In this document: piece by piece, positions 1 to 64,000 of the stretch | How positions within the stretch are numbered: the first letter of the stretch is position 1 | How the letters are laid out: every line of letters starts with the position of its first letter | Assembly: GCA_017522105.1 (NCBI GenBank) | Contig: JAFXAA010000030.1 | Coordinates: 2,176-66,175, forward strand | Direction: 5' to 3' | DNA length: 64,000 bases | Source of the DNA: Bacteroidales bacterium | GTDB lineage: Bacteria > Bacteroidota > Bacteroidia > Bacteroidales > P3 | Translations under genes and position numbers: made by a program | Notes under the pieces: model-generated | Told to the model about the DNA's origin: nothing | The model's database searches: none | Seen by the model: only the letters and a program-made list of their open reading frames with translations

Positions 1-647
<647 letters not shown>

Positions 648-693
648 GTTTCATTCAATCAATATTATTTAATAACCAAAAAACATCAAAACA

Positions 694-1038
694 ATGAAGA
701 AAGTTCTGTTTACCGCTATGGCTGCTGTGGCTATGTTCGCCATGGTTGCCTGCAACAACAACAAGACCCAGGAGGCCGTTGCCGAAGACACCACCGCCAC
801 CGAGCAGTGTGTCAAACAGTGCGACAAGCACCAGTGCGCCGACACCTGCATGTGCGGTGAGGAGTGCGCCGCCGCCAAGTGCGAAGGCTGCCCCAACCAC
901 GGCACCGAGAACTGCTGCAAAGCCAAAGCCACTGTCGAAGGCCAGGCCTGCGAGCAGCAGTGCCAGAAAGCCGAAGGCGAGAAAAGCTGCAAGGCTGAAG
1001 GCAAAGAGTGCGAGAAAAAGTGCGAGAAGGCCCAGTAA
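694..1038 (+). CDS. small Cys-rich lipoprotein (hypothetical)
   Basis: Lipoprotein signal MKKVLFTAMAAVAMFAMVA|C. The mature 95 aa contain 16 Cys, in a Glu/Lys-rich background. It lies 46 nt after the mmdA stop, on the same strand as the operon. Competing ORFs on other frames lack any signal or start context. Confidence 0.6.
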   Translation: MKKVLFTAMAAVAMFAMVACNNNKTQEAVAEDTTATEQCVKQCDKHQCADTCMCGEECAAAKCEGCPNHGTENCCKAKATVEGQACEQQCQKAEGEKSCKAEGKECEKKCEKAQ

Positions 1039-1121
1039 ATGGATGTTGATGATGGCCGGCGGCAATGGCTGTCGGCCACATCAACTTCATCTGTTTTGAT
1101 GTAACAATTAACAGCAAAAGA

Positions 1122-2117
1122 ATGAAAACAATCTATAAAATGCTACTGGCAGGCCTGTTCAGTATGCTGATGCTGGCGGCGACGGCACAGTCGGCCGACG
1201 CTGTGGCCGGCGCCACGAAAGCCGCCGGTCATGGCCAGCCCCAGCAGGCTGCTGCCGAGGCCCACGCCGGATGCCCCATGCACTCGCTGACGCCGTCGAT
1301 GGACTTCAACAGCGTCAAGATGTGCTATGTGCCCGACCTGGGCGCCTTTGTGGCGATAGACAGCGTGGAGTGCTGCGTGCACCTTGTGTCGGTGGAAACC
1401 ATGGACACCGTGGCCTGCTTCAAGACCGACAACACGCACAAGCGCCACGACCTTAAGAACATCCTGCGCCCCGTCAGCGTCAGCGCCATGGGCGAATACG
1501 TCATAGTGCTTGCCTCGGCGGTGAACGACACCGCGTATGTCGCCATCCTTGATGGTAACATGAAAGAGGTGGCGCGGCGCGCTTTTCAAAGCCCGATGTA
1601 CGCCATGCGCCGCGACGGCGGAGCCCTCACCGTGGTGGGCAGCAACCCCTATGGCTATGACATCAACATCCTGCCGCTGCACCGTCTCGACTTCGAGCAG
1701 TTCGCCAACGGCGAGATACTGAGCCGCCACTACCGCGTGGCCAAGCAGAGCGAGAAAATCAAACAGAGCGACCCCGTCGGCATCGGCCTCACAGCTGTCG
1801 CCGTTGCCGTGGTCTTCATCGCCTTGGTATGCATAGCACTCCTCATCAGCGGCTCTGGTAAACTGATAGCCCGCTCCGAGGAGAAGAGCAAGAACAAAGG
1901 CAAGAAGGCTCCCGCCATCAAGCCCGTCAGTGACGGAAGCAGTGCCCACGCCGATGACGAGGTTTTCGCCGCCATTGCCGCCGCCATCCACCTCTACAAC
2001 GACGAGCTTCATGACGAAGAGGACGCCGTCATCACCATACAGAAGGTGGAGCGCGAGTGGACTCCGTGGAACGCCAAGTACTATAACATGAATCAATATT
2101 TTAACAACCGAAAATAG
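1122..2117 (+). CDS. OadG-family (decarboxylase gamma/delta-like) protein with a long N-terminal extracytoplasmic extension
   Basis: The start is placed at MKTIYKMLLAGLFSMLMLAATAQS (signal peptide), 19 codons inside the track ORF. There is one TM helix (GIGLTAVAVAVVFIALVCIALLI). The C-terminus DDEVFAAIAAAIHLY...ITIQKV is OadG-like. Confidence 0.7.
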   Translation: MKTIYKMLLAGLFSMLMLAATAQSADAVAGATKAAGHGQPQQAAAEAHAGCPMHSLTPSMDFNSVKMCYVPDLGAFVAIDSVECCVHLVSVETMDTVACFKTDNTHKRHDLKNILRPVSVSAMGEYVIVLASAVNDTAYVAILDGNMKEVARRAFQSPMYAMRRDGGALTVVGSNPYGYDINILPLHRLDFEQFANGEILSRHYRVAKQSEKIKQSDPVGIGLTAVAVAVVFIALVCIALLISGSGKLIARSEEKSKNKGKKAPAIKPVSDGSSAHADDEVFAAIAAAIHLYNDELHDEEDAVITIQKVEREWTPWNAKYYNMNQYFNNRK

Positions 2118-2119
2118 CC

Positions 2120-2551
2120 ATGAAGAACTATAAACTCAAGATAAACGGCAACGAATACAACGTTGACATCAACGAAGTGGAGGGTCAGGAGATAAAGCTT
2201 GACGTCAACGGCACAAGCTATATCGTCACTGTAGACCAGGAAATCAAGCAGCAGCGCAAGCCCGTTGTCAGCACGCCGCGCCCGCAGGTGACACCCGCCG
2301 CCAGCGGCAATGTGCAGAAGAGCAACGCTCCCGCAGCAGGCAGCAAGGTGACAACGCCCCTGCCCGGCACCATCCTCGACGTGTTTGTCAACGTTGGTGA
2401 CACCGTCAAGGAGGGTCAGACCGTCGTCCTCCTCGAAGCCATGAAGATGGAGAACAACATCGAGGCCGACGTGGCCGGCACCGTCAAGGAGGTGAAAGTC
2501 CGCAAGGGCGACAGTGTCCTTGAGGGCGATGTGTTAGTAGTAATCGGATAA
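2120..2551 (+). CDS. mmdC: biotin carboxyl carrier subunit of the decarboxylase
   Basis: Biotinyl-lysine motif EAMKMEN, a Pro/Ala linker and a lipoyl-like C-terminal domain. The gene starts 3 nt after the upstream stop. Confidence 0.9.
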   Translation: MKNYKLKINGNEYNVDINEVEGQEIKLDVNGTSYIVTVDQEIKQQRKPVVSTPRPQVTPAASGNVQKSNAPAAGSKVTTPLPGTILDVFVNVGDTVKEGQTVVLLEAMKMENNIEADVAGTVKEVKVRKGDSVLEGDVLVVIG

Positions 2552-2564
2552 AAACATCTCGGCA

Positions 2565-3734
2565 ATGATAAGTTTAGCAACAGGTGGTTTCATGGAGTTC
2601 ATGTCGACCCAGCTGGTACAATTCCTTGAATATACCGGCTTCGCCAACGTGACATGGGGCCACATAGCAATGATTTTGATAGGCTTGGTGTTCATATTCC
2701 TTGGCATCAAGTATGAGTTTGAGCCGTTGCTCCTTGTGCCTATCGGATTCGGTATGCTGATAGGCAACATTCCCTTCTATCCGGGTTTGAAGATAGGTAT
2801 ATACGAGCAAGGCTCTGTGTTGAACATTCTGTACCACGGTGTGCAGAACGGCTGGTATCCACCGCTAATCTTCCTTGGGATAGGAGCAATGACCGACTTC
2901 TCGGCGCTGCTCTCCAACCCCAAGCTGATGCTTATCGGTGCCGCCGCACAGGTGGGTATTTTCGCTGCCTACATGGGTGCTCTGGCACTGGGCTTCATGC
3001 CCAACGAGGCTGGTGCCATCGGTATCATCGGTGGTGCCGACGGCCCCACGGCCATTTTCATCTCTTCGCAGCTGGCTCCTGACCTGATGGGTGCCATCGC
3101 CGTGTCGGCCTACTCCTACATGGCCCTTGTGCCCGTCATCCAGCCGCCCATCATGCGCATGATGACCACCCCCAAGGAGCGCACCATCCGCATGAAACCG
3201 CCGCGCCAGGTCTCCAAGCTTGAGAAGATATCCTTCCCCATCATCGGCCTGCTCTTCTGCGCCTTCATCGTGCCGAGCGGCCTGCCTCTGCTGGGTATGC
3301 TCTTCTTCGGCAACCTGCTGAAGGAGTGCGGCGTCACCAAGCGCCTTAGCGATGTTGCCTCCAATGCCGTGGTCAACATCTGCACCCTTCTCATCGGCAT
3401 CACCGTGGGAGCCTCCACCCAGGCTTCGGTGTTCCTCACCGGCAAGTCGGTGATGATCTTCGGCCTCGGCGCCGGCTCGTTCATCGTGGCCACCTTCTGC
3501 GGTGTGCTCTTCGTGAAGATCATGAACCTCTTCCTCAAAGAGGGCAACAAGATCAACCCCCTCATCGGCAACAGTGGTGTCAGCGCAGTGCCCGACGCCG
3601 CCCGTGTGTCGAACAATGTGGGCTTGGAATACGACAAGACCAACTACCTGCTGCAGCATGCCATGGGCCCCAATGTGGCCGGTGTTGTCGGCTCGGCAGT
3701 GGCTGCCGGTATCCTGCTTGCCTTCCTGCACTAA
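2565..3734 (+). CDS. mmdB: Na+-translocating decarboxylase beta subunit (OadB/MmdB family)
   Basis: Polytopic membrane protein with the GGADGPTAIF motif typical of OadB-type pumps. An alternative start at 2592 (MEFMST) is possible. Confidence 0.9.
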   Translation: MISLATGGFMEFMSTQLVQFLEYTGFANVTWGHIAMILIGLVFIFLGIKYEFEPLLLVPIGFGMLIGNIPFYPGLKIGIYEQGSVLNILYHGVQNGWYPPLIFLGIGAMTDFSALLSNPKLMLIGAAAQVGIFAAYMGALALGFMPNEAGAIGIIGGADGPTAIFISSQLAPDLMGAIAVSAYSYMALVPVIQPPIMRMMTTPKERTIRMKPPRQVSKLEKISFPIIGLLFCAFIVPSGLPLLGMLFFGNLLKECGVTKRLSDVASNAVVNICTLLIGITVGASTQASVFLTGKSVMIFGLGAGSFIVATFCGVLFVKIMNLFLKEGNKINPLIGNSGVSAVPDAARVSNNVGLEYDKTNYLLQHAMGPNVAGVVGSAVAAGILLAFLH

Positions 3735-3756
3735 TCACAGGAAGTGCCAAAGAAAA

Positions 3757-3790
3757 AGCCGTCATGACATCATGGCGGCTTTCTTTTTTT
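3757..3790 (+). terminator. rho-independent terminator after the mmd operon
   Basis: Hairpin AGCCGTCATG-acat-CATGGCGGCT followed by TTCTTTTTTT. Confidence 0.7.
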
Positions 3791-3805
3791 ATGCATGACA
3801 ATGTC

Positions 3806-4363
3806 TTATGCCCAGCGGACGTAGTCGGCTTTGCGGGGCAGGGCGGGGGAGAGCGGCTTGGCGGCATAGCCGACGACGAGGTGGTCAATGCCTTCATAGT
3901 CGCCCTCGATGCCGAGCTCTCTGAGTATGGCCTTGCCTTCCTCGCTGTCGAACTCCTCCTTGGCGCGGTGTATCCAGCATGAGGCCAGCCCTACGGCTTC
4001 GGCCGCGTTGGCAAGGTTGGTGAGCACTGCGCATCCGTCGTAGAGGTAGGTGGGCACTTTGCGGTCGGCCAGCACCACCAGCACCACCGGCGCCCCGTAG
4101 AAGGGGTCGAAGCCCTCCAGGGGCTGCTCGCCGCGCTGTGCTTTCAGGGTGTTCCATACGCGTGCATTCATGGCCGACAGGCGGTCGCGCAGCCCTTTGT
4201 CGGTCACGGCCACTATCAGCGGACTCTGTTTGCCATGCCCCGTAGGAGCCCATGTGCCGGCTTCGCAGACGGCGGCAATCAGCTCCCTGTCAGGCATATC
4301 TGGCAAAAAAGCACGGCAACTGCGCCGTGCTTTCATGTTGTCGAGTGCAGCCTGGTTCATCAT
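3806..4363 (-). CDS. nitroreductase family protein
   Basis: The start is placed at MMNQAALDNMKARRSCRAF, a nitroreductase-type N-terminus. It makes an ATGA overlap with the stop of the upstream lipoprotein gene. The 321-aa track ORF is an in-frame upstream extension that overlaps that gene. Confidence 0.85.
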   Translation of the reverse strand: MMNQAALDNMKARRSCRAFLPDMPDRELIAAVCEAGTWAPTGHGKQSPLIVAVTDKGLRDRLSAMNARVWNTLKAQRGEQPLEGFDPFYGAPVVLVVLADRKVPTYLYDGCAVLTNLANAAEAVGLASCWIHRAKEEFDSEEGKAILRELGIEGDYEGIDHLVVGYAAKPLSPALPRKADYVRWA

Positions 4364-4797
4364 TGTTTGACCACTTTGAGCAGGTTCACGATGGCCGAGG
4401 CCGTGGCGGCAGTCTGCGCTATGTTCTGGCTGTTGATGTTGGTGAGGCCGGCGGAGGAGAGCATCTTGTCGACGAAGGCGGCGGCATTGCTGCTGGTGAT
4501 GAGGCCTGCCGAAGAGGCTATGAGACCGGCGGTGAAAGCCTTGCGGTAGTCGGCGTTGTCCTTGTTCTGCTTCAGGTTGGCGTAGCTGGTTGCCAGCGCC
4601 AGGGCGTTGTTGAGGGTCGTGGGGTTGCTCAGGTCGATGTTGCCGGTGCCTTTGTAGGTGCCGTAGAGTCCCTGCACGGCGGTGCCGCATGCCTGGCCCG
4701 AAGCCTTGGCCACGGAGTTGCTGCTGCTGTTGAAAATGCTGCACGAGGTCATTGCCAGAGTGGCAAAGCACATGATAAGAATGCCTAATCTTTTCAT
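4360..4797 (-). CDS. hypothetical lipoprotein
   Basis: Lipobox LAMTS|C, with an Ala/Ser/Asn-rich mature part. A TATCTTTG promoter box lies 42 nt upstream. Confidence 0.7.
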   Translation of the reverse strand: MKRLGILIMCFATLAMTSCSIFNSSSNSVAKASGQACGTAVQGLYGTYKGTGNIDLSNPTTLNNALALATSYANLKQNKDNADYRKAFTAGLIASSAGLITSSNAAAFVDKMLSSAGLTNINSQNIAQTAATASAIVNLLKVVKQ

Positions 4798-4839
4798 AAT
4801 TAATGTTTATTTTGTTTTTGTACTATTGTTTGACGCATG

Positions 4840-4847
4840 CAAAGATA
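4840..4847 (-). promoter_or_regulatory. -7 box TATCTTTG (Bacteroidetes sigma-A type)
   Basis: The plus strand reads CAAAGATA. It is upstream of the lipoprotein/nitroreductase pair. Confidence 0.6.
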
Positions 4848-4884
4848 CAAAAAAATCCACAAACGTAGACTTTATTTGTGGATT
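4846..4884 (-). terminator. rho-independent terminator of nrdDG
   Basis: On the minus strand, ATCCACAAA-loop-TTTGTGGAT is followed by a T7 run. Confidence 0.7.
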
Positions 4885-4916
4885 TTAGTTTCGGTGCTAC
4901 TGCAATGCACACTGTT

Positions 4917-5378
4917 TCAACGCCAGAAGCGTGCCGTAATGTCGTGCAGGGTGCCGCCTGCCACGCGGTAGAGTCGCTGGTTGGTGCGGCGGCTCTTCAA
5001 GGGGCCGAGGTGGGCGAGGTAGGGGCCGAGCTTCAGGTAGTCGAGGTTGGCGAGGCTGACGAGCGGCGACGGAATGGTGCGTCCGCTCCACCAGGCTGTG
5101 TGCAGCTTGGGGTGCCGTTGGCGCACGCCTGCCAGCAGGCTGTCCACCTCGGCGGGAGCCGCGTCGCCACCGAGCAGGGCCAGGCAGCTCACGCGCCCGC
5201 TCTGGCTGTCAATCAGCCCGTCGAGCGTCTGCCCGTCGAGCGGCTGGCCCACGTCGCCCCACAGGTGCTTGGAGTGGCATCCGGGGCAGTGGCAGGGGCA
5301 CCCCGTGAGGTTGACGGCCAGCGTCACCTCGTCCGGAATCTCCTGGAAGACAATGTCAGTGTCGGCGTAGCGGAGCAT
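4917..5378 (-). CDS. nrdG: anaerobic ribonucleoside-triphosphate reductase activating protein (radical SAM)
   Basis: Cluster motif NLTGCPCHCPGCHSKHLW. The gene lies directly downstream of nrdD. Confidence 0.9.
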   Translation of the reverse strand: MLRYADTDIVFQEIPDEVTLAVNLTGCPCHCPGCHSKHLWGDVGQPLDGQTLDGLIDSQSGRVSCLALLGGDAAPAEVDSLLAGVRQRHPKLHTAWWSGRTIPSPLVSLANLDYLKLGPYLAHLGPLKSRRTNQRLYRVAGGTLHDITARFWR

Positions 5379-5387
5379 GGCGTCTTG

Positions 5388-7487
5388 TTATTGCTGCATG
5401 GTGGCGTAGAAACGGCGCGAGGCCTCCTCCTGGCGCGGCTTGCTGAAGTTGCTCACGCGGCGCAGGTAGCCGATGACGCGCGTCAGGTAGTCAACATTGT
5501 GAGAGTGACACTTGGGGCACTCCTTGAGGTAGCGCTTGTCGATGTGGCCACAGTCGTTGCAAATGGTGTTGGGAATGTTGAAGGTGAAGTAGTTGCATCC
5601 CTCCTTGGCCGCCACGTCGAGCAGCTGGCGGTACTGCTGTTGCGTGAGGTGCTCCTCCAGGTTGCAGTGCAGCGCCGAGCCGCCGGTGAGGTGCTCTATG
5701 TAGGGTGCGCCGTGCAGGCGGAACTTGTCGAGCACCGTCAGCGAGGTGTCCTCCACTATGTAGAAGTAGCTGTTGTAGCAGTCGCGCGGCACGAAGTAGC
5801 CGTCCTCGCGGTCCCACTTGGCATGCTTGACACCCACGTTCTCGGCCGGTATCATCTCGCAGTTGAACATCACCTCCTTTGTGCGGTATTCCTTGTTCTT
5901 CTTCTCCACAAGGCCGAGCACCGTCTGCACGAACTCGCGGTACTGGGGGTTGTCCGTGATGGGGATGCCCATGAACTCGGCGGCTTCCACCAGGCCGTTG
6001 ACGCCTATGGTGAGGTACTGGCGCGCTATGTTGATGTAGCCGGCGTCGAAGAGCGGCAGCATGCCGTGGGCCTGCAGCTCCTTGAGGTTCTCGTTGTAGG
6101 CCAGCTGCACCTTGTGGCAGAGGTCTATGATGTCGGTCAGGAAGACGCGGTAGTCCATGCCGTTGTTGACGGCGTACTGAATGCAGCGGTTGAGGTTGAT
6201 GGTGAGCACGCTCTTGGAACCCGTGCTGACGCCGCCGGCGCCGAGGGTGTAGCTGAAGCCGTTGTCGGTGATTTCGTTGCGCAGGCGGCAGCAGCTGCTG
6301 AGCGAGTCGGCGTTGTCGCTGATGTAGGTGAAGAAGGAATGGCCTTCGGCGTACATCTCGGCCGTGAAGTCGGCCATCTCCTTGTCCACGAACTGGCCAT
6401 CCTTGTCGTAGAGCAGCGCCATGGTCTCCACCGGGAAGGTGAGCACCGTCTTTGTGCGTTCGGCGTTGAACCAGCGCATGAAGCGTTTCTGCAGCCATTT
6501 CAGGCCCTCCCAGTCGGGCTCCGACCCGTCGGGGAAGCGGAACTCGCCGAAGATGCTCTCGAAATAGGGGCGGTCGTAGTAGGCTATGTTCCAGAACACC
6601 GACTGGTAGTTGCGCGCGCCGGTGGGCTGGTTGAGGCTGTAGACGATCTGCTCGAAGCAGTCGGTGACTATCTTGTCCATCGTCTTCTGCCGCAGGCTGA
6701 GGTCCACCACGCGGTCGGGCTCCTTCCAGTAGTCCTTGCCGTAGTCCTTCTGGATGAAGTAGTTGAGGTACATCAGGAACTCCGGCGTGGCGCAGGCGCC
6801 GCTGAGCATGGAGCTCACCATGAAGACCATGTTGATGAAGCCGCCGCAGAACGACTTGAGGTTGCTCGGGGCCGTGGAGTTGCCCCCGATGCTGACCGTG
6901 CCGCCGAGCAGCCACGGGTACATGGTGATGGAGGCGCAGTAGTTGGCCAGGCTCGTCTCGTCGTTCTTGTATATGAAGTGGTGCGTCAGCAGGTCTATGT
7001 AGCGGTCGGCCAGCTCCTTGCCGTACATCTTCTTGATGCGGTCCGTCAGCAGGCGGCGGTTGAGGCGTATGAAGCCGCTCTTCGGCAGCTCGCCGATGAG
7101 GGTGGCGATGTTCTTGTTCTCCACGTTGGCGTTGGCGTCGTACTTGCTGCCCGTGGCGGCGTTGGCGGCGTCCACATAGTCGGCCAGGAACTTCAGCTTC
7201 TCCAGGGTCTCGCGGTCCTCGGTGTGCTGCTGGCGGTAGAGCATGAAGCTCTTGGCCACGCTGTAGAAGCCCTCCTTCATCAGGGCCACCTCCACCTGGT
7301 TCTGTATCTCCTCGACGGTGATGCCGTTGTGGATGTCGAGGTGCGTCAGTATCTTCGACAGCTGCCCAAGGTCTACAGGCTCCTGCACCGAGCCGAAGGC
7401 CTTGACGATGGCATTCATGATTTTGTCAAGCGAGAAGCGTTCCACTTCGCCGCCGCGCTTGGTGATTGAGAGGGTATTGGTTTCCAT
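5388..7487 (-). CDS. nrdD: anaerobic ribonucleoside-triphosphate reductase (class III)
   Basis: C-terminal Zn ribbon CNDCGH...CPKCHS and glycyl-radical motif RVIGYL. The start is chosen at METNTLSITKRGG, 21 codons inside the track ORF. Confidence 0.95.
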   Translation of the reverse strand: METNTLSITKRGGEVERFSLDKIMNAIVKAFGSVQEPVDLGQLSKILTHLDIHNGITVEEIQNQVEVALMKEGFYSVAKSFMLYRQQHTEDRETLEKLKFLADYVDAANAATGSKYDANANVENKNIATLIGELPKSGFIRLNRRLLTDRIKKMYGKELADRYIDLLTHHFIYKNDETSLANYCASITMYPWLLGGTVSIGGNSTAPSNLKSFCGGFINMVFMVSSMLSGACATPEFLMYLNYFIQKDYGKDYWKEPDRVVDLSLRQKTMDKIVTDCFEQIVYSLNQPTGARNYQSVFWNIAYYDRPYFESIFGEFRFPDGSEPDWEGLKWLQKRFMRWFNAERTKTVLTFPVETMALLYDKDGQFVDKEMADFTAEMYAEGHSFFTYISDNADSLSSCCRLRNEITDNGFSYTLGAGGVSTGSKSVLTINLNRCIQYAVNNGMDYRVFLTDIIDLCHKVQLAYNENLKELQAHGMLPLFDAGYINIARQYLTIGVNGLVEAAEFMGIPITDNPQYREFVQTVLGLVEKKNKEYRTKEVMFNCEMIPAENVGVKHAKWDREDGYFVPRDCYNSYFYIVEDTSLTVLDKFRLHGAPYIEHLTGGSALHCNLEEHLTQQQYRQLLDVAAKEGCNYFTFNIPNTICNDCGHIDKRYLKECPKCHSHNVDYLTRVIGYLRRVSNFSKPRQEEASRRFYATMQQ

Positions 7488-7604
7488 ATATTGTGCTTGT
7501 TTTTCTATCCTTACTCCGGTCGCGGACAGGCACTGGCAAAACACGGGCACCGCATGGTGTTGGGTCTGACAAGTGGCTTGTTGCGCGAAAGCGTTGTCTA
7601 CGGC

Positions 7605-7795
7605 CTATGGCAGGTCTCCTGGCTTGCCTCCGCACGCCGCGCCTTCTCGGGGGGCGATATCCCCAATGGCTTCTTGCGGTGGCTCACAATCAGTGCTTTA
7701 CATTAATTGCACTGCACTCGTTGAGGCTCACAGTTGCGCGTCAGTCCGTGATTTTCACACGGTTCCCTATTGTCCGCACCGGGCGGGCCATAGCC
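7605..7795 (-). promoter_or_regulatory. cobalamin (B12) riboswitch in the nrdD leader
   Basis: The minus strand reads AAUAGGGAACCGUGUGAAAAUCACGGACUGACGCGCAACUGUGAG ... GCCAUUGGGG...CCGAGAAGGC ... AAGCCAGGAGACCUGCC (B12 box). Confidence 0.85.
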
Positions 7796-7807
7796 TTTTC
7801 GACGCTG

Positions 7808-7839
7808 CAAAATTACAACCTTTCCCGAAACCTCGCAAA
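7808..7839 (-). promoter_or_regulatory. promoter: TTTG (-33) and TAATTTTG (-7)
   Basis: The plus strand has CAAAATTA at 7808-7815 and CAAA at 7836-7839, a 20-nt spacing. It lies just upstream of the riboswitch. Confidence 0.6.
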
Positions 7840-7920
7840 TTTACTTATCCACACCGACCTGTTGATAATAACCTCCCTTCGGCAGGGTGTCGCCGTCCCT
7901 GCTCTGTTGCCCCGCCCGCC

Positions 7921-8050
7921 CTACGGACTTCCTACGGCTGTTCTACGGTTGTTTAACGGTTGTTCTACGGTTGTTCTACGGTTTAAACCGTTAAACAACC
8001 GTAGAACAACCGTTAAACAACCGTAGAACAGCCGTACAAACTCCGTTGCG
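7921..8050. repeat. family A palindromic element, copy 1 (11-nt CTACGGTTGTT-type units, centre GTTTAAAC)
   Basis: Arms of about 53 nt pair with a single 2-nt mismatch. The 103-bp core 7934-8036 is identical to 18421-18523. Confidence 0.95.
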
Positions 8051-8131
8051 GATGGGGCCAACAGGAGGCGGAAAAAGGGCACGGTGGAAAAAAAAGTGGC
8101 ATTTTTTTTTGCTTTTGTTTCGGGAAATATG

Positions 8132-8139
8132 TATATTTG
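8132..8139 (+). promoter_or_regulatory. -7 box TATATTTG
   Basis: Upstream of pruA (ATG at 8200). Confidence 0.55.
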
Positions 8140-8199
8140 CACTTTGATAAAACACCTCCATACGGCAGGAAAACACAAACAATCAATAAAATAAACACT

Positions 8200-9834
8200 A
8201 TGAACAACAGCATTTTCATGTTTCCCAAGCCCGAGAACGAACCCGTTAAAGGCTATGCTCCCGGCAGCCCTGAAAGAGCGGAAATCCGCAAAGCCCTCGA
8301 CGAACTCTACGCCAAGGTGACCGAAATCCCTGCCATCATCGGCGGCAAGGAGGTCAAGACCAAGAATATGGGCGAAGTGGTGATGCCCACGGAGAACCAC
8401 CACGTGCTGGCCCGCTACCACAAGGTGGGCGAGAAGGAGGTGCAGGCCGCCATAGACGCCGCCATGAAGGCCCGCAAGGAATGGGCCGAGACTCCGTGGA
8501 TAGACCGCGCCAGCGTGATGATGAAGATTGCCACGCTCATCAGCGGCAAGTATCGCTACCTCATCAACGCCGCCACCATGCTCGGCCAGGGCAAGACCAC
8601 CATGCAGGCCGAGATCGACAGCGCCTGCGAGCTGGTGGACTTCCTTCGCTATAATACCTACTATGCCAGCCAGATATACAGCGACCAGCCCTGCTCTGAC
8701 AAGGGCACGCTGAACTATGTGACCTACCGCGCCATGGAGGGCTTCGTGTTCGCCATCACGCCGTTCAACTTCACCTCCATCGCCTCCAACCTCTGCCTCA
8801 GCCCCGTGCTGATGGGCAACGTGTGCATCTGGAAGCCCTCGACAACGGCCCTGCTCTCCAACTATATATTAATGAAGATATACAAGGAGGCAGGCCTGCC
8901 CGACGGCGTGGTGAACTTCCTGCCCGGCAGCGGCGCGCTTATTGGCAAGGTGGCCTTCGCCGACGAGAACCTCGCCGGCGTCCACTTCACCGGCTCCACC
9001 GCCACCTTCAAGGGCTTCTGGAAGGCCATCGGCCAGAACATCGACATCTACAAGACCTACCCGAAGATTGTCGGCGAGACGGGCGGCAAGGACTTCATCA
9101 TGGTGCACCGCAGCGCCGACCCCGACCAGGTGGCCACGGCCATCGTCCGCGGCGCCTTCGAGTTCCAGGGCCAGAAGTGCTCCGCCGCAAGCCGCGCCTA
9201 TGTGCCCAAGAGCATGTGGCCCAAGGTGGAGAAGACCGTGGGCAAGATGCTCAAGGAGATCAAGATGGGCGACGTGCGCGACTTCAGTGCCTTCGTCAAC
9301 GCCGTCATCGACGAGGCCTCCTTCGACAACTGCAAGCGCTACATCGATCACGCCAAGAAGAGCAAGGACGCCGAGATAGTCTTCGGCGGCAAGTGCGACA
9401 AGAAGAAGGGCTGGTTCGTGGAGCCCACCGTCATCCTGGCCAAGAAGCCTGACTACAAGAGCATGTGCGAGGAGATCTTCGGACCCATCATCACCATCTT
9501 CGTCTACGACGACAAGGACTATGAGAAGACCTGCCAGCTGTGTGACACCACGTCGCCCTACGCCCTGACGGGTGCCATCTTCGCCACCGACCGCAAAGCC
9601 CTTCGCGCCGGCTACGACCTGCTGAAGAATGCCGCGGGCAACATATACTTCAACGACAAGCCCACGGGTGCTGTCGTCGGCCAGCAGCCCTTCGGTGGCG
9701 CCCGCGCCAGCGGCACCAACGACAAGGCAGGCTCCTACCTCAACCTGCTGCGTTGGGTGAGCCCGCAGGCCGTCAAGGAGACCTTCGACCCCGCCAGCGA
9801 CTACAAGTACCCCTTCATCAGCAGCGCCAAGTGA
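8200..9834 (+). CDS. pruA: L-glutamate gamma-semialdehyde (1-pyrroline-5-carboxylate) dehydrogenase, aldehyde dehydrogenase family
   Basis: ALDH motifs HFTGSTATFKG, IVGETGGKDF and the catalytic Cys in GQKCSAASR. The start is placed at MNNSIFMFPKPENEP. Confidence 0.85.
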   Translation: MNNSIFMFPKPENEPVKGYAPGSPERAEIRKALDELYAKVTEIPAIIGGKEVKTKNMGEVVMPTENHHVLARYHKVGEKEVQAAIDAAMKARKEWAETPWIDRASVMMKIATLISGKYRYLINAATMLGQGKTTMQAEIDSACELVDFLRYNTYYASQIYSDQPCSDKGTLNYVTYRAMEGFVFAITPFNFTSIASNLCLSPVLMGNVCIWKPSTTALLSNYILMKIYKEAGLPDGVVNFLPGSGALIGKVAFADENLAGVHFTGSTATFKGFWKAIGQNIDIYKTYPKIVGETGGKDFIMVHRSADPDQVATAIVRGAFEFQGQKCSAASRAYVPKSMWPKVEKTVGKMLKEIKMGDVRDFSAFVNAVIDEASFDNCKRYIDHAKKSKDAEIVFGGKCDKKKGWFVEPTVILAKKPDYKSMCEEIFGPIITIFVYDDKDYEKTCQLCDTTSPYALTGAIFATDRKALRAGYDLLKNAAGNIYFNDKPTGAVVGQQPFGGARASGTNDKAGSYLNLLRWVSPQAVKETFDPASDYKYPFISSAK

Positions 9835-9835
9835 T

Positions 9836-9942
9836 TGAAGAGTGAAGGGTGAAGGATGAAGAATTCTTTGCCCGGAATAAAAAGAAATTGGCTGGCGTAG
9901 TCGCAACGACCGCGTCAGCCAATTCTTCATTCTTCACTCTTC
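9836..9942. repeat. word-repeat hairpin (GAAGnnT units) with an inner GGCTGACGCG hairpin; probable bidirectional terminator
   Basis: GAAGAGTGAAGGGTGAAGGATGAAGAATT ... AATTCTTCATTCTTCACTCTTC. The inner stem is TTGGCTGGCG...CGCGTCAGCCAA. It sits between the convergent pruA and FKBP genes. Confidence 0.7.
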
Positions 9943-9955
9943 GTTCCTGTTTCTT

Positions 9956-10564
9956 TCAGAGCACCTTGATGAGCTCTACGGTGAAGATCAGGGCGGCGTA
10001 GGGCGGGATGTCGGCGCCGGCGCCGCGCTCGCCGTAGGCGAGGTTGTAGGGGATGTAGAACTTGTAGACGGCGCCTTCTTTCATGAGCTGCACGCCTTCC
10101 GTCCAGCCGCTGATGACCTGGCGCAGGCCGAACTCGGCGGGCTGGTTGCGGCGGTAGCTGGAGTCGAAGACTGTGCCGTCGATGAGCGTGCCCTCATAGT
10201 GGCAGCGCACTGTGTCGCTGGCTTTGGGCTGGCGGCCCGTGCCTTCCTTGACGACCTCGTACTGCAGGCCGCTGGCGGTGACGGTGACTCCGGCCTTGCC
10301 GGCGTTGGCCTTCAGGAAAGCCTCGCCGTCGGCCTTCGCCGTCTTGCCGCGCTCGGCGGCTTCGGCCTGCTGGCGCTCCTCCAGCTCGTTGAAGAAGTGC
10401 TCCAGCACCGCGTTGGCCTCGGTGTGGCTCATCTTGGGCTGCCGCCCTTCGAGGACGTCGCGTATGGCTTCGGCGTAATCGTCTATGTTCAGGCTCTTCT
10501 GGAGCCCCATTCCGATAAGTTGGTGGGCAATGTTGTGGCCCAATGCATAACTCAGTTTATCCAT
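9956..10564 (-). CDS. FKBP-type peptidyl-prolyl cis-trans isomerase
   Basis: FKBP C-terminal domain (VRCHYEGTLIDGTVFDSS...GWTEG...IPPYAALIFTVEL). The start overlaps the acyltransferase stop by 8 nt. Confidence 0.9.
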   Translation of the reverse strand: MDKLSYALGHNIAHQLIGMGLQKSLNIDDYAEAIRDVLEGRQPKMSHTEANAVLEHFFNELEERQQAEAAERGKTAKADGEAFLKANAGKAGVTVTASGLQYEVVKEGTGRQPKASDTVRCHYEGTLIDGTVFDSSYRRNQPAEFGLRQVISGWTEGVQLMKEGAVYKFYIPYNLAYGERGAGADIPPYAALIFTVELIKVL

Positions 10565-11669
10565 TGTTGTGTTGTTTTGTTTGCGATTTGTTTGATACGC
10601 GTCCTCCCGTGAGCAGCGACGTGGTGCGCGGCATCAGACGCGAGAAGATGGCGTGCAGCAGTGCGCATACCGCCACAGGCACCACTATCTCGGCGGCAAG
10701 TATCAGCCAGAAATGTCCATGGTCGGGGTGGACAAGTAGCTTGCTTATAGGATACACGACCAGGTATTCGGTAATCAGCGGGTGTATGGCGAAAAGCAGG
10801 AAGGCGCTGCCGGCAAGCCAGCCGATAGGCTTGATGTCCTTTCGCTCCACAAGCGTGGCTGCCACTTGTATTGTGGGTACTACAGCCACTATGCTGAAGA
10901 GGTGCTCAATGTATATGAATGAAGGGTTCCATGTACTATGTAGCCATACGTGCAGTGCAATAAGCAGTGTAGGTACTGTAAGGCTTAACCACATGGGCAC
11001 GCGGCGTGCTGTCTCCACGATGTTCATCTTATGGATGCCCATATAAGCCCCTGCGCTGAAAAATAGCAGCGCTGCGGGAAGGTGCTTAAAGATTGGGTGC
11101 CACTGCTCAGGATAGGGGAGTATGTATAATGCGGCAAGGATGATAAGGAGCCAGGGTCGTTTGCTGTGTAGCAGATGATAGAGCTGTAGGCTTATCAGGC
11201 ACACTACTATCAGATCGCGCAAAAACCACAGCTGAAAGGCTTTGGGCATACCCTGGTAGCCTTCGCCGATGCCAAAGAATATGTCAAGTATTTTTTGAGG
11301 GTAGAATAGCTTGATTGACAACCGGCCTTGCAACACCACAACGATGAGTTGCAGCGCCCAGGCAAAAAAGTTCCAGAAGAGGTATGGGATGAGCAGCGTT
11401 CGCACACGTTTCCTTATCTTTTCGCGATAGGTATCGAGGGTGAACGTCTCGGGCTGGCGGAAGAACCAATAGCCGGAGAAGATGAAGAACAGCGGCACGG
11501 CGACGAGGCTGATGGTGCGTAGAATATAGTAAAGTGTTTCCGGCGGTCCTTCGTGTGGCATGGACCAAAGCAGGGCGGTGTCGGTGTGGAGTATGACGAT
11601 GAGCACCATCAGCGGGTAGCGTAGCCACTCAATAGTGCGCGACTGCAGGTTGGTGATGGCGATGGTCAT
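10557..11669 (-). CDS. acyltransferase family 3-like integral membrane protein
   Basis: About 10 hydrophobic helices and an acyltransferase-3-like N-terminus (IEWLRYPLMVLIVILH). It makes an ATGA overlap with the upstream gene. Confidence 0.75.
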   Translation of the reverse strand: MTIAITNLQSRTIEWLRYPLMVLIVILHTDTALLWSMPHEGPPETLYYILRTISLVAVPLFFIFSGYWFFRQPETFTLDTYREKIRKRVRTLLIPYLFWNFFAWALQLIVVVLQGRLSIKLFYPQKILDIFFGIGEGYQGMPKAFQLWFLRDLIVVCLISLQLYHLLHSKRPWLLIILAALYILPYPEQWHPIFKHLPAALLFFSAGAYMGIHKMNIVETARRVPMWLSLTVPTLLIALHVWLHSTWNPSFIYIEHLFSIVAVVPTIQVAATLVERKDIKPIGWLAGSAFLLFAIHPLITEYLVVYPISKLLVHPDHGHFWLILAAEIVVPVAVCALLHAIFSRLMPRTTSLLTGGRVSNKSQTKQHNNG

Positions 11670-12559
11670 TGCTTGAAGCGTTGGCGTAGGTAGAGGATGG
11701 CGTCGATGTTGCGGGGGACTTGGAGGTCGAAGGTGCCGCTGACAATGCCGATTACATGGCCATCCCGCACGGCACGGAGTGTGTTGTAAGGCTTCATGTC
11801 GCAGAAGGCGGCGCTGTCCTCGCGGCGCACGATGATGTAGTCGGGGTTCTCTTTCATCAGGGCTTCAAGGCTGTAGCTCCAGCCTTCCACGCCTTCGGCA
11901 ATGTTGCGTCCGCCGGCCATGCGTATAATGTCGTTGATGAAGGTGTTGCCGCCGGCGGTGAAGTTGCCCGAGGGGCCGAAGCCCACCACATAGTAGCAGC
12001 TGGCAGCGCTGGTGCGAGCTTCTCCGAGGGATGTCGCCTTACGGCGCAGCGTGGCGTTCAGGCTGTCAGCCTCCGTTTCCTTACCCACCAAGCGGCCGAT
12101 GGCGCGTATGTTGTCGTAGAGGGCCTCGAAGCGCGGCTTCTCGATGACGCACACCATCGGGGTGCCCATGGCGTCCATCTGGTCGGTGATTTTCTTGCCC
12201 ACCATGGAGCCGCTGATGACGAGGTCGGGGTTGAGGGAGAGAATGCTCTCGATGTTGAGGTTGCTGATGCCGCCGATACTGGGAATGCTCTGCGCCTCAG
12301 GCGGGTACTCGCAGAAGTCTGTGCGGCCGACGAGGATGTCTTGTGCGCCGAGGGCGTACATAATCTCGGTGACGGCAGGGGAGAGGCTCACCACGCGCTG
12401 CGGGTGAGCGGGCACCACCACCGTGCGACCATAGTCGTCGACGACGGTGTCTGTTACTTGCTCTTGGCGTTGCGATCCGCCACAGCCTACGGTTAGCATG
12501 ACAGTCAACAGTAGGCTGAAAACGACAGGCGTTTTTATCGGGTGTATGTTTAGATGCAT
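11666..12559 (-). CDS. periplasmic binding protein, BtuF/FecB-like (cobalamin or siderophore ABC-type substrate binding), lipoprotein
   Basis: Lipobox LTVG|C. The PBP class 8 pattern RVVSLSPAVTEIMYALGA...DLVI is present. The gene lies downstream of a B12 riboswitch. Confidence 0.8.
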   Translation of the reverse strand: MHLNIHPIKTPVVFSLLLTVMLTVGCGGSQRQEQVTDTVVDDYGRTVVVPAHPQRVVSLSPAVTEIMYALGAQDILVGRTDFCEYPPEAQSIPSIGGISNLNIESILSLNPDLVISGSMVGKKITDQMDAMGTPMVCVIEKPRFEALYDNIRAIGRLVGKETEADSLNATLRRKATSLGEARTSAASCYYVVGFGPSGNFTAGGNTFINDIIRMAGGRNIAEGVEGWSYSLEALMKENPDYIIVRREDSAAFCDMKPYNTLRAVRDGHVIGIVSGTFDLQVPRNIDAILYLRQRFKQ

Positions 12560-12575
12560 GGTGTTGTTTCTCTCT

Positions 12576-13880
12576 TTATTCTTGATAGTGACAATTGAAA
12601 CGGCGTTCGTATTCTTCCGCCAGCTGGGGGCGGAAGTCGGGGTGTGCTATGCGGATAAGGTCTTCGGCTCGGTGTTGCAGGGTGCGGCCTTTGAGGCGGG
12701 CAATGCCGTATTCGGTGACGATATAGTCCACGTCGTTGCGCGAGGTGCTGACGGCAGCTCCTGGCGTGAGGAAAGGCTTGATGCGCGAGATGCTCCCGCC
12801 CGCTGCCGTGCTAGGCATGGCGATGATGGCTTTGCCCTCACGTGCAAGTGATGCACCGCGTATGAAGTCAACTTGTCCTCCGATGCCGCTGTATTGGCGC
12901 ATGCCGATGGTTTCGCTGGACACCTGTCCCTGCAGGTCGACCTCGAGGCATGAATTGATGGATATCATGCGGTCGTTCTTGGCAATGATGAGTGGGCTGT
13001 TGACGTAATCAACAGGGTAGAATTCCACATCGGGGTTTTCATCGACGAAGTCGTACAACTCTCGCGGCCCCATGATGAAGGTTACCACAGCCTTGCCACG
13101 ATGCAGCGTCTTGCGGCTGCCGTTGATGACACCCTTGCGCATCAAGTCCATCACTCCGCTGGAGAACATCTCGCTGTGTATGCCGAGGTCGTTTTTCTCT
13201 GTCAGCGACTGCAGCACAGCGTCTGGTATTCCGCCGATGCCTAGCTGCAGCGTCGATCCGTCTGCCACCAGCGAGGCACAGTGGCGTCCGATAGCCATCT
13301 CCACCTCGCCCGGCGAGGGCAAGCGGAGCTCCTGCAGTTGATAAGCGCAGGGGATGATATGGTCTATCTGCGACACATGTATCAGCGTGTCACCATAGGT
13401 GAAAGGCATCATCTCGTTGGTCTCTACGATGACGGTCTTGGCTGCATGGATGGCTGCTTTGGCGTAATCGCAACTCACCCCGAGCGAACAGTAGCCTTCG
13501 GCATTGGGTGGTGTGGCTTGGAAGACAGCCACATCGCATGGGATGTCGTTGCCAATCATCGACGGAACATCTTTGAAGTAGGCAGGGAAAAAGTCACCCT
13601 CCCTGCGTTCTATCACCTCGCGCGAATTTGCCGAGAGGAAGTTGCTCACATGACGGAAGTGACCGAAACAACGCGGCTTGTAGCATGGGTTGTCACCCAG
13701 CGTGGTCATGTGGAAGATGAGCACGTCGTTATAGTCTTCGCAGTGGTCGGCCAATGCCTGCTGTATCAGCCTCGGTGCTGCCGCAGCGTGACCCATCACC
13801 ACACATTGTCCGTCGTGTATGTCTTTGATTGCCTCAAGGGGCTTGCTTACTTTCTTTTTGTAGTCTTCTTTCCAGTTCAT
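12576..13880 (-). CDS. acetyl-CoA hydrolase/transferase family protein (4-hydroxybutyrate CoA-transferase-like)
   Basis: 434 aa, with family-typical segments (GSTLQLGIGGIPDAV, INSCLEVDLQGQVSSE, GIGGQVDF). It is the first gene after the riboswitch. Confidence 0.85.
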   Translation of the reverse strand: MNWKEDYKKKVSKPLEAIKDIHDGQCVVMGHAAAAPRLIQQALADHCEDYNDVLIFHMTTLGDNPCYKPRCFGHFRHVSNFLSANSREVIERREGDFFPAYFKDVPSMIGNDIPCDVAVFQATPPNAEGYCSLGVSCDYAKAAIHAAKTVIVETNEMMPFTYGDTLIHVSQIDHIIPCAYQLQELRLPSPGEVEMAIGRHCASLVADGSTLQLGIGGIPDAVLQSLTEKNDLGIHSEMFSSGVMDLMRKGVINGSRKTLHRGKAVVTFIMGPRELYDFVDENPDVEFYPVDYVNSPLIIAKNDRMISINSCLEVDLQGQVSSETIGMRQYSGIGGQVDFIRGASLAREGKAIIAMPSTAAGGSISRIKPFLTPGAAVSTSRNDVDYIVTEYGIARLKGRTLQHRAEDLIRIAHPDFRPQLAEEYERRFNCHYQE

Positions 13881-14035
13881 AGTATGATAAGTTTATTTTT
13901 TTTTCGCATCGTCGTAGTCGGCAATGCGAACAGTTATATAGTTGCAATAGGGTAGGGCGGGGTGGGCGACAGCCATATGTCGCAGCCTCCAACAAGTGCC
14001 TTATAGACGCGAAAGCATTGCCGAAAAAATCGTAC

Positions 14036-14195
14036 AGGGCAGGTCTCCTGGCTTATCCCTCAAGGCCGAAGTCTTCTCGGAGACGCTTGTCTCCAATGAC
14101 GTTTGTTTTTCTGCCCATCAGCGGTGAATTACAGTTGCGCGACAGCTCATGATTTGCACATGATTCCCTCTTGGCAGCCCCATTACAAGGCTGAC
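14036..14195 (-). promoter_or_regulatory. cobalamin (B12) riboswitch
   Basis: The minus strand reads AAGAGGGAAUCAUGUGCAAAUCAUGAGCUGUCGCGCAACUGUAAU ... GUCAUUGGAGAC...CCGAGAAGAC ... UAAGCCAGGAGACCUGCC. Confidence 0.85.
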
Positions 14196-14268
14196 TCGGT
14201 CGATGTTATTATTTCAAAGTGCTGAATAATTGCCGTCTTGCGAAAGACCGTCTCTCAAAATGGCGATG

Positions 14269-14276
14269 CAAAGATA
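14269..14276 (-). promoter_or_regulatory. -7 box TATCTTTG
   Basis: The plus strand reads CAAAGATA, about 75 nt upstream of the riboswitch core. Confidence 0.55.
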
Positions 14277-14655
14277 CAATCTTTTTCTGTATTATGAAAG
14301 AAAAAATAATACTCTCTGTTTTAAAGTGTGTTTTATAAGTCAAATATTCTCCTGCTCGCCTTCGGCGTCGCGAAATATAGTTGATCTTATAAGTTATTCC
14401 GCCTGTGGCGGTTACGAGTAGCGGCTGATTTATGGTACGTTCTATTTATTTTTCACTTGAGAGTGCGTGTCTTCGGCACGCCGGGGTACATGTGCTTGAT
14501 TGACCCCACACTACAGGTGTGGGGTTATTGATAGCCTCTTGGCTCCATAAAGTCGCCGACCACAGTTCGAGGCACTTCTTAATCAGAGTACTTCTCTTTT
14601 AGTTCTGATTGAGAATTACCAAGCATTCGGATTGATTCCGGTTATTCGGTGTTCG

Positions 14656-15402
14656 TCAGGCATCTTCCATGCCGCCACAGACGGGCAGGACGACGCTGGT
14701 GATGTAGGGGCACATGTCGCTGGCCAGGAAGACGCAGGCCTGTGCCACCTCGTCCACGGTGCCGGGGCGTTTCATAGGTATGCGGCTGCACCAGGTGTCC
14801 ATGAGCTCCTTGGGTATGTCGGCCGTCATCTCGGTCTGCACGAATCCCGGGGCCACCACGTTGACGCGTATGTTGCGTGCGGCGAACTCCTTGGCGCAGC
14901 TCTTGCTGAAGCCTATGATGGCGGCTTTGGAGGCTGCGTAGTTGGCCTGGTTGTAGTTGCCGGCGATGCCCACCACCGAACCCATGTTTACTATGGAGCC
15001 GTGTCCCTGGCGCCACATGGCGGGCTGTATGGCCTTGGTCATGCAGAAGACGCTCTTGAGGTTGGTGTGCATCACGCGGTCGAACTGCTCCTCTGTCATG
15101 CGCTTCACGGCGCTGTCGTCGGTGATGCCGGCGTTGTTGACGAGTATGTCCACTTTGCCGAAGTCGGCGAGGACGTCCTTCACAAATGCCTGAGCCTGTT
15201 CATACTCTGCCACATCGGCGGCGTAGCCTTTGGCTTTCACGCCGAGGGCGGAGAGCTCCTGCTCCACGGCAATCATCTTATCGTTGCGTGTGCGTCCGCA
15301 GAAAGCCACATCGCAGCCCTCCTTAGCGAACCGCACGGCTATGGCGTGACCGATGCCGCGTGTGGCACCGGTGACTATGGCGGTCTTGTTCTGAAGTATC
15401 AT
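14656..15402 (-). CDS. fabG: 3-oxoacyl-[ACP] reductase (SDR)
   Basis: TGATRGIG cofactor motif, the catalytic YAASK, and a FabG-like length of 248 aa. Confidence 0.85.
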   Translation of the reverse strand: MILQNKTAIVTGATRGIGHAIAVRFAKEGCDVAFCGRTRNDKMIAVEQELSALGVKAKGYAADVAEYEQAQAFVKDVLADFGKVDILVNNAGITDDSAVKRMTEEQFDRVMHTNLKSVFCMTKAIQPAMWRQGHGSIVNMGSVVGIAGNYNQANYAASKAAIIGFSKSCAKEFAARNIRVNVVAPGFVQTEMTADIPKELMDTWCSRIPMKRPGTVDEVAQACVFLASDMCPYITSVVLPVCGGMEDA

Positions 15403-15458
15403 CTATGAAATAAAAAAAGCCTCACTCCAATGCCGGAGTGAGGCTTTGTGGTTAATGA

Positions 15459-16487
<1,029 letters not shown>

Positions 16488-16519
16488 TTATATTAAACTT
16501 TTGTTGATTGATTGTTTTA

Positions 16520-16527
16520 CAAAAGTA
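16520..16527 (-). promoter_or_regulatory. -7 box TACTTTTG (gap)
   Basis: The plus strand reads CAAAAGTA, 53 nt upstream of the gap ATG. Confidence 0.5.
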
Positions 16528-16569
16528 TTAAACATTTTCGACATGTGCAAACCTTTTTTAATATTTTCG

Positions 16570-16577
16570 TATCTTTG
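16570..16577 (+). promoter_or_regulatory. -7 box TATCTTTG (mtgA)
   Basis: Lies 10 nt before the ATG at 16588. Confidence 0.55.
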
Positions 16578-16587
16578 CACTCCGGCA

Positions 16588-17436
16588 ATGGCAAAAGAGA
16601 AACGACATAAAACATTGAAGGCCAAAGGGCAGAAGCATAAAGGAGGCCTCAAGCCGTGGGGCGCATTGAGCTTCGTGGGCAAGGTGTGGCGCGTGCTGTG
16701 GCTGACCGTCGTCACCCTGTGGCTCGTCACCGTGCTGCAGGTGCTCCTCGGCTGGTTCATCAACCCTCCGCTCACCCCCCTCATGGTGCAGCGCTTCTTC
16801 CAGCAGGTGGGCGACGGGGAGCGCGCAGTGCGCTTCGAGCGCGACTATGTGCCACTGGACAGCATCAGCAACAACCTGATTACCGCCGTTGTGTATGCCG
16901 AAGACGGTCTCTTCATGTATCACCATGGCTTCGACGTCAAGCAGCTCAAGGCCGCCTACCGCGAAAACAAGAGCGGCCGCCGCTTCCGCGGCGGGAGCAC
17001 CATCAGCAACCAGACGGCCAAAAACGCCTTCCTGCCGCACTCGCGCACCATGGCGCGCAAGGCCTTCGAGGCCTACTATACGGTTATGATAGAGGCCGTT
17101 TGGGGCAAGCGGCGCATCATGGAGGTGTACCTCAACATTATAGAGTTCGGCGACGGCATCTACGGCGCCGAGGCTGCCGCGCAGCACTACTTCGGCCACT
17201 CGGCCCGCCGTCTCACGCAGACAGAGGCCGCCCAGCTTGCTGCAACCCTGCCGGCACCCCTCAAGCGCAACCCCGCACACCAGACACCCTTCTTCCGCAA
17301 GCAGACCCAGCGCATCAAGGAACGCTTTAAGTGGGGTGCTGTAAACATTGATTTACCGATGGAAGAGCGCCGTGGTAGATACAAGGACCGCGAGACTCTG
17401 CTGGAGTTCTACCTATGGACGAAACGACAGAAATAG
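16588..17436 (+). CDS. mtgA: monofunctional peptidoglycan glycosyltransferase
   Basis: GT51 motifs AEDGLFMYHHGFD and RGGSTISNQTAKN. The start is placed at MAKEKRHK; the longer track ORF runs antisense into gap. Confidence 0.85.
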   Translation: MAKEKRHKTLKAKGQKHKGGLKPWGALSFVGKVWRVLWLTVVTLWLVTVLQVLLGWFINPPLTPLMVQRFFQQVGDGERAVRFERDYVPLDSISNNLITAVVYAEDGLFMYHHGFDVKQLKAAYRENKSGRRFRGGSTISNQTAKNAFLPHSRTMARKAFEAYYTVMIEAVWGKRRIMEVYLNIIEFGDGIYGAEAAAQHYFGHSARRLTQTEAAQLAATLPAPLKRNPAHQTPFFRKQTQRIKERFKWGAVNIDLPMEERRGRYKDRETLLEFYLWTKRQK

Positions 17437-18341
17437 AACGCACGTGGATGCGCTACCGGCGCGACTACGAAGCCTACCTTAAGCTTGAGCGCGGCATGGC
17501 CGACAACAGCGTGAAAGCATACATGCAGGACTTTACCCACATGCAGCAGTTCATGTGCGAGCAAGGCATTGCGCCAGAGCAAGTAGCACATGCCGACCTA
17601 CAGTGTTTGTTGAAGCAGTTGTGCGACCTTGGCATTGCCCCGGCATCGCAACGTCGTATGATTGCCGGCTGGCGCATGTTCTTCCACATGCTCGTAGTGG
17701 AGGACGTGCTCAAGGACAGCCCCGCCGCCCTCCTCGACCTGCCCATCAAGCCCAAGCACCTGCCCGATGTGCTCACCGACGACGAGGTCACGGCCATACA
17801 GGATACCTTTGACCGCAGCATCCCCGAAGGCGAGCGCAACTACGTGATTGTGGAGGTGTTGTACGGTTGCGGCCTGCGTGTGTCCGAGCTCGTCAACCTC
17901 AAACTCTCCAACATATACGTCGAAGAGCAGTACCTGCAGGTGATAGGCAAAGGCGACAAGGAACGGTGGGTGCCGATCAACGAACACGCCCTCAGGCTCT
18001 TGCTTGACTACATACACCTTGTGCGCAGCCATCAGGAGCCAACGCCAGGCGAGGAGAAGATAGTCTTCCTCAACCGCCGCGGGCACCGCCTGACGCGCCA
18101 GATGGTGTTCATCATGCTGCGCGACGCCGTTGCCAAGGCTGGCATAAAGAAAAAGGTGAGCCCCCATTCGCTGCGCCACAGCTTCGCCACCGAACTTGTG
18201 GAGAACGGGGCCGACCTCCGCTCTGTGCAGGAGATGCTTGGCCATGAAAGCATCAGCACCACAGAGATTTACACCCACCTCACCCGCGACACCCTGCGCA
18301 ACACCATCGCCGCCTACCACCCCCATTACGCCAAGCATTGA
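17415..18341 (+). CDS. xerD: site-specific tyrosine recombinase XerD
   Basis: Core-binding N-terminus plus HSLRHSFATELVENGADLRSVQEMLGHESISTTEIYTH. It overlaps the mtgA end by 22 nt. Confidence 0.85.
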   Translation: MDETTEIERTWMRYRRDYEAYLKLERGMADNSVKAYMQDFTHMQQFMCEQGIAPEQVAHADLQCLLKQLCDLGIAPASQRRMIAGWRMFFHMLVVEDVLKDSPAALLDLPIKPKHLPDVLTDDEVTAIQDTFDRSIPEGERNYVIVEVLYGCGLRVSELVNLKLSNIYVEEQYLQVIGKGDKERWVPINEHALRLLLDYIHLVRSHQEPTPGEEKIVFLNRRGHRLTRQMVFIMLRDAVAKAGIKKKVSPHSLRHSFATELVENGADLRSVQEMLGHESISTTEIYTHLTRDTLRNTIAAYHPHYAKH

Positions 18342-18418
18342 CGCCTCCGCCACCCCGTCGGCATGACCTGCGGCATGCCCCTCCGCTCCCTTTTTTGTCC
18401 CCATCCTCACCGGCCCCG

Positions 18419-18536
18419 GTACGGCTGTTCTACGGTTGTTTAACGGTTGTTCTACGGTTGTTCTACGGTTTAAACCGTTAAACAACCGTAGAACAACCGT
18501 TAAACAACCGTAGAACAGCCGTAGGGACTCCGTAGA
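18419..18536. repeat. family A palindromic element, copy 2
   Basis: 18421-18523 is identical to 7934-8036. The right terminus GCCGTAGGGACTCCGTAG is complete and the left terminus is truncated. Confidence 0.95.
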
Positions 18537-18652
18537 GGGGCCGCGGGGGGCATGGAGGGTTGCCGGTGCGATGGAGTGTTGGTGGAGGTGTTGAATGTCA
18601 GATGATTGGTGCAAAATCGGCATTTTTTTACTGTAATATGGAAAAATAATTA

Positions 18653-18660
18653 TAATTTTG
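18653..18660 (+). promoter_or_regulatory. -7 box TAATTTTG (rex)
   Basis: Lies 27 nt before the ATG at 18687. Confidence 0.55.
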
Positions 18661-18686
18661 CACTCTGTAAAAACGGTGCACCGGAT

Positions 18687-19382
18687 ATGAAAGACAAGCA
18701 CAACTCACTGGTTATTTTGAAGTCCACGCTCAGCCGCCTGCCGTCCTACTATTGTTTTGTGGAGGAGCGCAAGGCCGCTGGCGAGGAGTATGTCTCGTCG
18801 GTTGCCATGGCAGAGAGCCTTGGCATCAATCCTGTACTTGTGCGCAAGGATTTGGCGAGCATCAGCAGGGAGCCCGGGCGTCCCAAGGTTGGATTCAGGG
18901 TGGAGACCCTGCTGGCTGACATGAAGAAGTACCTCGGCTACGACCACTATGACGAGGCGGTGCTTGTCGGGGTCGGTGCCCTGGGCCACGTGCTGCTGCA
19001 GTACGGCGGCTTTGCCAACTACGGCCTCGGCATTGTGGCGGGGTTCGACAAGGAGCCGTGTTCGGCCACGGTCGGCGGGCGCCCTGTGCTGCCGGTCGAG
19101 AAGCTGGTGTCGTTCCTTCGCCGCACACATATAGGTATAGGTATTATAGCCGTGCCTGCGCGCGAGGCGCAGAAGGTGGCGCAGATGTTGATTGACGGTG
19201 GCGTGCGTGCCATCTGGAATTTCGCACCGACGACCCTTGAGCTGCCGCGTGAGATACTGGTGAAGAACGAGAACCTGGCGGCGTCGCTCGCCGCTCTGAC
19301 CACCGAGCTGCGCCGCCGCATTGGCGGCGGCGGGGTGGATGAACCGCCCGCGGTGGATAAAAAAACGATAAAAAAGTATTGA
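18687..19382 (+). CDS. rex: redox-sensing transcriptional repressor Rex
   Basis: Winged-helix N-terminus (LSRLPSYYCFVEE...VSSVAMAESLGINPVLVRKDLA) and a Rossmann motif VGVGALGHVLL. Confidence 0.85.
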   Translation: MKDKHNSLVILKSTLSRLPSYYCFVEERKAAGEEYVSSVAMAESLGINPVLVRKDLASISREPGRPKVGFRVETLLADMKKYLGYDHYDEAVLVGVGALGHVLLQYGGFANYGLGIVAGFDKEPCSATVGGRPVLPVEKLVSFLRRTHIGIGIIAVPAREAQKVAQMLIDGGVRAIWNFAPTTLELPREILVKNENLAASLAALTTELRRRIGGGGVDEPPAVDKKTIKKY

Positions 19383-19399
19383 TTTTTGAAATAAAGTTG

Positions 19400-19407
19400 T
19401 ATATTTG
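19400..19407 (+). promoter_or_regulatory. -7 box TATATTTG (hydrogenase cluster)
   Basis: Followed by an ~85-nt leader before the ATG at 19496. Confidence 0.5.
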
Positions 19408-19495
19408 CATCGCAAAACAGGGAAGCGAGAATGGTGGAGGAGTCGGATTGACAGCCTGTTAGATGAAAATTGACAACAATAAAAATCAATAAAAA

Positions 19496-19795
19496 ATGAC
19501 GATAAAGGTTTGTGTCGGCAGTTCATGCCACCTGAAAGGATCATACGATGTGATTGAGGCCTTCACCGAGGTGCTCAAGAAATACGATGTTGAGGATGTA
19601 GTGGAGCTGCAGGCGAGCTTTTGCCTCGGCCACTGCGCCAAGGGTGTGAATGTGGCCTGCGAGGGCGTCGTTCCCGCCGCCCACGGTTCCCAGGTGGAGG
19701 AGACCCCCGAGGGATTCATACTGCACAACGTCAGCGCCGGCAATGTGGAAGAGTTGTTTGCCAGCGAGATATATCCCAAACTGAACCTGAATTAG
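19496..19795 (+). CDS. thioredoxin-like [2Fe-2S] ferredoxin domain protein
   Basis: Cys pattern CVGSSCHLKG ... CLGHCAKG, typical of NuoE/HymA-like 2Fe-2S modules. Confidence 0.7.
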   Translation: MTIKVCVGSSCHLKGSYDVIEAFTEVLKKYDVEDVVELQASFCLGHCAKGVNVACEGVVPAAHGSQVEETPEGFILHNVSAGNVEELFASEIYPKLNLN

Positions 19796-19884
19796 GACTA
19801 CATGCGGTCGTGTGTGTGTCCCGCGGCAAATGCCGCAGGGCGGGTTTGCGATTGCTCCACTATATAATATATTAAGGAAAAACC

Positions 19885-21639
19885 ATGTCAGAATATCTTG
19901 AATTCCGGACGGTGCAGTGCAAGGACTGCTACCGTTGCCTGCGCGAGTGTCCTGTGAAGGCAATAAACATCAAGGATCACCACGCTCAAATATTGGAAGA
20001 CCACTGCATACTGTGCGGCCATTGCACGAAGGTGTGCCCCCAGAAGGCCAAAATAGAGCACAGCGAGCTGCCCGTGGTGCGCGAGTTGCTGCGCAGCGGA
20101 GCCCGCGTGGCGGCCACGGTGGCGCCGTCGTTCATCAGCAGCCTCGGGCAGGAGGACTTTTCGGAGCTGCGCATAGCGCTGGCCAAGCTTGGCTTCGCCG
20201 TGGCCGAGGAGACTGCTGTGGGCGCGCAGGCTGTGGTGGAGGAATACAAACGGGTGCTAAAAACGGGAGAGATGAGGAACTTCATAACCTCTGCTTGTCC
20301 GGCGGCGTGCCGCCTTATCCAAATGTACTACCCCAAAGCTCTCCCGTACCTTGCCCCCGTTGACTCGCCCATGGTGGCGCACGCCAAGATGCTGCGCAAG
20401 GGCGATCCCGGACTGAAGGTGGTTTTCATCGGGCCCTGCATAGCCAAGAAGCGCGAGGCCGACGAGCATGGCATAGACGCCGTGCTCACTTTCGACGAGC
20501 TGCTGACCCTCTTCCGTGAGAGCGGCATCGACCTGGCGAACATCAACAAGCTGGCTGTGGGTTCCGACAACGGTTGCGCCAACCGTGCCAAGGCATTCCC
20601 TGCCACACAGGGCATCATCCGTTCGTTCGACGCGTTGCCCGAGGGCTACCGCTACCTTGCTGTGGACGGGGTGGACCGCCTGGCCGGGGTGCTGGAGAAC
20701 ATTGAGAGCCTGGACCATGTGTTCATTGAGATGAATGTGTGCCCCGGAGGCTGCATCAACGGCCCTTGTGCCATAGAGAACGAAGGGGGCTTGATGAAGG
20801 CCGAGGCCGACATCGACGCTTATGTGGAGCGCGAGATGGCCACGCGCAAGCACGCTCCCGCTCCCGACGCCGGGGTGTCGTTGGCCTATGCCTACCCGCG
20901 GCTGCGCGCCAAGAGCCGTCCGGCCACGGAGAAAGAGATAGAGGATGTGCTGCACCGCACCGGCAAGTTTTCGCCTGCCGACGAGTTGAACTGCGGTGCT
21001 TGCGGCTACAGCACGTGCCGCGAGAAGGCTTGGGCTGTGGTCAACGGCTATGCCGACATAGACATCTGCCTGCCATATATGCGCAAGCGAGCCGAGAGCC
21101 TTGCTGTGGACATAGTGCGCAACTCGCCCGAAGGCGTGGTGCTGGTGGACTCGGACATGAATATTGTGGACATCAACGCCTCGGCCATGAAGATGCTTGG
21201 CCTTGGCGGCACACCGGAGAGCGTGCAGGGGCACCCCATGGCGGAGAACTTCCAGCCAATAGATTTCTACAATGCCTACACGAAGAAATGCCGCACAGAG
21301 AACCCGTGCATCCACATCGCTGCCACCGACCGCTATGTGAGCCTCACGGTGAGCAACCTCAGCGAACAGAATCTGTTGTTTGGCCTTATGAAGGACATTT
21401 CGGAGCAGGTCAACTATGAGAAGAAGCTCGACAAGGTGAAGGCGGACACCATAGCCACCACCGACAACCTAATCATGAAGCAGATGCGTGTGGTGCAGGA
21501 GGTGGCGTCCCTTCTCGGCGAGACCACGGCGGAGACCAAGGTGGCCCTGATGAACCTGAAGAACATGCTTGCCGACGGCCATTCGGACCTGCGCTCCGAC
21601 GGGCGGCCAACAGATTGGAAGACAGCGAAAAAGGAGTGA
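19885..21639 (+). CDS. sensory [FeFe]-hydrogenase-like protein with C-terminal PAS domain (HydS-type, group C)
   Basis: Two 4Fe-4S motifs at the N-terminus. H-cluster motifs are TSACP (Ala in place of the proton-relay Cys), GPCIAKKRE and MNVCPGGCINGP. There is an extra 4-Cys motif, CGACGYSTC...C, then a PAS-like segment. Confidence 0.85.
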   Translation: MSEYLEFRTVQCKDCYRCLRECPVKAINIKDHHAQILEDHCILCGHCTKVCPQKAKIEHSELPVVRELLRSGARVAATVAPSFISSLGQEDFSELRIALAKLGFAVAEETAVGAQAVVEEYKRVLKTGEMRNFITSACPAACRLIQMYYPKALPYLAPVDSPMVAHAKMLRKGDPGLKVVFIGPCIAKKREADEHGIDAVLTFDELLTLFRESGIDLANINKLAVGSDNGCANRAKAFPATQGIIRSFDALPEGYRYLAVDGVDRLAGVLENIESLDHVFIEMNVCPGGCINGPCAIENEGGLMKAEADIDAYVEREMATRKHAPAPDAGVSLAYAYPRLRAKSRPATEKEIEDVLHRTGKFSPADELNCGACGYSTCREKAWAVVNGYADIDICLPYMRKRAESLAVDIVRNSPEGVVLVDSDMNIVDINASAMKMLGLGGTPESVQGHPMAENFQPIDFYNAYTKKCRTENPCIHIAATDRYVSLTVSNLSEQNLLFGLMKDISEQVNYEKKLDKVKADTIATTDNLIMKQMRVVQEVASLLGETTAETKVALMNLKNMLADGHSDLRSDGRPTDWKTAKKE

Positions 21640-22830
21640 ATGCATAATCGGGAGAATGAAAGAGCTATGAAGGAATTGTGTATTGAATACGGCTTCACGT
21701 CGCTGAACCACTATGGCGAGGAGTTGTGCGGCGACAATGTGGAGATGTGTGTCAACGGCGAGTGGACCACGCTGGTGCTCGCCGACGGACTGGGCAGCGG
21801 AGTGAAAGCCAATATCCTCTCCACGCTCACCAGCAAGATACTGTGCACCATGGTGGCCGCAGGGGCCGACATCGAGGAGTGCGTGGAGACGGTCATACAG
21901 ACCCTGCCGGTGTGCAAAGAGCGCCAGGTGGCGTACAGCACCTTCTCTGTCATCCATGTGGACAACCACGGCAAGGGGCATCTCTTTGAGTTTGACAACC
22001 CCGAGGCTATCTGGTACCACGCCGGTCACACGCAGAACTTTCCGCGCATGGAGAAAGAGATATGCGGCAAGAAGGTGTACATCACCGAGCTTGAGCTTGA
22101 GGCCGGCGACATGGTCTTTGTCATGAGCGACGGCACCATACACGCAGGCATAGGCCAGATACTGAATTTCGGCTGGCAGCGCAAAGAAATCATGCAGCAT
22201 CTCGACGCCAACATAGACCCCCACATGTCGGCCCGTGCCGCCGCCTGCCTGCTGGCATCGGCCTGCAACGACCTGTACCTCGACCGTCCCGGCGACGACA
22301 CCACGGTGGCTGCTGTGCGCATACGACCGCGCACCGAGGTGCACATCATGGTGGGTCCGCCGGTTGACAAGGAGCGCGACGCCGAATATGTGGCGAAATT
22401 CATGGAAGGGGCTGACAAGCGCATAGTCTGCGGCGGCACCACGTCGCAGGTGGTGGCACGCTGCATCGGGCAGAAGTTGAAGACATCGTTTGACTTTCCC
22501 GACCGCGAGGTGCCGCCCATAGGCTTCATTGACGGCATCGACCTTACCACCGAGGGGGTCATTACCCTGCGCCGTCTGCTGGCGCTGTCGGAGAGGTATG
22601 TGTCGGTGAAAGACCTGACGCCCAAGACGTACAGCAAGAAGGACGGTGGGTCGCTGCTGGCCAACATTATCTTCGAGGAGAGCACGCATGTGGTGTTCTT
22701 TGTGGGTCAAAATGTCAACGCAGCCCATCAGGGGCTTGACATAGACATCACCATGAAGCTCAAACTTGTGGAGCGCCTGGCAGAGAACCTGCGCCGCATG
22801 GGTAAACAAGTAACTGTCAACTACGACTAA
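21640..22830 (+). CDS. SpoIIE/PP2C-family serine phosphatase
   Basis: GEELCGDNV...LADGLGSGVKANILS...VMSDGTIHAG. The start abuts the upstream stop (TGAATG). Confidence 0.8.
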   Translation: MHNRENERAMKELCIEYGFTSLNHYGEELCGDNVEMCVNGEWTTLVLADGLGSGVKANILSTLTSKILCTMVAAGADIEECVETVIQTLPVCKERQVAYSTFSVIHVDNHGKGHLFEFDNPEAIWYHAGHTQNFPRMEKEICGKKVYITELELEAGDMVFVMSDGTIHAGIGQILNFGWQRKEIMQHLDANIDPHMSARAAACLLASACNDLYLDRPGDDTTVAAVRIRPRTEVHIMVGPPVDKERDAEYVAKFMEGADKRIVCGGTTSQVVARCIGQKLKTSFDFPDREVPPIGFIDGIDLTTEGVITLRRLLALSERYVSVKDLTPKTYSKKDGGSLLANIIFEESTHVVFFVGQNVNAAHQGLDIDITMKLKLVERLAENLRRMGKQVTVNYD

Positions 22831-22838
22831 AGTGATAT

Positions 22839-24302
22839 ATGGAACAGAAATTATTTGACACCAACGTACAGTGGATTAAATACAAAGTGCTCAAGGAGGT
22901 CATTCGCCGGGCCTATGAAGGCGGGCTGGACGAAGCATATCTTGAAATACCCAAAATAATCAGCCCGGGGCCGAAATCGGAGCTCAACTGCTGCATATAC
23001 AAGGAGAGGGCCATTGTGCAAGAGCGCATACACATGGCCATGGGCGGTGACAAGGATAACCCGAATCCTGTGCAGGTCATGGAGATAGCATGTGACGAGT
23101 GCCCCGCAGCAGGCATGCTTGTGACCGAGGCATGCCGCGGGTGCATGATGCATGCCTGCAAGGATGTGTGTCCGCGCGATGCCATCACTATCGTCAACCA
23201 TCGCTGCACAATAGACAAGAGTAAATGCATAGAGTGCGGACGCTGCTCGCAGGCATGTCCATACAGCGCCATCATTGCCCAGCACCGCCCATGCATGAAG
23301 AGTTGCAAGGTGAAGGCCATATCCATCAACAGTGACGACAAAGCCGTCATAGACAACACGAAGTGCATATCGTGTGGAGCCTGCGTGGTCAGTTGTCCTT
23401 TCGGCGCCATCACCGACAGGTCGCATGTGCTGGACATTATAGACATTCTCAAGGGCTCGGATGGCAACAGCAGATACCGTGTGTATGCAGTCATTGCGCC
23501 GGCCATCGTAAGCCAGTGCCGTTTCGGACGCATAGGACAAGTGGTTACAGCCATTAAGCAGCTTGGGTTCCACCAGGTTGTAGAGGCAGCCCTCGGTGCC
23601 GACATCACCCTGTACAATGAGGCACGGGAGTTCAAGGAGAAGGCTGAGCACATGGCGGAGCCTGTAATGACTACGTCGTGCTGTCCGGCGTTTGTGTCCT
23701 TTGTTGAAAAGAACTTCCCGGAATATCGCGATGCCATCTCGACCTCGGTGTCACCCATGGTGATGGCAGCAAGGCTCATAAAACGCTCCGACCCGACGGC
23801 GAAGGTGGTGTTTATAGGCCCTTGCGCGGCCAAAAAGTCGGAGTATACGCTGCCGAAGACAGGCGGGATGATTGACAGCGTGATGTCGTTTGAGGAGCTG
23901 CAGGCTTTCGTTGATGCCAGGGGTATAGACACCACAAAATGCGAGGACACCAACCTTGACAATGCATCCTATTATGGCAGGATTTTCGCCAAGAGCGGAG
24001 GTTTGTCGCAAGGGGTGGCTTATGTGGCGTCGCAACTGGGCATAGACGGGGTGAAACCGCTTGCCATGAACGGCATAGACCAGTGCAGGCAGCACCTTTC
24101 GCTGCTCCGTGCGCACAAGGCCACGGCAAATTTCTTCGAGGGTATGGCCTGCGATGGTGGCTGCATAGGCGGACCGCTGAGCATCACGCGGTCGCCGCGC
24201 AATGTTGTCGATGTGGACCAGTATGGCAATTCGGCCAAGGAGAAAAACATCGACGGGTCGGTGCGCCTGTATCAGATGACGTTCCCGGAAACACAAGAAT
24301 AA
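22839..24302 (+). CDS. catalytic [FeFe]-hydrogenase with multiple N-terminal FeS clusters
   Basis: Canonical H-cluster motifs TSCCPAF, GPCAAKKSE and EGMACDGGCIGGP, plus several CxxCxxCxxxCP ferredoxin motifs. Confidence 0.9.
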   Translation: MEQKLFDTNVQWIKYKVLKEVIRRAYEGGLDEAYLEIPKIISPGPKSELNCCIYKERAIVQERIHMAMGGDKDNPNPVQVMEIACDECPAAGMLVTEACRGCMMHACKDVCPRDAITIVNHRCTIDKSKCIECGRCSQACPYSAIIAQHRPCMKSCKVKAISINSDDKAVIDNTKCISCGACVVSCPFGAITDRSHVLDIIDILKGSDGNSRYRVYAVIAPAIVSQCRFGRIGQVVTAIKQLGFHQVVEAALGADITLYNEAREFKEKAEHMAEPVMTTSCCPAFVSFVEKNFPEYRDAISTSVSPMVMAARLIKRSDPTAKVVFIGPCAAKKSEYTLPKTGGMIDSVMSFEELQAFVDARGIDTTKCEDTNLDNASYYGRIFAKSGGLSQGVAYVASQLGIDGVKPLAMNGIDQCRQHLSLLRAHKATANFFEGMACDGGCIGGPLSITRSPRNVVDVDQYGNSAKEKNIDGSVRLYQMTFPETQE

Positions 24303-24322
24303 TAGCTTTTTAGGATATACTG

Positions 24323-24357
24323 AAAAACGGTCAACAATAGCTGTTGACCGTTTTTTT
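24323..24357 (+). terminator. rho-independent terminator
   Basis: CGGTCAACA-atagc-TGTTGACCG followed by T7. Confidence 0.85.
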
Positions 24358-24390
24358 GTATTTTTTGCCGTATGAATGAAATAATTTTCG

Positions 24391-24398
24391 TATCTTTG
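24391..24398 (+). promoter_or_regulatory. -7 box TATCTTTG (ppdK)
   Basis: Followed by an AT-rich ~55-nt leader before the ATG at 24456. Confidence 0.6.
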
Positions 24399-24455
24399 CA
24401 GTCTCTAAAAACGATAAAAGTAAAATAATTAATTAATAACTAATATTATACAAAG

Positions 24456-27227
24456 ATGACGAAGTACGTTTACACCTTTGGCGGAAAGACTGCCGAGGGA
24501 AAAGCCGACATGAAGAACCTCCTTGGCGGCAAGGGCGCCAACCTTGCCGAGATGTGTCTGCTGGGTCTGCCGGTGCCTGCCGGTCTGACGATTACTACCG
24601 AGTGCTGCACGGCCTATTACGCCAACAACTGCGAGCTCCCGAAGGGCTTGATGGACGAAGTGTGGAAGGGTGTGGAGAATATAGAGAAGATTATGGGTAT
24701 GAAGTATGACGATGCCGAGAACCCCCTGCTGGTGAGCTGCCGAAGCGGCGCACGCTCGTCGATGCCCGGCATGATGGACACTGTGCTGAACATAGGCCTC
24801 AGCAGCAAGACTATTCCCGGCATGCTGAAGAAGACCAATAACCCGAGGTTTGTGTACGACTCGTACCGTCGTCTGATAATGATGTACGCCGACGTGGTGA
24901 TGGAGAAGAGCGAGGGCATTGAGCCCGCCGACGGCAAGGGCATCCGCAAGCAGCTGGACGACATGCTCGACGAGTACAAGTCGGTTAAGGGCTACAAGAG
25001 CGACACCGAGCTGACGGCCGACGACCTGAAGAAGCTGGCCGACGCCTTCAAGGTGAGAGTGAAAGAGGTGCTGGGCACCGAGTTCCCCGACGACGCCCGC
25101 GCCCAGATGGAGGGCGGCATCAAGGCTGTCTTCAAGAGCTGGAACGGCAAGAAGGCTGTGAGCTACCGCAAGATCGAGGGTATCCCCGACGATTGGGGCA
25201 CCGCCGTCAACGTGCAGGCCATGGTCTTCGGCAACATGGGTGACACCAGCGCCACCGGCGTGGCCTTCACCCGCAACCCCGCCACCGGCGACAACCAGTT
25301 CTATGGAGAGTGGCTCATCAACGCGCAGGGCGAGGACGTGGTGGCAGGTATCCGCACCCCCAACCCCCTGAACGACGACACCAAGAACGAGCAGAACAAG
25401 CACATGCACTCGATGCAGGAGCTGATGCCCGAGACATACAAGGAGCTGTGCGACATACGCAGCATCCTGGAGAAGAACTACCACGACATGCTGGACATTG
25501 AGTTCACCATCCAGGACGGCAAGCTGTACATGCTGCAGTGCCGCGTGGGCAAGCGCACCGGCGTTGCCGCCCTCACCATGGCCATGGACATGCTGAAGGA
25601 AGGCCTGATTGACGAGAGCGAGGTGGTGATGCGCATAAGCCCCGCCCAGCTCGACGAACTGCTGCACCCCATCCTCGACAGCAGCGACGAGAAGAAGCAC
25701 ACCGTGCTGGCCAAGGGTCTACCCGCCGGCCCCGGCGGCGCCGTGGGTGTGATAGCCCTCACGAGCGAGAAGGCCAAAGAGTATCAGGCTGCCGGTATCA
25801 AGAACATCCTCGTGCGCGAGGAGACCAACCCCGAGGATGTGGAGGGCATGCGTGCCGCCGACGGCATCCTCACCGCTCGCGGCGGTATGACCAGCCACGC
25901 AGCCCTCGTGGCCCGCGGATGGGGCAAGTGCTGCATCGTGGGTTGCGACGCCGTGAAGATAGAGCTGGAGAAGACATCAGTCTCTACGGACGAGTATGGC
26001 AAGAAGAAAGTAAAAGTGGAGGAGCGTGGCATAGTGACTATCAACGGCAAGACCTTCAAGGAGGGCGACCTGCTGAGCCTCAATGGCTCGAAGGGCTGGG
26101 TGTATGACGAGGAGGTGAAGATGATCAACGCCACCGAGAACCCGCTGTTCCAGCAGTTCATGAAGATTGTTGACAAGCACCGCAAGATGGGTGTGCGCAC
26201 CAACGCCGACAACCCCGCCGACGCCCAGAAGGCTATCGACTTCGGCGCCGAGGGTATCGGTCTGTTCCGCATAGAGCACATGTTCTACGGCGAGAACAGC
26301 GAGAAGCCGCTGGAGAAGCTGCGCAACATGATACTGGCCAACACGCGCGAGGAGCGCATCGCCGCCCTCGACGAGCTGGAGCCCTACATCCGCGAGAGCG
26401 CCAAGGGCACTCTGAAGGTGATGGACGGCAAGCCGTTGACCTTCCGCCTTATGGACCCCCCGCTGCATGAGTTTGCCCCGCAGGGCAGCGAGAAGATGCA
26501 GGAGGCCGCCAAGCGCCTGGGCATCAGCTATGAGGATGTCAAGAAGCGTGTGGAGAGCCTGCACGAGGTGAACCCCATGATGGGTCTGCGCGGCGTGCGT
26601 CTGGGCATCATCTACCCGGAGATTACCCGCGTGCAGTTCCGCGCCCTCTTCAGCGCCACCTGCGAGCTGATGAAGGAAGGCATGCACCCGATGCTTGAGA
26701 TCATGGTGCCACTGACCATTAACGCCGCCGAGCTGCGCCACCAGAAAGCCATAGCCACCGAGGTGAAGGAAGAGGTGGAGAAGAAGTACGGCGTGAAGTT
26801 CGAGTACAAGTTCGGCACGATGATTGAGATACCGCGCGCTGCCCTGGTAGCCAACCAGATAGCCGAGGTGGCCGAGTTCTTCAGCTTCGGCACCAACGAC
26901 CTGACGCAGATGACCTTCGGCTTCAGCCGCGATGACGTCAACGCCATCGTGAAGACATATGTCGACGAGAAGATTATCCCGGCCGACCCGTTCAACAACT
27001 TCGACACCGAGTGTGTGGGCGAGCTGGTGAAGATAGGCATCGAGCGCGGCCGTGGCACCCGTGCCAACCTCAAGTGCGGCGTCTGCGGCGAGCACGGTGG
27101 CGACCCGACGGCTGCCGAGTTCTTCTACAAGGCCGGCATGAACTATGTCAGCTGCTCACCGTTCCGCGTGCCTGTGGCCCGCCTTGCCGCCGCCCAGGCC
27201 GCCATCAAGGAAGCGAGAGAGAAATAA
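24456..27227 (+). CDS. ppdK: pyruvate, phosphate dikinase
   Basis: 923 aa, with the phospho-His motif [13 protein letters not shown] and the C-terminal PEP-utilising motif CGEHGGDP. Confidence 0.95.
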
Positions 27228-27236
27228 CAAGGAACA

Positions 27237-27296
27237 GTGAGTTGCAGGCTGCGAGTTCTTGGGAGGCTGACGCCTCACTCGCGGCTTGCAACTCAT
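27237..27296 (+). terminator. long hairpin between ppdK and pckA with a GGCTGACGCC centre (no clear T-run)
   Basis: GTGAGTTGCAGGCTGCGAGT ... ACTCGCGGCTTGCAACTCAT, with an inner stem GAGGC-tgac-GCCTC. Confidence 0.55.
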
Positions 27297-27322
27297 GGTT
27301 TGACTACCCAAAATATATTATC

Positions 27323-28939
27323 ATGAACGACAAGATAAAGAAAGACTTGGAAGCGCTGGGCATAACCGGCGTAAAAGAGATACACTACAACCCTTCGTAT
27401 GAGGAGTTGTTCAAGATGGAGATGGACCCCGCGCTGACGGGTTACGACAAGGGACAGCTCACAGAGCTCGACGCCATCAACGTGATGACCGGCATATATA
27501 CTGGTCGCTCGCCCAAGGACAAATACATTGTCATGGACGAGAACTCCAAGGACACCGTGTGGTGGACCACGCCGGAGTACAAGAACGACAACCACCCGAT
27601 GAGCAAGGAGGTGTGGGCGCAGATGAAGGACTTGGCCCTGAAGGAACTCTGCAGCAAGGAGCTTTTCGTTGTCGATGCTTTCTGCGGAGCCAACAAGGAC
27701 ACCCGAATAGCTGTGCGTTTCATCATGGAGGTGGCCTGGCAGGCACACTTTGTGCGCAACATGTTCATCAAGCCTACGGCAGAGGAGCTCAAGGAGTTCA
27801 AGCCGAGTTTCACCGTATACACGGCCAGCAAGGCCAAGGTGGAGAACTACAAGGAGCTGGGGCTTAACAGCGAGACATGTGTGGCGTTCAACGTCAGCAG
27901 CCGCGAGCAGGTCATCCTCAATACGTGGTACGGCGGCGAGATGAAGAAGGGTATGTTCTCGATGATGAACTATTATCTTCCGTTGCGTGGCATCGCCTCG
28001 ATGCATTGCTCCGCCAACACCGACATGGACGGCAAGCATACTGCCATCTTCTTCGGCCTCAGCGGTACCGGCAAGACCACCCTCAGCACCGACCCGAAGC
28101 GCCTGCTCATAGGCGACGACGAGCACGGCTGGGACGATGAGGGTGTGTTCAACTTCGAGGGCGGCTGTTATGCCAAGGTCATCAACCTTGACAAGGACAG
28201 CGAGCCCGACATATACAACGCCATACGCCGCAATGCCCTGTTGGAGAACGTGACAGTGGCTTCCGATGGCAAGATAGACTTCGCCGACAAGAGCGTCACC
28301 GAGAATACTCGCGTGAGCTATCCAATAGACCACATCGAGAAGATCGTGCGTCCAGTGAGCGCAGCCCCTGCCGCCGAGAACGTAATCTTCCTGTCAGCCG
28401 ATGCCTTCGGCGTGCTGCCTCCGGTGAGCATCCTCACTCCAGACCAGTGCAAGTACTACTTCCTTAGCGGTTTCACTGCCAAGCTGGCCGGTACTGAGCG
28501 TGGCATCACCGAACCCACGCCGACCTTCAGCGCCTGCTTTGGCCAGGCTTTCCTCGAACTGCATCCCACCAAGTATGCCGAGGAGCTGGTGAAGCGCATG
28601 GAGAAGAGCGGTGCCAAGGCCTATCTGGTCAATACCGGCTGGAACGGCACGGGCAAGCGTATATCTATTAAAGATACGCGCGGCATTATAGATGCCATTC
28701 TTGACGGTTCAATACTCAAGGCTCCGACGAAGAAGATTCCTTACTTTGACTTTGAGGTGCCTACGGCGCTTCCGGGCGTTGACCCGAAGATCCTTGACCC
28801 GCGCGACACATACGCTGACGCAAAGGTGTGGGACGAGAAGGCCCGCGACCTGGCCGACCGTTTTGTAAAGAACTTTGTCAAGTTCACTCACAACGAGGCT
28901 GGCAAGGCTCTTGTTGCCGCCGGTCCCAAGGTTAATTAA
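27323..28939 (+). CDS. pckA: phosphoenolpyruvate carboxykinase (ATP)
   Basis: The start is placed at [14 protein letters not shown]. Kinase motif [11 protein letters not shown]. The track ORF start at 27011 lies inside ppdK. Confidence 0.95.
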
Positions 28940-28950
28940 TATAATACAAT

Positions 28951-30453
28951 ATGAAAAAACTGCTCATAACGCTTCTCTTTGTGGGCATTGGATGCTTTGC
29001 CTGGGCCTATGACTTCAGTGTGCCCAGGCAGGGCTATTCCCTTTATTTCAACATCGTGGACAACACCGACAAGGCTGTAGAGCTTGTTGCGCCGCAGGAA
29101 AAAGGCAACTACCGGTGGATGGGTATCGTTCCTCCAACTGGCGTGGTTAATATTCCTGCCGAGGTGGAGCACGACGGCGTGGTCTACACGGTTGTCTCCA
29201 TTGCCGAAAGGGCTTTTTCTGGCTGCGCTGACGTCACAGGTGTCAACTTCCCGCCAACGCTAACCGATATTGGTGCCTATGCGTTCTACCAGTGTCCAAA
29301 CTTGCGCGGCGTCATAACCCTTGGTGAAAACATCATCAATGTGGGGCGCGGCGCTTTTTATGGCTGCATGGGTATAACGGAGCTTCGGTTCAACGCCGTT
29401 GCATGTGAGTCTATGGGAGGCTCCCGTAGTGCCACAGTCTTCGGTAACTGTCGTTCGCTGACCAAGGTGACCTTCGGCCCCAATGTACGATTCATACCTG
29501 ACTATGCCTTCGTGGGCATGGATATGCTCCGCTTCCAGTGGAACCTTCCGGAGAGCCTTGAGGCAATCGGTGAATATGCTTTTGCCTATTGCTACTCAAT
29601 CAGTGGCAACCTGGTAATCCCTGAAGGCGTGAAGGTCATTGGCCCTTATGCTTTTGCACAGTGCCATTCGACAACGGGCATTGAGATACCGGCACGCATA
29701 GAACGCATAGACCAGCGCGCTTTTTACCAGTGCATAAATGTCAGGCAGATCACTGTCAAAGCCATTGTTCCGCCCAACGCCGGAGTGGAAATCTTCAGCG
29801 GCGTACCAGCTGGAGCACCGCTCTATGTCCCATGCATCAGCGTTGACAGCTACAGGAATGCCAAGGAGTGGGGCACGCGCAGCAACATACGCCAAACGGA
29901 GCCCTGCACCATAGAGCTTTATGCTCGGCCAGACGACCCTGAAAGCGGCAAGGTTGTTGGCTATGGCACCTACAGGGTGGGGGATACCGCCACTCTGACT
30001 GCCATCTGCCACTTGGGCTACGGTTTCCAGGGATGGGCCGACGGTAATGGCGACAACCCCAGACAGGTCATTGTCAAAGATACGACGACTTATGTGGCTG
30101 TCATGAAGGAGGCTGAAGTCATCCGCGAGGTTGAATATATACACGACACCACCTATATGGATGGTGTGGAGGTCATATATGAGACTTACGAGGTCAATGA
30201 TGTCGCAGAACCCATATCCTCACAAGAGAGAATAGTCTATGATCGCAAGAAGCGTCGTGTCGACGTGCCGATAGACCGCAAGGAGATTATGTCCCTTGCC
30301 CTCTATAATGAAGCCGGCCAGTGCATATTCACCGGCAAGCCTCTCTTTGGTCATGTCAACATGAGAAGGTACCCAACGGGCTACTATATTATCCGCATCA
30401 CCACACTCGACGACGAGCAGTTCCTCCGTTTCTTCCATTCGAAAAACAAATAA
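28951..30453 (+). CDS. BspA-type leucine-rich-repeat surface protein with T9SS type-A C-terminal sorting domain
   Basis: Signal peptide; repeated ...AF.GC..L..V..P..L..IG..AF... units; a Listeria-Bacteroides-type repeat (GYGFQGWADGNGDNP); C-terminus LALYNEAGQCIF...GYYIIRIT. Confidence 0.8.
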   Translation: MKKLLITLLFVGIGCFAWAYDFSVPRQGYSLYFNIVDNTDKAVELVAPQEKGNYRWMGIVPPTGVVNIPAEVEHDGVVYTVVSIAERAFSGCADVTGVNFPPTLTDIGAYAFYQCPNLRGVITLGENIINVGRGAFYGCMGITELRFNAVACESMGGSRSATVFGNCRSLTKVTFGPNVRFIPDYAFVGMDMLRFQWNLPESLEAIGEYAFAYCYSISGNLVIPEGVKVIGPYAFAQCHSTTGIEIPARIERIDQRAFYQCINVRQITVKAIVPPNAGVEIFSGVPAGAPLYVPCISVDSYRNAKEWGTRSNIRQTEPCTIELYARPDDPESGKVVGYGTYRVGDTATLTAICHLGYGFQGWADGNGDNPRQVIVKDTTTYVAVMKEAEVIREVEYIHDTTYMDGVEVIYETYEVNDVAEPISSQERIVYDRKKRRVDVPIDRKEIMSLALYNEAGQCIFTGKPLFGHVNMRRYPTGYYIIRITTLDDEQFLRFFHSKNK

Positions 30454-30468
30454 AACAACAATAACAAT

Positions 30469-33318
30469 ATGGCAAAAAACAACTTTGCATCACGCCACAA
30501 CGGTGTCTCCAAAGAGGCCGATGTGCAGAAAATGCTTGACACCATCGGTGTTGGCACCATGGACGAGCTCATTGATAAGGCTGTCCCGGCAGCCATCCGC
30601 CTCGCCGAACCGCTGCCTCTTGACAGCGGCGTCTCCGAGCAGGCTTTCCTTGGCCGCGTACGTTCCCTCGCGCAGCGCAACAAACTTTACCGCACATACA
30701 TCGGTATGGGCTACTATGGCACGGTGACCCCGGCTGTCATCATGCGCAACGTCTTCGAGAACCCCGGTTGGTACACCAGCTACACTCCGTATCAGACAGA
30801 GATTTCGCAGGGCCGCCTTCAGGCACTTATGACCTATCAGACTATGGTTGCCTCGATGACCGGCATGCCCCTGTCCAATGCTTCGCTTCTTGACGAGGCC
30901 ACTGCCGCCGGCGAGGCCATGATTATGTTCTACAACAGCCGTTCGCGTCAGGCTGTGAAGGACGGCGTCTGCAAGGTCTTTGTCGACGAAGGTATCCTCC
31001 CGCAGACCCTCGCGGTCATGCAGACCAACGCCGCACCGCGTGGCATCGAGATTGTCACCGGCAAAGCCGCCCAGACAGAACTCGACGGCAGTTATTTCGC
31101 AGCCTTCGTGCAGTACCCCAACCAGTTCGGCGAAGCCATGGACTGGACTCCTTTCATCGCCAAGTGCCATGAGAAAGGCATCTTCGTCTGCATGGCCACC
31201 GACCTGATGGCCCTTGCCCTCATGAAGACTCCGGGCGAGATGGGTGCCGACTGTGCCGTGGGTAGCACACAGCGTTTCGGTCTGCCGATGGGCTTCGGCG
31301 GTCCCCATGCTGGCTTCTTCGCCTTCACCGATGCCTTCAAGCGTCTCTTCCCGGGACGTATCATCGGCTGGAGCGTCGACGCCAAGGGCAACCCCGCTCT
31401 CCGTATGGCACTCGGCATGCGCGAGCAGCACATCAAGCGCGACAAAGCCACTTCCAACATCTGCACAGCCTCGGCTCTTGTGGCCAACATGAGCGGTTTC
31501 TACGCCGTGTGGCATGGCCCGGAAGGCATCAGCGAGATAGCCACCCGCATCTGCGCCCGTGCCCACCGTCTGGCCATGGAGCTGGAACAGTATGGCTACA
31601 AGCAGTGGAACAAGGTATACTTCGACACGCTCGCCCTTCAGTGCCCCGTGCCCACCGCCAAGGTGCGCGAAGTGGCTCTCAAGCATGAGATCAACTTCCG
31701 CTACATCTGCGACGAGTGCATCGGCATCAGCATCGACGAGACCACAGAGAAGGCCGACCTCGACGCCATAGTGGCCTGCCTCGCAGAAGCCGCTGGCAAG
31801 AGCGCCAAGCCGCTGGAGTGCAAGGGCAGCTGCTGCCAGTTCGCCAACGAGGCCATACCCGCCGACCTCAAGCGCGCCACATCCTTCCTCACGCAGAAGG
31901 TCTTCAACTCATACCACGACGAGACTTCCATGATGCGCTATATAAAGATGCTTGAGGAGAAAGACCTCTCCCTCAACCGCGCCATGATACCTCTCGGCTC
32001 ATGCACCATGAAACTCAACGCCGCCGCCGAGATGATGCCTCTCTCGTGGAGCAGGTTCGCAGGCATGCATCCCTTTGTGCCCGCCGACCAGGCCGAGGGC
32101 TACATTGAGATGATCAAGGACATCGAGCACCGTCTCGCCGTCATTACGGGCTTTGCCGGATGCTCTCTGCAGCCCAACTCGGGTGCCTATGGCGAGTACA
32201 GCGGCCTCACGGTTATTCGCAACTACCATATTGCCAACGGCCAGCCCCAGCGCAACGTCTGCCTCATCCCGGCTTCGGCCCACGGCACCAACCCCGCTTC
32301 CGCCGCCAAGGCCGGCATGACGGTGGTTGTCGTGAAGTGCAACGACCGCGGCGATGTGGACATCGACGATCTGCGTGCCAAAGCCGAGCAGTACAAGGAC
32401 ACCCTCAGCTGCCTCATGATCACCTATCCCTCCACCCACGGTGCCTTCGAGGAAGGTATCCTCGACATCATCAACATCATCCATTCGCTGGGTGCTCTTG
32501 TCTACATGGACGGTGCCAACATGAACGCTCAGGTCGGCCTCACCAGCCCCGGCCGCATGGGTGCCGATGTGTGCCACCTCAACCTCCACAAGACCTTCGC
32601 CATGCCTCACGGCGGTGGCGGCCCCGGTGTCGGCCCCATCTGCGTCAGCCAGAAACTCGTCGACTTCCTGCCCACCCATCCCGTGGTCAGCGTCGGCGGC
32701 GCCAAGGGCAACACCATGGCGGCAGCACCCTACGGCAGCGCCTATCTCCTGCCCATCACCTATGGCTACCTCCTCATGCTCGGCGGCGACGGCCTCACCG
32801 AGGTCACCAAGCATGCCATCCTCAACGCCAACTATCTCCGCGCCCGCCTGCAGAAGTACTACAAGATACTCTACACCAACCGTAACGGTATGTGCGGCCA
32901 CGAGATGATTGTCGACTTCAACGAGTTCAGCCTCAAGGTCAGTGTCGGCGACATCGCCAAACGTCTCATGGACTATGGTTTCCATGCCCCCACGGTGGCT
33001 TTCCCCGTGCACAACACCCTCATGGTGGAACCCACCGAGAGCGAGCCCCTCGCCGAACTCGACCGCTTCTGCGACGCCATGATTGCCATCCGTCAGGAGA
33101 TTGACGACGTCATGACCGGCAAGGTGGACGAGCACAACAACCCCATCTGCAACGCCCCGCACACCATGCAGGTGGTCTGCGCCGACGAGTGGAACCTCCC
33201 GTACAGCCGCCAGAAGGCTGCCTTCCCGCAGCCCCACTGCGAGAAGTACTGGCCCACCATCAGCAAGATCGACGACGCCTACGGCGACCGCAACCTGCAG
33301 GCCGTCTGGGCTGAATAG
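30469..33318 (+). CDS. gcvP: glycine dehydrogenase (aminomethyl-transferring), single-chain P protein
   Basis: 949 aa, with the PLP-lysine region HLNLHKTFAMPHGGGGPG. Confidence 0.95.
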   Translation: MAKNNFASRHNGVSKEADVQKMLDTIGVGTMDELIDKAVPAAIRLAEPLPLDSGVSEQAFLGRVRSLAQRNKLYRTYIGMGYYGTVTPAVIMRNVFENPGWYTSYTPYQTEISQGRLQALMTYQTMVASMTGMPLSNASLLDEATAAGEAMIMFYNSRSRQAVKDGVCKVFVDEGILPQTLAVMQTNAAPRGIEIVTGKAAQTELDGSYFAAFVQYPNQFGEAMDWTPFIAKCHEKGIFVCMATDLMALALMKTPGEMGADCAVGSTQRFGLPMGFGGPHAGFFAFTDAFKRLFPGRIIGWSVDAKGNPALRMALGMREQHIKRDKATSNICTASALVANMSGFYAVWHGPEGISEIATRICARAHRLAMELEQYGYKQWNKVYFDTLALQCPVPTAKVREVALKHEINFRYICDECIGISIDETTEKADLDAIVACLAEAAGKSAKPLECKGSCCQFANEAIPADLKRATSFLTQKVFNSYHDETSMMRYIKMLEEKDLSLNRAMIPLGSCTMKLNAAAEMMPLSWSRFAGMHPFVPADQAEGYIEMIKDIEHRLAVITGFAGCSLQPNSGAYGEYSGLTVIRNYHIANGQPQRNVCLIPASAHGTNPASAAKAGMTVVVVKCNDRGDVDIDDLRAKAEQYKDTLSCLMITYPSTHGAFEEGILDIINIIHSLGALVYMDGANMNAQVGLTSPGRMGADVCHLNLHKTFAMPHGGGGPGVGPICVSQKLVDFLPTHPVVSVGGAKGNTMAAAPYGSAYLLPITYGYLLMLGGDGLTEVTKHAILNANYLRARLQKYYKILYTNRNGMCGHEMIVDFNEFSLKVSVGDIAKRLMDYGFHAPTVAFPVHNTLMVEPTESEPLAELDRFCDAMIAIRQEIDDVMTGKVDEHNNPICNAPHTMQVVCADEWNLPYSRQKAAFPQPHCEKYWPTISKIDDAYGDRNLQAVWAE

Positions 33319-33340
33319 TCATTGGGCAGACAATAAAAGT

Positions 33341-33376
33341 GATGGCCGGCTACCTCGTAGCCGGCCATCTTTTTTG
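33341..33376. terminator. bidirectional terminator between gcvP and clpC
   Basis: GATGGCCGGCTA-cctcg-TAGCCGGCCATC followed by TTTTTTG; A-rich on the other side. Confidence 0.8.
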
Positions 33377-33459
33377 TTTGGCGCCCGTGTGGCGTACGTC
33401 CGTTGCCTCGAGCTCCGCTGCCACGCCGAGGCGCAGGGTGGGGGAGGCGGCCCGTGGCT

Positions 33460-36036
33460 TCAGCCTACGGGCGTAGGCTCCGTGTTGAAGGCCTCCTCCA
33501 GTTCGCGGCTCGTCTCGCCCTTCTCCACATCGAAGAACACCTTGTTCTCGTCGGCGCTGATGCGGATGGTGTCGCCGGGCAGTTTCACGGCCTTGATGAT
33601 CTCGTCGGCCAGGTCGTCCTCCACATAGCGCTGTATGGCTCTCCGCAGCGGTCGCGCGCCGTACTGCTCGTCCCATCCCTTGGCCACAAGGAAGTCCTTG
33701 GCTTTTTCGTCAATCTCCACGCCGTAACCCATCTGCCTCACGCGTGCGAACAGACCCTTCAACTCAATGTCTATTATCTTATGTATGTCTTCGCGTTTCA
33801 GGCTGTTGAAGTAGATGATGTCGTCTATGCGGTTGATGAATTCAGGCGCAAAAGCCTTTTTCAGGCTCTTCTCTATCACGTCGCGTTGCAGCTCCGCTTT
33901 CTCGGCCTCGCGGGCGGCGGTGTTGAAGCCCACGCCCGTGCCGAACTCCTTGAGCTGACGGCTGCCGATGTTCGACGTCATTATTATTATGGTGTTCTTG
34001 AAGTCCACCTTGCGCCCTATGCCGTCGGTGAGCACACCGTCGTCGAGCACCTGCAGCAGCACGTTGAACACGTCGGGGTGCGCTTTCTCAATCTCGTCCA
34101 GCAGCACTATGCTGTACGGCTTGCGGCGCACACGCTCCGTCAGCTGGCCGCCTTCCTCGTAGCCCACATATCCCGGAGGCGCTCCTATCAGGCGGCTCAC
34201 GGCAAACTTCTCCATATACTCGCTCATGTCTATCCTTATCATCGCCGCCTCGCTGTCAAACAGGTACTTGGCCAGCACTTTGGTGAGGTAGGTCTTACCC
34301 ACGCCCGTGGGACCGAGGAAGAGGAAGCTGCCTATCGGGCGGTTCGGGTCTTTGAGGCCCGCACGGTTGCGCCTGATGGCTTTGGCAATCTGGCTTATCG
34401 CCTCGTCCTGCCCAACCACCGAGCCTTTCAGCTCGCTCTCCATGTTCAGCAGGCGCCCCTGCTCGCTCTCCGCGATGCGCTCCACCGGCACGCCGGTCAT
34501 CATGGCCACCACGGCGGCCACATCCTCGGCCTTCACCTGCACGCGCTTCTCGCGCTCCTCGTCTTCCCAGCGCTTCTTCATGTCGGCCAGCTTGGCCGTA
34601 AGGTCGCGCTCCTGGTCGCGGTACTGCGCCGCCTCGCTGTAGTGCTTGCCGGCAAGCACCTCCTTCTTCAGCTTTGCCACCTTTGCCACCTCGGCCTCCA
34701 GCGTCACTATCTCCTCCGGCACCTTCACGTTGGCTATCCTCACCCGCGCCCCGGCCTCGTCCATGGCGTCGATGGCCTTGTCCGGCTGAAGGCGGTCGCT
34801 CACATAGCGCTCCGTCAGGCTCACGCAGGCCTCTATGGCCTCGTCGCTGTAGCTCACCATGTGGTGGTCTTCGTATTTGTCCTTTATGTTGTTCAGTATC
34901 TCCAGCGTCTCCTCCGCCGTGGCGGGTTCCACCAGCACTTTCTGGAACCTCCGCTCCAGGGCGGTGTCCTTCTCGATGTACTGGCGGTATTCGTCGAGCG
35001 TCGTCGTGCCGATGCACTGTATGGCCCCGCGGCTCAGTGCGGGCTTGAACATGTTGCTCGCGTCCAGACTTCCAGCCGCGCTCCCGGCGCCGACGATGGT
35101 GTGTATCTCGTCGATGAAGATGATAATCTCCGGATGCTGCTCCAGCTCGGTGATGATGGCCTTCATCCTCTCTTCGAACTGGCCGCGGTACTTCGTGCCC
35201 GCCACCAGCCCTGCAAGGTCGAGGCTCAGCAGGCGCTTGCCGTAGAGCGTACGCGGCACATTGCCCTCGGCAATCCTCAGCGCCAGCCCCTCGGCTATGG
35301 CGCTCTTGCCAACGCCGCTCTCGCCGATCAGTATCGGGTTGTTCTTCTTCCGGCGGCTCAATATCTGCGCTATGCGGTCCATCTCCTTCTGCCGCCCCAC
35401 TATGGGGTCAAGCTTCCCTTGCTCGGCCAGCTTCGTCAGGTCGCGCCCGAAGTTCTCCAGCGCCGGCGTGCCGCTCTTGCCGCTCTCGGCCTTCCGCTTC
35501 CCGCCGTCGCTCCGCGTGGGGTCGTCGAAGGGGTCGTCGTTGTCGTCGTCGCTCGTCTGCATGCTGAAGTCGGGTAGGGCAGAGGGCTCCGTGGCGGGCC
35601 CGTTGGCTCTCACCACCTTGCTGAACCGCTCGTAGTCCACGCCGGCCTTCTGCAGCAGGTTGCTCACCAGGTTGTCGCCTTCCTGCAGCATGGCCAGCAC
35701 CAGGTGCTCCGTACCGATTTCCTTGGCTTTCAGCTTGATGCTCTCCAGGTAGCTCAGCCGTAGCACTTTCTCAGTCTGCCGCAGCATCGGTATTTCGCTG
35801 TCCTCGGTGTAGCGCACGTCGGCATCGGCCTGGCTCACGTGCTTCTCTATCTTTTCCTTGATTTCGTCGCAGTTCACACCCAGCGCCGCCAGCATGCCCA
35901 GCGCAGTGCTCTCCGGCACACGCATGATGCCGAGGAATATGTGCTCCACTCCGATGGCGCCGTTTTTGAGCCTGATGGCTTCGTCTCGGCTGAAAGCCAC
36001 GGCTTTGCGGGTGTTCTCACTTAAGTTGTTGTCCAT
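33460..36036 (-). CDS. clpC: ATP-dependent Clp protease ATP-binding subunit (ClpC-type AAA+ chaperone)
   Basis: Clp_N repeats, Walker A motifs GESGVGKSA and GPTGVGKT, and a UVR-like middle segment. Confidence 0.9.
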   Translation of the reverse strand: MDNNLSENTRKAVAFSRDEAIRLKNGAIGVEHIFLGIMRVPESTALGMLAALGVNCDEIKEKIEKHVSQADADVRYTEDSEIPMLRQTEKVLRLSYLESIKLKAKEIGTEHLVLAMLQEGDNLVSNLLQKAGVDYERFSKVVRANGPATEPSALPDFSMQTSDDDNDDPFDDPTRSDGGKRKAESGKSGTPALENFGRDLTKLAEQGKLDPIVGRQKEMDRIAQILSRRKKNNPILIGESGVGKSAIAEGLALRIAEGNVPRTLYGKRLLSLDLAGLVAGTKYRGQFEERMKAIITELEQHPEIIIFIDEIHTIVGAGSAAGSLDASNMFKPALSRGAIQCIGTTTLDEYRQYIEKDTALERRFQKVLVEPATAEETLEILNNIKDKYEDHHMVSYSDEAIEACVSLTERYVSDRLQPDKAIDAMDEAGARVRIANVKVPEEIVTLEAEVAKVAKLKKEVLAGKHYSEAAQYRDQERDLTAKLADMKKRWEDEEREKRVQVKAEDVAAVVAMMTGVPVERIAESEQGRLLNMESELKGSVVGQDEAISQIAKAIRRNRAGLKDPNRPIGSFLFLGPTGVGKTYLTKVLAKYLFDSEAAMIRIDMSEYMEKFAVSRLIGAPPGYVGYEEGGQLTERVRRKPYSIVLLDEIEKAHPDVFNVLLQVLDDGVLTDGIGRKVDFKNTIIIMTSNIGSRQLKEFGTGVGFNTAAREAEKAELQRDVIEKSLKKAFAPEFINRIDDIIYFNSLKREDIHKIIDIELKGLFARVRQMGYGVEIDEKAKDFLVAKGWDEQYGARPLRRAIQRYVEDDLADEIIKAVKLPGDTIRISADENKVFFDVEKGETSRELEEAFNTEPTPVG

Positions 36037-36058
36037 TTTTCAACGGTTTTTCACTTTG

Positions 36059-36066
36059 CAAAAGTA
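36059..36066 (-). promoter_or_regulatory. -7 box TACTTTTG (clpC)
   Basis: The plus strand reads CAAAAGTA, 23 nt upstream of the clpC ATG. Confidence 0.55.
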
Positions 36067-36186
36067 CATCTTTCCTACCATCTGCAACTTCCATGCCAAA
36101 AGTTGTTATCAACATCCCCGTGTCAATACCACCGTCCGCCGTTGTACGCGGCTCCACTTTCTCCTGCCTCCCCATGCATCCTCACC

Positions 36187-36311
36187 GGAGTCCCTACGGC
36201 ATTTCTTCAGTAGTTCTTCAGTAGTTCTTCAGTAGTATTTCAGTGTTTGACTGAAGAACTACTGAAGAACTACTGAAGAACTACTGAAGAAATGCCGTAC
36301 CGGCTCCGTAC
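36187..36311. repeat. family B palindromic element, copy 1 (11-nt TTCTTCAGTAG units)
   Basis: GGAGTCCCTACGGCATT-(TCTTCAGTAGT)x3...loop TTTCAGTGTTTGAC...(CTACTGAAGAA)x3-ATGCCGTACCGGCTCCGTAC. Confidence 0.95.
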
Positions 36312-36410
36312 TGCTGCCGTCGCAGTTTGCGACACTTCTGTTTGTCAGTGCGTTGTCTCGGTGTTCATAAATAGTGCGCTTTTTGCTGCCGAAGTTTGCA
36401 AAATATTTCG

Positions 36411-36418
36411 TATCTTTG
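36411..36418 (+). promoter_or_regulatory. -7 box TATCTTTG (argS)
   Basis: Lies 29 nt before the ATG at 36448. Confidence 0.6.
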
Positions 36419-36447
36419 CATTTCAATAATATAAGCAACAACGCATT

Positions 36448-38247
36448 ATGGCTTTGAATATCACCGACTCTCTGTCAAAGGCTATTTCCTTGGCCCTCAA
36501 AGAACTCTATGGAATAGAACAGTCAGCGGACAGCATCACGCTGCAGGACACCCGTCGCGAGTTCCGCGGCGACTACACTCTCGTCGTCTTTCCCTATGTC
36601 AAGCAGGCACGCAAGAGCCCTGAAGCTGTGGCAGCCGAGATTGGCGAGGCTGTGAAGAACAACCTTGCCGAGGTGTGCGGCTACAACGTCATCAAGGGCT
36701 TCCTCAACTTCGAGATTGCCGATGCCTACTGGCTGCGTTTCCTCGAAGAGAAAGCTTCGGACAGCCACTATGGCATTGTGAGCGCCGATGCCGACAAGGC
36801 TCCAGTTGTGGTTGAATACAGCAGCCCTAACACCAACAAACCGTTGCATTTGGGTCATATCCGCAACAACCTCCTCGGATGGTCGGTGAGTCAGCTCTTG
36901 GCTGCTGCCGGTGCCAACGTGAAAAAGGTTAACCTCGTCAACGACCGCGGTATCCATATCTGCAAGAGCATGCTCGCCTGGCTGCGCTACGGCAACGGCG
37001 AGACTCCCGAGAGTTCGGGCATGAAGGGCGACCACCTCGTTGGCAAATACTATGTGGAGTTCGACAAGCATTATAAAGAAGAAGTAAAGCAGCTGATGCA
37101 GAGTGGGGTAGAGGAGGAGCAGGCCAAACGTGAGGCACCTCTCATGGTTGAGGCGCAGCAGATGCTCAAACGCTGGGAAGAGGGTGACAAGGAGGTCCGA
37201 GCCCTGTGGGAAAAGATGAACGGATGGGTCTATGCGGGCTTCGACGAGACTTACGACCGCCTCGGAGTCGGTTTCGACAAGGTGTACTACGAAAGCCAGA
37301 CCTATCTTCTCGGCAAGGAGTTGGTGCAGAAGGGATTGGATATGGGCGTGCTGTTCCGCAAGGAGGATGGCTCCGTCTGGTGCGACCTGACGGCAGACGG
37401 CCTTGACCAGAAGCTGCTGCTCCGCAAGGACGGCACCAGCGTCTATATGACGCAGGACCTCGGCACCGCTCTGCTCCGCCACAAGGACTTCGGCGCCGAG
37501 CGTCTCATATATGTCGTGGGCAACGAGCAGGACTATCACTTTAAAGTACTGAAACTTATACTTGGCAAACTCGGGTTCCCCTGGGCCGACAAGGTTTTCC
37601 ATCTCAGCTACGGCATGGTGGAACTGCCTAACGGCAAGATGAAAAGCCGCGAGGGCACCGTTGTGGATGCCGACGACCTCATAGACGAGATGGAGCGTAC
37701 CGCCGAGGAAATGAGCCGCGAGCACGGCAAGAACGACGAGTTGTCGCCCGAGGAGCAGCGCCATCTGTACCATATACTTGCGCTTGGCGCCCTTAAGTAT
37801 TTCATCCTTAAAGTGGATCCCACCAAGAACATGCTCTTCAATCCTGCGGAGAGCATTGACTTCAACGGCAACACAGGCCCCTTCATCCAGTACACACATG
37901 CACGCATTCGCAGCATCGTGCGCAAGGCTGCCGAGGGAGGTCTGCAATCCCAGCCCGGTGCATGGCAGGCGCTTGAACTGAACGAAAAGGAGAGAGGAGT
38001 GCTTAAAGTATTGCATTCACTGCCGTCTACAATCGAAGCAGCAGCAGCGGCTTACAGCCCGGCCATGGTCGCCAACTACGCCTACGAACTTGCCAAAGCC
38101 TTCAACAGCTTCTACCAGGACACCCCAATCCTGCGCGAGGAGAACCAGCATCTCAAGGACATGCGCGTCAGCCTCTGCGCCGCGGTGGCTTTCGCCCTCA
38201 AGAATACAATGAACATACTCGGCATCGAAGTGCCTGAAAGGATGTAA
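36448..38247 (+). CDS. argS: arginine--tRNA ligase
   Basis: Class I signature PNTNKPLHLGH and the KMSKS-like NGKMKSREG. 599 aa. Confidence 0.95.
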   Translation: MALNITDSLSKAISLALKELYGIEQSADSITLQDTRREFRGDYTLVVFPYVKQARKSPEAVAAEIGEAVKNNLAEVCGYNVIKGFLNFEIADAYWLRFLEEKASDSHYGIVSADADKAPVVVEYSSPNTNKPLHLGHIRNNLLGWSVSQLLAAAGANVKKVNLVNDRGIHICKSMLAWLRYGNGETPESSGMKGDHLVGKYYVEFDKHYKEEVKQLMQSGVEEEQAKREAPLMVEAQQMLKRWEEGDKEVRALWEKMNGWVYAGFDETYDRLGVGFDKVYYESQTYLLGKELVQKGLDMGVLFRKEDGSVWCDLTADGLDQKLLLRKDGTSVYMTQDLGTALLRHKDFGAERLIYVVGNEQDYHFKVLKLILGKLGFPWADKVFHLSYGMVELPNGKMKSREGTVVDADDLIDEMERTAEEMSREHGKNDELSPEEQRHLYHILALGALKYFILKVDPTKNMLFNPAESIDFNGNTGPFIQYTHARIRSIVRKAAEGGLQSQPGAWQALELNEKERGVLKVLHSLPSTIEAAAAAYSPAMVANYAYELAKAFNSFYQDTPILREENQHLKDMRVSLCAAVAFALKNTMNILGIEVPERM

Positions 38248-38248
38248 G

Positions 38249-38977
38249 ATGATATACAAACAGCAAGTCGAAGTACCGTCCTACCTGTGTGACGTGGACG
38301 ACAGACTCCATGTGTGGGCCGCGGTACGGCTGTGTCAGGAAGTGACAGAATATCATGGCAATGCCACCGGCATCGGGTTCAAGACCCTTTTGGCGCAGAA
38401 CCGCGCCTGGGTCATCACGCACGCGCTCTACCATTTCCATCGTCTGCCCATGGCTTTCGAGCATATTATGTTAAATACATGGTCGCGCGGAAACAACGGT
38501 CTCATCGCTAATCGCGACTATCGTGTGTTGTCTGAAGCAGGCGAGACGCTCGTCACAGGAACATCGGCCTGGGCTCTCATCGACATGACTTCGCGACGCG
38601 TAATGCGCCTCAACGACGTGATTTCCAATTATGAGAACCATACAGAATGTGCCACAGAGTACGACAAGCTTGCCAAGTTGCAGGTTCCGGCCATGTCCGA
38701 TTCTGATTTGGCCATGCAGCGCCCGGTGAGTTATGCCATGCTCGACCACACACGGCATGTGAATAATTCCGAATACATCCGCATGATTTTTGACTGCCTG
38801 TACAATACAGGCTTCAGCACAGCTCAGCCGTTCACCCTTGAAATCAACTTTGCACATGAATCCCGGCCCGGTGACACGCTGAACCTTTATCGGGTTGTCG
38901 ACGGCGACACACAGTTTGTAACCATCACTCATGCCCGTGGCATAGGCATTTCTGCTAAAATCACTCCATATAAATAA
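38249..38977 (+). CDS. acyl-[ACP] thioesterase family protein
   Basis: 242 aa with a double hot-dog-like layout. The N-terminus YKQQVEVPSYLCDVDDRL...NRAWVI resembles acyl-ACP thioesterases. The gene starts 1 nt after the argS stop. Confidence 0.75.
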   Translation: MIYKQQVEVPSYLCDVDDRLHVWAAVRLCQEVTEYHGNATGIGFKTLLAQNRAWVITHALYHFHRLPMAFEHIMLNTWSRGNNGLIANRDYRVLSEAGETLVTGTSAWALIDMTSRRVMRLNDVISNYENHTECATEYDKLAKLQVPAMSDSDLAMQRPVSYAMLDHTRHVNNSEYIRMIFDCLYNTGFSTAQPFTLEINFAHESRPGDTLNLYRVVDGDTQFVTITHARGIGISAKITPYK

Positions 38978-39098
38978 TCCGTCCCGCCGCCGTAGCACCT
39001 GTTTTTTTACAACGGTATGAAAATATCAATACGGCGGTTATGTTAAATTGGAATGGAGATACGGCACCTATTCATATAGTATGCATCTGCGGTGAGAC

Positions 39099-40985
39099 TT
39101 AGGATTTAGCGGCGTGGATGATGGCTGATTTGTCAATATGACAGTCGGCCTTCAGCTGCGGGACGCTGCCGTGGGTGACGAACTCGTCAGGAATGGCGAG
39201 GATTGACACGCGGCACACCGCCTCAGGATGGCTGGTGGCAAAGTATTCTGTCACCGCTTCGCCGAAGCCTCCCAGGCGGCAGCCGTCCTCGACGGTGACG
39301 ATGCGGCGGTAGCCGGCGGCGGCAATGGCGTCAAGCATACGTGTGTCGAGCGGCTTGAGGAAGCGCATGTCATAGACAGCAACTGAAATTCCTTGAGCCT
39401 CAAGTTCTTCTGCGGCCTGAAGGGCGTCGTTGCCGGGATGGCCGAGGCTGACTATAGCCACGTCCTTGCCATTGCGCAGGCAGCGACCCTCCCCCACCCT
39501 GATTTCGCAAAAATCTGATTGCCAATCGCTATGTACGCTGGCGCCACGCGGATAACGAATGACCATTGGGCCGTGGCCTGGCAGTTGTGCGGTGTACATC
39601 ATGTTGCGCAGTTCATGCTCGTTCATTGGTGCACAGACTGTAAGGTTCGGCACCGGGCGCAGGTATGCCAGGTCGAAGGTGCCATGGTGTGTGGGGCCGT
39701 CGTCGCCCACCAGGCCGGCACGGTCGAGGCAGATGACTACCGGCAGGCGCTGCAGAGCCACGTCGTGTATGATTTGGTCGTAGGCGCGCTGGGCGAATGA
39801 TGAGTAGATGTTGCAGAACGGAATCATACCTGCCGCAGCGAGGCCCGCCGAGAATGTGACGGCGTGCTGTTCGGCGATGCCCACGTCGAAGACACGGTCA
39901 GGCATCTGCTCCATCATCATGTTGAGCGAGCATCCTGTGGCCATGGCTGGCGTTATGCCGACGATGGCAGGGTTCTGCTGTGCCAGCTCTATGATGGTGC
40001 GGCCGAAGACCTCCTGGTATTTCAAGGGCTTGTCCACTTCCTCAGCCTTTATGCGGTTGCCGGTACGAATGTCGTACAGCCCTGGTGCGTGGTAGGCCAC
40101 GGGGTTCTGCTCTGCCTGTCGCAGTCCTTTGCCTTTCTTGGTGACGACGTGGAGGAGCTTGGGGCCTTCAATGTCGCGCAAGCGTTTCAGTATGTCGACG
40201 AGATCGTTGATATTGTGGCCGTCAACAGGTCCGAAGTAGCGTATGCCGAGAGCCTCGAAGAGGTTGCTGCCGCCCACTGCCACGGTCTTGGCGGTGGAGG
40301 TGAGGCGCTGGAAGAAGTCGAGCACGCGGTCGTGGCGGCGCCCGTCGTCGCTGCCGTCGAGGCGCTGCCACACCTGCTGCTTGAGTTTGTTGTAGCGTCG
40401 CGAGGCGGTTATGCGCGTCAGGTAGCCGTTGAGGCCGCCCACAGCCTTGTCTATGGATATGCCGTTGTCGTTGAGCACAATGAGCAGGTTGGCTCGCGAG
40501 TCGCCCACGTTGTTAAGTGCCTCGAAAGCTTCGCCGCCGCTGAGAGCCCCGTCGCCAATGACGGCTATGTGGCATCGCGAAGTGTTGCCCTGGAGGCGGC
40601 TCGCCGTGGCCATGCCGAGGGCTGCGGAGATGGACGTGGAGCTGTGGCCTGTGCCGAAAGCGTCGTAGGGGCTTTCGCTCATCTTCGGGAAGCCGCTGAG
40701 GCCTCCGTAGGTGCGTATGGTGGAGAAGCGCTCTCCCCTACCCGTCAGTATCTTGTGGGCGTAGGCCTGGTGCCCGACATCCCATACGAGTTTGTCGTCG
40801 GGGGTGTTGAAGACGTAGTGCAGGGCTATGGTGAGTTCCACCGTGCCGAGGCTCGAAGCGAGGTGGCCGGGGTGCGACGAGAGGGTGTCTATGATGTAGT
40901 CGCGCAGCTGGTCGGCAATCGGAGCCAGCTGGTCGAGGGGTATGCGCTTGAGGTCGGCGGGCGAGTGTATGTCTCGGAGTACCAT
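39099..40985 (-). CDS. dxs: 1-deoxy-D-xylulose-5-phosphate synthase
   Basis: TPP motif GDGALSGGEAFEALNN, with transketolase-like pyrimidine-binding and C-terminal domains. Confidence 0.95.
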   Translation of the reverse strand: MVLRDIHSPADLKRIPLDQLAPIADQLRDYIIDTLSSHPGHLASSLGTVELTIALHYVFNTPDDKLVWDVGHQAYAHKILTGRGERFSTIRTYGGLSGFPKMSESPYDAFGTGHSSTSISAALGMATASRLQGNTSRCHIAVIGDGALSGGEAFEALNNVGDSRANLLIVLNDNGISIDKAVGGLNGYLTRITASRRYNKLKQQVWQRLDGSDDGRRHDRVLDFFQRLTSTAKTVAVGGSNLFEALGIRYFGPVDGHNINDLVDILKRLRDIEGPKLLHVVTKKGKGLRQAEQNPVAYHAPGLYDIRTGNRIKAEEVDKPLKYQEVFGRTIIELAQQNPAIVGITPAMATGCSLNMMMEQMPDRVFDVGIAEQHAVTFSAGLAAAGMIPFCNIYSSFAQRAYDQIIHDVALQRLPVVICLDRAGLVGDDGPTHHGTFDLAYLRPVPNLTVCAPMNEHELRNMMYTAQLPGHGPMVIRYPRGASVHSDWQSDFCEIRVGEGRCLRNGKDVAIVSLGHPGNDALQAAEELEAQGISVAVYDMRFLKPLDTRMLDAIAAAGYRRIVTVEDGCRLGGFGEAVTEYFATSHPEAVCRVSILAIPDEFVTHGSVPQLKADCHIDKSAIIHAAKS

Positions 40986-41017
40986 TCAGTGTTCTGTGTT
41001 TCGTGTTCTGTGTTCGA

Positions 41018-41992
41018 TTATCTGACGCCGTAGGCTGGTGCCGACTTGGGCAGCGGCTCGAATGCTTTGTTCAGTTTCTTGTCCTTGAGGCGGCCCTGAG
41101 CGCCGTTGCGCAGTTCCCACTTGCCGTCGATGAAGGCATAGGCCAGCTCGAGCCCCGAAGGCACATAGTACTGGAACAGGCCTTCCATGCCGGGCACCTG
41201 CGGCCCCACCTCGTCGAAGATTATCATTTTCTCTTTGTGCTGTTTGCGTTTTTCCTCGGTGCGGTAACGGTTGGTGCCGCGCACCTTGACGCGCTGGCGC
41301 TGAACCTCCTCGACGTACTGCTCCTCGTAGCCGAGGTTGACCATGGCGTCGTTGCGATATTCCAGCACCACCCGGCGCAGGTTGCGCTCGCGGCGGAAGA
41401 GCGGGGCGCCGAACTGCGGCACGCCGCCGCGGAGTATGACGGGTTCTATTATCTTGCGTTCGGTGAGGTTGTCCACGCCGTTCCAGCCCAGCAGTGTGTA
41501 GTAGGTCTTGTCACCGTGCGAGGTCTGTATTATCTCCTGGTACACAGCTCCGAGCCAGTTGTCGGGCGTCAGCAGCGACTCCTCGCGGTTCATAATCTCC
41601 TCGCTCTTGTCGTTGAGCAAGCGATACTGGTACTCCTCCTCGCGCTCGTTGTAGAACTGCACAGCCCCGAAGCATTCGTACTCGCCGTTGTCGCGCACCA
41701 CGGCCCAGGTGAAGATGCGGAGCATCGCATCCGGCGACGTGAGCACCGAAGCCACTGTGGGCAGCTGCCATTTCCATCGTTCCGAAGCGTCTTCTTCCAA
41801 GGCCGCCGACAACTCGCCCACGGCCTGCTCCGATGCCAGGTAGCGCTCGTTGTCGGTGGGTGCTGTGGCTGTGAGTACGAGGAGCTCGGACAGACGCTGC
41901 TGGTGGAGCGCCATGCGCCCTTTGTCCTGCGCCGCCGCAACCGCCGGCACCATGGCCAGCAGCAACACCAAGGCTGTTATTCTGCATTTCAT
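41018..41992 (-). CDS. hypothetical secreted protein
   Basis: Signal peptide MKCRITALVLLLAMVPAVAAAQD. Codon usage matches neighbouring genes. No recognisable motif. Confidence 0.7.
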   Translation of the reverse strand: MKCRITALVLLLAMVPAVAAAQDKGRMALHQQRLSELLVLTATAPTDNERYLASEQAVGELSAALEEDASERWKWQLPTVASVLTSPDAMLRIFTWAVVRDNGEYECFGAVQFYNEREEEYQYRLLNDKSEEIMNREESLLTPDNWLGAVYQEIIQTSHGDKTYYTLLGWNGVDNLTERKIIEPVILRGGVPQFGAPLFRRERNLRRVVLEYRNDAMVNLGYEEQYVEEVQRQRVKVRGTNRYRTEEKRKQHKEKMIIFDEVGPQVPGMEGLFQYYVPSGLELAYAFIDGKWELRNGAQGRLKDKKLNKAFEPLPKSAPAYGVR

Positions 41993-42075
41993 TACCCTCT
42001 CTTAACGCCGGATGTTTTTATTTATTGTATAAAAGTTACGAACAGCCGTTGTTGAACGCCGCCTCTATGGCTTTT

Positions 42076-42185
42076 CTACGGAGTCCCTACGGCCGTTCTT
42101 CAGTAGTTCTTCAGTAGTTCTTCAGTCAAACACTGAAGAACTACTGAAGAACTACTGAAGAACGGCCGTAGGGGCTCCGTACCGG
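42076..42185. repeat. family B palindromic element, copy 2 (inverted loop orientation)
   Basis: CTACGGAGTCCCTACGGCCG-(TTCTTCAGTAG)x2-TTCTTCAGT-caaac-ACTGAAGAA-(CTACTGAAGAA)x2-CGGCCGTAGGGGCTCCGTACCGG. Confidence 0.95.
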
Positions 42186-42385
42186 ATGCGGTGGAGAGAG
42201 TGTGTGTATGGAACCCTAATAGGGTTATGATATGTTTGGTTGTATGTTGCTGACTATTAAAACGAAACCCATACGGGGTATTGGTGTGGCTGATGGGCGG
42301 AGGGGCGGCTGTCAATGGATGGTGCCTGTGCGGTATTGCGGCCGAAGGTGGATAAAAAAAGAGCTGTTGGAACGGAAAAAAATCG

Positions 42386-42393
42386 TAACTTTG
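42386..42393 (+). promoter_or_regulatory. -7 box TAACTTTG (priA)
   Basis: Only 8 nt separate the box from the ATG at 42402. Confidence 0.55.
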
Positions 42394-42401
42394 CAGCCAC
42401 A

Positions 42402-44867
42402 ATGGAAGAGGCCGAGGTATACTACGCCGATGTGCTGCTGCCGCTGCATCTGCCTGGCACCTATACTTATAGGGTGCCGCGCGAGATGGTGGACGAGGTG
42501 CAGGCAGGGGTGCGTGTGGTGGTGCAGTTCGGGCAGAAACGCATGTATTCCGCCCTGGTGCGCCGTCTGCACACCGAGGCGCCCCGTTGGCGCGCCAAGT
42601 ATGTGCTCGGCGTGCTCGACGAACGCCCCGTGGTCACCGAGCGACAGATGCTTTTCTGGGAGTGGATGGCTTCGTACTACATGTGCTACCCCGGCGACGT
42701 GATGGCTGTGGCACTGCCTGCCGGCATGAAGCTGGCCAGCGAGAGCGCACTGAGCATCCACCCCGACTTTGACGGTGACCTCTCGCGCCTCACCAAGTAC
42801 GAGCTGCAGGTGGTGGGGTTGCTCACCGACCACGGCACCATGCGCGTTGACGACATCAGCCACGCCCTTGGCATACAGAAGATTATGCCGCTGGTGCGCA
42901 CCATGATAGAGCGCCAGGTGGTGGTGATGGACGAGGAGTTGCGGGAGCGGTTCGTGCCGCGGAAATCGACGTATGTGCGCTTGGCCGAGGCCTACTCCAC
43001 CGAAGAGGCGCAGCGACGGCTCTTCGACGAGCTGGAGGCCAAGAAACGCACCAAACAGGTGGAGTTGCTGATGAAGTTCATGACCATGTCCGGCTTTGGC
43101 AAAGAGCTGGTAGCCAAGCGAGAGCTGCCGCAAGGGTCGGCGTTGCAGACACTGGTCAAGAACGGTGTGCTGCTGACCGAGGAGCGCGAGGAGAGCCGCC
43201 TGGAGCATTATGACAGCGACAGCCTTGTGCCTGCATCGAGCATCAAGCTCAACGACGGGCAGATGGCTGCCTATGAGGGTATCAGAACCGACAAGGCGCA
43301 CAGCGTGAGCCTGCTGCACGGCGTCACGTCGAGCGGCAAGACCGAGGTTTACATCAAGCTGATAGACGAGCAGGTGCGTGCCGGCAGGCAGGTGCTCTTC
43401 CTCCTGCCCGAGATAGCCCTCACAGCGCAAATAATCAACCGCCTGCGTCGTTATTTCGGAGACAAGGTTGGTGTCTACCACTCGCGCTTTTCGGCAAGCC
43501 AGCGCGTGGAGGTGTGGCGCCGTACGGCCCTGAAGGACGGCCCCGGCCGCTACCAGGTGCTGCTGGGTGCACGCAGTGCCGTCTTCCTGCCCTTCAGCGA
43601 CTTGGGGCTTGTCATCGTGGACGAGGAGCACGACCCCTCCTACAAGCAACAAGACCCTGCGCCGCGCTATCATGCTCGCGACGCTGCCGTGTACCTGGCC
43701 CGCCTGTGGGGTGCGCGCACCGTGCTGGGCAGCGCAACGCCGAGCATAGAGAGCTACCACAACGCCATGGACGGCAAGTACGGCCTGCAAACCATGGCGA
43801 CACGCTACGGAGGCTTCAGCCTGCCGCAGGTGGAGGTGGTGGACATGAAGCAGGCACAGCGGCAGGGCGAAGTGCACGGCCACTTCAGCGACACCTTGCT
43901 GCGCGCCATACGCGACGCACTGGCTGCGCGCCAGCAAGTGATATTGTACCAGAACCGGAGGGGCTTCTCGCTGAGGCTGGAGTGCGACGACTGCCACCAT
44001 GTGCCGCAGTGTGTGCACTGCGACGTATCGCTGGTCTACCACAAAGCCACCAACTCGCTGCGCTGCCACTACTGCGGCTACAGCATACCCGTGCCGCCGG
44101 AGTGTCCGGCATGCCACTCCACGCGTCTGCGCATGGTGGGCATCGGCACCGAGCGCGTGGAGGAAGACCTGCAAATCATGTTTCCCGAAGCCCGCGTGGC
44201 CCGCATGGACCTTGACAGCACCCTGCAGAAGAACCAGTACATTGAACTGCTCAACGACTTTGCCGAGCGGCGCATAGACATCCTTGTGGGCACGCAGATG
44301 GTCACCAAAGGGCTTGACTTCGAGCATGTGAGCGTGGTGGGCATCGTCAATGCCGACAATATAATCAACTACCCCAACTTCAGGAGCTTCGAGCGCGCCT
44401 ACCAGCAGATGACGCAGGTCAGCGGCCGCGCCGGGCGCCACGGCGACGCCGGGCGGGTGATCATACAGACCTACAACCCCAGCCACCAGATACTGCAGAA
44501 GGTGCAGGACGGCGACTACGAGGGCCTCTACCGCGACCAGGACAACGAGCGGCGCGTCTTCCGCTATCCGCCCTACTACCGCCTGGTGGAGATCACCCTC
44601 AAGCACCGCGACAGCGATGTGCTCAACGCCGCCGCCGACTGGCTCGCCGCACAGCTGCGCGGGGCTTTCGGCGCGCGGGTCATGGGACCGGAATACCCGT
44701 TGGTGAGCCGCGTCAGGGCGCTGTACCTCAAGGTGGTCGCCGTTCGTTTTGAGCGCAGCGAGGCCATAGGCGACGCCAAGAAGCTGATGATGCAGATGGC
44801 CGACGACTTGGCGAAGCAGGACGGATGGGCGCGCGTGGCGGTGCATTTTGACGTGGACCCCTACTGA
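42402..44867 (+). CDS. priA: primosomal replication-restart helicase PriA
   Basis: Walker A GVTSSGKT, the DEEH box VIVDEEHD, and a Cys-rich Zn region CDDCHH..CVHC..CHYCG..CPAC. The start is placed at MEEAEVYYADV. Confidence 0.9.
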   Translation: MEEAEVYYADVLLPLHLPGTYTYRVPREMVDEVQAGVRVVVQFGQKRMYSALVRRLHTEAPRWRAKYVLGVLDERPVVTERQMLFWEWMASYYMCYPGDVMAVALPAGMKLASESALSIHPDFDGDLSRLTKYELQVVGLLTDHGTMRVDDISHALGIQKIMPLVRTMIERQVVVMDEELRERFVPRKSTYVRLAEAYSTEEAQRRLFDELEAKKRTKQVELLMKFMTMSGFGKELVAKRELPQGSALQTLVKNGVLLTEEREESRLEHYDSDSLVPASSIKLNDGQMAAYEGIRTDKAHSVSLLHGVTSSGKTEVYIKLIDEQVRAGRQVLFLLPEIALTAQIINRLRRYFGDKVGVYHSRFSASQRVEVWRRTALKDGPGRYQVLLGARSAVFLPFSDLGLVIVDEEHDPSYKQQDPAPRYHARDAAVYLARLWGARTVLGSATPSIESYHNAMDGKYGLQTMATRYGGFSLPQVEVVDMKQAQRQGEVHGHFSDTLLRAIRDALAARQQVILYQNRRGFSLRLECDDCHHVPQCVHCDVSLVYHKATNSLRCHYCGYSIPVPPECPACHSTRLRMVGIGTERVEEDLQIMFPEARVARMDLDSTLQKNQYIELLNDFAERRIDILVGTQMVTKGLDFEHVSVVGIVNADNIINYPNFRSFERAYQQMTQVSGRAGRHGDAGRVIIQTYNPSHQILQKVQDGDYEGLYRDQDNERRVFRYPPYYRLVEITLKHRDSDVLNAAADWLAAQLRGAFGARVMGPEYPLVSRVRALYLKVVAVRFERSEAIGDAKKLMMQMADDLAKQDGWARVAVHFDVDPY

Positions 44868-44881
44868 AAAACAAAATAAAT

Positions 44882-44912
44882 TTTGCCAGATACAAAACAT
44901 TTAGTATCTTTG
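44882..44912 (+). promoter_or_regulatory. promoter: TTTG (-33) and TATCTTTG (-7)
   Basis: TTTG at 44882-44885 and TATCTTTG at 44905-44912, with a 19-nt spacer. Confidence 0.6.
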
Positions 44913-44961
44913 CAAGCGGAAAGAGAGACAAGGATTGCAGGCTGAAGCCTGTGTATCATAC

Positions 44962-45067
44962 GGTTGGGCAAGTCTTATACGACCAGCTCCCATTGAATCC
45001 CCCAGGGTAGGAATACAGCAAGGGTGTTTGGTTGTAGCGGTGCGATATAAACAGCTTGCCCTTTTTT
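44962..45067 (+). ncRNA. ffs: signal recognition particle RNA (small bacterial SRP / 4.5S type)
   Basis: Helix-8 signature at 45004-45020: AGG-GUA-GGAA-UAC-AGCA, i.e. a GGAA tetraloop flanked by the symmetric-loop AGG/AGCA. The closing helix is GGGCAAG (44966-72) / CTTGCCC (45055-61), followed by T6. A promoter lies upstream. The 5' boundary is uncertain. Confidence 0.65.
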
Positions 45068-45076
45068 AGTGCATAT

Positions 45077-46189
45077 ATGACAAACCAAGAGACTATAAAA
45101 GACCTGAGTGCCCGCAAGGAGGCATTGAGAAAATTCCTCGACATCGAGGCCACGGCGGCATGGATTGCCGAGGAAGAGAAGAAGACGGAAGCGCCCGACT
45201 TCTGGAACGACCCCAAGGAGGCGCAGAAGGTGGTGAAAGGCATCAACGCCAAGAAGGTGTGGGTGACGGCATTCAAGGATGTGGACGAGGTGTGTGGCGA
45301 CCTTGAGGTCATGGGCGAGTTCTTTGAGGCCGGCGATGCCACCGAGGAAGAGCTTCTGGCCCAGATAGCCACCACCCAGAAGAAGGTGGAGGAGTTGGAG
45401 TTCAAGAACATGCTGCGCAACGAGAGCGACCGCCTCGACGCCGTGCTTTCCATCAACGCCGGAGCCGGCGGTGTGGAAGCGCAGGACTGGGCCGAGATGC
45501 TGATGCGCATGTACATACGCTATGCCGAGACACATGGCTACAAGGTGGCAATCAGCAACAGCCTTGACGGCGAAGGCGCTGGAATAAAGAGCTGCACACT
45601 TCAGATAGAGGGCGACTTCGCCTACGGCTACCTGAAGAGTGAGACGGGTGTGCACCGCCTGGTGCGCGTCAGTCCCTTCAACGCCCAAGGCAAACGCATG
45701 ACGAGCTTCACCAGCGTCAGCGTCACACCGCTCATCGACGACACCATAGAGGTGGTCGTGGACATGTCGAAACTCTCTTGGGACACCTTCCGCAGCGGCG
45801 GCGCCGGCGGACAGAACGTCAACAAGGTGGAGAGCGGCGTGCGCCTGCGCTACCAGTACAAAGACCCCTACACCGGCGAGGAGGAGGAGATACTCATTGA
45901 AAACACCGAAACGCGCGACCAGCCGAAGAACAAAGAGAACGCCCTGCGCCTGCTGCGCTCGCAGCTCTACGACCGCGAGATGAAGCACCGCATGGAGGAG
46001 AAAGACAAAATCAAGGCCTCGCAGAAGAAGATCGAGTGGGGCTCGCAGATACGCAGTTATGTGATGGACGACCGCCGCGTCAAGGACCACCGCACCAACT
46101 ACCAGACCAGTGACGTAGCCGGTGTACTCGACGGCAAGCTCGACGAGTTCATCAAAGCCTACCTGATGCAGTTCGGCGCCGACGCCTGA
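45077..46189 (+). CDS. prfB: peptide chain release factor 2 (uninterrupted ORF)
   Basis: SPF tripeptide (RVSPFNAQG) and GGQ motif (SGGAGGQNVNKVE). The start is placed at MTNQETIKDL. Confidence 0.9.
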   Translation: MTNQETIKDLSARKEALRKFLDIEATAAWIAEEEKKTEAPDFWNDPKEAQKVVKGINAKKVWVTAFKDVDEVCGDLEVMGEFFEAGDATEEELLAQIATTQKKVEELEFKNMLRNESDRLDAVLSINAGAGGVEAQDWAEMLMRMYIRYAETHGYKVAISNSLDGEGAGIKSCTLQIEGDFAYGYLKSETGVHRLVRVSPFNAQGKRMTSFTSVSVTPLIDDTIEVVVDMSKLSWDTFRSGGAGGQNVNKVESGVRLRYQYKDPYTGEEEEILIENTETRDQPKNKENALRLLRSQLYDREMKHRMEEKDKIKASQKKIEWGSQIRSYVMDDRRVKDHRTNYQTSDVAGVLDGKLDEFIKAYLMQFGADA

Positions 46190-46239
46190 CCCCTACCCTT
46201 CCGCCACGGCAAGGATTATCTGTAAGGATGTATATACCG

Positions 46240-46273
46240 ACAGGCCCTATACTTACTGAAGCATAGGGCCTGT
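46240..46273. terminator. hairpin between the convergent prfB and beta-helix genes
   Basis: ACAGGCCCTAT-acttactgaagc-ATAGGGCCTGT (11-bp stem). The T-run is weak. Confidence 0.55.
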
Positions 46274-46293
46274 GGTTTATAGTGTTTATATTG

Positions 46294-48261
46294 TCATTGT
46301 AGCTTGAGATGCTTCTTTCCGTTCTGTATGAACACCCCGCGGAAGGCGTCGGGCACCGCAGTGCCGAGATAGCGCCCGTCAATAGTGAAGACTCTCGGGT
46401 CGCTGATGCGCTGCTCCGCCTCCACAGTCTCTATACCCACAACGCCGCCGAGGTGTGTCAGTGTGACGTTGGTGCCGCCGCTGACCGTGCCGTTGAGGTA
46501 GCAATTGTTCTCGAAGATGCCTGTACCACCGTTGGCCGTCACACTCTTTTTGAGCGTTGGAGCTGCGGGAGTGGATATAATCATGGTATAGTTGTTGTTG
46601 CCGCCAGGGCCACCGCCTCCGGGGCCACCGCCGGGGCCGCCGCCACTGGTGATGGTCGGCGTGAGGAAAGCTATTACCTCGTTGTCGTAGGTCAGTGAAT
46701 ACCAAGTGCCGCCACTCACGGACGAGGCGCGGTAGGTGGCCTGCGCCATCGTGCTGCCGTTCTCAATGCCGCCGACAGCAATGAGGACGCCACCGTTGAC
46801 GTATACCTTTTTTTGCTCCTCGCTGTTGGCATCGACGGCAAGCTCGGGCGAGCGGGCGCCTATGGCGTAGACGAGGCCGCCGTTGAGATAGCAGTTGCCG
46901 TTGGCGTCAATGCCGTCGTTGTTGCTTGAGTGGGCATATACATATCCGCCGCTGATGGTCAGGTTCTGCCCCGAATTGATAGCGTCGTCGTAGGAGTTGA
47001 TGTATATCTCACCGCCGGTGATGTCCAAAGTGTTCTTGCACTCTATGCCTTCGGCATTGCGGCCACTGGTGGTCACTCTGAGAATGCCGCCGCTGATGAC
47101 CATGCCTCCACCGTAGGTGTAGCTGTTGCCGCTCTGCGTCTTGACTCCAGCCTTGATGCCCTTGGGCGACGAATAATAGTCGCTGCTGACGTTGTCGGTA
47201 TTGCCGGTGTAGTTGGTGTTCTCCGTGGTGCCGTTGTTGTAATACAGAGTTCCTGTGGTGGTGACGGTGATGTCGCCGCCGCTGATAGTCATGACACTGT
47301 CGCACTTCATGCCTTTGCCGCCCGAGCCTGTGGCGGTAAGCGTGAGGGTGCCGCCGCTGATGTTGATGTCCATGTCGGCGCTTATACCGCAGGCGGCCGA
47401 TGTCTCAAGTTCGTCGGCATCCCATGTGCCGTTGCCACTTGTGGTGACGTCGATGACGGGGGTGCCGCTGATGTAGATGTCGCCGGCGCTCTTGATGCCC
47501 TTGGCGGCGATGGCGGCGCAGTTGACGGTGACGGTGCCGCCACTGATGTAGATGTTGCCGCTGTCCTCGTCCTCATGGTCCGCGGTCTCGCCTGTTGAGG
47601 CGGTGCCGTCCAGGTCGCACTGAATGCCGTCGTCTCCGCTGCCGCTGATGTTGACGGTGCCGCTCTCCATGAGGAAGTATTGGTTGCATGAGATGCCGTC
47701 GCCCACCGCTGATGTCACGTTGAGGGTGGCATTCTTCAGGCTGATGTATTCGCCCGCCTTGATGCCATGCTTCATGTTGCCAACCACATTGAGGGTGCCG
47801 TACTGTTTGAACTCGGCGTGCCCCTTCACATACAGGCACCCCTTCTGCGAGCCGCTGGCAGCGTCGACGAGGGTGTTGGTGGTGCCGGTGATCACCTTCA
47901 CATTGATGCGCTTGCTGTTCTGTATGTGCACTGCTGCACCGCTATACACCGGGGTGGTGTTGGTCAGGGTGAGGCCGTTCAGTTCCACGGTGGCCTTGTA
48001 AGACCCCGACATGTAGAACTCGCCGTCGGTGGAAGTGCCACTCAGCGTATATGTGATTTCGGTGGCGAGAGTGTCGCACTGCGCAATGGACACGTGGGCG
48101 CCTTCCTGCGTCACTGTCAGATACTGCGTCACGTTATCGGCCACACTGACCGTCGCCGTGTCGCCGTTGTAGACCACCGTGACGGTGTTGTTGCTCTGGG
48201 CCTGCGCCATAACACTGACACCCAGCAGCATCAATAAGCTTAAAAGGCCATTCTTTCTCAT
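46294..48261 (-). CDS. secreted beta-helix 'carbohydrate-binding domain-containing' family protein with T9SS-type C-terminus
   Basis: The start is placed at MRKNGLLSLLMLLGVSVMAQAQ. There are many ...ISGG.(V/L).(V/I).. turns. It contains a GGGPGGGPGGGGPGGNNN tract. The C-terminal ~70 aa resemble a Por secretion tail. Confidence 0.75.
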   Translation of the reverse strand: MRKNGLLSLLMLLGVSVMAQAQSNNTVTVVYNGDTATVSVADNVTQYLTVTQEGAHVSIAQCDTLATEITYTLSGTSTDGEFYMSGSYKATVELNGLTLTNTTPVYSGAAVHIQNSKRINVKVITGTTNTLVDAASGSQKGCLYVKGHAEFKQYGTLNVVGNMKHGIKAGEYISLKNATLNVTSAVGDGISCNQYFLMESGTVNISGSGDDGIQCDLDGTASTGETADHEDEDSGNIYISGGTVTVNCAAIAAKGIKSAGDIYISGTPVIDVTTSGNGTWDADELETSAACGISADMDINISGGTLTLTATGSGGKGMKCDSVMTISGGDITVTTTGTLYYNNGTTENTNYTGNTDNVSSDYYSSPKGIKAGVKTQSGNSYTYGGGMVISGGILRVTTSGRNAEGIECKNTLDITGGEIYINSYDDAINSGQNLTISGGYVYAHSSNNDGIDANGNCYLNGGLVYAIGARSPELAVDANSEEQKKVYVNGGVLIAVGGIENGSTMAQATYRASSVSGGTWYSLTYDNEVIAFLTPTITSGGGPGGGPGGGGPGGNNNYTMIISTPAAPTLKKSVTANGGTGIFENNCYLNGTVSGGTNVTLTHLGGVVGIETVEAEQRISDPRVFTIDGRYLGTAVPDAFRGVFIQNGKKHLKLQ

Positions 48262-48364
48262 TTTGTTCACTGTTTGGGTTAATTGTTTTCCGACTGCAAA
48301 AGTACTACTATTATGATTCATGCGCATTAACATATCGTCGGTTATGTTTGGCAAAAAGTACTAT

Positions 48365-48398
48365 TTTGTGGATAATATCAAAAAAATCCGTATTTTTG
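48365..48398 (+). promoter_or_regulatory. promoter: TTTG and TATTTTTG, only 4 nt before the ATG
   Basis: TTTG at 48365-68, TATTTTTG at 48391-98, ATG at 48403. Confidence 0.55.
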
Positions 48399-48402
48399 CA
48401 CT

Positions 48403-49260
48403 ATGGAAAATGAGCATACATACACCCATCCACTCAACCTCTACCAACAGAAAATCAAGGAAGAAGGCATCGTTGTCCTCGACGACGTGAGGGGGCTGCC
48501 AACAGGCGACAAGCCATTCGTGTCGCCCGACTATGTCATCTGCATAGGCCATCGGGGACACATCAACCTTAAGTATGACGACATATCAGACTATTCCGGG
48601 CAGTACACCGTGGCCGTCATCTTCCCAAACCACAGCCTCCTGGAGGTGGACAAGACCGACGACTACCGTGCCACCCTGATAATTGTCAGTTCATCGGTGC
48701 TCAACGACCCCATGCTGAAGATTATCAGCCAGATGCGCTACCTCTATGAGCCGCACCCGATGGTGAAACTGGACAAACGCGAATACAAGATGGTGGCCAA
48801 TGTGGTGGACGGTATGCGCGAGATACAGCGTCTCAAACTGCCCGACTGGCGCATCCTGATGACACGTCTGCTCGATTTCTTCCTGCGCCTGCTCAGCCAC
48901 TACCGTGCCGGCAAAGTCGACGATGGCGGCGCCAACATGCGTGTCAGCAAGCAGTTCCACCAGCACCTCTTGCAACATGTCCGCGAGCACCGCGACGTGG
49001 CCTTCTATGCCGACAAGGCCTGCCTGTCGGCCAAACACTTCAGCGCGGTGATAAAAAACGAGACAGGCCATACGGCCGCCTACTGGATACACCTCCATGT
49101 GGTGGTCGAGGCCAAGATGCTGCTGCACATGCGGCGCGACCTCAGTGTGCAGGCCGTCGCCGACCTCCTGGGCTTCGACGAGCAAGCCGCCTTCAGCCGC
49201 TACTTCCGTCGCGAGACGGGCCTCTCCCCCACCCAGTTCCGCGAAGGCATGGACAGTTGA
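48403..49260 (+). CDS. AraC-family transcriptional regulator
   Basis: C-terminal double HTH (ADKACLSAKHFSAVIKNETG...LGFDEQAAFSRYFRRETGLSPTQFR). Confidence 0.85.
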   Translation: MENEHTYTHPLNLYQQKIKEEGIVVLDDVRGLPTGDKPFVSPDYVICIGHRGHINLKYDDISDYSGQYTVAVIFPNHSLLEVDKTDDYRATLIIVSSSVLNDPMLKIISQMRYLYEPHPMVKLDKREYKMVANVVDGMREIQRLKLPDWRILMTRLLDFFLRLLSHYRAGKVDDGGANMRVSKQFHQHLLQHVREHRDVAFYADKACLSAKHFSAVIKNETGHTAAYWIHLHVVVEAKMLLHMRRDLSVQAVADLLGFDEQAAFSRYFRRETGLSPTQFREGMDS

Positions 49261-49351
49261 CACCGCGGTCGGCAAAAAGCAAAATACCCTGCCATGGAAC
49301 ATGAGTCATATTCCATAGCAGGGCGATTGTAGCGTATACCCTACAGGGTCG

Positions 49352-49474
49352 TCATTCGGCCGCTTCGGCCATCACCACGCTGCCGCGATAGGCGGGGCAG
49401 GTGTGGTGGGTGCAGCTGGCAGCCACCAGCGCAAGCACCGCGACGGCAAGCAGTGTCAAAGCTTTCCTTTTCAT
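49352..49474 (-). CDS. possible 40-aa micro-lipoprotein
   Basis: MKRKALTLLAVAVLALVAAS|CTHHTCPAYRGSVVMAEAAE. The start overlaps the ftcD stop (TAATG). There is no independent support. Confidence 0.35.
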   Translation of the reverse strand: MKRKALTLLAVAVLALVAASCTHHTCPAYRGSVVMAEAAE

Positions 49475-51171
49475 TACAGACCAATCTTTTCGTTTACAAT
49501 CTTCAATATCTCGGCCTCCTGCCTGATGGCTTCGTCCTCGATGGCCTGGGCCTTGGCCAGTATGTCGGCCTTGAAGGCCTCGTCCTTGAGCGAAGAGGCG
49601 TTGATTTTCACGTTCAAGTGAGCACCCATGACGGCGCTGCGTGCTGCCAGCGAGCCCACGCCGCCGTCGGTGACGCTGTTGGGGTTGCCCCACTCCACCA
49701 TGGCGCGGCAGACCTCGAAGGCCTCAAGGCTGCGCTGCATGGTGCGGAAAGGCACCTCGGTGGCGAAGCGTGTGGCCTCCTGGATGGCGGCGCTGCGTGC
49801 GGCCTTCTCCTCGTCGGTCTTCTTGGGCAGGCCGAAGGCGTCCATAATCTTGTTGAAGGCGGCGGTGTCCTCGTCGACGAGGTGCAGCAGCTCGTCCTTC
49901 AGCTGCTGACCCTTGACGGCCACGTCGCTGTACTTCTCCCACTCGTCGTCGTAGGCAGCCTTGCCGCCGGTGAGGTTGGCCACCATGGTGCCGAGGCTTG
50001 CCGCCAGGGCGCCCATGTAGGCGCTGACGGAGCCGCCGCCGGGCGCGGGGCTCTCGCTGGCCGTCTCGTCGCAGAAGCCGCGGCAGGTGAGGTCGACCAG
50101 CTTCTTCTTCGAGTGGTCCTCAATGAGGTATTCTATAACCTTCTCCTTGGGGTCGAAGGGCTTGAGGTCGTCGAGGCCCATGCTCTTTATGGCCACCTTC
50201 ATCAGCTCTTCCTCGCTGACGCCGAGGGAGCGCTGCTGTTTGGCCAGGTAGTAACGGCCGGCGTCGATGAGGACGCTCTTCGGGATGAGGCCCACAATCT
50301 CGCAGCCCGTGACGCGGAGGCCGCGGTTCTGGGCGCAGCGGCACACCTCGTCGAAACAGAGGTGCACGGGGGCCACCTTGATGGAGGTGATGTTCATGCT
50401 CACCTGCGCGATGCCATAGTCCTCGATGTACCAGCCGATGGCCTTGGTGCCTTTCAGGGTGCCGGGAATCATTATGGTCTTGCCGTTCTCGTCCTTGATG
50501 GGCTTGCCACTGGGTTTGCCGCCCTCGCGTTTGGGGCGGCCCTTCTCGCGCACGTCGAAGGCGATGGCGTTGGCGCGGCGCGTGGAGGTGGTGTTGAGGT
50601 TGTAGTTGATGGCCACGAGGAAGTCGCGGGCACCCACCTGAGTGGCGCCGGTGCGGGCGGTGTGGTCGTTCCAGGCGTTGGGGCCGAAGTCGGGCTTCCA
50701 CTCCTCGGTGCCGAGGCGGCTGCTGAGGCTCTCATATTCGCCGGTGCGGCAGTAGGCCAGGTTGCGGCGTTCGGGTTTGAAGGCGGCGTTCTCGTAGCAG
50801 TAGATGGGCACCTGCAGCTCGTCGCCGAGGCGCTTGCCCAGCTTGTGGGCATACTCCACGACCTCTTCCATGGTGATGCCAGCCACGGGGATGAGGGGGC
50901 ACACGTCGGTGGCACCCTGGCGCGGGTGGGCGCCGTGGTGCTGCGTCATGTCGATGAGCTCGGCGGCCTTCTTCACCACCTGGAAAGCGGCTTCAAGCAC
51001 AGGCTCCGGCTCACCCACGAAGGTGATGACGGTGCGGTTGGTGGTCTGGCCGGGGTCCACGTCGAGGAGCTTCACACCTTCAACCTTTTCAATCTCGGCT
51101 GTAACCTGATTGATGATATCCATGTTGCGGCCTTCGCTGATATTAGGCACGCATTCAATGAGTTGCTTCAT
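49474..51171 (-). CDS. ftcD: bifunctional glutamate formimidoyltransferase / formimidoyltetrahydrofolate cyclodeaminase
   Basis: N-terminus MKQLIECVPNISEGRN is typical of formiminotransferase. The 565-aa length fits the transferase plus the helical cyclodeaminase domain. Confidence 0.9.
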   Translation of the reverse strand: MKQLIECVPNISEGRNMDIINQVTAEIEKVEGVKLLDVDPGQTTNRTVITFVGEPEPVLEAAFQVVKKAAELIDMTQHHGAHPRQGATDVCPLIPVAGITMEEVVEYAHKLGKRLGDELQVPIYCYENAAFKPERRNLAYCRTGEYESLSSRLGTEEWKPDFGPNAWNDHTARTGATQVGARDFLVAINYNLNTTSTRRANAIAFDVREKGRPKREGGKPSGKPIKDENGKTIMIPGTLKGTKAIGWYIEDYGIAQVSMNITSIKVAPVHLCFDEVCRCAQNRGLRVTGCEIVGLIPKSVLIDAGRYYLAKQQRSLGVSEEELMKVAIKSMGLDDLKPFDPKEKVIEYLIEDHSKKKLVDLTCRGFCDETASESPAPGGGSVSAYMGALAASLGTMVANLTGGKAAYDDEWEKYSDVAVKGQQLKDELLHLVDEDTAAFNKIMDAFGLPKKTDEEKAARSAAIQEATRFATEVPFRTMQRSLEAFEVCRAMVEWGNPNSVTDGGVGSLAARSAVMGAHLNVKINASSLKDEAFKADILAKAQAIEDEAIRQEAEILKIVNEKIGL

Positions 51172-51194
51172 GTGTTGTAGTTTTAGTTTTGCTG

Positions 51195-51225
51195 CAAAGA
51201 TACACCATTTTTTTATTATGGCAAA
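51195..51225 (-). promoter_or_regulatory. promoter: TTTG and TATCTTTG (ftcD)
   Basis: The plus strand has CAAAGATA at 51195-51202 and CAAA at 51222-25, with a 19-nt spacer. Confidence 0.6.
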
Positions 51226-51257
51226 ATATTTTTGACATTCCTTCCCTGCGTATCCCC

Positions 51258-51388
51258 CACGGAGCCCCTACGGCATTTCTTCAGTAGTTCTTCAGTAGTT
51301 CTTCAGTAGTATTTCGGTGTTTGACTGAAGAACTACTGAAGAACTACTGAAGAACTACTGAAGAAATGCCGTAGGGGCTCCGTAGGGG
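51258..51388. repeat. family B palindromic element, copy 3
   Basis: The core differs from copy 1 by one substitution (TTTCGGTG vs TTTCAGTG). The 17-nt termini ACGGAGCCCCTACGGCA / TGCCGTAGGGGCTCCGT are perfectly complementary. Confidence 0.95.
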
Positions 51389-51479
51389 ATTGGGGGCAGA
51401 ACTGTGGAATGTAGGCGGTGTCGAAATGTTAAATTTTAGGAAAATTCACCGTCGGGCTTGTCGTGTTGGGGAAATTTCG

Positions 51480-51487
51480 TATCTTTG
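51480..51487 (+). promoter_or_regulatory. -7 box TATCTTTG
   Basis: ATG codons follow at 51491 and 51497, i.e. 4 and 10 nt after the box. Confidence 0.55.
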
Positions 51488-51490
51488 CAC

Positions 51491-54022
51491 ATGTTTATGA
51501 GAAAGTTGAAATACTATATATACGCTTTTACAGCACTGGTTTCCATGGGTTTGTGTGGTCGCGCCGGTGCACAGCAGATAGTGCGTGTGGATGTGGACAC
51601 GGTGGCGTGCCTAAACGACACGGTGCGGATTGCCGTGGGCCATACGGCGGCGGCGGACGTGGAGGTGAGGGACATGCTGCTCAACCTCTCGCATGCCGAG
51701 CGGGCCTTCCTGCCCGACGGTGTGTCGTGCCCGCCCTACGGGTGCTCCTACCGCTCGCACGTGACCTTCAGCGGTCTGGACAACAGCGTGCAGATACGCA
51801 CGGTGGAGGACATCAAATTCGTGAGGTTGAACATAGAGCATTCGTTCATCGGCGATCTATACATTGGTGTTGTCTGCCCCAACGGGCAGCGGGCGAGCCT
51901 GATGAACTGGAGCGGCAGCGGCAGCAGCAACTGCGACGACGAGGTGCCGGCAGGCAGCCGCACATGGGCTGCGGGCAGCAATGTGTATGGCAGCACTTAC
52001 CTTGGTGCGGCCTACGACTATTCGGACTACAGTTACAAATGTGACTCTACAAGCAGCGACAACGCCCCCGGCACGGGGTGGAACTACTGCTGGAGCAGCA
52101 GCAACACCCACGGCTACCAGTATGCCAGCGGCGACGGACGCATCTACCGCTCGGCCAACCGTTCGGGCAACAGCATAGACAGCAGCATCGTGGCGCAGGG
52201 CCGTAGGTTCTACCGCCCAGACCAGAGCTTCCAGAACCTGGTGGGATGCCCGGTGAACGGCACGTGGTACATAGAGGTCATCGACGCCTACAGCGGCGAC
52301 AACGGGTGGGTGTTCGACTGGGAGCTGTCGCTGGACGAGACGCTGGTGCCCATGGCAGGCGTGATGACAGGCTGCACGGTGCTGGGCGAAGAGGTGATGC
52401 GGCAGAACGACACGGTGTGGCACGTGTCGGCCCCGGCCGGGGCCACCGGCGACACGACGGTTGACTACATGGTGCGCATCTACGGCACCGGCTCGCCGTC
52501 GGTGCGCGACACCGTGGTGAGTGTGCACTACTACCCGCTGCTCGCCACCGAGCAGAGCGACACCCTCTGCTGGGGCGACACGGCAACGCTGGCCGGCGTG
52601 GGCACCCTGACGCGCGACACCACGGTGGTGCGCCGTCTGACGAGTGTGCACGGGTGCGACAGCGTGGTGACGAACAGCTATTTCTTCCGCGAGAAGATTG
52701 AGAACATAGACACCGACTACGTGTGCTACGGCGAGTCGCTGACGGTGGGGAGCGTCGTGGTGACGCGCGACACCGTGCTGAGCGACACGCTGACGGCGGC
52801 TTGCGGGTGCGACAGCGTGGTGAGCCGCGCCGTGTTCTTCCGCCCGCCGTTCACGGGGAGGGATTCGGTGCTGGCCTGCATGGGCGACACCTTGTGGGTC
52901 GGTGCTGTGAGCGTGACGACAGACACCACGGTGGCCGACACGCTGACGGCGGCCTGCGGGTGCGACAGCGTGGTGGCGCGGGTGTTCACCTACCACCCCG
53001 TCTATACCACCCACGACACGGTGGCCTTCTGCGCCGTGGACGGCTACCACTACGACACGCTGGACTTCGACGCCCCTGGCGACTACGTGCTGCCGCGCAC
53101 CTCGGCATGGGGGTGCGACAGTACGGTGAAGGTCAGAATCAACGTCATCGACAGCACGTTCCTGCCCCGCATACTGCTGAGCGACGACGGCGAGCGGTGG
53201 AGCGACGACACCGTGCTGCTGGGCTGCGAGCCCTACGGCGTGTCGCTGAAGGACACCACGCCGCTGACGGTGTGGCGGCAATGGATCATTGACCCGGCCG
53301 ACACCGTGGCCGGCGACACGCTGGTGAGCCACCGCTTCGACAGCGTCGGCGTCTACGGCGTGACGCTTCTCTCGGTCAGCGCCGGCGGCTGCCGCGACAC
53401 GCTGCGAATGGACAGCGTGGTGTGGGTGTTCCGCAACCCCGAGGCCCACTTCAGCTGGCTGCCGCTGGAGCCTCCTATGCACGACCCGCAGGCCGACTTC
53501 GTCAACGAGTCGTGGCCGCAGGGCGAGGGCATGGCATGGCGGTGGCAGATTGGCGGCACCGACGGAAGCGACACGAGCAGCGAGTATGAACCCCACTACC
53601 GCTGGGACAACGAGGGCGTGAACCCGTCGGGCGAACACACGGTGACGCTGACGGCCCTGTGGACGCACCAAGGCCCCGACACGCTGACGGCAGTGTGCAG
53701 CGACACGGCGGAGCACACCGTCACGGTGGTCAACGATTGGCTGCAGTTCCCGAGCCTGGTGACGCCCAACGGCGACGGCATCAACGACACATGGGAGGTG
53801 GTGAACCTGGTGGATATGGGGCAGTACCCGATGAACGAGATATGGATTTTCAACCAGTGGGGTGTGCAGGTGTTCCACGCCAAGAACGTGTACCGCCACG
53901 AGGACTTCTGGGACCCCAACGCCACCAACAGCCCCGACGGCACCTACTATTTCCGCTTCTCGGCGCGCAGCGCATGGGGGGTGGTGAAGCAGAACGGCAC
54001 CATTGAGGTGATGAGGAATTAG
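51491..54022 (+). CDS. T9SS type-B (gliding-motility C-terminal domain) cargo protein with N-terminal proprotein-convertase P-domain-like module, GCDS repeats and a PKD-like domain
   Basis: Signal peptide; P-domain signature HSFIGDLYIGVVCPNGQ; repeats ending ...GCDSVV; C-terminus FPSLVTPNGDGINDTWEV...GTYYFRF. The true start may be 51497. Confidence 0.85.
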   Translation: MFMRKLKYYIYAFTALVSMGLCGRAGAQQIVRVDVDTVACLNDTVRIAVGHTAAADVEVRDMLLNLSHAERAFLPDGVSCPPYGCSYRSHVTFSGLDNSVQIRTVEDIKFVRLNIEHSFIGDLYIGVVCPNGQRASLMNWSGSGSSNCDDEVPAGSRTWAAGSNVYGSTYLGAAYDYSDYSYKCDSTSSDNAPGTGWNYCWSSSNTHGYQYASGDGRIYRSANRSGNSIDSSIVAQGRRFYRPDQSFQNLVGCPVNGTWYIEVIDAYSGDNGWVFDWELSLDETLVPMAGVMTGCTVLGEEVMRQNDTVWHVSAPAGATGDTTVDYMVRIYGTGSPSVRDTVVSVHYYPLLATEQSDTLCWGDTATLAGVGTLTRDTTVVRRLTSVHGCDSVVTNSYFFREKIENIDTDYVCYGESLTVGSVVVTRDTVLSDTLTAACGCDSVVSRAVFFRPPFTGRDSVLACMGDTLWVGAVSVTTDTTVADTLTAACGCDSVVARVFTYHPVYTTHDTVAFCAVDGYHYDTLDFDAPGDYVLPRTSAWGCDSTVKVRINVIDSTFLPRILLSDDGERWSDDTVLLGCEPYGVSLKDTTPLTVWRQWIIDPADTVAGDTLVSHRFDSVGVYGVTLLSVSAGGCRDTLRMDSVVWVFRNPEAHFSWLPLEPPMHDPQADFVNESWPQGEGMAWRWQIGGTDGSDTSSEYEPHYRWDNEGVNPSGEHTVTLTALWTHQGPDTLTAVCSDTAEHTVTVVNDWLQFPSLVTPNGDGINDTWEVVNLVDMGQYPMNEIWIFNQWGVQVFHAKNVYRHEDFWDPNATNSPDGTYYFRFSARSAWGVVKQNGTIEVMRN

Positions 54023-54065
54023 CTTTGAGCTATGAGTTAATGAACACTGAACACTATTACAAGCA

Positions 54066-57000
54066 ATGAACAGATATAGGACAAGAATGAGAGGTGGCGT
54101 GACGCTTCGACTGGCAGCGTGCCTGCTGGCGGTTGTGTGTTGCCTCCTTTCGGCCACGGCGCAGAACACTACCCACGGCTACCTGCGCTTCGACCTGCCC
54201 ACCGACGTGTGTGCGGGCACCACGCAGACCTTCCGCTTCGGCTACAACGCGCAATTCAACGTGGTGTTCGACCTGCCGCAGGCGTCGCAGAGCCATGCCG
54301 AGCGGGCCTTCCTACCCGACGGCGTGTCATGTTCGCCCTACGGCTGCTCCTACCGTTCCAACGTCACATTCAGCAGCTTCGCCCCCGGTGCGACGCTGAC
54401 TTCAGTGCAGGACATCAAGTATGTGCGTGTTAACATGGAACACAGCTGGATAGGCGACTTGTACATCGGTATCGTCTGCCCTAACGGGCAGCGCGCGAGC
54501 CTGATGAACTGGAGCGGCGACGGCAGCAGCAGCTGCGACGACGAGGTGCCTGCGGGTCACCGCACCTGGGTGTCGGGCAGCAATGTGAGCAACGGAACAT
54601 ACCTCGGCAACCCTTATGATTACTCAAACTCTTTATACCCCTGCGATTCAACAAACAGTAACAACCAGCCAGGCTCTGGCTGGAACTACTGCTGGAGCAA
54701 CAACACCACGAGCGGCTATCAGTATGCCAGCGGCGACGGGCGCATCTACCGTTTGGCCAACCGTACGGGAAGCAGCATCGACAGCAGCAATGTGGCGCTG
54801 GGACGCAAGTTCTACCATCCTGACCAGAACTTCAGCAGCCTCACAGGGTGCCCGCTGAATGGCAACTGGTATATTGAAGTTATCGACGCTTGGAGCGGCG
54901 ACAACGGCTGGATATTCGACTGGGAGCTGGCGCTCAACCCCAACCTGCTGCCCACGGACTGCGCCCTGCTGAAGCGCGAGGTGATAGGGGCGCGTGTGAC
55001 AAGGCAGAACGACTCGACCTACCGGTTCTCGGCTCCGTCGGTGACACACGATTCCGTGTTCCCCGTGACGTTCAGGATAGTGAGCACCTGTGGCGACACC
55101 ATTGACAGCACGGCCTACATCACCGTGCACCCGAAATACAACATCACCGAATACGACACGGCGTGCGACAGCTACACCCTTTTCGAGCAGACCTACACGC
55201 ACGACATCATGGTGGTCAAGCACTTCACTTCGGTGGGCAACTGCGACAGCACCATGCGCTACCGCCTGCACATACTGCATTCCGACCAGACAGAAGTGCA
55301 CGACACTGTGCTGCAGAACCAGCTGCCCTACGTGGTGGACGGCGAGACCCTGGTGCCGGCGCTCCCGCCACTGCCACCCTACCCCTCCGGCGGAGCCACG
55401 CTGCTCGACACCACGCTGCTGAGGACCAACCGCACGGGGTGCGACAGTACGGTGAGCATGACGCTTTTCGTGTGGTACAACATAGCCGACACGGTGGACA
55501 GCACCGTATGCCGACACCAGCTGCCGCTGACGTGGAACGGCGTGGAGTTCGTCGACGCAGGCCAACAGACCGTCACGCTGACGGGCAGCCACGGAGTGGA
55601 CAGCCTGCTGACGATGCGGGTGGCCGTGATAGAGGACACTCGGCTTGACGTGCACGACACCGTGGTGGAAAACCAGCTGCCATGGGGCCTCGACGGACAC
55701 GAAACCTTTGCCGGCGACACCGCCGTTGAATACATGACTGTCAATGCGGGAGGCTGCGACAGCCTGATAACATACAGCCTGCATGTGTGGCGCAACAGCC
55801 TCGACTCCATAGACAGCACCGTATGCCGACACCAGCTGCCGATAGAGTGGAACGGACTGACGTTTGCCGACGCCGGGGTGCAGACGCTGATGCTGGCCGA
55901 CGTGCACGGCGCCGACAGCGTGACGGTGATGACCCTCGCCGTGAACGAAGACAACCTGGGAGAATGGAGCGACACGGTGGTGGAGAACAACCTGCCGTGG
56001 CCGGGAGTGGAAGGCTTCGAACCGCTGACAGGCACCACAGACACGCTGTACCTGCTGCAGAACGCCGCAGGATGCGACAGCCTGCTGCACTACTCGCTGC
56101 ACGTGTGGTGGAACCGCAGGACGGAGATAGACAGCTCGGTGTGCCGTCACGAGCTGCCGGTGGTATGGAACGGAGAGACTTTCGGCGACAGCGGCACCAA
56201 GACAGTGACACTGGCGGAAAGCCACGGTGCGGACAGTCTCGTGGTGATGACGCTGAGTGTGAGGGAAGATACCTACAATGATATAAAAGACACTGTGGTG
56301 GAGAACAACCTGCCGTGGATGCGTTCAGGCATCGGTACCTTCGACACCATAGCCGACACGGCTATTATGCTGGCCAACGCCCAAGGATGCGACAGCATCG
56401 TGAGCTTCAGCCTGCACGTGTGGTACAATGTGGAAGAAAGCTTCGACACTGTGGTGTGCGACAACGTGTGGCCGCTGGTGTGGCGTGGTGCGCGCTTCAA
56501 TGGCGGCAGCACCGTACAGCGCACACTCTACAACGCCCATGGAGCCGACAGCACCGTGCACCTGACGGTGACGGCCATGCCGGTGTACGACAGCACCATA
56601 GAAGCCGAGACCTGCGACAACACAGGATACGTGCACGACGGACAGACCCTGCGGAGGAATGGCGTCTTCCGCTTCATGTACACCACGGCGGCGGGTTGCG
56701 ACAGCCTCGTCCGCATCAGTCTTAGGGTATGGCCGACAGCGTCGGAGAAGGACTATGACACAGTGTGCCTCTCGGAACTGCCCTACTCATGGGAAGGACA
56801 ATCTCTGTTCTATGGCGGCAAGTCGGACATAACATCCACCGTCATGATGGCCACCGTGCACGGATGCGACAGCGTGAGGAGCCTCAGCCTCGCCGTAAAG
56901 GGCATATACCTCATGGCCCGGCCGCACATAACACCCACCGTGGTGACCCTCGAAGACCCGAAGATTGTATTCAACGACAACAGTCGCGACGCCACCAGCC

Positions 57001-57428
57001 GACTGTGGATTGTGGACGACTACCAGACTGACAGGCAGAGCTTCAGCTACACCTATACCTCGGAGGTTGACTCGCTGCCCGTTACCCTCATCGCCTACAA
57101 CACCGAGAGCTGTACCGATACGGCCAGGACGCTGATACTGCTCGACCGCTCGGCACTCATTGCGCCCAACGTCTTCACCCCCGACCAGGAAATCAACAAC
57201 CACTGGTTCGTTGCCACCACCGACATTACGGAAATACACGTCTGGATATACAACCGCCACGGCAACCTTGTGGGCGAATATACCGACATAGACGGCTATT
57301 GGGACGGACACACCCTCGACGGCCATCCCTGCCCACAAGGGGCATACGTGTACAAAGTGCAATACCGCACCAAAGTGCATCCAGACCGCCTTCAAGACAA
57401 GACCGGGACGCTGCTCCTGCTCAAATAA
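54066..57428 (+). CDS. T9SS type-B cargo protein, tandem paralog of the upstream gene, with an expanded repeat region
   Basis: The N-terminal ~300 aa are collinear with the upstream protein (AERAFLPDGVSC, GDLYIGIVCPNGQRASLMNWSG, GYQYASGDGRIYR). More than 10 C/GCDS-type repeats are present. C-terminus PNVFTPDQEINNHWFV...GAYVYKV. Confidence 0.85.
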   Translation: MNRYRTRMRGGVTLRLAACLLAVVCCLLSATAQNTTHGYLRFDLPTDVCAGTTQTFRFGYNAQFNVVFDLPQASQSHAERAFLPDGVSCSPYGCSYRSNVTFSSFAPGATLTSVQDIKYVRVNMEHSWIGDLYIGIVCPNGQRASLMNWSGDGSSSCDDEVPAGHRTWVSGSNVSNGTYLGNPYDYSNSLYPCDSTNSNNQPGSGWNYCWSNNTTSGYQYASGDGRIYRLANRTGSSIDSSNVALGRKFYHPDQNFSSLTGCPLNGNWYIEVIDAWSGDNGWIFDWELALNPNLLPTDCALLKREVIGARVTRQNDSTYRFSAPSVTHDSVFPVTFRIVSTCGDTIDSTAYITVHPKYNITEYDTACDSYTLFEQTYTHDIMVVKHFTSVGNCDSTMRYRLHILHSDQTEVHDTVLQNQLPYVVDGETLVPALPPLPPYPSGGATLLDTTLLRTNRTGCDSTVSMTLFVWYNIADTVDSTVCRHQLPLTWNGVEFVDAGQQTVTLTGSHGVDSLLTMRVAVIEDTRLDVHDTVVENQLPWGLDGHETFAGDTAVEYMTVNAGGCDSLITYSLHVWRNSLDSIDSTVCRHQLPIEWNGLTFADAGVQTLMLADVHGADSVTVMTLAVNEDNLGEWSDTVVENNLPWPGVEGFEPLTGTTDTLYLLQNAAGCDSLLHYSLHVWWNRRTEIDSSVCRHELPVVWNGETFGDSGTKTVTLAESHGADSLVVMTLSVREDTYNDIKDTVVENNLPWMRSGIGTFDTIADTAIMLANAQGCDSIVSFSLHVWYNVEESFDTVVCDNVWPLVWRGARFNGGSTVQRTLYNAHGADSTVHLTVTAMPVYDSTIEAETCDNTGYVHDGQTLRRNGVFRFMYTTAAGCDSLVRISLRVWPTASEKDYDTVCLSELPYSWEGQSLFYGGKSDITSTVMMATVHGCDSVRSLSLAVKGIYLMARPHITPTVVTLEDPKIVFNDNSRDATSRLWIVDDYQTDRQSFSYTYTSEVDSLPVTLIAYNTESCTDTARTLILLDRSALIAPNVFTPDQEINNHWFVATTDITEIHVWIYNRHGNLVGEYTDIDGYWDGHTLDGHPCPQGAYVYKVQYRTKVHPDRLQDKTGTLLLLK
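55497..56445 (+). repeat. three tandem ~315-nt (105-aa) coding super-repeats
   Basis: GACAGCACCGTATGCCGACACCAGCTGCCG recurs at 55497 and 55812, and a diverged copy is at 56130. Each unit comprises a 'DSxVCRHxLPxxWNG' module and a 'DTVVENxLPW...GCDS' module. Confidence 0.85.
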
Positions 57429-57442
57429 CGATATAAGAACCA

Positions 57443-58240
57443 ATGAAAGAAACAATAGAAAAAGCCTGGGAAAACAGCGAGTTGCTGAAAGACAGGGCCG
57501 TGGTTGAAGCTATACGCGAGACCATCAACATGCTCGACAACGGCGAGCTGCGTGTCGCGCAGCGCGGCGACGACGGCAACTGGCACGTCAACCAGTGGGT
57601 CAAGCAGGCCATACTGCTATATTTCCGTGTCAGCGAGATGAAGATCACCTCCGCCGGCGACATGGAGTACAACGACAAGATACCGCTCAAGCACAACCTC
57701 GCCGCACGTGGCATAAGGGTCGTGCCACCCGCCGTAGCCCGTCATGGAGCCTACATAGCCCCCGGGGCCGTCCTCATGCCCTCCTACGTAAATATCGGAG
57801 CCTACGTGGACAGCGGCACCATGGTGGACACCTGGGCCACCGTTGGCAGCTGCGCCCAGATTGGCAAGAACGTGCACCTCAGCGGCGGTGTCGGCATAGG
57901 AGGAGTCCTTGAGCCCCTGCAGGCCAACCCCGTCATTATCGAGGACAACTGCTTCATAGGCAGCCGCTCCATCATAGTCGAGGGTGCCATCATAGAACAT
58001 GAGGCTGTCATTGGTGCAGGCACAGTTATCACCGCCTCCACACACATCATCGATGTCACTGGCGAACACCCCGTCACCTATAGCGGACGGGTGCCGGCAC
58101 GCAGCGTCGTAATACCAGGCACATACAACCGCCATTTCCCCGCAGGCGACTATGCCCTCCCCTGCGCATTGATAATTGGGCAACGTAAAGAATCCACCGA
58201 CCTCAAAACATCCCTCAATGAAGCACTGCGTCTCTTTTAG
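57443..58240 (+). CDS. dapD: 2,3,4,5-tetrahydropyridine-2,6-dicarboxylate N-succinyltransferase
   Basis: DapD-like N-terminus followed by left-handed beta-helix hexapeptide repeats (GAYVDSGTMVDTWATVGSCAQIGKNVHLSGGVGIGG). Confidence 0.9.
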   Translation: MKETIEKAWENSELLKDRAVVEAIRETINMLDNGELRVAQRGDDGNWHVNQWVKQAILLYFRVSEMKITSAGDMEYNDKIPLKHNLAARGIRVVPPAVARHGAYIAPGAVLMPSYVNIGAYVDSGTMVDTWATVGSCAQIGKNVHLSGGVGIGGVLEPLQANPVIIEDNCFIGSRSIIVEGAIIEHEAVIGAGTVITASTHIIDVTGEHPVTYSGRVPARSVVIPGTYNRHFPAGDYALPCALIIGQRKESTDLKTSLNEALRLF

Positions 58241-58595
58241 CCTGCTGGCCCTTTTTGTCCTCTCACTCGCCTCCTGCGCCAAGCACGACGAAATAACGTT
58301 CAGGGGCACCGTGGTGAACATAGAATACTGCGCCTCGCAAGACATACAGTCGAACGCAGGATTCTACACGGCACTGGAAATGCCCGAAGGCACCGGCGCC
58401 GACTTCACCATCGGCACAGAGACCTACCACAACGTCATCATACTCTACGAGCCTGGCATGCGCATACAGAACGGCAACCACATAAGCGGCAAGTTCTACC
58501 TCGACGACAAATACTCGCGTACCAACTGCACAATGCACATCCATGCCGACGACAACCTGCCCCAAGGAGTCTTCACAGAAGTGAGTGTTGATTAA
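58218..58595 (+). CDS. hypothetical lipoprotein
   Basis: The start is placed at MKHCVSFSLLALFVLSLAS|C (lipobox). It overlaps the dapD end by 23 nt. Confidence 0.65.
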   Translation: MKHCVSFSLLALFVLSLASCAKHDEITFRGTVVNIEYCASQDIQSNAGFYTALEMPEGTGADFTIGTETYHNVIILYEPGMRIQNGNHISGKFYLDDKYSRTNCTMHIHADDNLPQGVFTEVSVD

Positions 58596-58688
58596 AAAGT
58601 GAATAAATAGTGCCCGCAAAAGGGTCTTATTCCTTAAATAATTAGTAATTTTGCAAAATCAATGAAGAAACAAACAACAACAAACAAT

Positions 58689-59831
58689 ATGAAATTCATA
58701 GTCAATAGCCAGCAGTTGCTCAAACAGCTGCAGTCCCTGAGCGGTGTTCTGACCACCAACAACACCATGCCCATCATCAATTGCTTCCACCTTCACCTTG
58801 AGGAAGGCACCTTGACCATCAAGACCACCGACCTCTCAACCACCCTCGTAGCACGCATGGAAGTGGAGACCGGACGCATGGAGGTTGCCGAAGAGGTGGC
58901 CATCCCCTCCAAGATGCTCCTTGAGATATTGAAGAGCTTTGACGACGTGCCCGTGACCTTCAACGTCGACCAGCAAAGCCACGCCATAGAACTCAGCAGC
59001 GGAGAAGGCGAATACCACCTGGCAGGCATGGACGCCGAAATGTATCCCGCCATGCCCACCGCCGAAGGCACCAGCACTGTGGTCATGAGCTGCGACGCCC
59101 TCGTCAGCGCTATCAACAAGACATACTTCGCCACCAGCAACGACGAGATGCACCAGCAGATGAGCGGTATCTTCTGCGAGATGACCCCCGACGGTATCAC
59201 CTTCGTGGCCACCGATGCTCACAAGCTCGTCCGCTACCGTCGCAAAGACGTCACCACCCCCGACAGCACAAACTTCATCCTTCCCAAGAAACCCATCACC
59301 ATAGTCAAAAACATCCTCGCGGCACGCAAGGAAGGCGGCGATGTGACCATGGAATACAACAACACTAACCTCTTCATCACCTTCGACAACTTCTACATCG
59401 TCTGCCGCCTCGTCGATGGTCGCTATCCCAACTACGAAGCCGCCATCCCCAAGGACAACCCCAACAAGCTCATCCTCGACCGCCAGTCGTTTATCAACAC
59501 CCTGCGCCGCGTCAGCATCTTCGCCAGCGAAGCCACTCGCCAAGTGCGCCTCTCCATCAACGCCGACAAGGTGACCATCAGCGCCGAAGACCTCGAGTTC
59601 TCCAACAACGCCAAGGAGACCATCCCCTGCCAGTATGAGGGCAGCCCCATGGACATCGGCTTCAACGCCAAGTTCCTCACCGAGATGATCAGCAACCTCG
59701 ACTCCGAGCAGGTCATCATGGAAATGTCCCATCCCTCGCGCGCGGGTATCATCTTCCCTTATGGCGACGACGCCGAAGGCAAGCAGGATGACATCCTCAT
59801 GCTCGTTATGCCCGTAATGCTCGCCAACTGA
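58689..59831 (+). CDS. dnaN: DNA polymerase III beta sliding clamp
   Basis: MKFIVNSQQLLKQLQ... with a three-domain clamp length. C-terminus LMLVMPVMLAN. Confidence 0.9.
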   Translation: MKFIVNSQQLLKQLQSLSGVLTTNNTMPIINCFHLHLEEGTLTIKTTDLSTTLVARMEVETGRMEVAEEVAIPSKMLLEILKSFDDVPVTFNVDQQSHAIELSSGEGEYHLAGMDAEMYPAMPTAEGTSTVVMSCDALVSAINKTYFATSNDEMHQQMSGIFCEMTPDGITFVATDAHKLVRYRRKDVTTPDSTNFILPKKPITIVKNILAARKEGGDVTMEYNNTNLFITFDNFYIVCRLVDGRYPNYEAAIPKDNPNKLILDRQSFINTLRRVSIFASEATRQVRLSINADKVTISAEDLEFSNNAKETIPCQYEGSPMDIGFNAKFLTEMISNLDSEQVIMEMSHPSRAGIIFPYGDDAEGKQDDILMLVMPVMLAN

Positions 59832-60685
59832 TGAGCAAGAAAGTATCTCTCTGGGCCACCCATGGCGCCACCATTCTCGGCATCACCCTCGTGCTCTTCA
59901 TGCTGGGACTGTTGCTCTGCATAGAGTATCACTCCTACCGTATCACCCACGACGCACAGGAACGTATCACCTACAAGGTGGACCTCTCGCCCGATGTCAG
60001 CGACTCCCTCGCCCTTGCCGTCAAAAGCCGCATAGAGCAGCGCTCGTACATCAAGCACGTGGACTACATCTCCAAGGAGAAGGCCGCCGAGATCTTCACC
60101 GACGAACTCGGCGAGGACTTCGTGGGCTTCATAGGCTACAACCCCCTCTACCCTTCCCTTATGGTCAACTTCAACGTCTCGCTCTTGCCCGACAACAGCA
60201 GCGAGGTACTTGACCGCTTCTGCGAAGAAGTAGGCAAAGAGGAGGGTGTCACCGGCGTGGCCTACCAGGAAAACATCGTCAACGAGTTGCGCACAAGTTT
60301 CTACAAGCTCTCCTGGTTCCTCATAGCACTCATGCTCGTCCTCGTCCTCATCACCGTAGTCCTCATCGACGCCCTCATTCGCATAGCCCTCTATGCACAA
60401 CGCGAGACCATCCGCACCATGCGCATGGTAGGTGCAAATGTCAGCTTCATCAAACGGCCCTTCATCATTCGTAGCATCGCCTACGGAGCCCTCGGCGGCC
60501 TCATCGCTTCGCTGCTCACATTCATGGCCATCTGGGTGGCCGGCAACGAGTTCACGATAGACCTCACCTCGTCCACCCACTGGCCCTGGTACGGCCTCAT
60601 CGCAGTCGCCCTCATCATCGTGGGCATCATAATATCCTACCTCTCAACCGCCATCACAGTGCGCCGTTACATCGCCAAAAACTGA
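59831..60685 (+). CDS. ftsX: cell-division FtsX-like permease
   Basis: One TM, a periplasmic domain, then three TMs. FtsX-like C-terminal region. TGATG overlap with dnaN. Confidence 0.8.
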   Translation: MSKKVSLWATHGATILGITLVLFMLGLLLCIEYHSYRITHDAQERITYKVDLSPDVSDSLALAVKSRIEQRSYIKHVDYISKEKAAEIFTDELGEDFVGFIGYNPLYPSLMVNFNVSLLPDNSSEVLDRFCEEVGKEEGVTGVAYQENIVNELRTSFYKLSWFLIALMLVLVLITVVLIDALIRIALYAQRETIRTMRMVGANVSFIKRPFIIRSIAYGALGGLIASLLTFMAIWVAGNEFTIDLTSSTHWPWYGLIAVALIIVGIIISYLSTAITVRRYIAKN

Positions 60686-60698
60686 AAAAAACAACACA

Positions 60699-60944
60699 AT
60701 GGAAAATAACGAAGAAAAGAAAGACCTCCAGCTCCCCTTCGGCACCGTCAACTACATCCTCATGGGTGCCGGCATACTTCTCCTCGCCTTGGGCTACATA
60801 CTCCTCTCCGGCGGCGGCTCCGACGACCCCAACGTCTTCAACCCCGCCATGTTCAACAGCCGTCGTCTCGTCTGGGCTCCAATACTCATCGTCCTCGGCT
60901 TTGTCGTGGAGATTGTAGCCATCATGTACAAAAGCAAGAAGTAA
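60699..60944 (+). CDS. small two-TM membrane protein (DUF3098-like)
   Basis: 81 aa. It occupies the conserved Bacteroidetes position between ftsX and uppP. Confidence 0.7.
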   Translation: MENNEEKKDLQLPFGTVNYILMGAGILLLALGYILLSGGGSDDPNVFNPAMFNSRRLVWAPILIVLGFVVEIVAIMYKSKK

Positions 60945-60947
60945 TCC

Positions 60948-61754
60948 ATGGAATGGTTTGAAGCTCTTATCCTTGGCATCATCCAAGGCCTAACAGAATA
61001 CCTGCCGGTCAGCTCCAGCGGTCATCTGGCCATAGGCGCCAACCTCTTCGGCCTCAGCGGAGAAGAGAACCTCACCTTCACCGTTGCCGTCCATGTGGCC
61101 ACCGTGCTCAGCACCATCGTCATCCTTTGGCGTGAGATAGTGTGGCTTATCACTGACCTGTTCAAGTTCCGCTGGAACGAAGGCACCAAGTACATCGTCA
61201 ACATTATCATCTCCATGATACCTGTTGGCATCGTCGGTCTCTTCTTTAAGGACAAGGTGGAAGCTATTTTCGGCAGCGGACTCCTCGTGGTGGGCATCTG
61301 CCTGCTGGTCACTGCCACGCTGCTGGCCTTTAGCTACTGGGCCAAACCGCGCCAGCGTGAGACTATCTCGCCCCTGCACGCCTTCATCATCGGCCTTGCA
61401 CAGGCCCTCGCCGTGCTCCCCGGCCTCTCGCGCTCCGGCAGCACCATAGCCACTGGGCTTCTGCTGGGCAACAAGAAAGAGCGTCTCGCGCAGTTTTCAT
61501 TCCTCATGGTCATCCCCCCGATCCTCGGCGAAGCGCTGCTCGACGTCAAGGACATAGCCGAGATGGGCGTCAGCCAGGCAATGGCCGGCCTGCCGCCACT
61601 CTCACTCCTCGTGGGCTTCCTCGCCGCCTTCGTCTGCGGATGCATAGCATGCAAGTGGATGATCAACATCGTCAAGCGCGGCAAACTCATCTGGTTCGCT
61701 CTCTACTGCGCCATCGTCGGCACACTGACCATCGTCCTCCCCTACGTCCTCTGA
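60948..61754 (+). CDS. uppP: undecaprenyl-diphosphate phosphatase
   Basis: BacA motif [14 protein letters not shown] and [10 protein letters not shown]. Confidence 0.9.
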
Positions 61755-62647
61755 TGGTAACTGTAGAGCAGCTGCAGGCAGGCATCGTCCTCCCCATCGA
61801 CAAACCGCGGCAGTGGACCTCCTTCCAAGCCGTCAACAAGATAAAGGCCGTGGTGCGCAACACCTACGGCCAACGCGACGCAAGCGGCGCGAAGGCCGGC
61901 CCCAATGGCGGCCTTAAGAAATTCAAGATAGGCCATGCCGGCACCCTCGACCCCTTGGCTACAGGCCTCCTCCTCGTATGCCTCGGCAAGGCCACCAAGA
62001 CCATCCCAACCCTGCAGGACGGCGACAAGGTGTACACCGGCACCATGGTGCTTGGCGCCACAACGCCATGCTACGACCTTGAGCGCCCCATAGACCGCTA
62101 CTACCCCTACGAGCACATCACTCCCGAGCTCCTGCAGCAGACGCTGCCGCAGTTCACAGGCACCATCATGCAGGTGCCGCCAATGTTCAGCGCCGTGAAA
62201 ATCAGCGGCCAGAGGGCTTACGAGTATGCACGCCTCGACGACCCCACAGTCACCATCCAACCCAAGCCCGTCAACATCTACAGCTTCGAGATTACGGACT
62301 TCCGCCCGGGGAATGAAGAATCTGAATGTGTTAATGCGTCAATGCGTGAATGCGTTAGTACTGACGCGTCAGCCACTAACGCATTAACACATTCACACAA
62401 TAACACATTAAAAAAAGCCCACCATCTCTACGACAACCCGCTCGGCACCGTCCCCGCACACCTTCCGCAGGCCGACTTCCGCATCCATTGCGGCAAGGGC
62501 ACCTACATCCGCTCCCTCGCCCGCGACCTCGGTCTCGCCCTCGGCAGCGGCGCCTTCCTCTCGGCCCTCCGCCGCGAGCAGATAGGCTCCTACAACGTCG
62601 CCGACGCCCTCCGCCTCGACGAGGTGGAAGCCTACCTCACCAAATAA
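61754..62647 (+). CDS. truB: tRNA pseudouridine(55) synthase, carrying an in-frame palindromic insertion
   Basis: Catalytic motif GHAGTLDPLATG and the CGKGTYIRSLARDLG segment. The start is placed at MVTVEQL, overlapping the uppP stop (TGATG). Confidence 0.9.
   Translation: MVTVEQLQAGIVLPIDKPRQWTSFQAVNKIKAVVRNTYGQRDASGAKAGPNGGLKKFKIGHAGTLDPLATGLLLVCLGKATKTIPTLQDGDKVYTGTMVLGATTPCYDLERPIDRYYPYEHITPELLQQTLPQFTGTIMQVPPMFSAVKISGQRAYEYARLDDPTVTIQPKPVNIYSFEITDFRPGNEESECVNASMRECVSTDASATNALTHSHNNTLKKAHHLYDNPLGTVPAHLPQADFRIHCGKGTYIRSLARDLGLALGSGAFLSALRREQIGSYNVADALRLDEVEAYLTK
62311..62417. repeat. word-repeat palindromic element inside the truB coding sequence
   Basis: GAATGTGTTAATGCGT(CAATGCGTGAATGCGT)TAGTA-CTGACGCGTCAG-CCACTAACGCATTAACACATTC. 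It is locally AT-rich and has no stop codon in the truB frame. Confidence 0.8.
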
Positions 62648-62718
62648 ACCAATCTTCTCAACCTGTCAAAGAACTCTGCGTCGTCTCCCGCGAGGGAAGC
62701 GTCGCATATATAATATAA

Positions 62719-62746
62719 GGCCCCGTCATGCGACAGGGCCTTTTTT
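62719..62746 (+). terminator. rho-independent terminator after truB
   Basis: GGCCCCGTC-atgc-GACAGGGCC followed by T6. Confidence 0.75.
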
Positions 62747-62802
62747 AACTAAACTTTAACACTATAGTCAGCGTAAAGCTTTCAGTATCATATACAACAA
62801 TA

Positions 62803-64000
62803 TTACCTTATCACCACCACCTTGCGGGCGGGATAGGCGCCAATCTTAATCATATAGGTACCACTGACGGGTGCGTCGAAGTATAGTGGAGTGTAGTCGT
62901 CCTGCTTGGTGGCTAAAATACGCCCGTTCACGTCATAGAGCGTCACTCTGTTGCCGTCGGCGCCTTCCACGACTATCTGGCCTTGACTTGAATACACTTT
63001 GGCATTCAGTGCTTCGACGCCATTGATGGCTTCATGGGTTATATAAACCGTGTCGTGAATGATGACGGTGTCGTGCAGCCAGATGGTATCAAATTGCGTC
63101 AACCACAACGTGTCTGTAAGCGTCAACGTGTCGTATATGTAATTGTCTATGGTGTCATAAACGGTGTTGGTGATAGTGTCAAATTGTGTCACCGTCAGTG
63201 TGTCAACCACTATTGTCGTATCATGTACAGCGTAGGGCACGTCTATGTAGGTGGTGTCGTGTACTTCAATGTAAGTAGTGTCATGTACGGCATACGGTAT
63301 ATCGATGTAGGTGGTGTCGTGTACTTCAATGTAAGTAGTGTCATGTACGGCATACGGCACATCTATGTAGGTGGTGTCATGTACGTCTATGTAAGTGGTG
63401 TCATGTACGGCATACGGCACATCTATGTAGGTGGTGTCGTGTACGTCTATATATGTGGTGTCATGCACAGCGTATGGTATGTAGGTAGTATCATGCACAT
63501 TGATGTAGGTGGTGTCGTGTACGTCTATATATGTGGTGTCATGCACAGCGTATGGTATGTAGGTAGTATCATGCACATCGATGTAGGTGGTGTCGTGTAC
63601 ATCAACGTTAATAGTGTCATATAGCACCACTGTGTCTTGCCAAGGTTCGCCGTCGGCGACAAAGAAGGCTGTCAATGATAAATCCTGCAATACAGCAAAA
63701 GTGTAGGGGTTGTATGTAGATCCATTGCTCCAATGTGTGAAACTGTAACCGCTATATGGTGTTGCAGAAACTGTAATTGGTTGCCCATACTCTCTATTAC
63801 CGGCACCGCTGACTGAGCCGTGAGCCAAATTGTCGACTTGAACGTCAACTGCATGGACATCAATAGCGAAATAGGCAGTATATATTTTGTTGTCATCGAA
63901 CACAAAACGACGTGGATTTTCGGTATTGCCGTCATTCCATTGAATGAAGTGGTAGTGGGGTATTGGGATTGCAAAAATCAGTGACGTACTGTTGAGGTAC
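62803..64000 (-). CDS. T9SS type-A cargo protein with Listeria-Bacteroides-type repeats and an HDTTYI tandem-repeat stalk (5' end outside the window)
   Basis: The frame stays open upstream of the track start (a GTG at 63903) to the window edge (...HYHFIQWNDNGNTENPRRF...). C-terminus KVYSSQGQIVVEG...YDVNGRILA...GTYMIKI. Confidence 0.8.
   Translation of the reverse strand, partial: YLNSTSLIFAIPIPHYHFIQWNDGNTENPRRFVFDDNKIYTAYFAIDVHAVDVQVDNLAHGSVSGAGNREYGQPITVSATPYSGYSFTHWSNGSTYNPYTFAVLQDLSLTAFFVADGEPWQDTVVLYDTINVDVHDTTYIDVHDTTYIPYAVHDTTYIDVHDTTYINVHDTTYIPYAVHDTTYIDVHDTTYIDVPYAVHDTTYIDVHDTTYIDVPYAVHDTTYIEVHDTTYIDIPYAVHDTTYIEVHDTTYIDVPYAVHDTTIVVDTLTVTQFDTITNTVYDTIDNYIYDTLTLTDTLWLTQFDTIWLHDTVIIHDTVYITHEAINGVEALNAKVYSSQGQIVVEGADGNRVTLYDVNGRILATKQDDYTPLYFDAPVSGTYMIKIGAYPARKVVVIR
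63205..63612 (-). repeat. coding tandem repeat: 14 HDTT(Y/I)I units organised as near-identical 60-nt double units
   Basis: For example, 63241-63300 and 63301-63360 differ at only about 4 positions. The encoded unit is VHDTTYI(D/E)VHDTTYIDVPYA. Confidence 0.9.

Follow-up and report, generated by a model that had tools for sequence, protein, structure and literature searches.

What kind of element is the long palindrome that separates the divergently transcribed nrdD and pruA genes in the 64-kb stretch of Bacteroidales DNA analysed here (hereafter the window)? A preliminary description, made from the letters of the sequence, presented this element, called E1 below, as an array of phased 11-nt units that might be bound by a protein or serve as a cruciform-prone insulator. 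The comparisons reported here show that it belongs to an apparently undescribed family of palindromes in uncultured gut and rumen Bacteroidales, whose members keep their sites and change their inner sequence.

The nrdD/pruA palindrome and its surroundings

According to a repeat finder, E1 is a palindrome at 7923-8046 whose two arms (7923-7984 and 7985-8046) are 62 nt each, 92% complementary and separated by a spacer of 0 nt (Table 1). In the inner arms (7933-7984 and 7985-8036, 52 nt), 50 of the 52 positions are paired, and the single mismatch, of 2 nt (7976-7977 facing 7992-7993), lies 8-9 nt off the axis; the same asymmetry of the stem recurs in E2, another copy in the window. Tandem Repeats Finder assigns the arms a period of 11, with 4.7 and 5.0 copies, and the alternation of AACCGTAGAAC and AACCGTTAAAC in the right arm creates a 22-nt super-period. 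When folded as single-stranded DNA, E1 reaches -64.8 kcal/mol, against -20.5 +/- 2.6 for shuffled sequences (z = -17), and phased TACGG-N6-TACGG is observed 12 times in the window versus 0.03 expected by chance. E1 is non-coding. The preliminary description had said as much, and its reading of 7921-8050 as a phased 11-nt palindrome is borne out.

The source organism is a close relative of the 'uncultured Bacteroidales bacterium RUG061', with proteins mostly 86-100% identical and orthologous DNA 86-98% identical. Bacteroidetes promoters have a TAnnTTTG -7 consensus, and boxes of this type are predicted on both sides of E1, about 100 nt (nrdD) and about 82 nt (pruA) from its edges. The pruA box is kept in alignments with RUG061 and with L187, a contig from another relative. 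As had been proposed, E1 is located upstream of both nrdD and pruA and of both predicted divergent promoters, not at a gene 3' end. Nor is it a canonical terminator, in agreement with the initial opinion: it has no T-tract, and a terminator scan of 7550-8250 returned no terminator-like site.

Other features of the window include a second cobalamin riboswitch (14021-14214, minus strand), which precedes an acetyl-CoA hydrolase/transferase gene (12576-13880), and a Bacteroidales small SRP RNA gene at 44959-45065 on the plus strand (Rfam RF04183, 113 bits). Tandem repeats of 60, 24, and 78 nt occur at 63221-63603, inside a minus-strand ORF (62803-63903) with a Flg_new_2 / InlB B-repeat domain, which probably encodes a repeat-containing surface protein.

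Table 1. Palindromic elements of the window and features flanking E1 and E2 (window coordinates)
Feature	Position	Strand	Remarks
nrdD	5388-7550	minus	
Cobalamin riboswitch ahead of nrdD	7592-7807	minus	Rfam
nrdD leader -7 box TAATTTTG	7808-7815	minus	predicted from the TAnnTTTG consensus; directly upstream of the riboswitch
E1, whole (family A)	7912-8056		takes in degenerate G+C-rich outer units
E1 left outer TACGG-type unit	7921-7932		orthologous to RUG061 outer units at the same site
E1 left arm	7923-7984	plus	phased 11-nt units CTACGGTTGTT, one variant TAACGGTTGTT
E1 104-bp core TACGGCTGTTC...GAACAGCCGTA	7933-8036		100% identity to 18420-18523
E1 centre GTTTAAAC	7981-7988		A+T-rich, palindromic
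E1 right arm	7985-8046	plus	reverse complement of the left arm
E1 right outer unit CAAACTCCGTTGCG	8037-8050		degenerate CCGTA-type layer
pruA -7 box TATATTTG	8132-8139	plus	predicted; TTTG (-33) at 8108-8111
pruA-type aldehyde dehydrogenase gene	8200-9834	plus	
E2 (family A)	18405-18538		between the 3' end of a xerC/D-like gene (17415-18341, plus) and a rex-like promoter
rex-like gene beside E2	18687-19382	plus	
E3 (family B, unit CTTCAGTAGTT, loop GTGTTTGAC)	36186-36308		clpB (minus) / argS (plus)
E4 (family B, opposite orientation, loop GTCAAACAC)	42077-42181		324-aa gene (minus) / priA (plus)
E5 (family B)	51252-51390		formiminotransferase-cyclodeaminase gene (minus) / T9SS-signal protein gene (plus)

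A superfamily of layered palindromes and its genomic placement

Five palindromes made of 11-mers (E1 to E5) are found in the 64 kb of the window. The E2 core (18420-18523) is 100% identical to the 104-bp core of E1, and this identity ends precisely at the TACGG / CCGTA boundaries. The unit of family B matches that of family A at 8 of 11 positions, the same G+C-rich outer units (TACGGAG(T/C)CCC) are shared, and the ends, TACGGCnnTTCT, are common to families A to F. The 'Family A' of the preliminary description is thus real, but it is one sub-family of a larger superfamily.

With the PruA protein as a query, E1 was recovered in identical form from two other metagenome assemblies of different samples (L060 and L061), and is thus not unique to a single assembly, a concern raised at the outset; a Logan contig stops at the E1 edge, as a repeat would cause. 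When species-representative genomes were queried with the end motif common to the families, the 35 matches listed comprised at least 27 copies in RUG061 and 3 in RUG377, where a third unit, CTACGGTATTT, is found. Copy number and taxonomic range are both minimum values, and there are probably many more copies than the dozens retrieved. A metagenome scan with a family-A 20-mer gave about 8 true A-like loci among 120 rows. Most of the 120 rows were set aside as an unrelated, eukaryote-like repeat that starts with (CTACGGTTGTT)n and forms no palindrome. This non-palindromic, high-copy element of about 130 bp, in which (CTACGGTTGTT)n is followed by CTTATAGGTTTCACCTGTCCGGCGATAACAGTCG..., is found among L063-L182, mostly on contigs Ga0115005 and Ga0209712, and these contigs are marine-looking and microsatellite-rich; the repeat looks eukaryotic and the 11-mer that it shares with E1 is probably a coincidence.

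All copies follow a common plan. In the core, a short, usually A+T-rich centre is flanked by two arrays of 11-nt units, each with 2-5 units in tandem and the one inverted relative to the other; the core is bounded by TACGGCnnTTCT and its complement, and enclosed by G+C-rich TACGG-N6 units whose conservation falls outward. Across 73 arms, the TACGGC core boundary is sharply conserved and the outer TACGG units fade over about 3 units into C-rich DNA. The structure is layered: the outer TACGG-N6 units, such as the left outer unit of E1, are the older layer and the core is young. The number of units varies from 2 to 5 per arm and is frequently unequal between the two arms of one copy, and some hybrid arms mix unit types (L041, L053). 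Whichever of the six unit types is used, one arm is the exact reverse complement of the other, and every type contains a (G/T)TT(C/G)T pentamer. Most families have an A+T-rich centre and a G+C-rich outer stem; the centre of RUG061 family B is G+C-rich.

Units of other lengths were also encountered. An 85-bp palindrome at 62325-62409 of the window, with 8-nt units AATGCGTN and 35-nt arms that are 86% complementary, lies within the truB frame (61640-62647), between the TruB_N and TruB_C_2 domains, and leaves this frame intact; at its position, RUG061 has a shorter, unrelated sequence. A palindrome of tandem 7-nt units (GTTTAAG) is present between two co-directional genes in L189 (11508-11596). 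Palindromes of short tandem units are therefore not confined to period 11, and the geometry of one unit per helical turn, emphasised in the preliminary description, is not universal.

The genomic placement of the elements is strongly biased. Gene contexts were determined with a simple codon-usage gene caller trained on Pfam-validated genes, at loci that were ascertained via the element itself. In the window, 4 elements are in divergent spacers, 1 is in a tandem spacer and none is in a convergent one, which corresponds to occupancies of 4/6, 1/30, and 0/7, respectively (Fisher p = 6e-4 for 4/6 vs 1/37). The figures are 18, 4, and 1 for the RUG061 and RUG377 elements among the matches listed, the convergent one having been recognised by eye, and 5, 2, and 0 for the A-like elements of other metagenome contigs. 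Once orthologous duplicates are removed, about 24 of the 32 distinct sites among the matches listed are divergent, 7 tandem and 1 convergent, when the expected divergent share is 15% of gene pairs and at most 35% of intergenic bases (p <= 5e-6); a genome-wide lack of positional bias, which had been put forward as grounds for losing interest in the element, is not what these sites show. The nearest putative outward-facing -7 box is 80-200 nt away from the palindrome centre, a range that led us to drop the idea of a fixed promoter spacing; strict saturation of divergent spacers was dropped as well, because some compact ones are unoccupied. The sites are upstream of Bacteroidetes-type -33/-7 motifs, and most copies are upstream of both putative flanking promoters, and probably in untranscribed spacer DNA. 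Their neighbours are unrelated housekeeping genes: nrdD, pruA, clpB, argS, priA, a formiminotransferase-cyclodeaminase gene, rex, and a xer-like gene. Of note, a small hairpin (ATGGAACCC-N4-GGGTTC) is found 25-40 nt past the element edge upstream of priA (42207-42228) as well as in L034, L045, L050, L052, and L055.

Probable core replacement and comparison with known repeats

Within the synteny shared by the window and RUG061, all three element sites are occupied in both genomes (E1/L040, E2/L032, and E5/L042), and new insertions therefore look rare. The cores are near-identical within one genome but different at the same site in related genomes. In the nrdD/pruA spacer, the window has a family-A core, RUG061 a family-B one and L187 (PruA 96% identical, nrdD adjacent) a family-D one, the last as a 150-bp palindrome of unit GTTCTTATATT; likewise, the xerC/rex spacer (E2/L032) holds family A in the window and B in RUG061. 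At both E1 and E2, the outermost units and the promoters can still be aligned between the window and RUG061. The E5 ortholog is of family B too, but with a loop of the RUG061 type, family-B loops being GTGTTTGAC or its complement in the window and GTGCNGCAC-like in RUG061 among the matches listed. The family also changes within two further pairs of orthologous sites, L059 and L049 being of family B and their respective counterparts, L158 and L155, A-like. Families A and B coexist in one genome, and family-B units are identical across species that are about 12% apart in nucleotide sequence.

Variation upstream of pruA extends to other relatives: the unit is GTACGGTATTT in L189 (PruA 93% identical), units GTTCTTCGGTT and GTTCTTCTCAC make up a pair of small palindromes in L183 (PruA 95% identical), and in relatives whose PruA is 85-92% identical the element is absent and the spacer is compact, at about 130-200 nt. 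The left neighbour of pruA also varies among relatives, and in every case the element lies at the junction. At E2, nucleotide identity to RUG061 L032 is 91% on the left (14656-18329) and 98% on the right (18490-21470). The elements may mark recombination or rearrangement boundaries, to judge from such alignments.

Fixed sites, swapped cores, genome-specific variants and older outer layers, when considered together, argue for concerted evolution via core replacement. The identical cores at unlinked loci rule out an independent origin in place, and the generation of the palindromes in situ through slippage alone was rejected on this basis. Replacement could occur by gene conversion between dispersed copies, for which the shared ends would provide homology, or through a putative hairpin-recognising enzyme that would re-target existing elements; replication slippage could explain the variable number of units per arm. 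We therefore favour, with a probability of roughly 0.55, the view that E1 belongs to a superfamily of interspersed palindromic repeats of 105-190 bp that are lineage-specific, non-coding and non-autonomous and that undergo core replacement. Our best reading of these repeats is that they are REPIN/MITE-like, and confined or targeted to negatively supercoiled promoter spacers.

Searches for an already named family gave no match, which agrees with the statement in the preliminary description that no Bacteroidales repeat with this layout was known. Rfam has nothing at E1, and a further Rfam search returned only miRNA-precursor models, at 21-55 bits for thresholds of 60-100; BLAST against plasmids and phages found no match, and no account of such an element family was found in a literature search. 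A scan of IMG/VR with the shared end motif produced 24 matches, all in coding sequence and palindrome-free, that were attributed to chance. As for genes that could mobilise the elements, the search for HUH/Y motifs found nothing credible in ORFs of the window and of the RUG061/RUG377 loci L025-L059 (about 10% of a genome), Y1_Tnp is absent from the Pfam annotation of window genes (the element-flanking ones and most others) and of loci L183-L189, and neither the window nor the screened RUG061/RUG377 loci revealed a transposase, a RAYT, or any other candidate for mobilisation. The element ends show neither sharp termini nor a target-site duplication, their conservation fading over about 3 outer units; CGGCCG was considered as a candidate duplication and rejected, since it is valid for CCG-type ends and fails for CAT and CTG ends (2 of the 3 variants).

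The nearest known kinds are the REP/REPIN-RAYT systems and bacterial MITEs, most of whose defining features are not seen here. Like REPs and REPINs (PMC6006769; PMC3116915), the elements are short, non-coding, high-copy intergenic repeats that form long hairpins, with within-genome populations around a master sequence, persistence at orthologous sites and an asymmetric stem mismatch. REPs are defined by an imperfect palindrome of 20-40 nt with a 5' GT[AG]G foot, which the elements lack: GTAG occurs solely within CCGTAG stem units, in a 5' CTAC ... GTAG 3' arrangement, i.e., inside the stem and in the reverse order. In addition, a REPIN combines two self-palindromic REPs, whereas the E1 arms are direct arrays of 11-mers that are not self-palindromic; REPs favour 3' ends, in contrast to the preference for divergent promoter spacers observed here; the swapping of cores of different families at fixed sites is a further difference, and the DNA examined (about 10% of a genome) yielded no RAYT gene. 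A lead is offered by Quentin et al. (2018, PMC6006769), who mention 'atypical secondary structures' in the surroundings of Bacteroidetes RAYT genes of subclass 2.6.

Bacterial MITEs, such as the Correia/NEMIS elements of Neisseria and BrickBuilt, resemble the elements in that they are small intergenic repeats, are non-autonomous and carry inverted ends. In Correia elements, these ends are 26 bp long and come with a TA duplication and an IHF site. BrickBuilt, from Porphyromonas gingivalis, itself a member of the Bacteroidales, is located near promoters and includes a minisatellite whose copy number varies, but this minisatellite is a non-palindromic, 23-nt direct repeat (PMC4596501). Unlike MITEs, the elements have no discrete termini and no target-site duplication, and a related IS was not seen in the DNA examined.

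Two other systems offer partial parallels. ParR binds the 11-bp iterons of parC in plasmid R1, and PhoB/PhoP bind the direct-repeat units of PHO boxes. Such arrays share with the elements one unit per helical turn next to promoters, and a conserved pentamer with a variable spacer. They are, however, single-locus direct repeats tied to a specific operon, whereas the elements are dozens of dispersed inverted arrays whose unit changes between genomes; and while the 11-nt phasing of the ParR-parC type is found here, genes for a binding protein beside the array are not, with no par-like gene among the element neighbours. Insertion sequences IS1397 and ISKpn1, for their part, insert specifically into the loops of REP palindromes. 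They provide a precedent for mobile DNA aimed at the centre of a palindrome, leading to layered, site-stable structures, even though they are full IS with a transposase and old cores are here replaced rather than kept around the new ones.

Possible roles between divergent promoters

In the twin-supercoiled-domain model, transcription generates negative supercoiling, with divergent spacers far ahead of tandem ones, themselves ahead of convergent ones. The placement of the elements follows this order. Negative supercoiling would favour extrusion of the palindromes as cruciforms or hairpins and could thereby bias their insertion or retention toward divergent spacers. The same ranking would equally be expected if a 60-bp hairpin could be accommodated solely in DNA that escapes transcription. 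Selection for a host function could also lie behind the frequent occupation of divergent spacers and the conservation of identical family-B units across species.

Carried further, this last idea makes the elements host-beneficial cruciforms, which would absorb about one supercoil per 10.5 bp extruded and insulate divergent promoters from each other, their shape being selected over their sequence. Several observations are consistent with this possibility: the placement bias follows the twin-supercoiled-domain expectation, palindromy has been retained through six unit sequences at the same kind of site, the centres are A+T-rich and the outer stems G+C-rich in most families, sites persist across species, and the hairpin in DNA is very stable (-64.8 kcal/mol). 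A cruciform with a supercoil-sink or insulator role is thus plausible. Nevertheless, close relatives are element-free with spacers of about 130-200 nt, so that any such role must be dispensable, and the same genomes contain unoccupied divergent spacers; the spacing relative to the -7 boxes is loose (80-200 nt), the family-B centre of RUG061 is G+C-rich, and a copying process would still be needed to place identical cores at unrelated loci. We consider host-beneficial insulation to be an unlikely explanation overall. A still bolder proposal, which we regard as somewhat more doubtful, is that the elements form an unrecognised class of Bacteroidales genome architecture, made of cruciform supercoil sinks or insulators located between most divergent promoter pairs, which a dedicated trans-acting system would keep palindromic and whose cores it would rewrite again and again; such a system, if it exists, would account for sites that remain fixed while their 11-mers change genome by genome.

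Could the elements instead be arrays of operators, in which a sequence-specific protein would bind sites on one helix face, in two inverted sets, for the purpose of co-regulation or nucleoid organisation? OmpR/PhoB-type regulators do bind 11-bp direct repeats, and the strict 11-nt phasing, the retention of TACGG in outer units while the 6-nt spacers vary, the (G/T)TT(C/G)T pentamer of all unit types and the proximity of promoters all go in this direction. The fixed protein-binding array of the preliminary description draws support from this phasing, but is weakened by the fact that the 11-mers differ at the same site between close relatives. Moreover, two families are present in one genome, the flanking housekeeping genes are functionally unrelated, palindromes with 7-nt and 8-nt units exist, and no candidate protein emerged. 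On the comparative sequence data, an operator array of fixed sequence specificity is accordingly less likely, and we see little chance that operator function explains the elements, although the shared pentamer and the retained TACGG keep a co-evolving binding protein conceivable.

An action at the RNA level, with the palindrome working as a bidirectional terminator or insulator, as the precursor of a small RNA or as an RNase III substrate, is very improbable. A very stable hairpin could form from either strand, E2 starts 64 nt past a stop codon and, in RUG061, a copy is found after truB between convergent genes. Yet most copies are upstream of both promoters and so probably untranscribed, there is no T-tract and no terminator-like match, ordinary intrinsic terminators are present elsewhere in the window (I20, I22), and the Rfam matches are solely generic miRNA-precursor hairpins below threshold. 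Lastly, the notion of an assembly or sequencing artefact, suggested by the metagenomic origin of the assemblies and by the one Logan contig that terminates at the E1 edge, can practically be dismissed in view of the identical E1 in two further assemblies from different samples, the occurrence of family members in differently labelled projects (RUG, ENA scaffolds, k141 contigs, NCBI WGS) and the synteny conserved on both sides of the element.

Much is known about interspersed palindromic repeats in Proteobacteria but very little has been published on those of Bacteroidales, and we have not found a description of the combination seen in this superfamily, namely arms of tandem units the size of a helical turn, occupancy of most divergent spacers that bear promoters, onion-like layering and replacement of the core by that of another family at the same site in sister genomes. 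In practical terms, the elements break short-read assemblies and may mark synteny and recombination boundaries in rumen and gut MAGs. If their placement bias reflects negative supercoiling, they would constitute a natural system for the study of cruciform extrusion and promoter coupling in vivo; if it is rather the work of a targeting enzyme, these bacteria would harbour a new activity, recombination or transposition directed by hairpins, that is still to be discovered.

Follow-up and report, generated by a model that had tools for sequence, protein, structure and literature searches.

A 64-kb stretch of Bacteroidales DNA (the whole stretch analysed, referred to as the window) contains five imperfect palindromes (E1–E5), each ~105–140 bp. 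An initial annotation proposed that they share their ends and an 11-nt periodicity, raising the question of whether they are mobile elements recognised at their termini or regulatory modules with a common anchor. All five positions given there were borne out (Table 1). E1–E5 are copies of an apparently undescribed repeat family found in uncultured Bacteroidales of the rumen, in a clade related to the MAG RUG061. Copies of the family are 100–200 bp imperfect palindromes in which each arm is one unbroken array of 11-nt units. Our preferred reading, to which we give a probability of roughly 55%, is a non-autonomous palindromic minisatellite family homogenised by inter-locus copying.

Architecture of the palindromes and their 11-nt units

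The arms of E1–E5 are built of head-to-tail 11-nt units in a single continuous register through each arm. TRF assigned period 11 to 10 of 10 arms, and a period scan of the 64 kb returned these ten arms as the only period-11 arrays, with other periods almost nil. The arms are 50–67 nt long, 87–98% complementary and separated by 0–5 nt; folding as ssDNA gave −58 to −74 kcal/mol (z = −16 to −20). With so short a distance between the arms, the elements do not qualify as Bacteroidales invertons (invertible promoter segments). From the outside inward, each arm passes from degenerate C-rich units (CTnCGnCCCCn) to xTACGGAGYCC or xTACGGACCCG, then to a transition unit (xTACGGC(CG/AT)TT or CTACGGCTGTT), then to 2–4 perfect units richer in AT and finally to the central loop of 0–5 nt. 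Arm complementarity per 11-nt bin decays gradually going outward (0.99, 0.73, 0.62, 0.52, 0.39). Unit positions 1, 4, 6, 7, 10 and 11 are conserved over ~20 unit types (skeleton C..C.GT..TT), which could reflect constraint, e.g. from a binding protein, rather than common descent. The family B loop is found in both orientations in the window, as TTTGA in E3 and E5 and as its reverse complement (GTCAAACAC) in E4.

The 11-nt interior words that distinguish families A and B are genuine and occur far more often than chance predicts (10 and 18 matches, ~0.5 expected). Compared in one register on the same arm, the A unit CTACGGTTGTT and the B unit CTTCAGTAGTT are identical at 8 of 11 positions. The CTAC start ascribed to both words is an artefact of comparing opposite arms, because the A and B words were read on different strands; CTACTGAAGAA is the reverse-complement, right-arm reading of family B.

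The 17-nt terminus TACGGAGYCCCTACGGC, allowing ≤2 mismatches, has 8 matches in the window against 0 expected from shuffles, and these fall at the left end of E1, the right end of E2 and both ends of E3, E4 and E5. The proposal that the same outer sequence brackets all five elements therefore holds for 8 of the 10 ends and is too strong as worded, because the right end of E1 (GCCGTACAAACTCCGTT) is 4 positions off the terminus and the left end of E2 (CACCGGCCCCGGTACGGC) is ~6 positions off. The terminus consists of two further 11-nt units in array register, xTACGGAGYCC followed by xTACGGC(CG/AT)TT, and we reject it as a separate module: it is more of the same array. Nor does it behave as a fixed recognised end, as complementarity fades gradually outward and the boundary of the copied core falls inside it. 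The terminus sequence is specific to the window lineage. The window and RUG061 have outer units of the TACGG type, loci L170, L135 and L157 have the CTCCG type, and A-type interiors of related genomes carry other outer units (CTCCGTCCCCT, CTCCGACTGTT).

Table 1. Palindromes, cores and neighbouring promoter features of the window (positions counted from its first letter)
Feature	Position	Strand	Core	Details
B12 riboswitch	7592-7807			of nrdD
−7 box TAnnTTTG	7808..7815	-		outward, directly upstream of nrdD riboswitch
Second −7 box	7836-7843			near the preceding box
E1, family A palindrome	7921..8047	.	7933..8036 (104 nt), TACGGCTGTT...AACAGCCGTA	units CTACGGTTGTT/TAACGGTTGTT; divergent gap, nrdD (-) / aldehyde dehydrogenase gene (+)
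−7 box TATATTTG	8132..8139	+		aldehyde dehydrogenase gene, outward, 85 nt beyond E1
E2, family A palindrome	18405..18538	.	18420..18523	tandem gap, 78 nt past xerD stop, rex (+) downstream
−7 box TAATTTTG	18653..18660	+		rex, 115 nt beyond E2
−7 box	36059..36066	-		clpB, 120 nt beyond E3
E3, family B palindrome	36186..36308	.	36195-36299	units CTTCAGTAGTT, loop GTGTTTGAC; divergent gap, clpB (-) / argS (+)
−7 box TATCTTTG	36411..36418	+		argS, 103 nt beyond E3
E4, family B palindrome	42077..42181	.	42088-42170	divergent gap, conserved 324-aa gene (-) / priA (+)
−7 box TATGTTTG	42231..42238	+		priA, 50 nt beyond E4
−7 box	51195..51202	-		FTCD gene, 50 nt beyond E5
E5, family B palindrome	51252..51390	.	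51269-51373	divergent gap, formiminotransferase-cyclodeaminase (FTCD) gene (-) / T9SS-sorted protein gene (+)
−7 box TATCTTTG	51480..51487	+		T9SS protein gene, 90 nt beyond E5

Promoter-upstream placement and persistence of sites

Copies of the family precede −7 boxes that point outward, and most are found between divergently transcribed genes. In the window all five elements stand 50–120 nt upstream of outward Bacteroidetes −7 boxes, with variable spacing, and across loci an exact TAnnTTTG box is present on 29 of 43 promoter-facing sides. Window copies (5 per 64 kb, all intergenic) occupy 4/6 divergent, 0/7 convergent and 1/~32 tandem gaps (Fisher p = 5e-4), including every divergent gap >150 nt (4/4); ~20 of ~27 independent loci are in divergent gaps. 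The placement lends indirect support to the second option of the initial annotation, that of regulatory modules with a common anchor.

The sites are vertically inherited. An 11-nt-periodic palindrome is located upstream of argS in 5 of 6 related lineages sampled, in addition to E3 of the window. The units at this site (window, L169, L170, L172, L174, L177) are respectively B, collapsed, collapsed A-like, CTATCGTTGTA, CTTCGGTATTT and collapsed, and the left neighbour of argS varies (clpB, tpiA or priA). The element is missing in L178/L179, the only lineage with a co-directional gene ahead of argS. E5 is orthologous to the element at RUG061 locus L030. The xerD/rex site has an A interior in the window (E2) and a B interior in RUG061 (L013), and a B interior in the window (E4) corresponds to an A-type interior in L170 at the site preceding the dxs-adjacent 324-aa gene. 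Families A and B are one modular class, as first proposed: they share the outer array, and orthologous sites show the interior exchanged.

Across species the sites persist while copy number, loop and unit type turn over, and arrays gain or lose units between strains, as in a one-unit difference between L187 and L189 and an 8-nt difference within the array between L172 and L173. The only interior-less forms resembling an empty site are L180 and L182; both come from the same single study and are possibly hairpin-skipping library artefacts. No clean insertion event (an occupied site paired with one free of any repeat remnant) was seen among the loci compared, and sites inherited across species replace the picture of a scattered mobile element. 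In a genome scan for the family, at least 24 among the 48 matches listed were RUG061 contigs. Family A was absent from ~240 kb of RUG061 and RUG377 DNA, and A and B were not seen together outside the window genome. By the refuting condition set in the initial annotation, this weakens the idea of two co-resident families.

Identical cores and proposed copying between loci

E1 and E2, 10 kb apart, contain an identical 104-nt run (100%), internal asymmetries included, between unrelated flanks. RUG061 has several copy pairs with identical 83-nt cores (TACGGC...GCCGTA), in both orientations. Centres bounded by TACGG...CCGTA are identical between unrelated loci within a genome and different between genomes, so the swappable interior of the initial annotation stands, as a discrete core copied between unrelated loci. 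The identical E1 and E2 cores are flanked by tcc/caa and cgg/ggg, and no target-site duplication was found. In RUG061 the TTTGA loop is missing; most loops there read GCNGC and the variants GCCAC/GTGGC also occur, a difference from the window that persists at the orthologous E5/L030 site.

Pfam scans of ~45 window ORFs found housekeeping genes only and no transposase. The sole integrase-fold protein is xerD (17415-18341), in agreement with the earlier statement that the window has no other mobility gene. No transposase-like family recurs beside elements across 30 RUG loci, and no Y1 (HUH) RAYT gene flanked by the repeats (a REPtron) is present in the window or recurs in these loci, with ~0.7 Mb of DNA inspected overall. 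We saw no parent IS with matching ends in the window or the Bacteroidales loci inspected, and found no link of the elements to phages or plasmids.

We propose that the family is self-perpetuating, non-autonomous repeat DNA, whose cores would be repeatedly overwritten from other copies. One possible route is a hairpin-dependent insertion, catalysed in trans by an unlinked enzyme, at the middle of a palindrome already in place; the other is a break at the palindrome centre that is mended by ectopic repair, with priming from the outer units that copies share. A and B would be two core variants on common outer units, which would serve as common homology or target, with no transposase-recognised terminus. 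Promoter-upstream placement may mark where long palindromes are tolerated or extruded. The very high occupancy of wide divergent gaps and the persistence at argS exceed the prediction of a purely selfish model and fit a selected function.

IS1397, ISKpn1 and the IS110 family (ISPpu9) insert into the centre of an existing extragenic palindrome (PMC1525189, PMC12288879). Central insertion of this kind would yield the nested layering seen in our elements, but these IS are autonomous and carry a transposase gene, whereas the inserted unit here would be a short palindrome with no coding capacity.

Known repeat systems and alternative explanations

BOX elements of Streptococcus pneumoniae have boxA/boxC ends around direct 45-nt boxB units of variable number, and in Neisseria the Correia/NEMIS elements carry IHF sites and duplicate a TA target; the mobilising enzyme of both is not known or acts in trans. 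The present family resembles them as modular dispersed repeats that pair conserved ends and often lie near promoters, but neither is known to have an 11-nt period or to be palindromic over the whole element. REPs are located mostly at gene 3′ ends and within operons. A REP is a 20–40 nt imperfect palindrome with a conserved GTAG 5′ of the hairpin foot, and REPs are reported transcription terminators and mRNA stabilisers (PMC3333891). The stems here (50–65 bp of 11-nt tandem units) fall outside the REP/REPIN hairpin definition, CTAC and GTAG lie within the stem, in the 5′ and 3′ arms respectively, and the elements precede promoters and were in no case located between convergent genes. They nevertheless share with REP/BIME/REPIN of Proteobacteria (RAYT = TnpA-REP) high-copy extragenic palindromes in mosaic modular combinations, homogeneity within a genome and difference between lineages, long vertical persistence at fixed sites, a majority of copies without an adjacent transposase, conserved stem mismatches and a GTAG/CTAC tetranucleotide that recurs in the units.

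BrickBuilt of Porphyromonas gingivalis is likewise a multi-copy, intergenic, promoter-close repeat of a Bacteroidales host with conserved end modules around a variable-number minisatellite, in that case one direct array of a 23-nt unit with distinct leader and tail modules and small inverted ends (PMC4596501). Compared by description, the present family is set apart by its 11-nt unit and two inverted arrays that form a near-perfect palindrome. An assignment to the BrickBuilt/BOX type (distinct end modules, direct 23- or 45-nt array) is rejected, as the ends here are units of the 11-nt array itself.

We regard as possible, though doubtful, that the copies are host cis-elements of promoter regions, structural or protein-binding, and that inter-locus copying is secondary. 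Divergent transcription drives cruciform extrusion under the twin-domain model, which is established physics, and in the structural form an AT-rich centre on a GC-rich base would extrude as a cruciform under negative supercoiling to buffer or insulate divergent promoters. In the protein-binding form, the two inverted arrays, whose 11-bp units each span about one helical turn, would be a periodic platform for a DNA-binding or nucleoid protein that serves both promoters. Ribbon-helix-helix proteins bind operator and centromere arrays of short units (up to about one helical turn) that flank promoters in direct and inverted orientation, among them the omega-protein heptads and the 11-bp iterons in parC of plasmid R1. 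Such arrays are a model for this form, but a replicon has only one or a few of them, each protein being matched to a single unit sequence, whereas genomes with the present family have several unit sequences and tens to hundreds of sites. The bias in gaps and the outward boxes described above favour cis-elements, as do the array kept at argS through sequence replacement and neighbour-gene change, its absence in the one lineage with a co-directional gene ahead of argS, the palindromy and 11-nt period retained while unit sequence changes, and the skeleton common to unit types. However, a single genome can carry several unit types (both A and B in the window, mosaics of B and C in L006 and L047), which argues against one sequence-specific binder; arms are non-complementary in some copies (L006, L047), mismatches at the core base are conserved, and the distance to the −7 box varies. 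At argS (L169, L170, L177) and rex (L180), forms that are collapsed or lack the interior suggest that this part is dispensable.

Ordinary MITEs, i.e. IS deletion derivatives moved by an IS transposase through the 17-nt terminal inverted repeat and dispersed by cut-and-paste or copy-and-paste transposition, are an unlikely source. Multiple intergenic copies, inverted ends common to two interior families and identical cores at unrelated loci would fit, and BrickBuilt is a precedent for a minisatellite-carrying MITE in Bacteroidales (PMC4596501). Against this, the E1 and E2 cores have no flanking target-site duplication, the outer end is not sharp, the copied segment has its boundary inside the proposed terminus, the terminus is not conserved in relatives with A-type interiors, sites are kept between species and not polymorphic, and no IS or transposase accompanies the elements in the window or recurs beside them in RUG loci. 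A role in RNA, as bidirectional intrinsic terminators, RNA-stabilising hairpins or small RNA genes, is very improbable. The predicted hairpins are very stable and T-runs adjoin some copies, but the elements lie upstream of outward-facing promoters and hence outside the flanking transcripts, and no convergent gene pair has one in its gap or at its 3′ end. An intrinsic terminator is a short GC-rich hairpin with a U-run at a transcript 3′ end, with a stem far shorter than those observed. Rfam gave no match at gathering score on any of the five elements, and at the E-value threshold only generic, sub-threshold hairpins resembling miRNA precursors. Assembly or sequencing artefacts, e.g. fold-back chimeras, are scarcely credible: short-read contigs frequently end within an element, but the same architecture is found within long contigs from many independent assemblies and studies, at orthologous positions and with species-specific sequence.

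Five palindromes built from 11-nt units

Using repeat finders and direct reading of the sequence, we identified five imperfect palindromes in the window (E1 and E2 of family A; E3, E4 and E5 of family B), with arms of 50-67 nt that are 87-98% complementary and 0-5 nt apart. The five elements proposed in the initial annotation are thus present; the terminus assigned there to all of their ends, TACGGAGYCCCTACGGC, matches eight times in the window at ≤2 mismatches (shuffled sequences, 0) and does not fit the right end of E1 or the left end of E2. The A word CTACGGTTGTT occurs 10 times and the word CTACTGAAGAA 18 times, each against ~0.5 expected. Folded as single-stranded DNA, the elements have predicted energies of -58 to -74 kcal/mol (z = -16 to -20).

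Every arm of E1-E5 is a tandem array of period 11. Scanning the entire window for periodicity, we found these ten arms as the only period-11 arrays, and almost nothing otherwise at periods 7-15. When the arms are followed outward from the centre 11 nt at a time, each keeps one continuous register along its whole length. Degenerate C-rich units (CTnCGnCCCCn) form the outermost layer, followed inward by xTACGGAGYCC or xTACGGACCCG, a transition unit (xTACGGC(CG/AT)TT or CTACGGCTGTT), and 2-4 perfect inner units before the loop. Because the register is continuous, the supposed terminus resolves into two units of the same array, lineage-specific and not a separate conserved end. A same-arm reading gives CTACGGTTGTT for A and CTTCAGTAGTT for B, identical at 8/11 positions; CTACTGAAGAA comes from B's opposite arm, and the CTAC start once ascribed to both words is therefore an artefact of mixing strands. 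Complementarity between arms fades gradually, with no sharp outer end (0.89, 0.99, 0.97, 0.73, 0.62, 0.52, 0.39 and 0.30 per 11-nt bin outward, 25 elements).

Palindromic elements and cobalamin riboswitches located in the window
Feature	Position	Strand	Remark
E1 palindrome	7921-8047		family A; nrdD/aldehyde dehydrogenase gap
E2 palindrome	18405-18538		family A; xerD-rex
E3 palindrome	36186-36308		family B; clpB/argS
E4 palindrome	42077-42181		family B; 324-aa gene/priA
E5 palindrome	51252-51390		family B; FTCD/T9SS gene
Cobalamin riboswitch	7592-7807	minus	precedes nrdD; its promoter box adjoins the E1 region
Cobalamin riboswitch	14021-14214	minus	

Placement relative to genes and promoters

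The genes flanking the elements are Bacteroidota housekeeping genes, including those for T9SS-sorted proteins, and the window also contains a Bacteroidales small SRP RNA. We classified the intergenic gaps by the direction of their neighbours, using gene calls from a codon model that were checked against Pfam. Elements occupy 4/6 divergent gaps, which are all four divergent gaps longer than 150 nt, none of the 7 convergent gaps and one of ~32 co-directional gaps (Fisher p = 5e-4). Of ~27 independent sites over all loci, ~20 lie in divergent and ~7 in co-directional gaps, with no secure convergent case.

Outward-facing TAnnTTTG -7 boxes lie 50-120 nt past the ends of every window element; the 64 kb hold only 29 boxes of this kind, and 9-10 of them are the ones beside the elements. 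At loci of the rumen metagenome-assembled genome RUG061 and of RUG377, an exact box is found on 29/43 promoter-facing sides. The orientation of these boxes beyond the ends places the arrays upstream of promoters and outside the flanking transcripts, and this placement, above all between divergent pairs, points to a link with transcription-driven supercoiling.

Conserved sites and replaced cores

The window is ~90% identical to RUG061 over syntenic parts. A terminus scan of species-representative genomes returned at least 24 matches in RUG061 and, among the 48 matches listed, 6 in RUG377; each of the other listed matches is the sole one in its genome, and all of these genomes but one belong to unrelated taxa, which fits the chance level. 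We discounted the singletons in Streptomyces, Rhizobium and other genomes, as ~140 exact matches are estimated by chance in 596 Gb. The A word gave 120 metagenome matches, of which only ~13 loci are relevant; most belong to an unrelated repeat that starts with two CTACGGTTGTT units and sits in GC-rich contigs of apparently eukaryotic origin (Ga0115005, Ga0209712). This abundant marine repeat (L049-L168) begins ACGGTTGTTCTACGGTTGTTCTTATAGGTTTCACCTGTCCGGCGATAAC, two exact A units, and we judged the resemblance a coincidence amplified by copy number. In viral-contig, phage and plasmid collections the B word has no match, and the terminus and A array have one match each, attributed to chance and located either within coding sequence or within a simple direct repeat.

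Sites persist while their content changes. E2 and E5 have orthologues in RUG061 (L013 and L030, respectively). In lineages whose ArgRS proteins are 84-91% identical, argS is preceded by an 11-periodic palindrome, whether the left neighbour is clpB, tpiA or priA. At the E2 site the window has family A where RUG061 has family B; the site beside the conserved 324-aa gene carries B in the window and A in the related locus L170. This swapping at orthologous sites bears out the earlier proposal of one modular class covering A and B. The argS site holds B units in the window, only collapsed outer units in L169 and L177, collapsed A-like units in L170, CTATCGTTGTA in L172 and CTTCGGTATTT in L174. L178 and L179 seem to carry no elements. 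Loops read TTTGA in the window; those of RUG061 are mainly GCNGC, with GCCAC/GTGGC variants and no TTTGA, a difference that holds even at orthologous sites. Outer units are TACGG-type in the window and RUG061 and CTCCG-type in L170, L135 and L157.

Within a genome, cores are often identical. E1 and E2 have a 104-nt identical run (7933-8036 = 18420-18523), bounded by TACGG and CCGTA and set in unrelated flanks, and many RUG061 pairs have 83-nt identical cores in either orientation. Strains differ too: within the array, an 8-nt difference separates L172 from L173, and one unit separates L187 from L189. L180 and L182 have no interior at all (GGTACGGA|CTCCGTAG); as both come from one study, these forms may be hairpin-skipping artefacts.

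Short-read assembly is broken inside the elements at both loci examined. In Logan short-read data from the species of the window or close relatives, contigs terminate within E3- and E2-type elements (L175 1-30, L176 1-20, L181 1-20). If such breakage is general, the elements fragment rumen metagenome-assembled genomes and are under-counted there. Identity to RUG061 (L013) is 91% left of E2 (14656-18329) and 98% right of it (18519-21470), a jump that makes E2 the border of a block which, from this comparison, appears to have been exchanged recently between the two species.

We also observed further 11-nt unit types (CAACGATACTT, CTTCGGCGATC, CATCTGTTGTT, CTTTGGTATTT, CTTATGTATTT) at L034 1991-2096, L006 ~7069-7240, L047 ~3700-3866, L125 2420-2475 and 9560-9632, and L172 21400-21490. 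Some of these loci have no TACGG outer units, and some are mosaics with a different unit type on each arm. A more distant lineage has, upstream of rex (L187 3768-3824 and the same site in L189), a one-armed direct array of CACACTATTTA, preceded by C-rich DNA and with no inverted partner arm, in which the strains differ by one unit. Arrays of AATTAAC (x5) and CTCAAAACTCCTAA (x2) adjoin the collapsed argS element of L169 (9700-9790).

Origin of the family and other repeats

REP, BOX and Correia elements are well-known dispersed palindromic repeats of Proteobacteria and Firmicutes whose origin, spread and function are debated. To our knowledge, almost nothing comparable has been described for Bacteroidota. 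The present family makes these questions testable, since its 11-nt modular build is a layered record of the element's own history, and stable sites with overwritten cores separate repeat location from copying mode. No relevant family was matched in Rfam and literature searches found no description; the family appears undescribed. It differs from REP in size and GTAG position (PMC3333891) and, by description, from BrickBuilt in unit length and in having inverted arrays where those of BrickBuilt are direct (PMC4596501). REP placement is the opposite of the near-exclusive promoter-upstream placement seen here, especially between divergent pairs. Among bacterial dispersed palindromic repeats, where it is best filed, the family is unusual in both construction and location.

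No transposase or HUH gene was found in the 64-kb window, in agreement with the initial annotation, and an all-against-all protein comparison of genes around 30 elements revealed no recurring enzyme. We set aside xerD as a mobilising enzyme because it adjoins one element of many; its adjacency to E2 is kept in RUG061. A mobile element recognised at its ends was suggested earlier; recognition of these ends by a transposase is not supported, with complementarity decaying gradually and no target duplication found.

We favour, at a probability of about 55%, the reading that the elements are self-perpetuating, non-autonomous repeat DNA whose cores would be overwritten from other copies. One possible route is insertion at the centre of a palindrome already in place, with a precedent in insertion sequences targeting REP loops (PMC1525189); the other is a break at the centre followed by ectopic repair, with the common outer units as homology. 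The latter would, without a transposase, account for the centre-to-edge homogeneity gradient, the symmetric boundaries and the cores in both orientations, as well as for the fixed sites and the A/B swap. The main rival, which we consider less likely, is a selected promoter-region function, either a cruciform supercoil buffer or a periodic protein platform. It would fit the occupancy of divergent gaps, the arrays that persist at argS and the skeleton C..C.GT..TT conserved among units; it is opposed by the several unit types found in each genome, by mosaics whose arms are not complementary, by collapsed copies and by a spacing to the -7 box that varies. The repeat-DNA and promoter-function readings are compatible and not mutually exclusive. 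Also unlikely is a wider proposal, in which the arrays would be a genome-wide, host-maintained promoter component of this Bacteroidales clade: cruciform-forming and/or protein-coated 11-bp-periodic modules in most divergent promoter regions, coupling or insulating both promoters via supercoiling and kept uniform by dedicated copy-and-replace machinery that overwrites old copies at fixed sites.

A different periodic palindrome lies at 62325-62409 of the window, with four AATGCGTN units (period 8), a ~15-nt loop and four inverted units (86% complementary). It is located inside the truB ORF (61640-62647), whose frame stays open, within a ~50-aa insertion (aa 222-276) relative to solved TruB structures; no copy was found among 189 loci. 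Coding tandem repeats of 60 and 78 nt (63221-63603) occur in a surface-protein ORF (Flg_new_2/DUF6383, 62803-63903, minus strand). In L172, a block at 13227-18353 between the acyl-ACP thioesterase and dxs genes carries small ORFs and a REP_ORF2-G2P gene (single-stranded-DNA phage replication initiator), and is probably an integrated microvirus-like prophage.

Follow-up and report, generated by a model that had tools for sequence, protein, structure and literature searches.

How two intergenic sequences about 10.5 kb apart come to share a long identical centre is the question raised by positions 18,419–18,536 of the 64,000-nucleotide stretch of Bacteroidales DNA analyzed here, the whole of which we refer to as the window. 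An earlier note on this DNA had reported that 18421–18523 matches 7934–8036 base for base. The exact match is borne out and extends one base further left, so that 18420–18523 equals 7933–8036: 104 bp are identical, centered on a palindrome axis that divides them into arms of 52 nt. This core is a perfect palindrome save for two apex-proximal mismatches, and these are the same in both copies, A1 (7910–8059) and A2 (18397–18546), which implies that A1 and A2 derive from each other or from one source. Matched as inverted repeats, the two loci agree at 88% over 152 nt. Chance is excluded as the reason for their likeness by an 18-nt terminus motif alone, which has seven matches in the window against 0.04 expected.

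Each copy is a near-perfect palindrome of ~150 bp with a predicted single-strand fold energy of −102 to −123 kcal/mol (z −14 to −20) over the window copies, A2 standing at −102 kcal/mol and z = −14. Units of 11 nt, set head to tail and in phase, make up each arm: Tandem Repeats Finder returns a period of 11, and the autocorrelation peaks at lag 11 (0.69) and lag 22 (0.61), values at other lags not exceeding 0.41. All arm units vary on the theme YTGTTYWWCGG. Read from outside to inside, an arm comprises degenerate pyrimidine-rich units, C.CC.CATCC., CNACGGAGYCC, CTACGGC..TT, three to four core units and the apex. The outer units, which make up the shell, are rich in GC and differ from site to site; the inner core units are homogeneous, and degeneracy increases toward the outside of the arm. 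CCGTAG recurs in the window shells and in the A units. The element as a whole forms one continuous duplex of ~65 bp with a loop of 0–7 nt and contains no REP-sized internal hairpins. The axis of A2 falls between 18471 and 18472, with three shell and ~4.7 core units of 11 nt per arm, as seen from the register table, the fold and the inverted-repeat matches; its core (18420–18523) is built from the units CTACGGTTGTT and TAACGGTTGTT.

A2 had been described as lacking its left terminus, and A1 and A2 as reciprocally truncated. Alignment and the register table place all outer units on the left of A2 in 11-nt register: its left shell (18397–18419) reads GTCCCCATCCT CACCGGCCCCG G and is diverged, with the junction G|TACGGC into the core. 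These units are substituted, agreeing with the consensus CTACGGAGTCCCTACGGC at 11 of 18 positions, and several of the variants recur in a further copy, B1, which has CACCGG on its left and CCGGTACGGC on its right. Because the left end of A2 is complete though substituted, and some of its substitutions are found in B1 as well, the reading of reciprocal truncation is wrong; the right terminus of A1 (CAACGGAGTTT G|TACGGC) is likewise substituted, not truncated. The right shell of A2 (18524–18546) reads GGGACTCCGTAGAGGGGCCGCGG and is also present in strains that carry another filling at this site. The flanks, thought to be unrelated, are so beyond ~75 nt from the centre, but the 22–26 nt that border the core on either side belong to shell units that are homologous and have diverged. 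The distances given for the neighboring genes hold up: the stop codon of the upstream xerD-like tyrosine recombinase gene (17415–18341, + strand) ends 78 nt before the core, and the Bacteroidetes-type −7 box of rex, TAATTTTG (18653–18660, + strand), lies outside and downstream of A2, ~117 nt past 18536, close to the ~115 nt of the earlier note.

Five full elements lie in the window; all seven terminus-motif matches fall within them, and the window holds no shell-only small palindromes. B1 (36172–36322), with core unit CTTCAGTAGTT, loop GTTTG and the same shells, lies between clpB (−) and argS (+); B2 (42054–42204), with three core units per arm and loop CAAAC, between the hypothetical gene 41018–41992 (−) and priA (+); and B3 (51246–51396) between a formiminotransferase-cyclodeaminase (FTCD) gene (−) and a T9SS cargo gene (+). 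The B copies have CTTCAGTAGTT in place of CTACGGTTGTT and shells as in the A copies, and we regard A and B copies as one superfamily. A sixth copy, of B type and with loop GTGAC, is found ~3.7 kb past the right end of the window, at 16725–16829 of the conspecific contig L104, giving six copies in ~72 kb. Among the B-type loops GTTTG, CAAAC and GTGAC, the first two are mutually reverse-complementary.

A1 sits between the divergent promoters of nrdD, with its B12 riboswitch, and of a P5C-dehydrogenase gene, and B1, B2 and B3 also lie between divergent genes, making four of the five window copies; A2 sits between the co-directional xerD and rex. The whole window contains only 29 Bacteroidetes −7 motifs (TAnnTTTG), and correctly oriented boxes, marking predicted promoters, flank the elements externally at 28–107 nt and point away from them. 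Gene orientation was counted with a heuristic gene caller over window and metagenome loci, the raw count for the 25 elements with genes on both sides being 15 divergent, 10 tandem and 0 convergent against a background of 25/115/25. The caller is imperfect and had scored A1 as tandem, whereas Pfam and the riboswitch show it to be divergent, which corrects the count to 16 divergent, 9 tandem and 0 convergent. Divergent spacers are also the longest spacers, so that this bias fits tolerance or targeting and function alike. Pfam annotation of essentially all window genes returned housekeeping genes throughout, with no transposase, RAYT or integrase besides xerD.

Several other features of the neighborhood were noted. 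The riboswitch upstream of the anaerobic ribonucleotide reductase gene nrdD is a cobalamin riboswitch at 7592–7807 (−), and a second one at 14021–14214 (−) lies upstream of an operon encoding an acetyl-CoA hydrolase-like protein, a periplasmic binding protein and an acyltransferase. The genes that come after rex in 18687–24302 encode a NuoE-like 2Fe-2S protein, a PAS-containing [FeFe]-hydrogenase-like protein, a SpoIIE-type phosphatase and a second [FeFe] hydrogenase; this gene set is kept in the relatives L077 and L078, and the genes downstream of rex may form a redox-sensing hydrogenase cluster. A Bacteroidales small SRP RNA (113 bits) occupies 44959–45065, directly upstream of a release-factor gene, and its 3′ end is overlapped by the listed ORF 45056–46189, whose true start codon therefore probably lies further downstream. 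Two adjacent paralogous T9SS cargo genes (P_proprotein, CHU_C) at 51458–54022 and 54066–57428 have internal repeats of ~153–318 nt and share segments of 81–300 nt that are 73–86% identical between them. Tandem repeats of 60 and 78 nt (~4 and 2.4 copies, 90–97% matches) at 63215–63650 lie within ORF 62803–63903 (−), which encodes an InlB B-repeat and DUF6383. Its counterparts are 1469 aa with BspA-type LRRs in L104 and 613 aa in L105, and these differing sizes indicate that the length of this surface-protein gene varies among strains.

A hairpin of this length might act in RNA, as a terminator, mRNA stabilizer, RNase III site or small-RNA precursor, and the very stable predicted fold, the position of A2 3′ of xerD and weak Rfam matches would fit such a role. 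Those matches, obtained at E ≤ 1 around A2, are all sub-threshold hits to generic miRNA-precursor hairpins and score far under the gathering scores; at gathering score, the search of the whole window placed no RNA family over the elements. The terminator scan found no terminator and no T-run, most copies lie outside predicted transcripts (four of the five between divergent promoters) and none occupies a convergent spacer. Base pairing was compared in ten elements of different families: 96.8% of cells are paired, 26 of 51 pairs have changed on both sides, and 82 double-change cells stand against seven one-sided (wobble) cells. Since selection on an RNA would tolerate G–U pairs, this almost purely Watson–Crick covariation argues for copying of a DNA palindrome rather than for an RNA helix. 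A role in RNA is thus very improbable, and we take the element to act at the DNA level. An intrinsic terminator or structured RNA family was rejected as an identity for the element on the terminator and Rfam results and on promoters that lie outside and point away. Integron attC sites were also considered, GTTTAAC/GTTAAAC fitting RYYYAAC/GTTRRRY, and were dismissed: the neighbors of the copies are housekeeping genes, no cassette array is present, and the unit sequence by itself produces the motif. Copy number, size and context ruled out dif/Xer sites, invertible promoters and iterons.

What has happened at fixed sites can be read from related strains. The window is 100% identical to the rumen metagenome scaffold L002 (ENA ERZ28653856, scaffold_1269) over 20.9 kb, and the flanks of other conspecific contigs match it at ~98%. 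At the A2 site, the window has its right shell and downstream DNA in common with L074 (Rex 98%) and L073, at 98.4% from 18517 onward; these two carry between xerD and the right shell a non-homologous filling of 139 nt, which is 11-nt periodic, contains CCAGCCGTCTA three times and is poorly palindromic. The window segment non-homologous to this allele, 18330–18516, comprises the last xerD codons, the 78-nt spacer, the left shell and the A core. XerD ends in HYAKH* in the window and in HYKK* in L073, L074 and the outgroup L077, which marks the window allele of 18330–18516 as derived. In L077, a related species with 82% Rex identity, the xerD–rex spacer is empty. The alternative allele as a whole (L074 118–300 and L073 1655–1840, corresponding to window 18342–18546) consists of ~17 consecutive 11-nt units in unbroken register and is not a palindrome; an 11-nt periodic array can therefore occur here without mirror symmetry. 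L073 13–1645 is only 84% identical to window 16709–18329 (xerD and upstream), rising to 95–98.6% downstream of the element, so that a boundary of a recombination mosaic coincides with the element. A similar switch, from 90% to 98.7%, is seen in L005 together with loss of the acetyl-CoA hydrolase gene.

The B sites vary in their centres. At the B3 site, L091 has three units per arm and the loop GTTTG where the window has four units and CAAAC in the same orientation, and in L092 an imperfect apex unit has been made perfect. At the B2 site, L080 carries a B1/B3-type junction (GGCATTTCTTC) in one arm, together with a flipped loop, and the native junction in the other; L083, L088 and L089 have the B3-type right junction GAAATGCC directly beside B2-specific flank. 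This junction and flank fit within one 31-nt stretch, and the variant would be real at read level if Logan contigs are, as we presume, built from 31-mers. Short-read contigs mostly end inside the elements (at the xerD, B2 and B3 flanks), which makes loop orientation and some of the chimeras assembly-sensitive. Copies at fixed sites thus differ between strains in ways that need transfer from copy to copy, and we take the loop, unit-number and junction patterns to be the product of ectopic gene conversion between copies.

The earlier note had offered recent mobility, gene conversion or strong selection as explanations for the identical core. Conversion of the centre now has direct support in conspecific strains, which at the same sites show chimeric junctions, flipped loops and other unit numbers, and in a xerD–rex site at which conspecific strains have a non-homologous filling but a common right shell. 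Since A1 and A2 have different shells, recent transposition of the whole element does not explain this pair. Nor is there support for site-specific purifying selection: the elements evolve more rapidly than their flanks, which are ~98% identical, and in another lineage one orthologous copy, in the metagenome contig L064, has a decayed arm. That similar copies were collapsed or bubble-popped during metagenome assembly, giving a spurious identity, is hardly credible: palindromic repeats are hard to assemble and most short-read contigs do break within the elements, but the same sequence runs across A2 and/or A1 in three independent assemblies from different samples (L002, L003 and L004), the more divergent strain L005 has matching partial copies, and the copy-specific shells are preserved, so that the copies were not merged wholesale.

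Other rumen Bacteroidales contigs carry related elements at unrelated loci. Scanning metagenome contigs for the A-core pattern gave 61 loci, ~30 of which are on rumen-type contigs of 51–64% GC and are palindromes with the same core units in other shells (CTCCGNCCCCT...). About half of the metagenome matches were set aside because they are tandem arrays running in one direction, on marine or low-GC contigs. These arrays of the 11-mer CCGTAGAACAA or ACGGTTGTTC (L015–L071, which are Ga0115005 contigs, and L029, L041, L044, L051 and L070), one set of which comes from a single sample at ~56–63% GC and another has 19–23% GC, were taken to be unrelated satellites. Among GTDB species representatives, a pattern requiring both window termini, and hence very specific to the window's shell type, found one locus, in the uncultured Bacteroidales bacterium RUG061, with a third core unit, CCCCCCTTCGG. 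Viral contigs gave no matches to the A- and B-core patterns, and blastn of A2 gave none in plasmids. The theme YTGTTYWWCGG is also seen in elements outside the search pattern, namely the B copies, L001, L056b and L100. In the last of these, from a related species, two small shell-less palindromes of 11-nt units (6486–6547 and 6589–6636), with units TTGTTCTTCGG (loop AAAAAAG) and CGTTCTTCTCA, lie upstream of a P5C-dehydrogenase promoter; L100 and A1 precede the same P5C-dehydrogenase gene, and the left neighbor gene differs.

Comparison of orthologous sites shows elements that stay in place and change. In the syntenic contigs L001 and L043, whose coding DNA is ~72% identical, an element occupies the same spacer in both and the cores differ. 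In L064 one arm has decayed to ~70% identity (manual count), the whole L063–L064 alignment standing at 76%, and a decayed arm at an orthologous site speaks against strong site-level selection. The elements are absent from the 10–21 kb read of each of the closest relatives that could be sampled (L077–L079 and L101–L103, at 76–91% protein identity).

The elements resemble MITEs in being ~150 bp long, non-coding (the 11-nt period excludes coding), multi-copy (six in ~72 kb) and endowed with inverted repeats along whole arms. An all-against-all BLASTP of the ORFs of 30 metagenome loci found no gene recurring beside them other than orthologous housekeeping neighbors, and the ~72 kb of genome read contains no HUH/Y1 gene. 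Inspection of the edges of the five copies showed no direct repeat; degenerate units blur the outer boundary there. The xerD–rex site yielded no clean insertion junction, L077 being empty and the conspecific strains having another filling, and the only empty site, in L077, is at 82% Rex identity, with no precise one in close relatives.

We consider it probable, at roughly 60%, that these elements are a selfish family of DNA palindromes of the MITE/REPIN class whose centre is overwritten by ectopic gene conversion. A trans-acting enzyme would have carried the family to many intergenic sites upstream of promoters within an uncultured lineage of rumen Bacteroidales. Each copy would then persist at its site while other copies overwrite its central part again and again. 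The likely trigger is that the apex of the hairpin or cruciform is processed and then repaired from a homologous copy, and conversion would start at the apex and extend outward over variable distances. The palindromic arms would let a donor align either way round, which would account for the flipped loops and the paired change of unit number in both arms, and conversion of the centre would leave an identical 104-bp centre inside shells diverged by substitution. Overwriting of the centre is seen directly in the B copies; for A1 and A2 we infer it. What counts against this reading is that no mobilizing enzyme, visible target duplication or precise empty site in a close relative was found, and for the same reason transposition itself is something that we infer.

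The main rival is insertion of an inner unit at the apex of older copies. On this account an inner palindrome (TACGGC...GCCGTA, 104 bp in family A) would build up onion-like layers by nested transposition, and one such unit would have inserted recently into two old shells, giving A1 and A2. The ends of the A1/A2 tract at TACGGC...GCCGTA, symmetric and at mirror-image positions in both arms of both copies, would fit a discrete insertion of this kind too, as would the end of the B1/B3 identity near the same TACGGC boundary, the outward degeneration of units and the fact that shells begin with TACGG as well. Shells without an inner unit are nevertheless missing from the window, where all seven terminus motifs belong to the five full elements. 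The chimeric B2 alleles have a single converted arm, and junction variants lie inside the supposed unit, so that internal recombination end-points are needed in any case; the inserting enzyme would again have no known candidate. We hold nested insertion to be rather unlikely.

The strong location bias and the cross-species 11-mer theme could point to a host function instead: helically phased 11-bp binding-site arrays and/or a cruciform upstream of promoters, with selection keeping the core, for example by working as a supercoil sink, by insulating divergent promoters from each other or by giving a regulator or nucleoid protein a place to bind. Of the window copies four of five are divergent, as are about 16 of the 25 two-sided cases, and none is convergent, but divergent spacers are simply the longest and most permissive. 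The 11-nt period equals the helical repeat of supercoiled bacterial DNA. TGTTTA-N5-TGTTTA resembles, as a lead only, direct repeats of the OmpR/PhoB type. YTGTTYWWCGG recurs beyond the search pattern (B copies, L001, L100, L056b), and two lineages have elements upstream of the same P5C-dehydrogenase promoter with differing left neighbors. Set against this, the distance from element to −7 box varies (28–107 nt), the flanking genes are unrelated housekeeping genes, close relatives lack elements at the same promoters (L077, L101–L103) and one orthologous copy has a decayed arm. Moreover, units differ between families and are homogeneous within an element, a pattern of concerted evolution and not of site conservation. 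A host cis-element is accordingly an unlikely explanation. Equally doubtful is a bolder proposal, in which self-correcting, helically phased palindromes would extrude as cruciforms between divergent promoters, acting as topological insulators or a protein platform, with apex repair keeping them perfect as they 'home' into one another; were it true, they would represent a novel type of genome-structuring element in Bacteroidales.

If our preferred reading of a selfish palindrome family homogenized by conversion is right, long perfect palindromes occur about once per 12 kb in uncultured rumen Bacteroidales, a density taken from ~72 kb only, and they provide a natural system for the tolerance and homogenization of palindromes of more than 100 bp, with inter-copy conversion, loop inversion and paired-arm unit changes. 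The elements are the break points of most short-read contigs at three sites (the xerD, B2 and B3 flanks), a practical matter for metagenome assembly. They also adjoin promoters of core genes (nrdD, rex, clpB, argS and priA), where cruciforms or recombination could alter expression and gene order.

A family of ~150-bp palindromes built from 11-nt units in uncultured rumen Bacteroidales is apparently undescribed: we found no published description in the searchable literature, though bulk catalogues of Bacteroidota MITEs may contain it, and arms of 11-nt units were not found described for REP, REPIN, BOX or BrickBuilt elements. The family behaves as MITEs and REPINs do and has a modular build like that of BrickBuilt and BOX. 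REP and REPIN sequences, mobilized by RAYT transposases (Y1, IS200/IS605-like), are likewise short, non-coding, palindromic and intergenic, with many copies per genome; they too are kept at orthologous sites and evolve as a within-genome population. REPs and REPINs have no target duplication, and none is visible here. REPs sit mostly at gene 3′ ends, whereas the present copies lie upstream of promoters. A REPIN consists of two REP hairpins of ~20–25 nt and a spacer, and the continuous ~65-bp duplex of 11-nt tandem units found here does not have that structure; nor does the ~72 kb read here contain a RAYT gene, which in REPIN–RAYT systems is single-copy and usually flanked by REPs. REPs carry a conserved GTAG (or CGTC) tag at one end (PMC3733652). 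GTAG occurs in the terminal units of the window (CCGTAG), but the shells of the related rumen elements read ACGGAG and lack it.

The BrickBuilt MITE of Porphyromonas gingivalis is also from Bacteroidales, strictly intergenic and promoter-near, and is likewise modular, with a variable number of spacer-less tandem units between a leader and a tail with inverted-repeat ends; promoter activity has been reported for it (PMC4596501). By that description BrickBuilt units are 23 nt long and unidirectional, which sets them apart from the 11-nt units in two inverted arrays seen here (PMC4596501). The BrickBuilt and present elements have no sequence similarity. Modular repeats of other phyla offer a further parallel. 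BOX elements of Streptococcus pneumoniae combine boxA, a variable number of boxB and boxC, and similar modular repeats are known as Correia, RUP and ERIC. All are modular and intergenic with stem-loop potential between their ends, their mobilizing enzyme is unknown or acts in trans, and neighboring genes are affected. BOX-like elements differ in a 45-nt internal unit that is not mirrored, in their imperfect hairpins and in having no sequence relation to ours. The present family can also be compared with long perfect palindromes studied as substrates of SbcCD and recombination in E. coli, where near-perfect palindromes exceeding 100 bp, with a 0–7-nt centre, are expected to extrude as hairpins or cruciforms, to be cleaved at the apex and to be repaired by recombination. 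Those palindromes are engineered or accidental, single and unstable, whereas the present ones persist as an entire family in a natural genome.

Follow-up and report, generated by a model that had tools for sequence, protein, structure and literature searches.

A palindrome of tandem 11-nt units between a clpC-like gene and argS may be one copy of a clade-restricted interspersed repeat of ruminant-gut Bacteroidales

A long palindrome, hereafter B1, lies between the divergent promoters of a clpC-like gene and argS in a Bacteroidales bacterium, and its position raises the question of whether it serves these two genes or is one member of something larger. We addressed this question by a computational analysis of the window, that is, the whole 64-kb stretch of DNA around B1, and of related sequences from sister species and metagenomes.

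An inverted-repeat search resolved B1 into two arms of 59 nt each (36186-36244 and 36250-36308), 92% complementary and 5 nt apart. TRF found a period-11 array in either arm, of 3.8 copies at 93% in 36203-36244 and of 3.8 copies at 100% in 36250-36291. As single-stranded DNA, B1 folds at -58.7 kcal/mol, against -13.2 +/- 2.5 for shuffled sequences (z = -18.1). Arms, arrays and fold all bear out the palindrome of 11-nt units that a preliminary description, made from the sequence alone, had placed in this spacer. That description had put the perfect pairing at 36 nt or more; indeed, 42 nt pair perfectly, followed by a 2-nt mismatch and six further pairs. Its loop of 14 nt was too long: the true loop is 5 nt, and the claimed one took in a fourth, slightly mismatched unit. 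The unit TCTTCAGTAGT, allowing at most one mismatch, occurs 16 times in the window when 0.37 occurrences are expected, and never more than twice in any of 100 shuffles. The features of B1 and of the adjoining promoters, in window coordinates, are the following:

36059-36066, minus strand: -7 box TACTTTTG of the clpC-like gene, read from the sequence; outside B1
36173-36194: left scaffold of B1, degenerate outer 11-nt units CATGCATCCTC and ACCGGAGTCCC, read from the sequence
36195-36299: core of B1, a discrete palindrome from TACGG to CCGTA made of junction, inner units, loop, inner units and junction
36195-36205: left junction unit TACGGCATTTC
36206-36244, plus strand: left inner array, with TTCAGTAGTTC twice (36206-36227), the variant TTCAGTAGTAT (36228-36238) and the half unit TTCAGT (36239-36244)
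36245-36249, plus strand: loop GTTTG, not self-complementary
36250-36288, plus strand: right inner array, with ACTGAA and then GAACTACTGAA three times (36256-36288); 3.8 copies at 100% by TRF
36289-36299: right junction unit GAAATGCCGTA
36300-36310: right scaffold unit CCGGCTCCGTA, the CCGG variant of the outer unit
36411-36418, plus strand: -7 box TATCTTTG of argS, read from the sequence; outside B1

Read from the centre, the arms of B1 consist of TTCAGT, three TTCAGTAGTTC-type units, the junction TACGGCATTTC and GC-rich TACGG-like units. In the left arm, the variant TTCAGTAGTAT takes the innermost place; this one-arm-only variant was found again at other loci and in other species. The left scaffold is made of unit types that other copies have as terminal (xxCGCATCCCC) and outer (TACGGAGTCCC) units. 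Because the loop GTTTG is not self-complementary, the element has a defined orientation.

The -7 consensus of Bacteroidota is TAnnTTTG. The distances of B1 from the two -7 boxes agree with those given earlier, about 120 nt for clpC and about 100 nt for argS, and its position between two divergent promoters stands. The name argS was confirmed by Pfam, but clpC can be retained only in a broader sense: the product is a class-I Clp/Hsp100 ATPase for which both the ClpB and the ClpA models score under their cut-offs.

B1 was also said to belong to a family, and we could indeed locate two further B copies, at 42077-42192 and 51252-51390. With two copies of a second family, A, the window thus holds three B and two A copies. 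The four other copies are:

7923-8046: A1, core 7933-8036, units GTTCTACGGTT and GTTTAACGGTT; between a riboswitch-controlled nrdD (minus strand) and an aldehyde dehydrogenase gene (plus strand)
18405-18538: A2, core 18420-18523; 3' of a xerD-like gene (plus strand) and upstream of rex (plus strand)
42077-42192: B2, 83-bp core 42088-42170, junction type CCG, loop CAAAC, arms of 50 nt that are 98% complementary; between a gene for a hypothetical protein of 324 aa (minus strand) and priA (plus strand)
51252-51390: B3, core 51269-51373, arms of 67 nt that are 94% complementary; between the FTCD gene (minus strand) and a gene for a T9SS-sorted protein (plus strand)

The part of the window that encodes the protein at 54066-57428 was annotated with Pfam. 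The loop of B3 is the same as that of B1 (GTTTG) and B2 has the reverse complement, CAAAC, so that both orientations are represented. Between A1 and A2, the core matches at 104/104 nt from its TACGG to its CCGTA, and the first base beyond either end already differs. Similarly, the cores of B1 and B3 (51269-51373) are identical at 104 of 105 nt, the identity breaking off within 3 nt on the left side and immediately on the right. Palindromic cores of 83-105 bp are thus the same or nearly the same across loci of one genome and end sharply; unlike its core, the whole element fades gradually into the flank. When A and B copies were aligned, a common 11-nt register, a T-W-C-R-G core, a junction unit (TACGGCTGTTC, TACGGCCGTTC or TACGGCATTTC) and outer units became apparent. 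This agrees with the kinship of design between the two families that the preliminary description had noted, and by sequence A and B form one superfamily. We also observed a related palindrome with 8-nt units, inserted in frame inside truB of the window; Rickettsia palindromic elements are relevant to this case, although their unit structure differs. Restriction-site-like strings were noticed as well: CTGAAG in the B unit, CGGCCG in the junction unit and GCNGC at the centre.

The anatomy of the family was surveyed in 35 non-redundant B copies. From the centre outwards, a copy consists of the half unit TTCAGT, two to five inner TTCAGTAGTTC units, a junction (TACGGCCGTTC or TACGGCATTTC), outer units and a C-rich terminal unit (xxCGCATCCCC or CACCCCTCCCC). 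A TAT variant of the inner unit is often present, on one arm only. The outer units are mainly TACGGAGTCCC or TACGGACCCGG, the CCGG/TACGGACCCGG type being one of the two commonest in the family, and some arms carry the alternative unit AACGATACTTC. The TWCGG core of these units is retained in 78%, 52%, 10% and 0% of arms at successive outer positions, which is a gradient of decay away from the centre. The outer units of opposite arms are often non-complementary (CCC on one arm, CGG on the other, before TACGG), and the number of units is unequal between arms in 11/29 copies. Such unequal and partly non-complementary arms mean that the conserved trait is a pair of inverted, 11-bp-periodic arrays and not a perfect hairpin. 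In the core, a loop of 0-5 nt is enclosed by two to five identical inner units, TTCAGTAGTTC in family B or of the GTTCTACGGTT type in family A, and the 11-bp period recurs in several unrelated unit families (GTTCTACGGTT, TTCAGTAGTTC, AACGATACTTC and TAGGAGCCGTC). The sequences indicate that each copy has two layers: a locus-specific, decaying, GC-rich scaffold of TACGG type outside, and a discrete, exchangeable core inside.

Elements of the B1 family were seen solely between genes. In loci that were picked because they bear the repeat, and with genes called by a home-made codon-usage caller (which gave back the database gene calls for the window), the 20 classifiable non-redundant B copies lie in divergent spacers (15/20) or in tandem, co-directional ones (5/20), and never in convergent ones (0/20). 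Divergent spacers make up 31% of the free intergenic DNA in the loci surveyed (enrichment P = 8e-5). In the window itself, elements occupy four of the six divergent spacers, none of the seven convergent ones and one of 33 tandem ones; the two vacant divergent spacers are just 132 and 148 nt long. The elements do not include the -7 boxes of the adjoining genes, which are 92-582 nt away from the element centre; a fixed phasing between element and -7 box was not found. These outlying boxes and the divergent bias place the copies in DNA that is not transcribed, just in front of promoters and for the most part between divergent genes. Housekeeping genes adjoin the elements, and none of them is a candidate gene for an array-binding protein. 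Short-read assemblies break off within the hairpins, as in L003, L208, L209 and many contigs from metagenomes.

ENA metagenome contigs with identical ArgS genes carry the same element. The nearest GTDB species representative is an uncultured Bacteroidales MAG from roe-deer rumen, whose ArgS is 86% identical. In 1.4 Mb of DNA around argS from 80 other Bacteroidota species, we found neither A/B units nor comparable long hairpins; lag-11 arrays number five in the 64-kb window against a single, low-complexity match in those 1.4 Mb. A degenerate two-unit pattern matched more than 120 stretches in JGI metagenomes. Among them are many complete palindromes of B type, on ruminant-gut contigs with 50-63% G+C; the remainder belong to other unit families or are arrays of unrelated appearance, the latter from soil and marine contigs of high GC content. 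Where the same 11-mer turned up in high-GC soil contigs, its neighbours were DUF1028, a WYL regulator and DUF4112, and no link to the family emerged. No family members were found in viral (IMG/VR), plasmid (PLSDB) and GenBank phage collections, and Rfam 15 returned no family at its gathering threshold, only sub-threshold, generic microRNA-precursor hairpins. The pattern ACGGAGYCCCTACGGC-N65-95-GCCGTAGGGRCTCCGT had no match in 185,579 species genomes, where the species is either absent or represented by a MAG broken at the repeats. In the full-text literature, of which our search had partial coverage that makes for a weak negative, we did not find such elements described in Bacteroidales. Across the sequences searched, the family appears limited to a small clade of uncultured ruminant-gut Bacteroidales.

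We then compared orthologous sites. The clpC-argS synteny is preserved in sister species (ArgS 88-91% identical), and the spacer is occupied in L204, L205 and L206. In L204 and L205, four outer units per arm stand at the same place and the inner array is almost gone, the core having collapsed to a single ACTGAAGAAATGCC beside the same junction type as in the window. In L206 the B array is replaced by another unit type, and the site orthologous to B2 bears an A-type palindrome. In a fourth sister species (L210-L212), a three-gene cassette, itself edged by yet other 11-nt and 8-nt arrays, splits the spacer and only partial arrays are left. The clpC-like gene, argS and the promoter boxes are conserved in L204, L205 and L206 although the B array is nearly gone or replaced. 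The conservation at this spacer to which the preliminary description had attached weight was therefore found in part: a superfamily element is there in all three sister species with an intact spacer, but the B array itself was not kept.

Cores were exchanged at other sites as well. By blastn, L130 is the ortholog of window 11.7-19.2 kb and L125 that of 49.4-60 kb, with about 90% identity. The A2 site, with an A-type core in the window, has one of B type in L130 and L124, and the 25-nt right scaffold is identical. L125 carries a B core at the B3 site, again with the TAT variant on the same arm; its loop (GCTGC), unit numbers and scaffolds differ. The B units are identical across species whose flanks diverge by about 10%. 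All three B loci of the window have the loop GTTTG, versus GCNGC at the four sampled loci of the sister-species contig Ga0310695_10000024, the ortholog of B3 included. The same change would not arise independently at several loci, which argues that cores were copied between loci after the species split. Between strains with 96-98% identical flanks the junction type or the loop may differ, as seen for the junction type of L129 and L171, and we infer that cores are still being copied between loci. The L129/L171 difference was also considered as a rearrangement at the element; this was rejected because both flanks are collinear by blastn. In relatives, every one of the four sites compared carries an element that differs in content alone, and presence/absence polymorphism was not found at any of them. 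That the elements themselves are orthologous is suggested by their position and by a few shared details (the scaffold of A2, the variant arm of B3, the junction type of B1). Repeated, independent colonisation of the same spacers in each lineage is possible too, and would equally need ongoing copying. The interchange of cores at orthologous sites, and the presence of the same kind of element in four of six divergent window spacers, leave the particular link to clpC and argS that the preliminary description had implied without support.

Rearrangements and indels were often seen to end at elements, among them a 6-kb indel that distinguishes L124 from the window and L130, and the L210 cassette. 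In addition, the genes next to the hypothetical 324-aa gene and argS differ at elements in L204, L205 and L005. A single inversion between B1 and B2 was considered for the gene order of L005, the nearest GTDB species, and discarded, since the two gene orders cannot be related by one inversion. Any tendency of rearrangements to end at elements is only suggestive, as operon boundaries tolerate rearrangement anyway.

What kind of element, then, is B1? We give an even chance to the view that it is one copy of a clade-restricted, non-autonomous, self-renewing, interspersed palindrome of non-coding DNA, of the REP/REPIN/MITE kind. Any action that it has would be at the DNA level, if there is any at all, and an effect on promoters would be common to the whole family; the idea that B1 is an operator dedicated to clpC or argS is unsupported. 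According to this view of a self-renewing repeat, the arrays would gain and lose units through slippage, and the core would be overwritten repeatedly from other copies of the same genome, so that the copies would stay alike while the older outer units decay. Renewal would proceed from the centre, with old units pushed outwards. More tentatively, we propose how the copying could take place: the long palindrome would extrude or fold and break at its centre, and repair from an ectopic copy would lead to a conversion that runs from the centre outwards. Centre breakage with ectopic repair is preferred as the most economical source of both the gradient and the homogeneity, and we hold it for plausible rather than probable. 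Gene conversion would explain the sharp, identical TACGG/CCGTA ends no better than the enzyme-mediated insertion of a discrete element. Hence the main alternative for the copying step is re-insertion of the core by an enzyme acting in trans, for which the sole candidate seen is a Y1 (RAYT-like) transposase of sister-species contigs. The occupancy of divergent spacers, the fixed 11-bp period and the identity of B units could instead reflect selection, on protein binding or DNA architecture.

The Y1 transposase (153 aa, PF01797) is encoded between trmD and clpP in contigs of B-bearing sister species. Its gene is flanked by short REPs of the form ACCCCGTAGGGGT, three to five in tandem on the 5' side (CGACCCCGTAGGGGTCG...) and inverted ones on the 3' side, as in a REPtron, and Y1 genes are the only transposases that we detected in the DNA examined. 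Conceivably, the core is mobilised as a single-stranded DNA hairpin by such a single-copy, domesticated Y1 (HUH) transposase of the RAYT type, the route proposed for REP/REPIN sequences; we regard this reading as rather improbable. The REPtron layout at a conserved trmD-clpP place speaks for it, as do the name 'REP element-mobilizing transposase RayT' that one data source gives to the homologs, the resemblance of the REP core CCGTAGGGGTC to the scaffold units CCGTAGGGGGTCCGTAGGG, and the combination of discrete core ends and a strong hairpin with no target-site duplications. Moreover, REPINs are known for long vertical persistence (bioRxiv 10.1101/2021.07.10.451892). In general, our elements are like REPs and REPINs in being high-copy, extragenic, palindromic, hairpin-forming and free of target-site duplications, as well as clade-specific, with species-specific sequence types and long vertical persistence. 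However, the Y1 genes at L109, L215, L217 and L152 are flanked by other, short REPs instead of A/B arrays, and we found none of these REPs in the window or in about 120 kb from the closest relatives. The transposase is also far more widespread than the arrays, with homologs in Flavobacterium, Chitinophagales and Elusimicrobia, and NCBIfam assigns it to IS200/IS605 TnpA, the REP_Tyr_transpos model staying below its cut-off. Finally, many of our copies have unequal or non-complementary arms. REPs measure 20-40 nt, have stems of 5-13 bp and a GTAG or CGTC tag, and lie mostly downstream of genes (PMC3733652), whereas the present elements have arms of 50-67 nt made of tandem 11-nt units and lie upstream of promoters, mostly in divergent spacers; their layering into scaffold and core has no REP counterpart. 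The string GTAG is found within many units (CCGTAGGG, TTCAGTAGTT) rather than as one tag at the end.

Alternatively, the element could be a functional DNA module, either a platform for a protein that reads one helix face every 11 bp, or a cruciform or curvature that insulates the divergent promoters from each other's supercoiling. This, too, we think unlikely, even if several observations fit it: the occupancy of four of six divergent window spacers, the two vacant ones being only 132 and 148 nt long, the start of the elements just past the promoters, the 11-bp period of several unrelated unit families, the identity of B units where flanks differ by about 10%, and arrays that need not be complementary, as would suit duplex DNA better than a hairpin. 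OmpR/PhoB-type winged-helix proteins bind to direct repeats of 11 bp, and so does ParR on parC. Indeed, the known protein-bound arrays of this period, namely ParR sites on parC of plasmid R1, pho boxes of the PhoB/OmpR type and SARP sites, share with our elements a helical-turn period, tandem units with a conserved 5-7-bp core and a location upstream of promoters. They are, however, single-locus or regulon sites, neither 100% identical between loci nor long palindromes. We found no candidate protein, and an identity of 100 bp between loci needs copying, beyond any selection on binding sites. The swap of A and B cores at the A2 site and the near loss of the core from the clpC-argS spacer of two species also show that no particular core is required at a locus. 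The spacing to the -7 boxes is not fixed, and there are related palindromes built of 8-nt units, including the one inside truB. A generic role is conceivable all the same, as a whole-turn spacer, a curvature, a cruciform sink for the negative supercoils of divergent transcription or an 11-bp-phased protein platform, and is favoured by the high occupancy of divergent spacers and the 11-bp period of several unit families. In its most developed form, the arrays would be a built-in architecture of promoter regions, a renewable 11-bp stack that is protein-bound or cruciform, separates and buffers divergent promoters and is homogenised genome-wide by a dedicated copying system; we would not expect this to be the case, while keeping it in mind.

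A classical cut-and-paste MITE, that is, a deletion derivative of an insertion sequence with several transposase-binding repeats at its ends and moved in trans, is very unlikely. Our copies are small, non-coding, interspersed inverted repeats, and their discrete core ends and two orientations would agree with such an origin. Yet neither the cores nor the whole elements are bounded by a target-site duplication, the flanks being themselves inverted units; the outer ends are graded and not sharp; the compared sites showed no presence/absence polymorphism; no insertion sequence or autonomous parent with matching ends was found in the window or the loci examined; and the plasmid, phage and viral collections were negative. 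ERIC, Correia/NEMIS, RUP and BOX elements have defined terminal inverted repeats, usually target duplications, and arms without tandem units; they are often co-transcribed and can affect neighbouring genes. Our elements are likewise small, non-autonomous, interspersed inverted repeats, but their arms consist of tandem units and a target duplication was not seen. The closest counterpart described in Bacteroidales is BrickBuilt, a MITE of Porphyromonas gingivalis with promoter activity, in which 23-nt units form a direct array that has leader and tail subunits as well as small inverted ends (PMC4596501). Both are found in Bacteroidales, species-restricted and always intergenic, with short tandem units that follow one another without spacers in variable number (PMC4596501). 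Compared by description and not by sequence, BrickBuilt differs from our elements, which are two inverted 11-nt arrays in a near-perfect palindrome with a 0-5-nt loop. All in all, the element resembles REP/REPIN and MITE palindromes most, yet it differs from REPs in stem size, in its position relative to genes and in the repeats next to the transposase gene, from MITEs in that no target duplication, parent element or presence/absence polymorphism was found, and from BrickBuilt in that its arrays are inverted and not direct. Nor is it a CRISPR array, its units running head to tail without spacers.

A transcribed hairpin that acts as a terminator, a stabiliser or a small-RNA precursor is hardly credible. 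The hairpin is very stable, and the helical repeat of A-form RNA, 11 nt, matches the unit period; however, B1 lies upstream of both flanking promoters, elements never occur between convergent genes, arms are often unequal or mismatched, and the Rfam matches are only generic microRNA hairpins under the threshold. An intrinsic terminator in particular is not indicated, as G-rich units stand in place of a T-run 3' of the stem and the terminator scan made no call. Least tenable is a locus-specific operator or regulator of the clpC-like and argS promoters. B1 does lie between the two and the spacer is occupied in sister species, but nearly identical cores stand between unrelated gene pairs, and the B array is nearly gone (L204, L205) or replaced (L206) where genes and promoter boxes are conserved, making it dispensable in this spacer in the first two.

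The finding is more interesting at the level of the family than as a feature of clpC and argS, and a practical caution for annotation is that such elements should not be taken as locus-specific operators. If our description holds, the family represents an interspersed repeat of a new design, in which arms of tandem 11-bp units hold an exchangeable core within a decaying scaffold. It would provide a natural case of concerted evolution, in which dispersed non-coding copies are kept alike within a genome, and a system for studying how an anaerobe copes with long palindromes, their breakage and their repair. The hairpins will fragment short-read MAGs at operon boundaries and may hide rearrangements there. 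Should the architectural reading prove true, the arrays would be a chromosome-wide class of self-homogenising cis-elements rather than junk.

In the spacer between clpC and argS, the palindrome of 11-nt units that we call B1 is immediately followed on its right, upstream of the argS promoter, by a second and much smaller structure:

36319-36333, plus strand: small terminator-like hairpin (GTCGCAGTTTGCGAC) with a T-rich tail

Within the palindrome itself (window 36206-36288), and likewise in the rumen copies of family B, the unit contains CTGAAG and the junction unit, at the end of the inner core, contains CGGCCG, while GCNGC forms the centre of the rumen-type copies. All three are known restriction-enzyme recognition sequences; their presence in the palindrome units may be a coincidence.

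Comparison with relatives revealed an interruption and an indel at element sites. In one sister species (L210), the clpC-argS spacer contains a three-gene cassette encoding a 100-aa protein, a DUF2779 protein and a HAD protein, and bordered by arrays of different units:

L210 6200-6520 and 9200-10010: cassette with its border arrays

One border array consists of an 11-nt unit, TAGGAGCCGTC x3, and the other of an 8-nt unit, GTAGGACA x3, arranged as an inverted pair enclosing an AT-rich spacer of 125 nt. Close relatives are also separated by a 6-kb indel extending from rex to 24302 (L124 380-900 versus window 18329-24379 and L130), one end of which lies at the outer edge of the palindromic element near rex. 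In L124, 12-nt C-rich repeats (CACTCCCCTCTC x3) lie beyond the scaffold of that element, that is, its outer, decaying 11-nt units.

Arrays that may have a common origin with families A and B, or be bound by a common protein, were observed elsewhere: other rumen contigs (L121, L152 at 2836-2893, L160 and L187) carry GTTCTTCGGTT or GTTCTTCGTCT in direct, single-arm arrays, and arrays of a near-identical 11-mer are present in high-GC soil contigs (among L084-L203) and in Ga0115005 marine contigs. The window additionally contains a palindrome built of shorter units:

62325-62411: palindrome of 8-nt, AATGCGTC-like units, inside truB (61754-62647)

This palindrome is an in-frame insertion, translated as ECVNASMRECVSTDASATNALTHSHNNTL and sited between the TruB_N and TruB_C_2 domain matches. 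Rickettsia palindromic elements occur within genes, and it is in this position that the truB palindrome resembles them.

Contigs of sister species, taken together (L109 9500-9969, L217 1-1041, L215 5860-6580 and L092 10680-10870), contain a REP/RAYT-like module, in which a Y1 transposase of 153 aa is encoded between trmD and clpP. Its gene is flanked in 5' by three to five tandem REPs, CGACCCCGTAGGGGTCGCATAxCAATAG, with a period of 53-59, and in 3' by inverted REPs; REP clusters also stand alone in the sister-species contigs. A survey reports GTAG-type REPs from other phyla only, with none in Bacteroidetes (PMC3733652).

The window also includes the following features:

7592-7807, minus strand: cobalamin riboswitch preceding nrdD, the anaerobic ribonucleotide reductase gene
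14021-14214, minus strand: second cobalamin riboswitch
44959-45065, plus strand: Bacteroidales small SRP RNA, between priA and a release-factor gene
63221-63603: tandem repeats of 60 nt (about 4 copies) and 78 nt (about 2.4 copies)

The 60- and 78-nt repeats are coding and belong to the gene of a predicted surface protein (62803-63903, minus strand) with Flg_new_2 and DUF6383 domains.

Finally, short-read contigs terminate within the palindromes (L003, L208, L209 and many of L084-L203), as exemplified by contigs of the window species that begin 167-224 nt upstream of argS; the elements therefore fragment assemblies.
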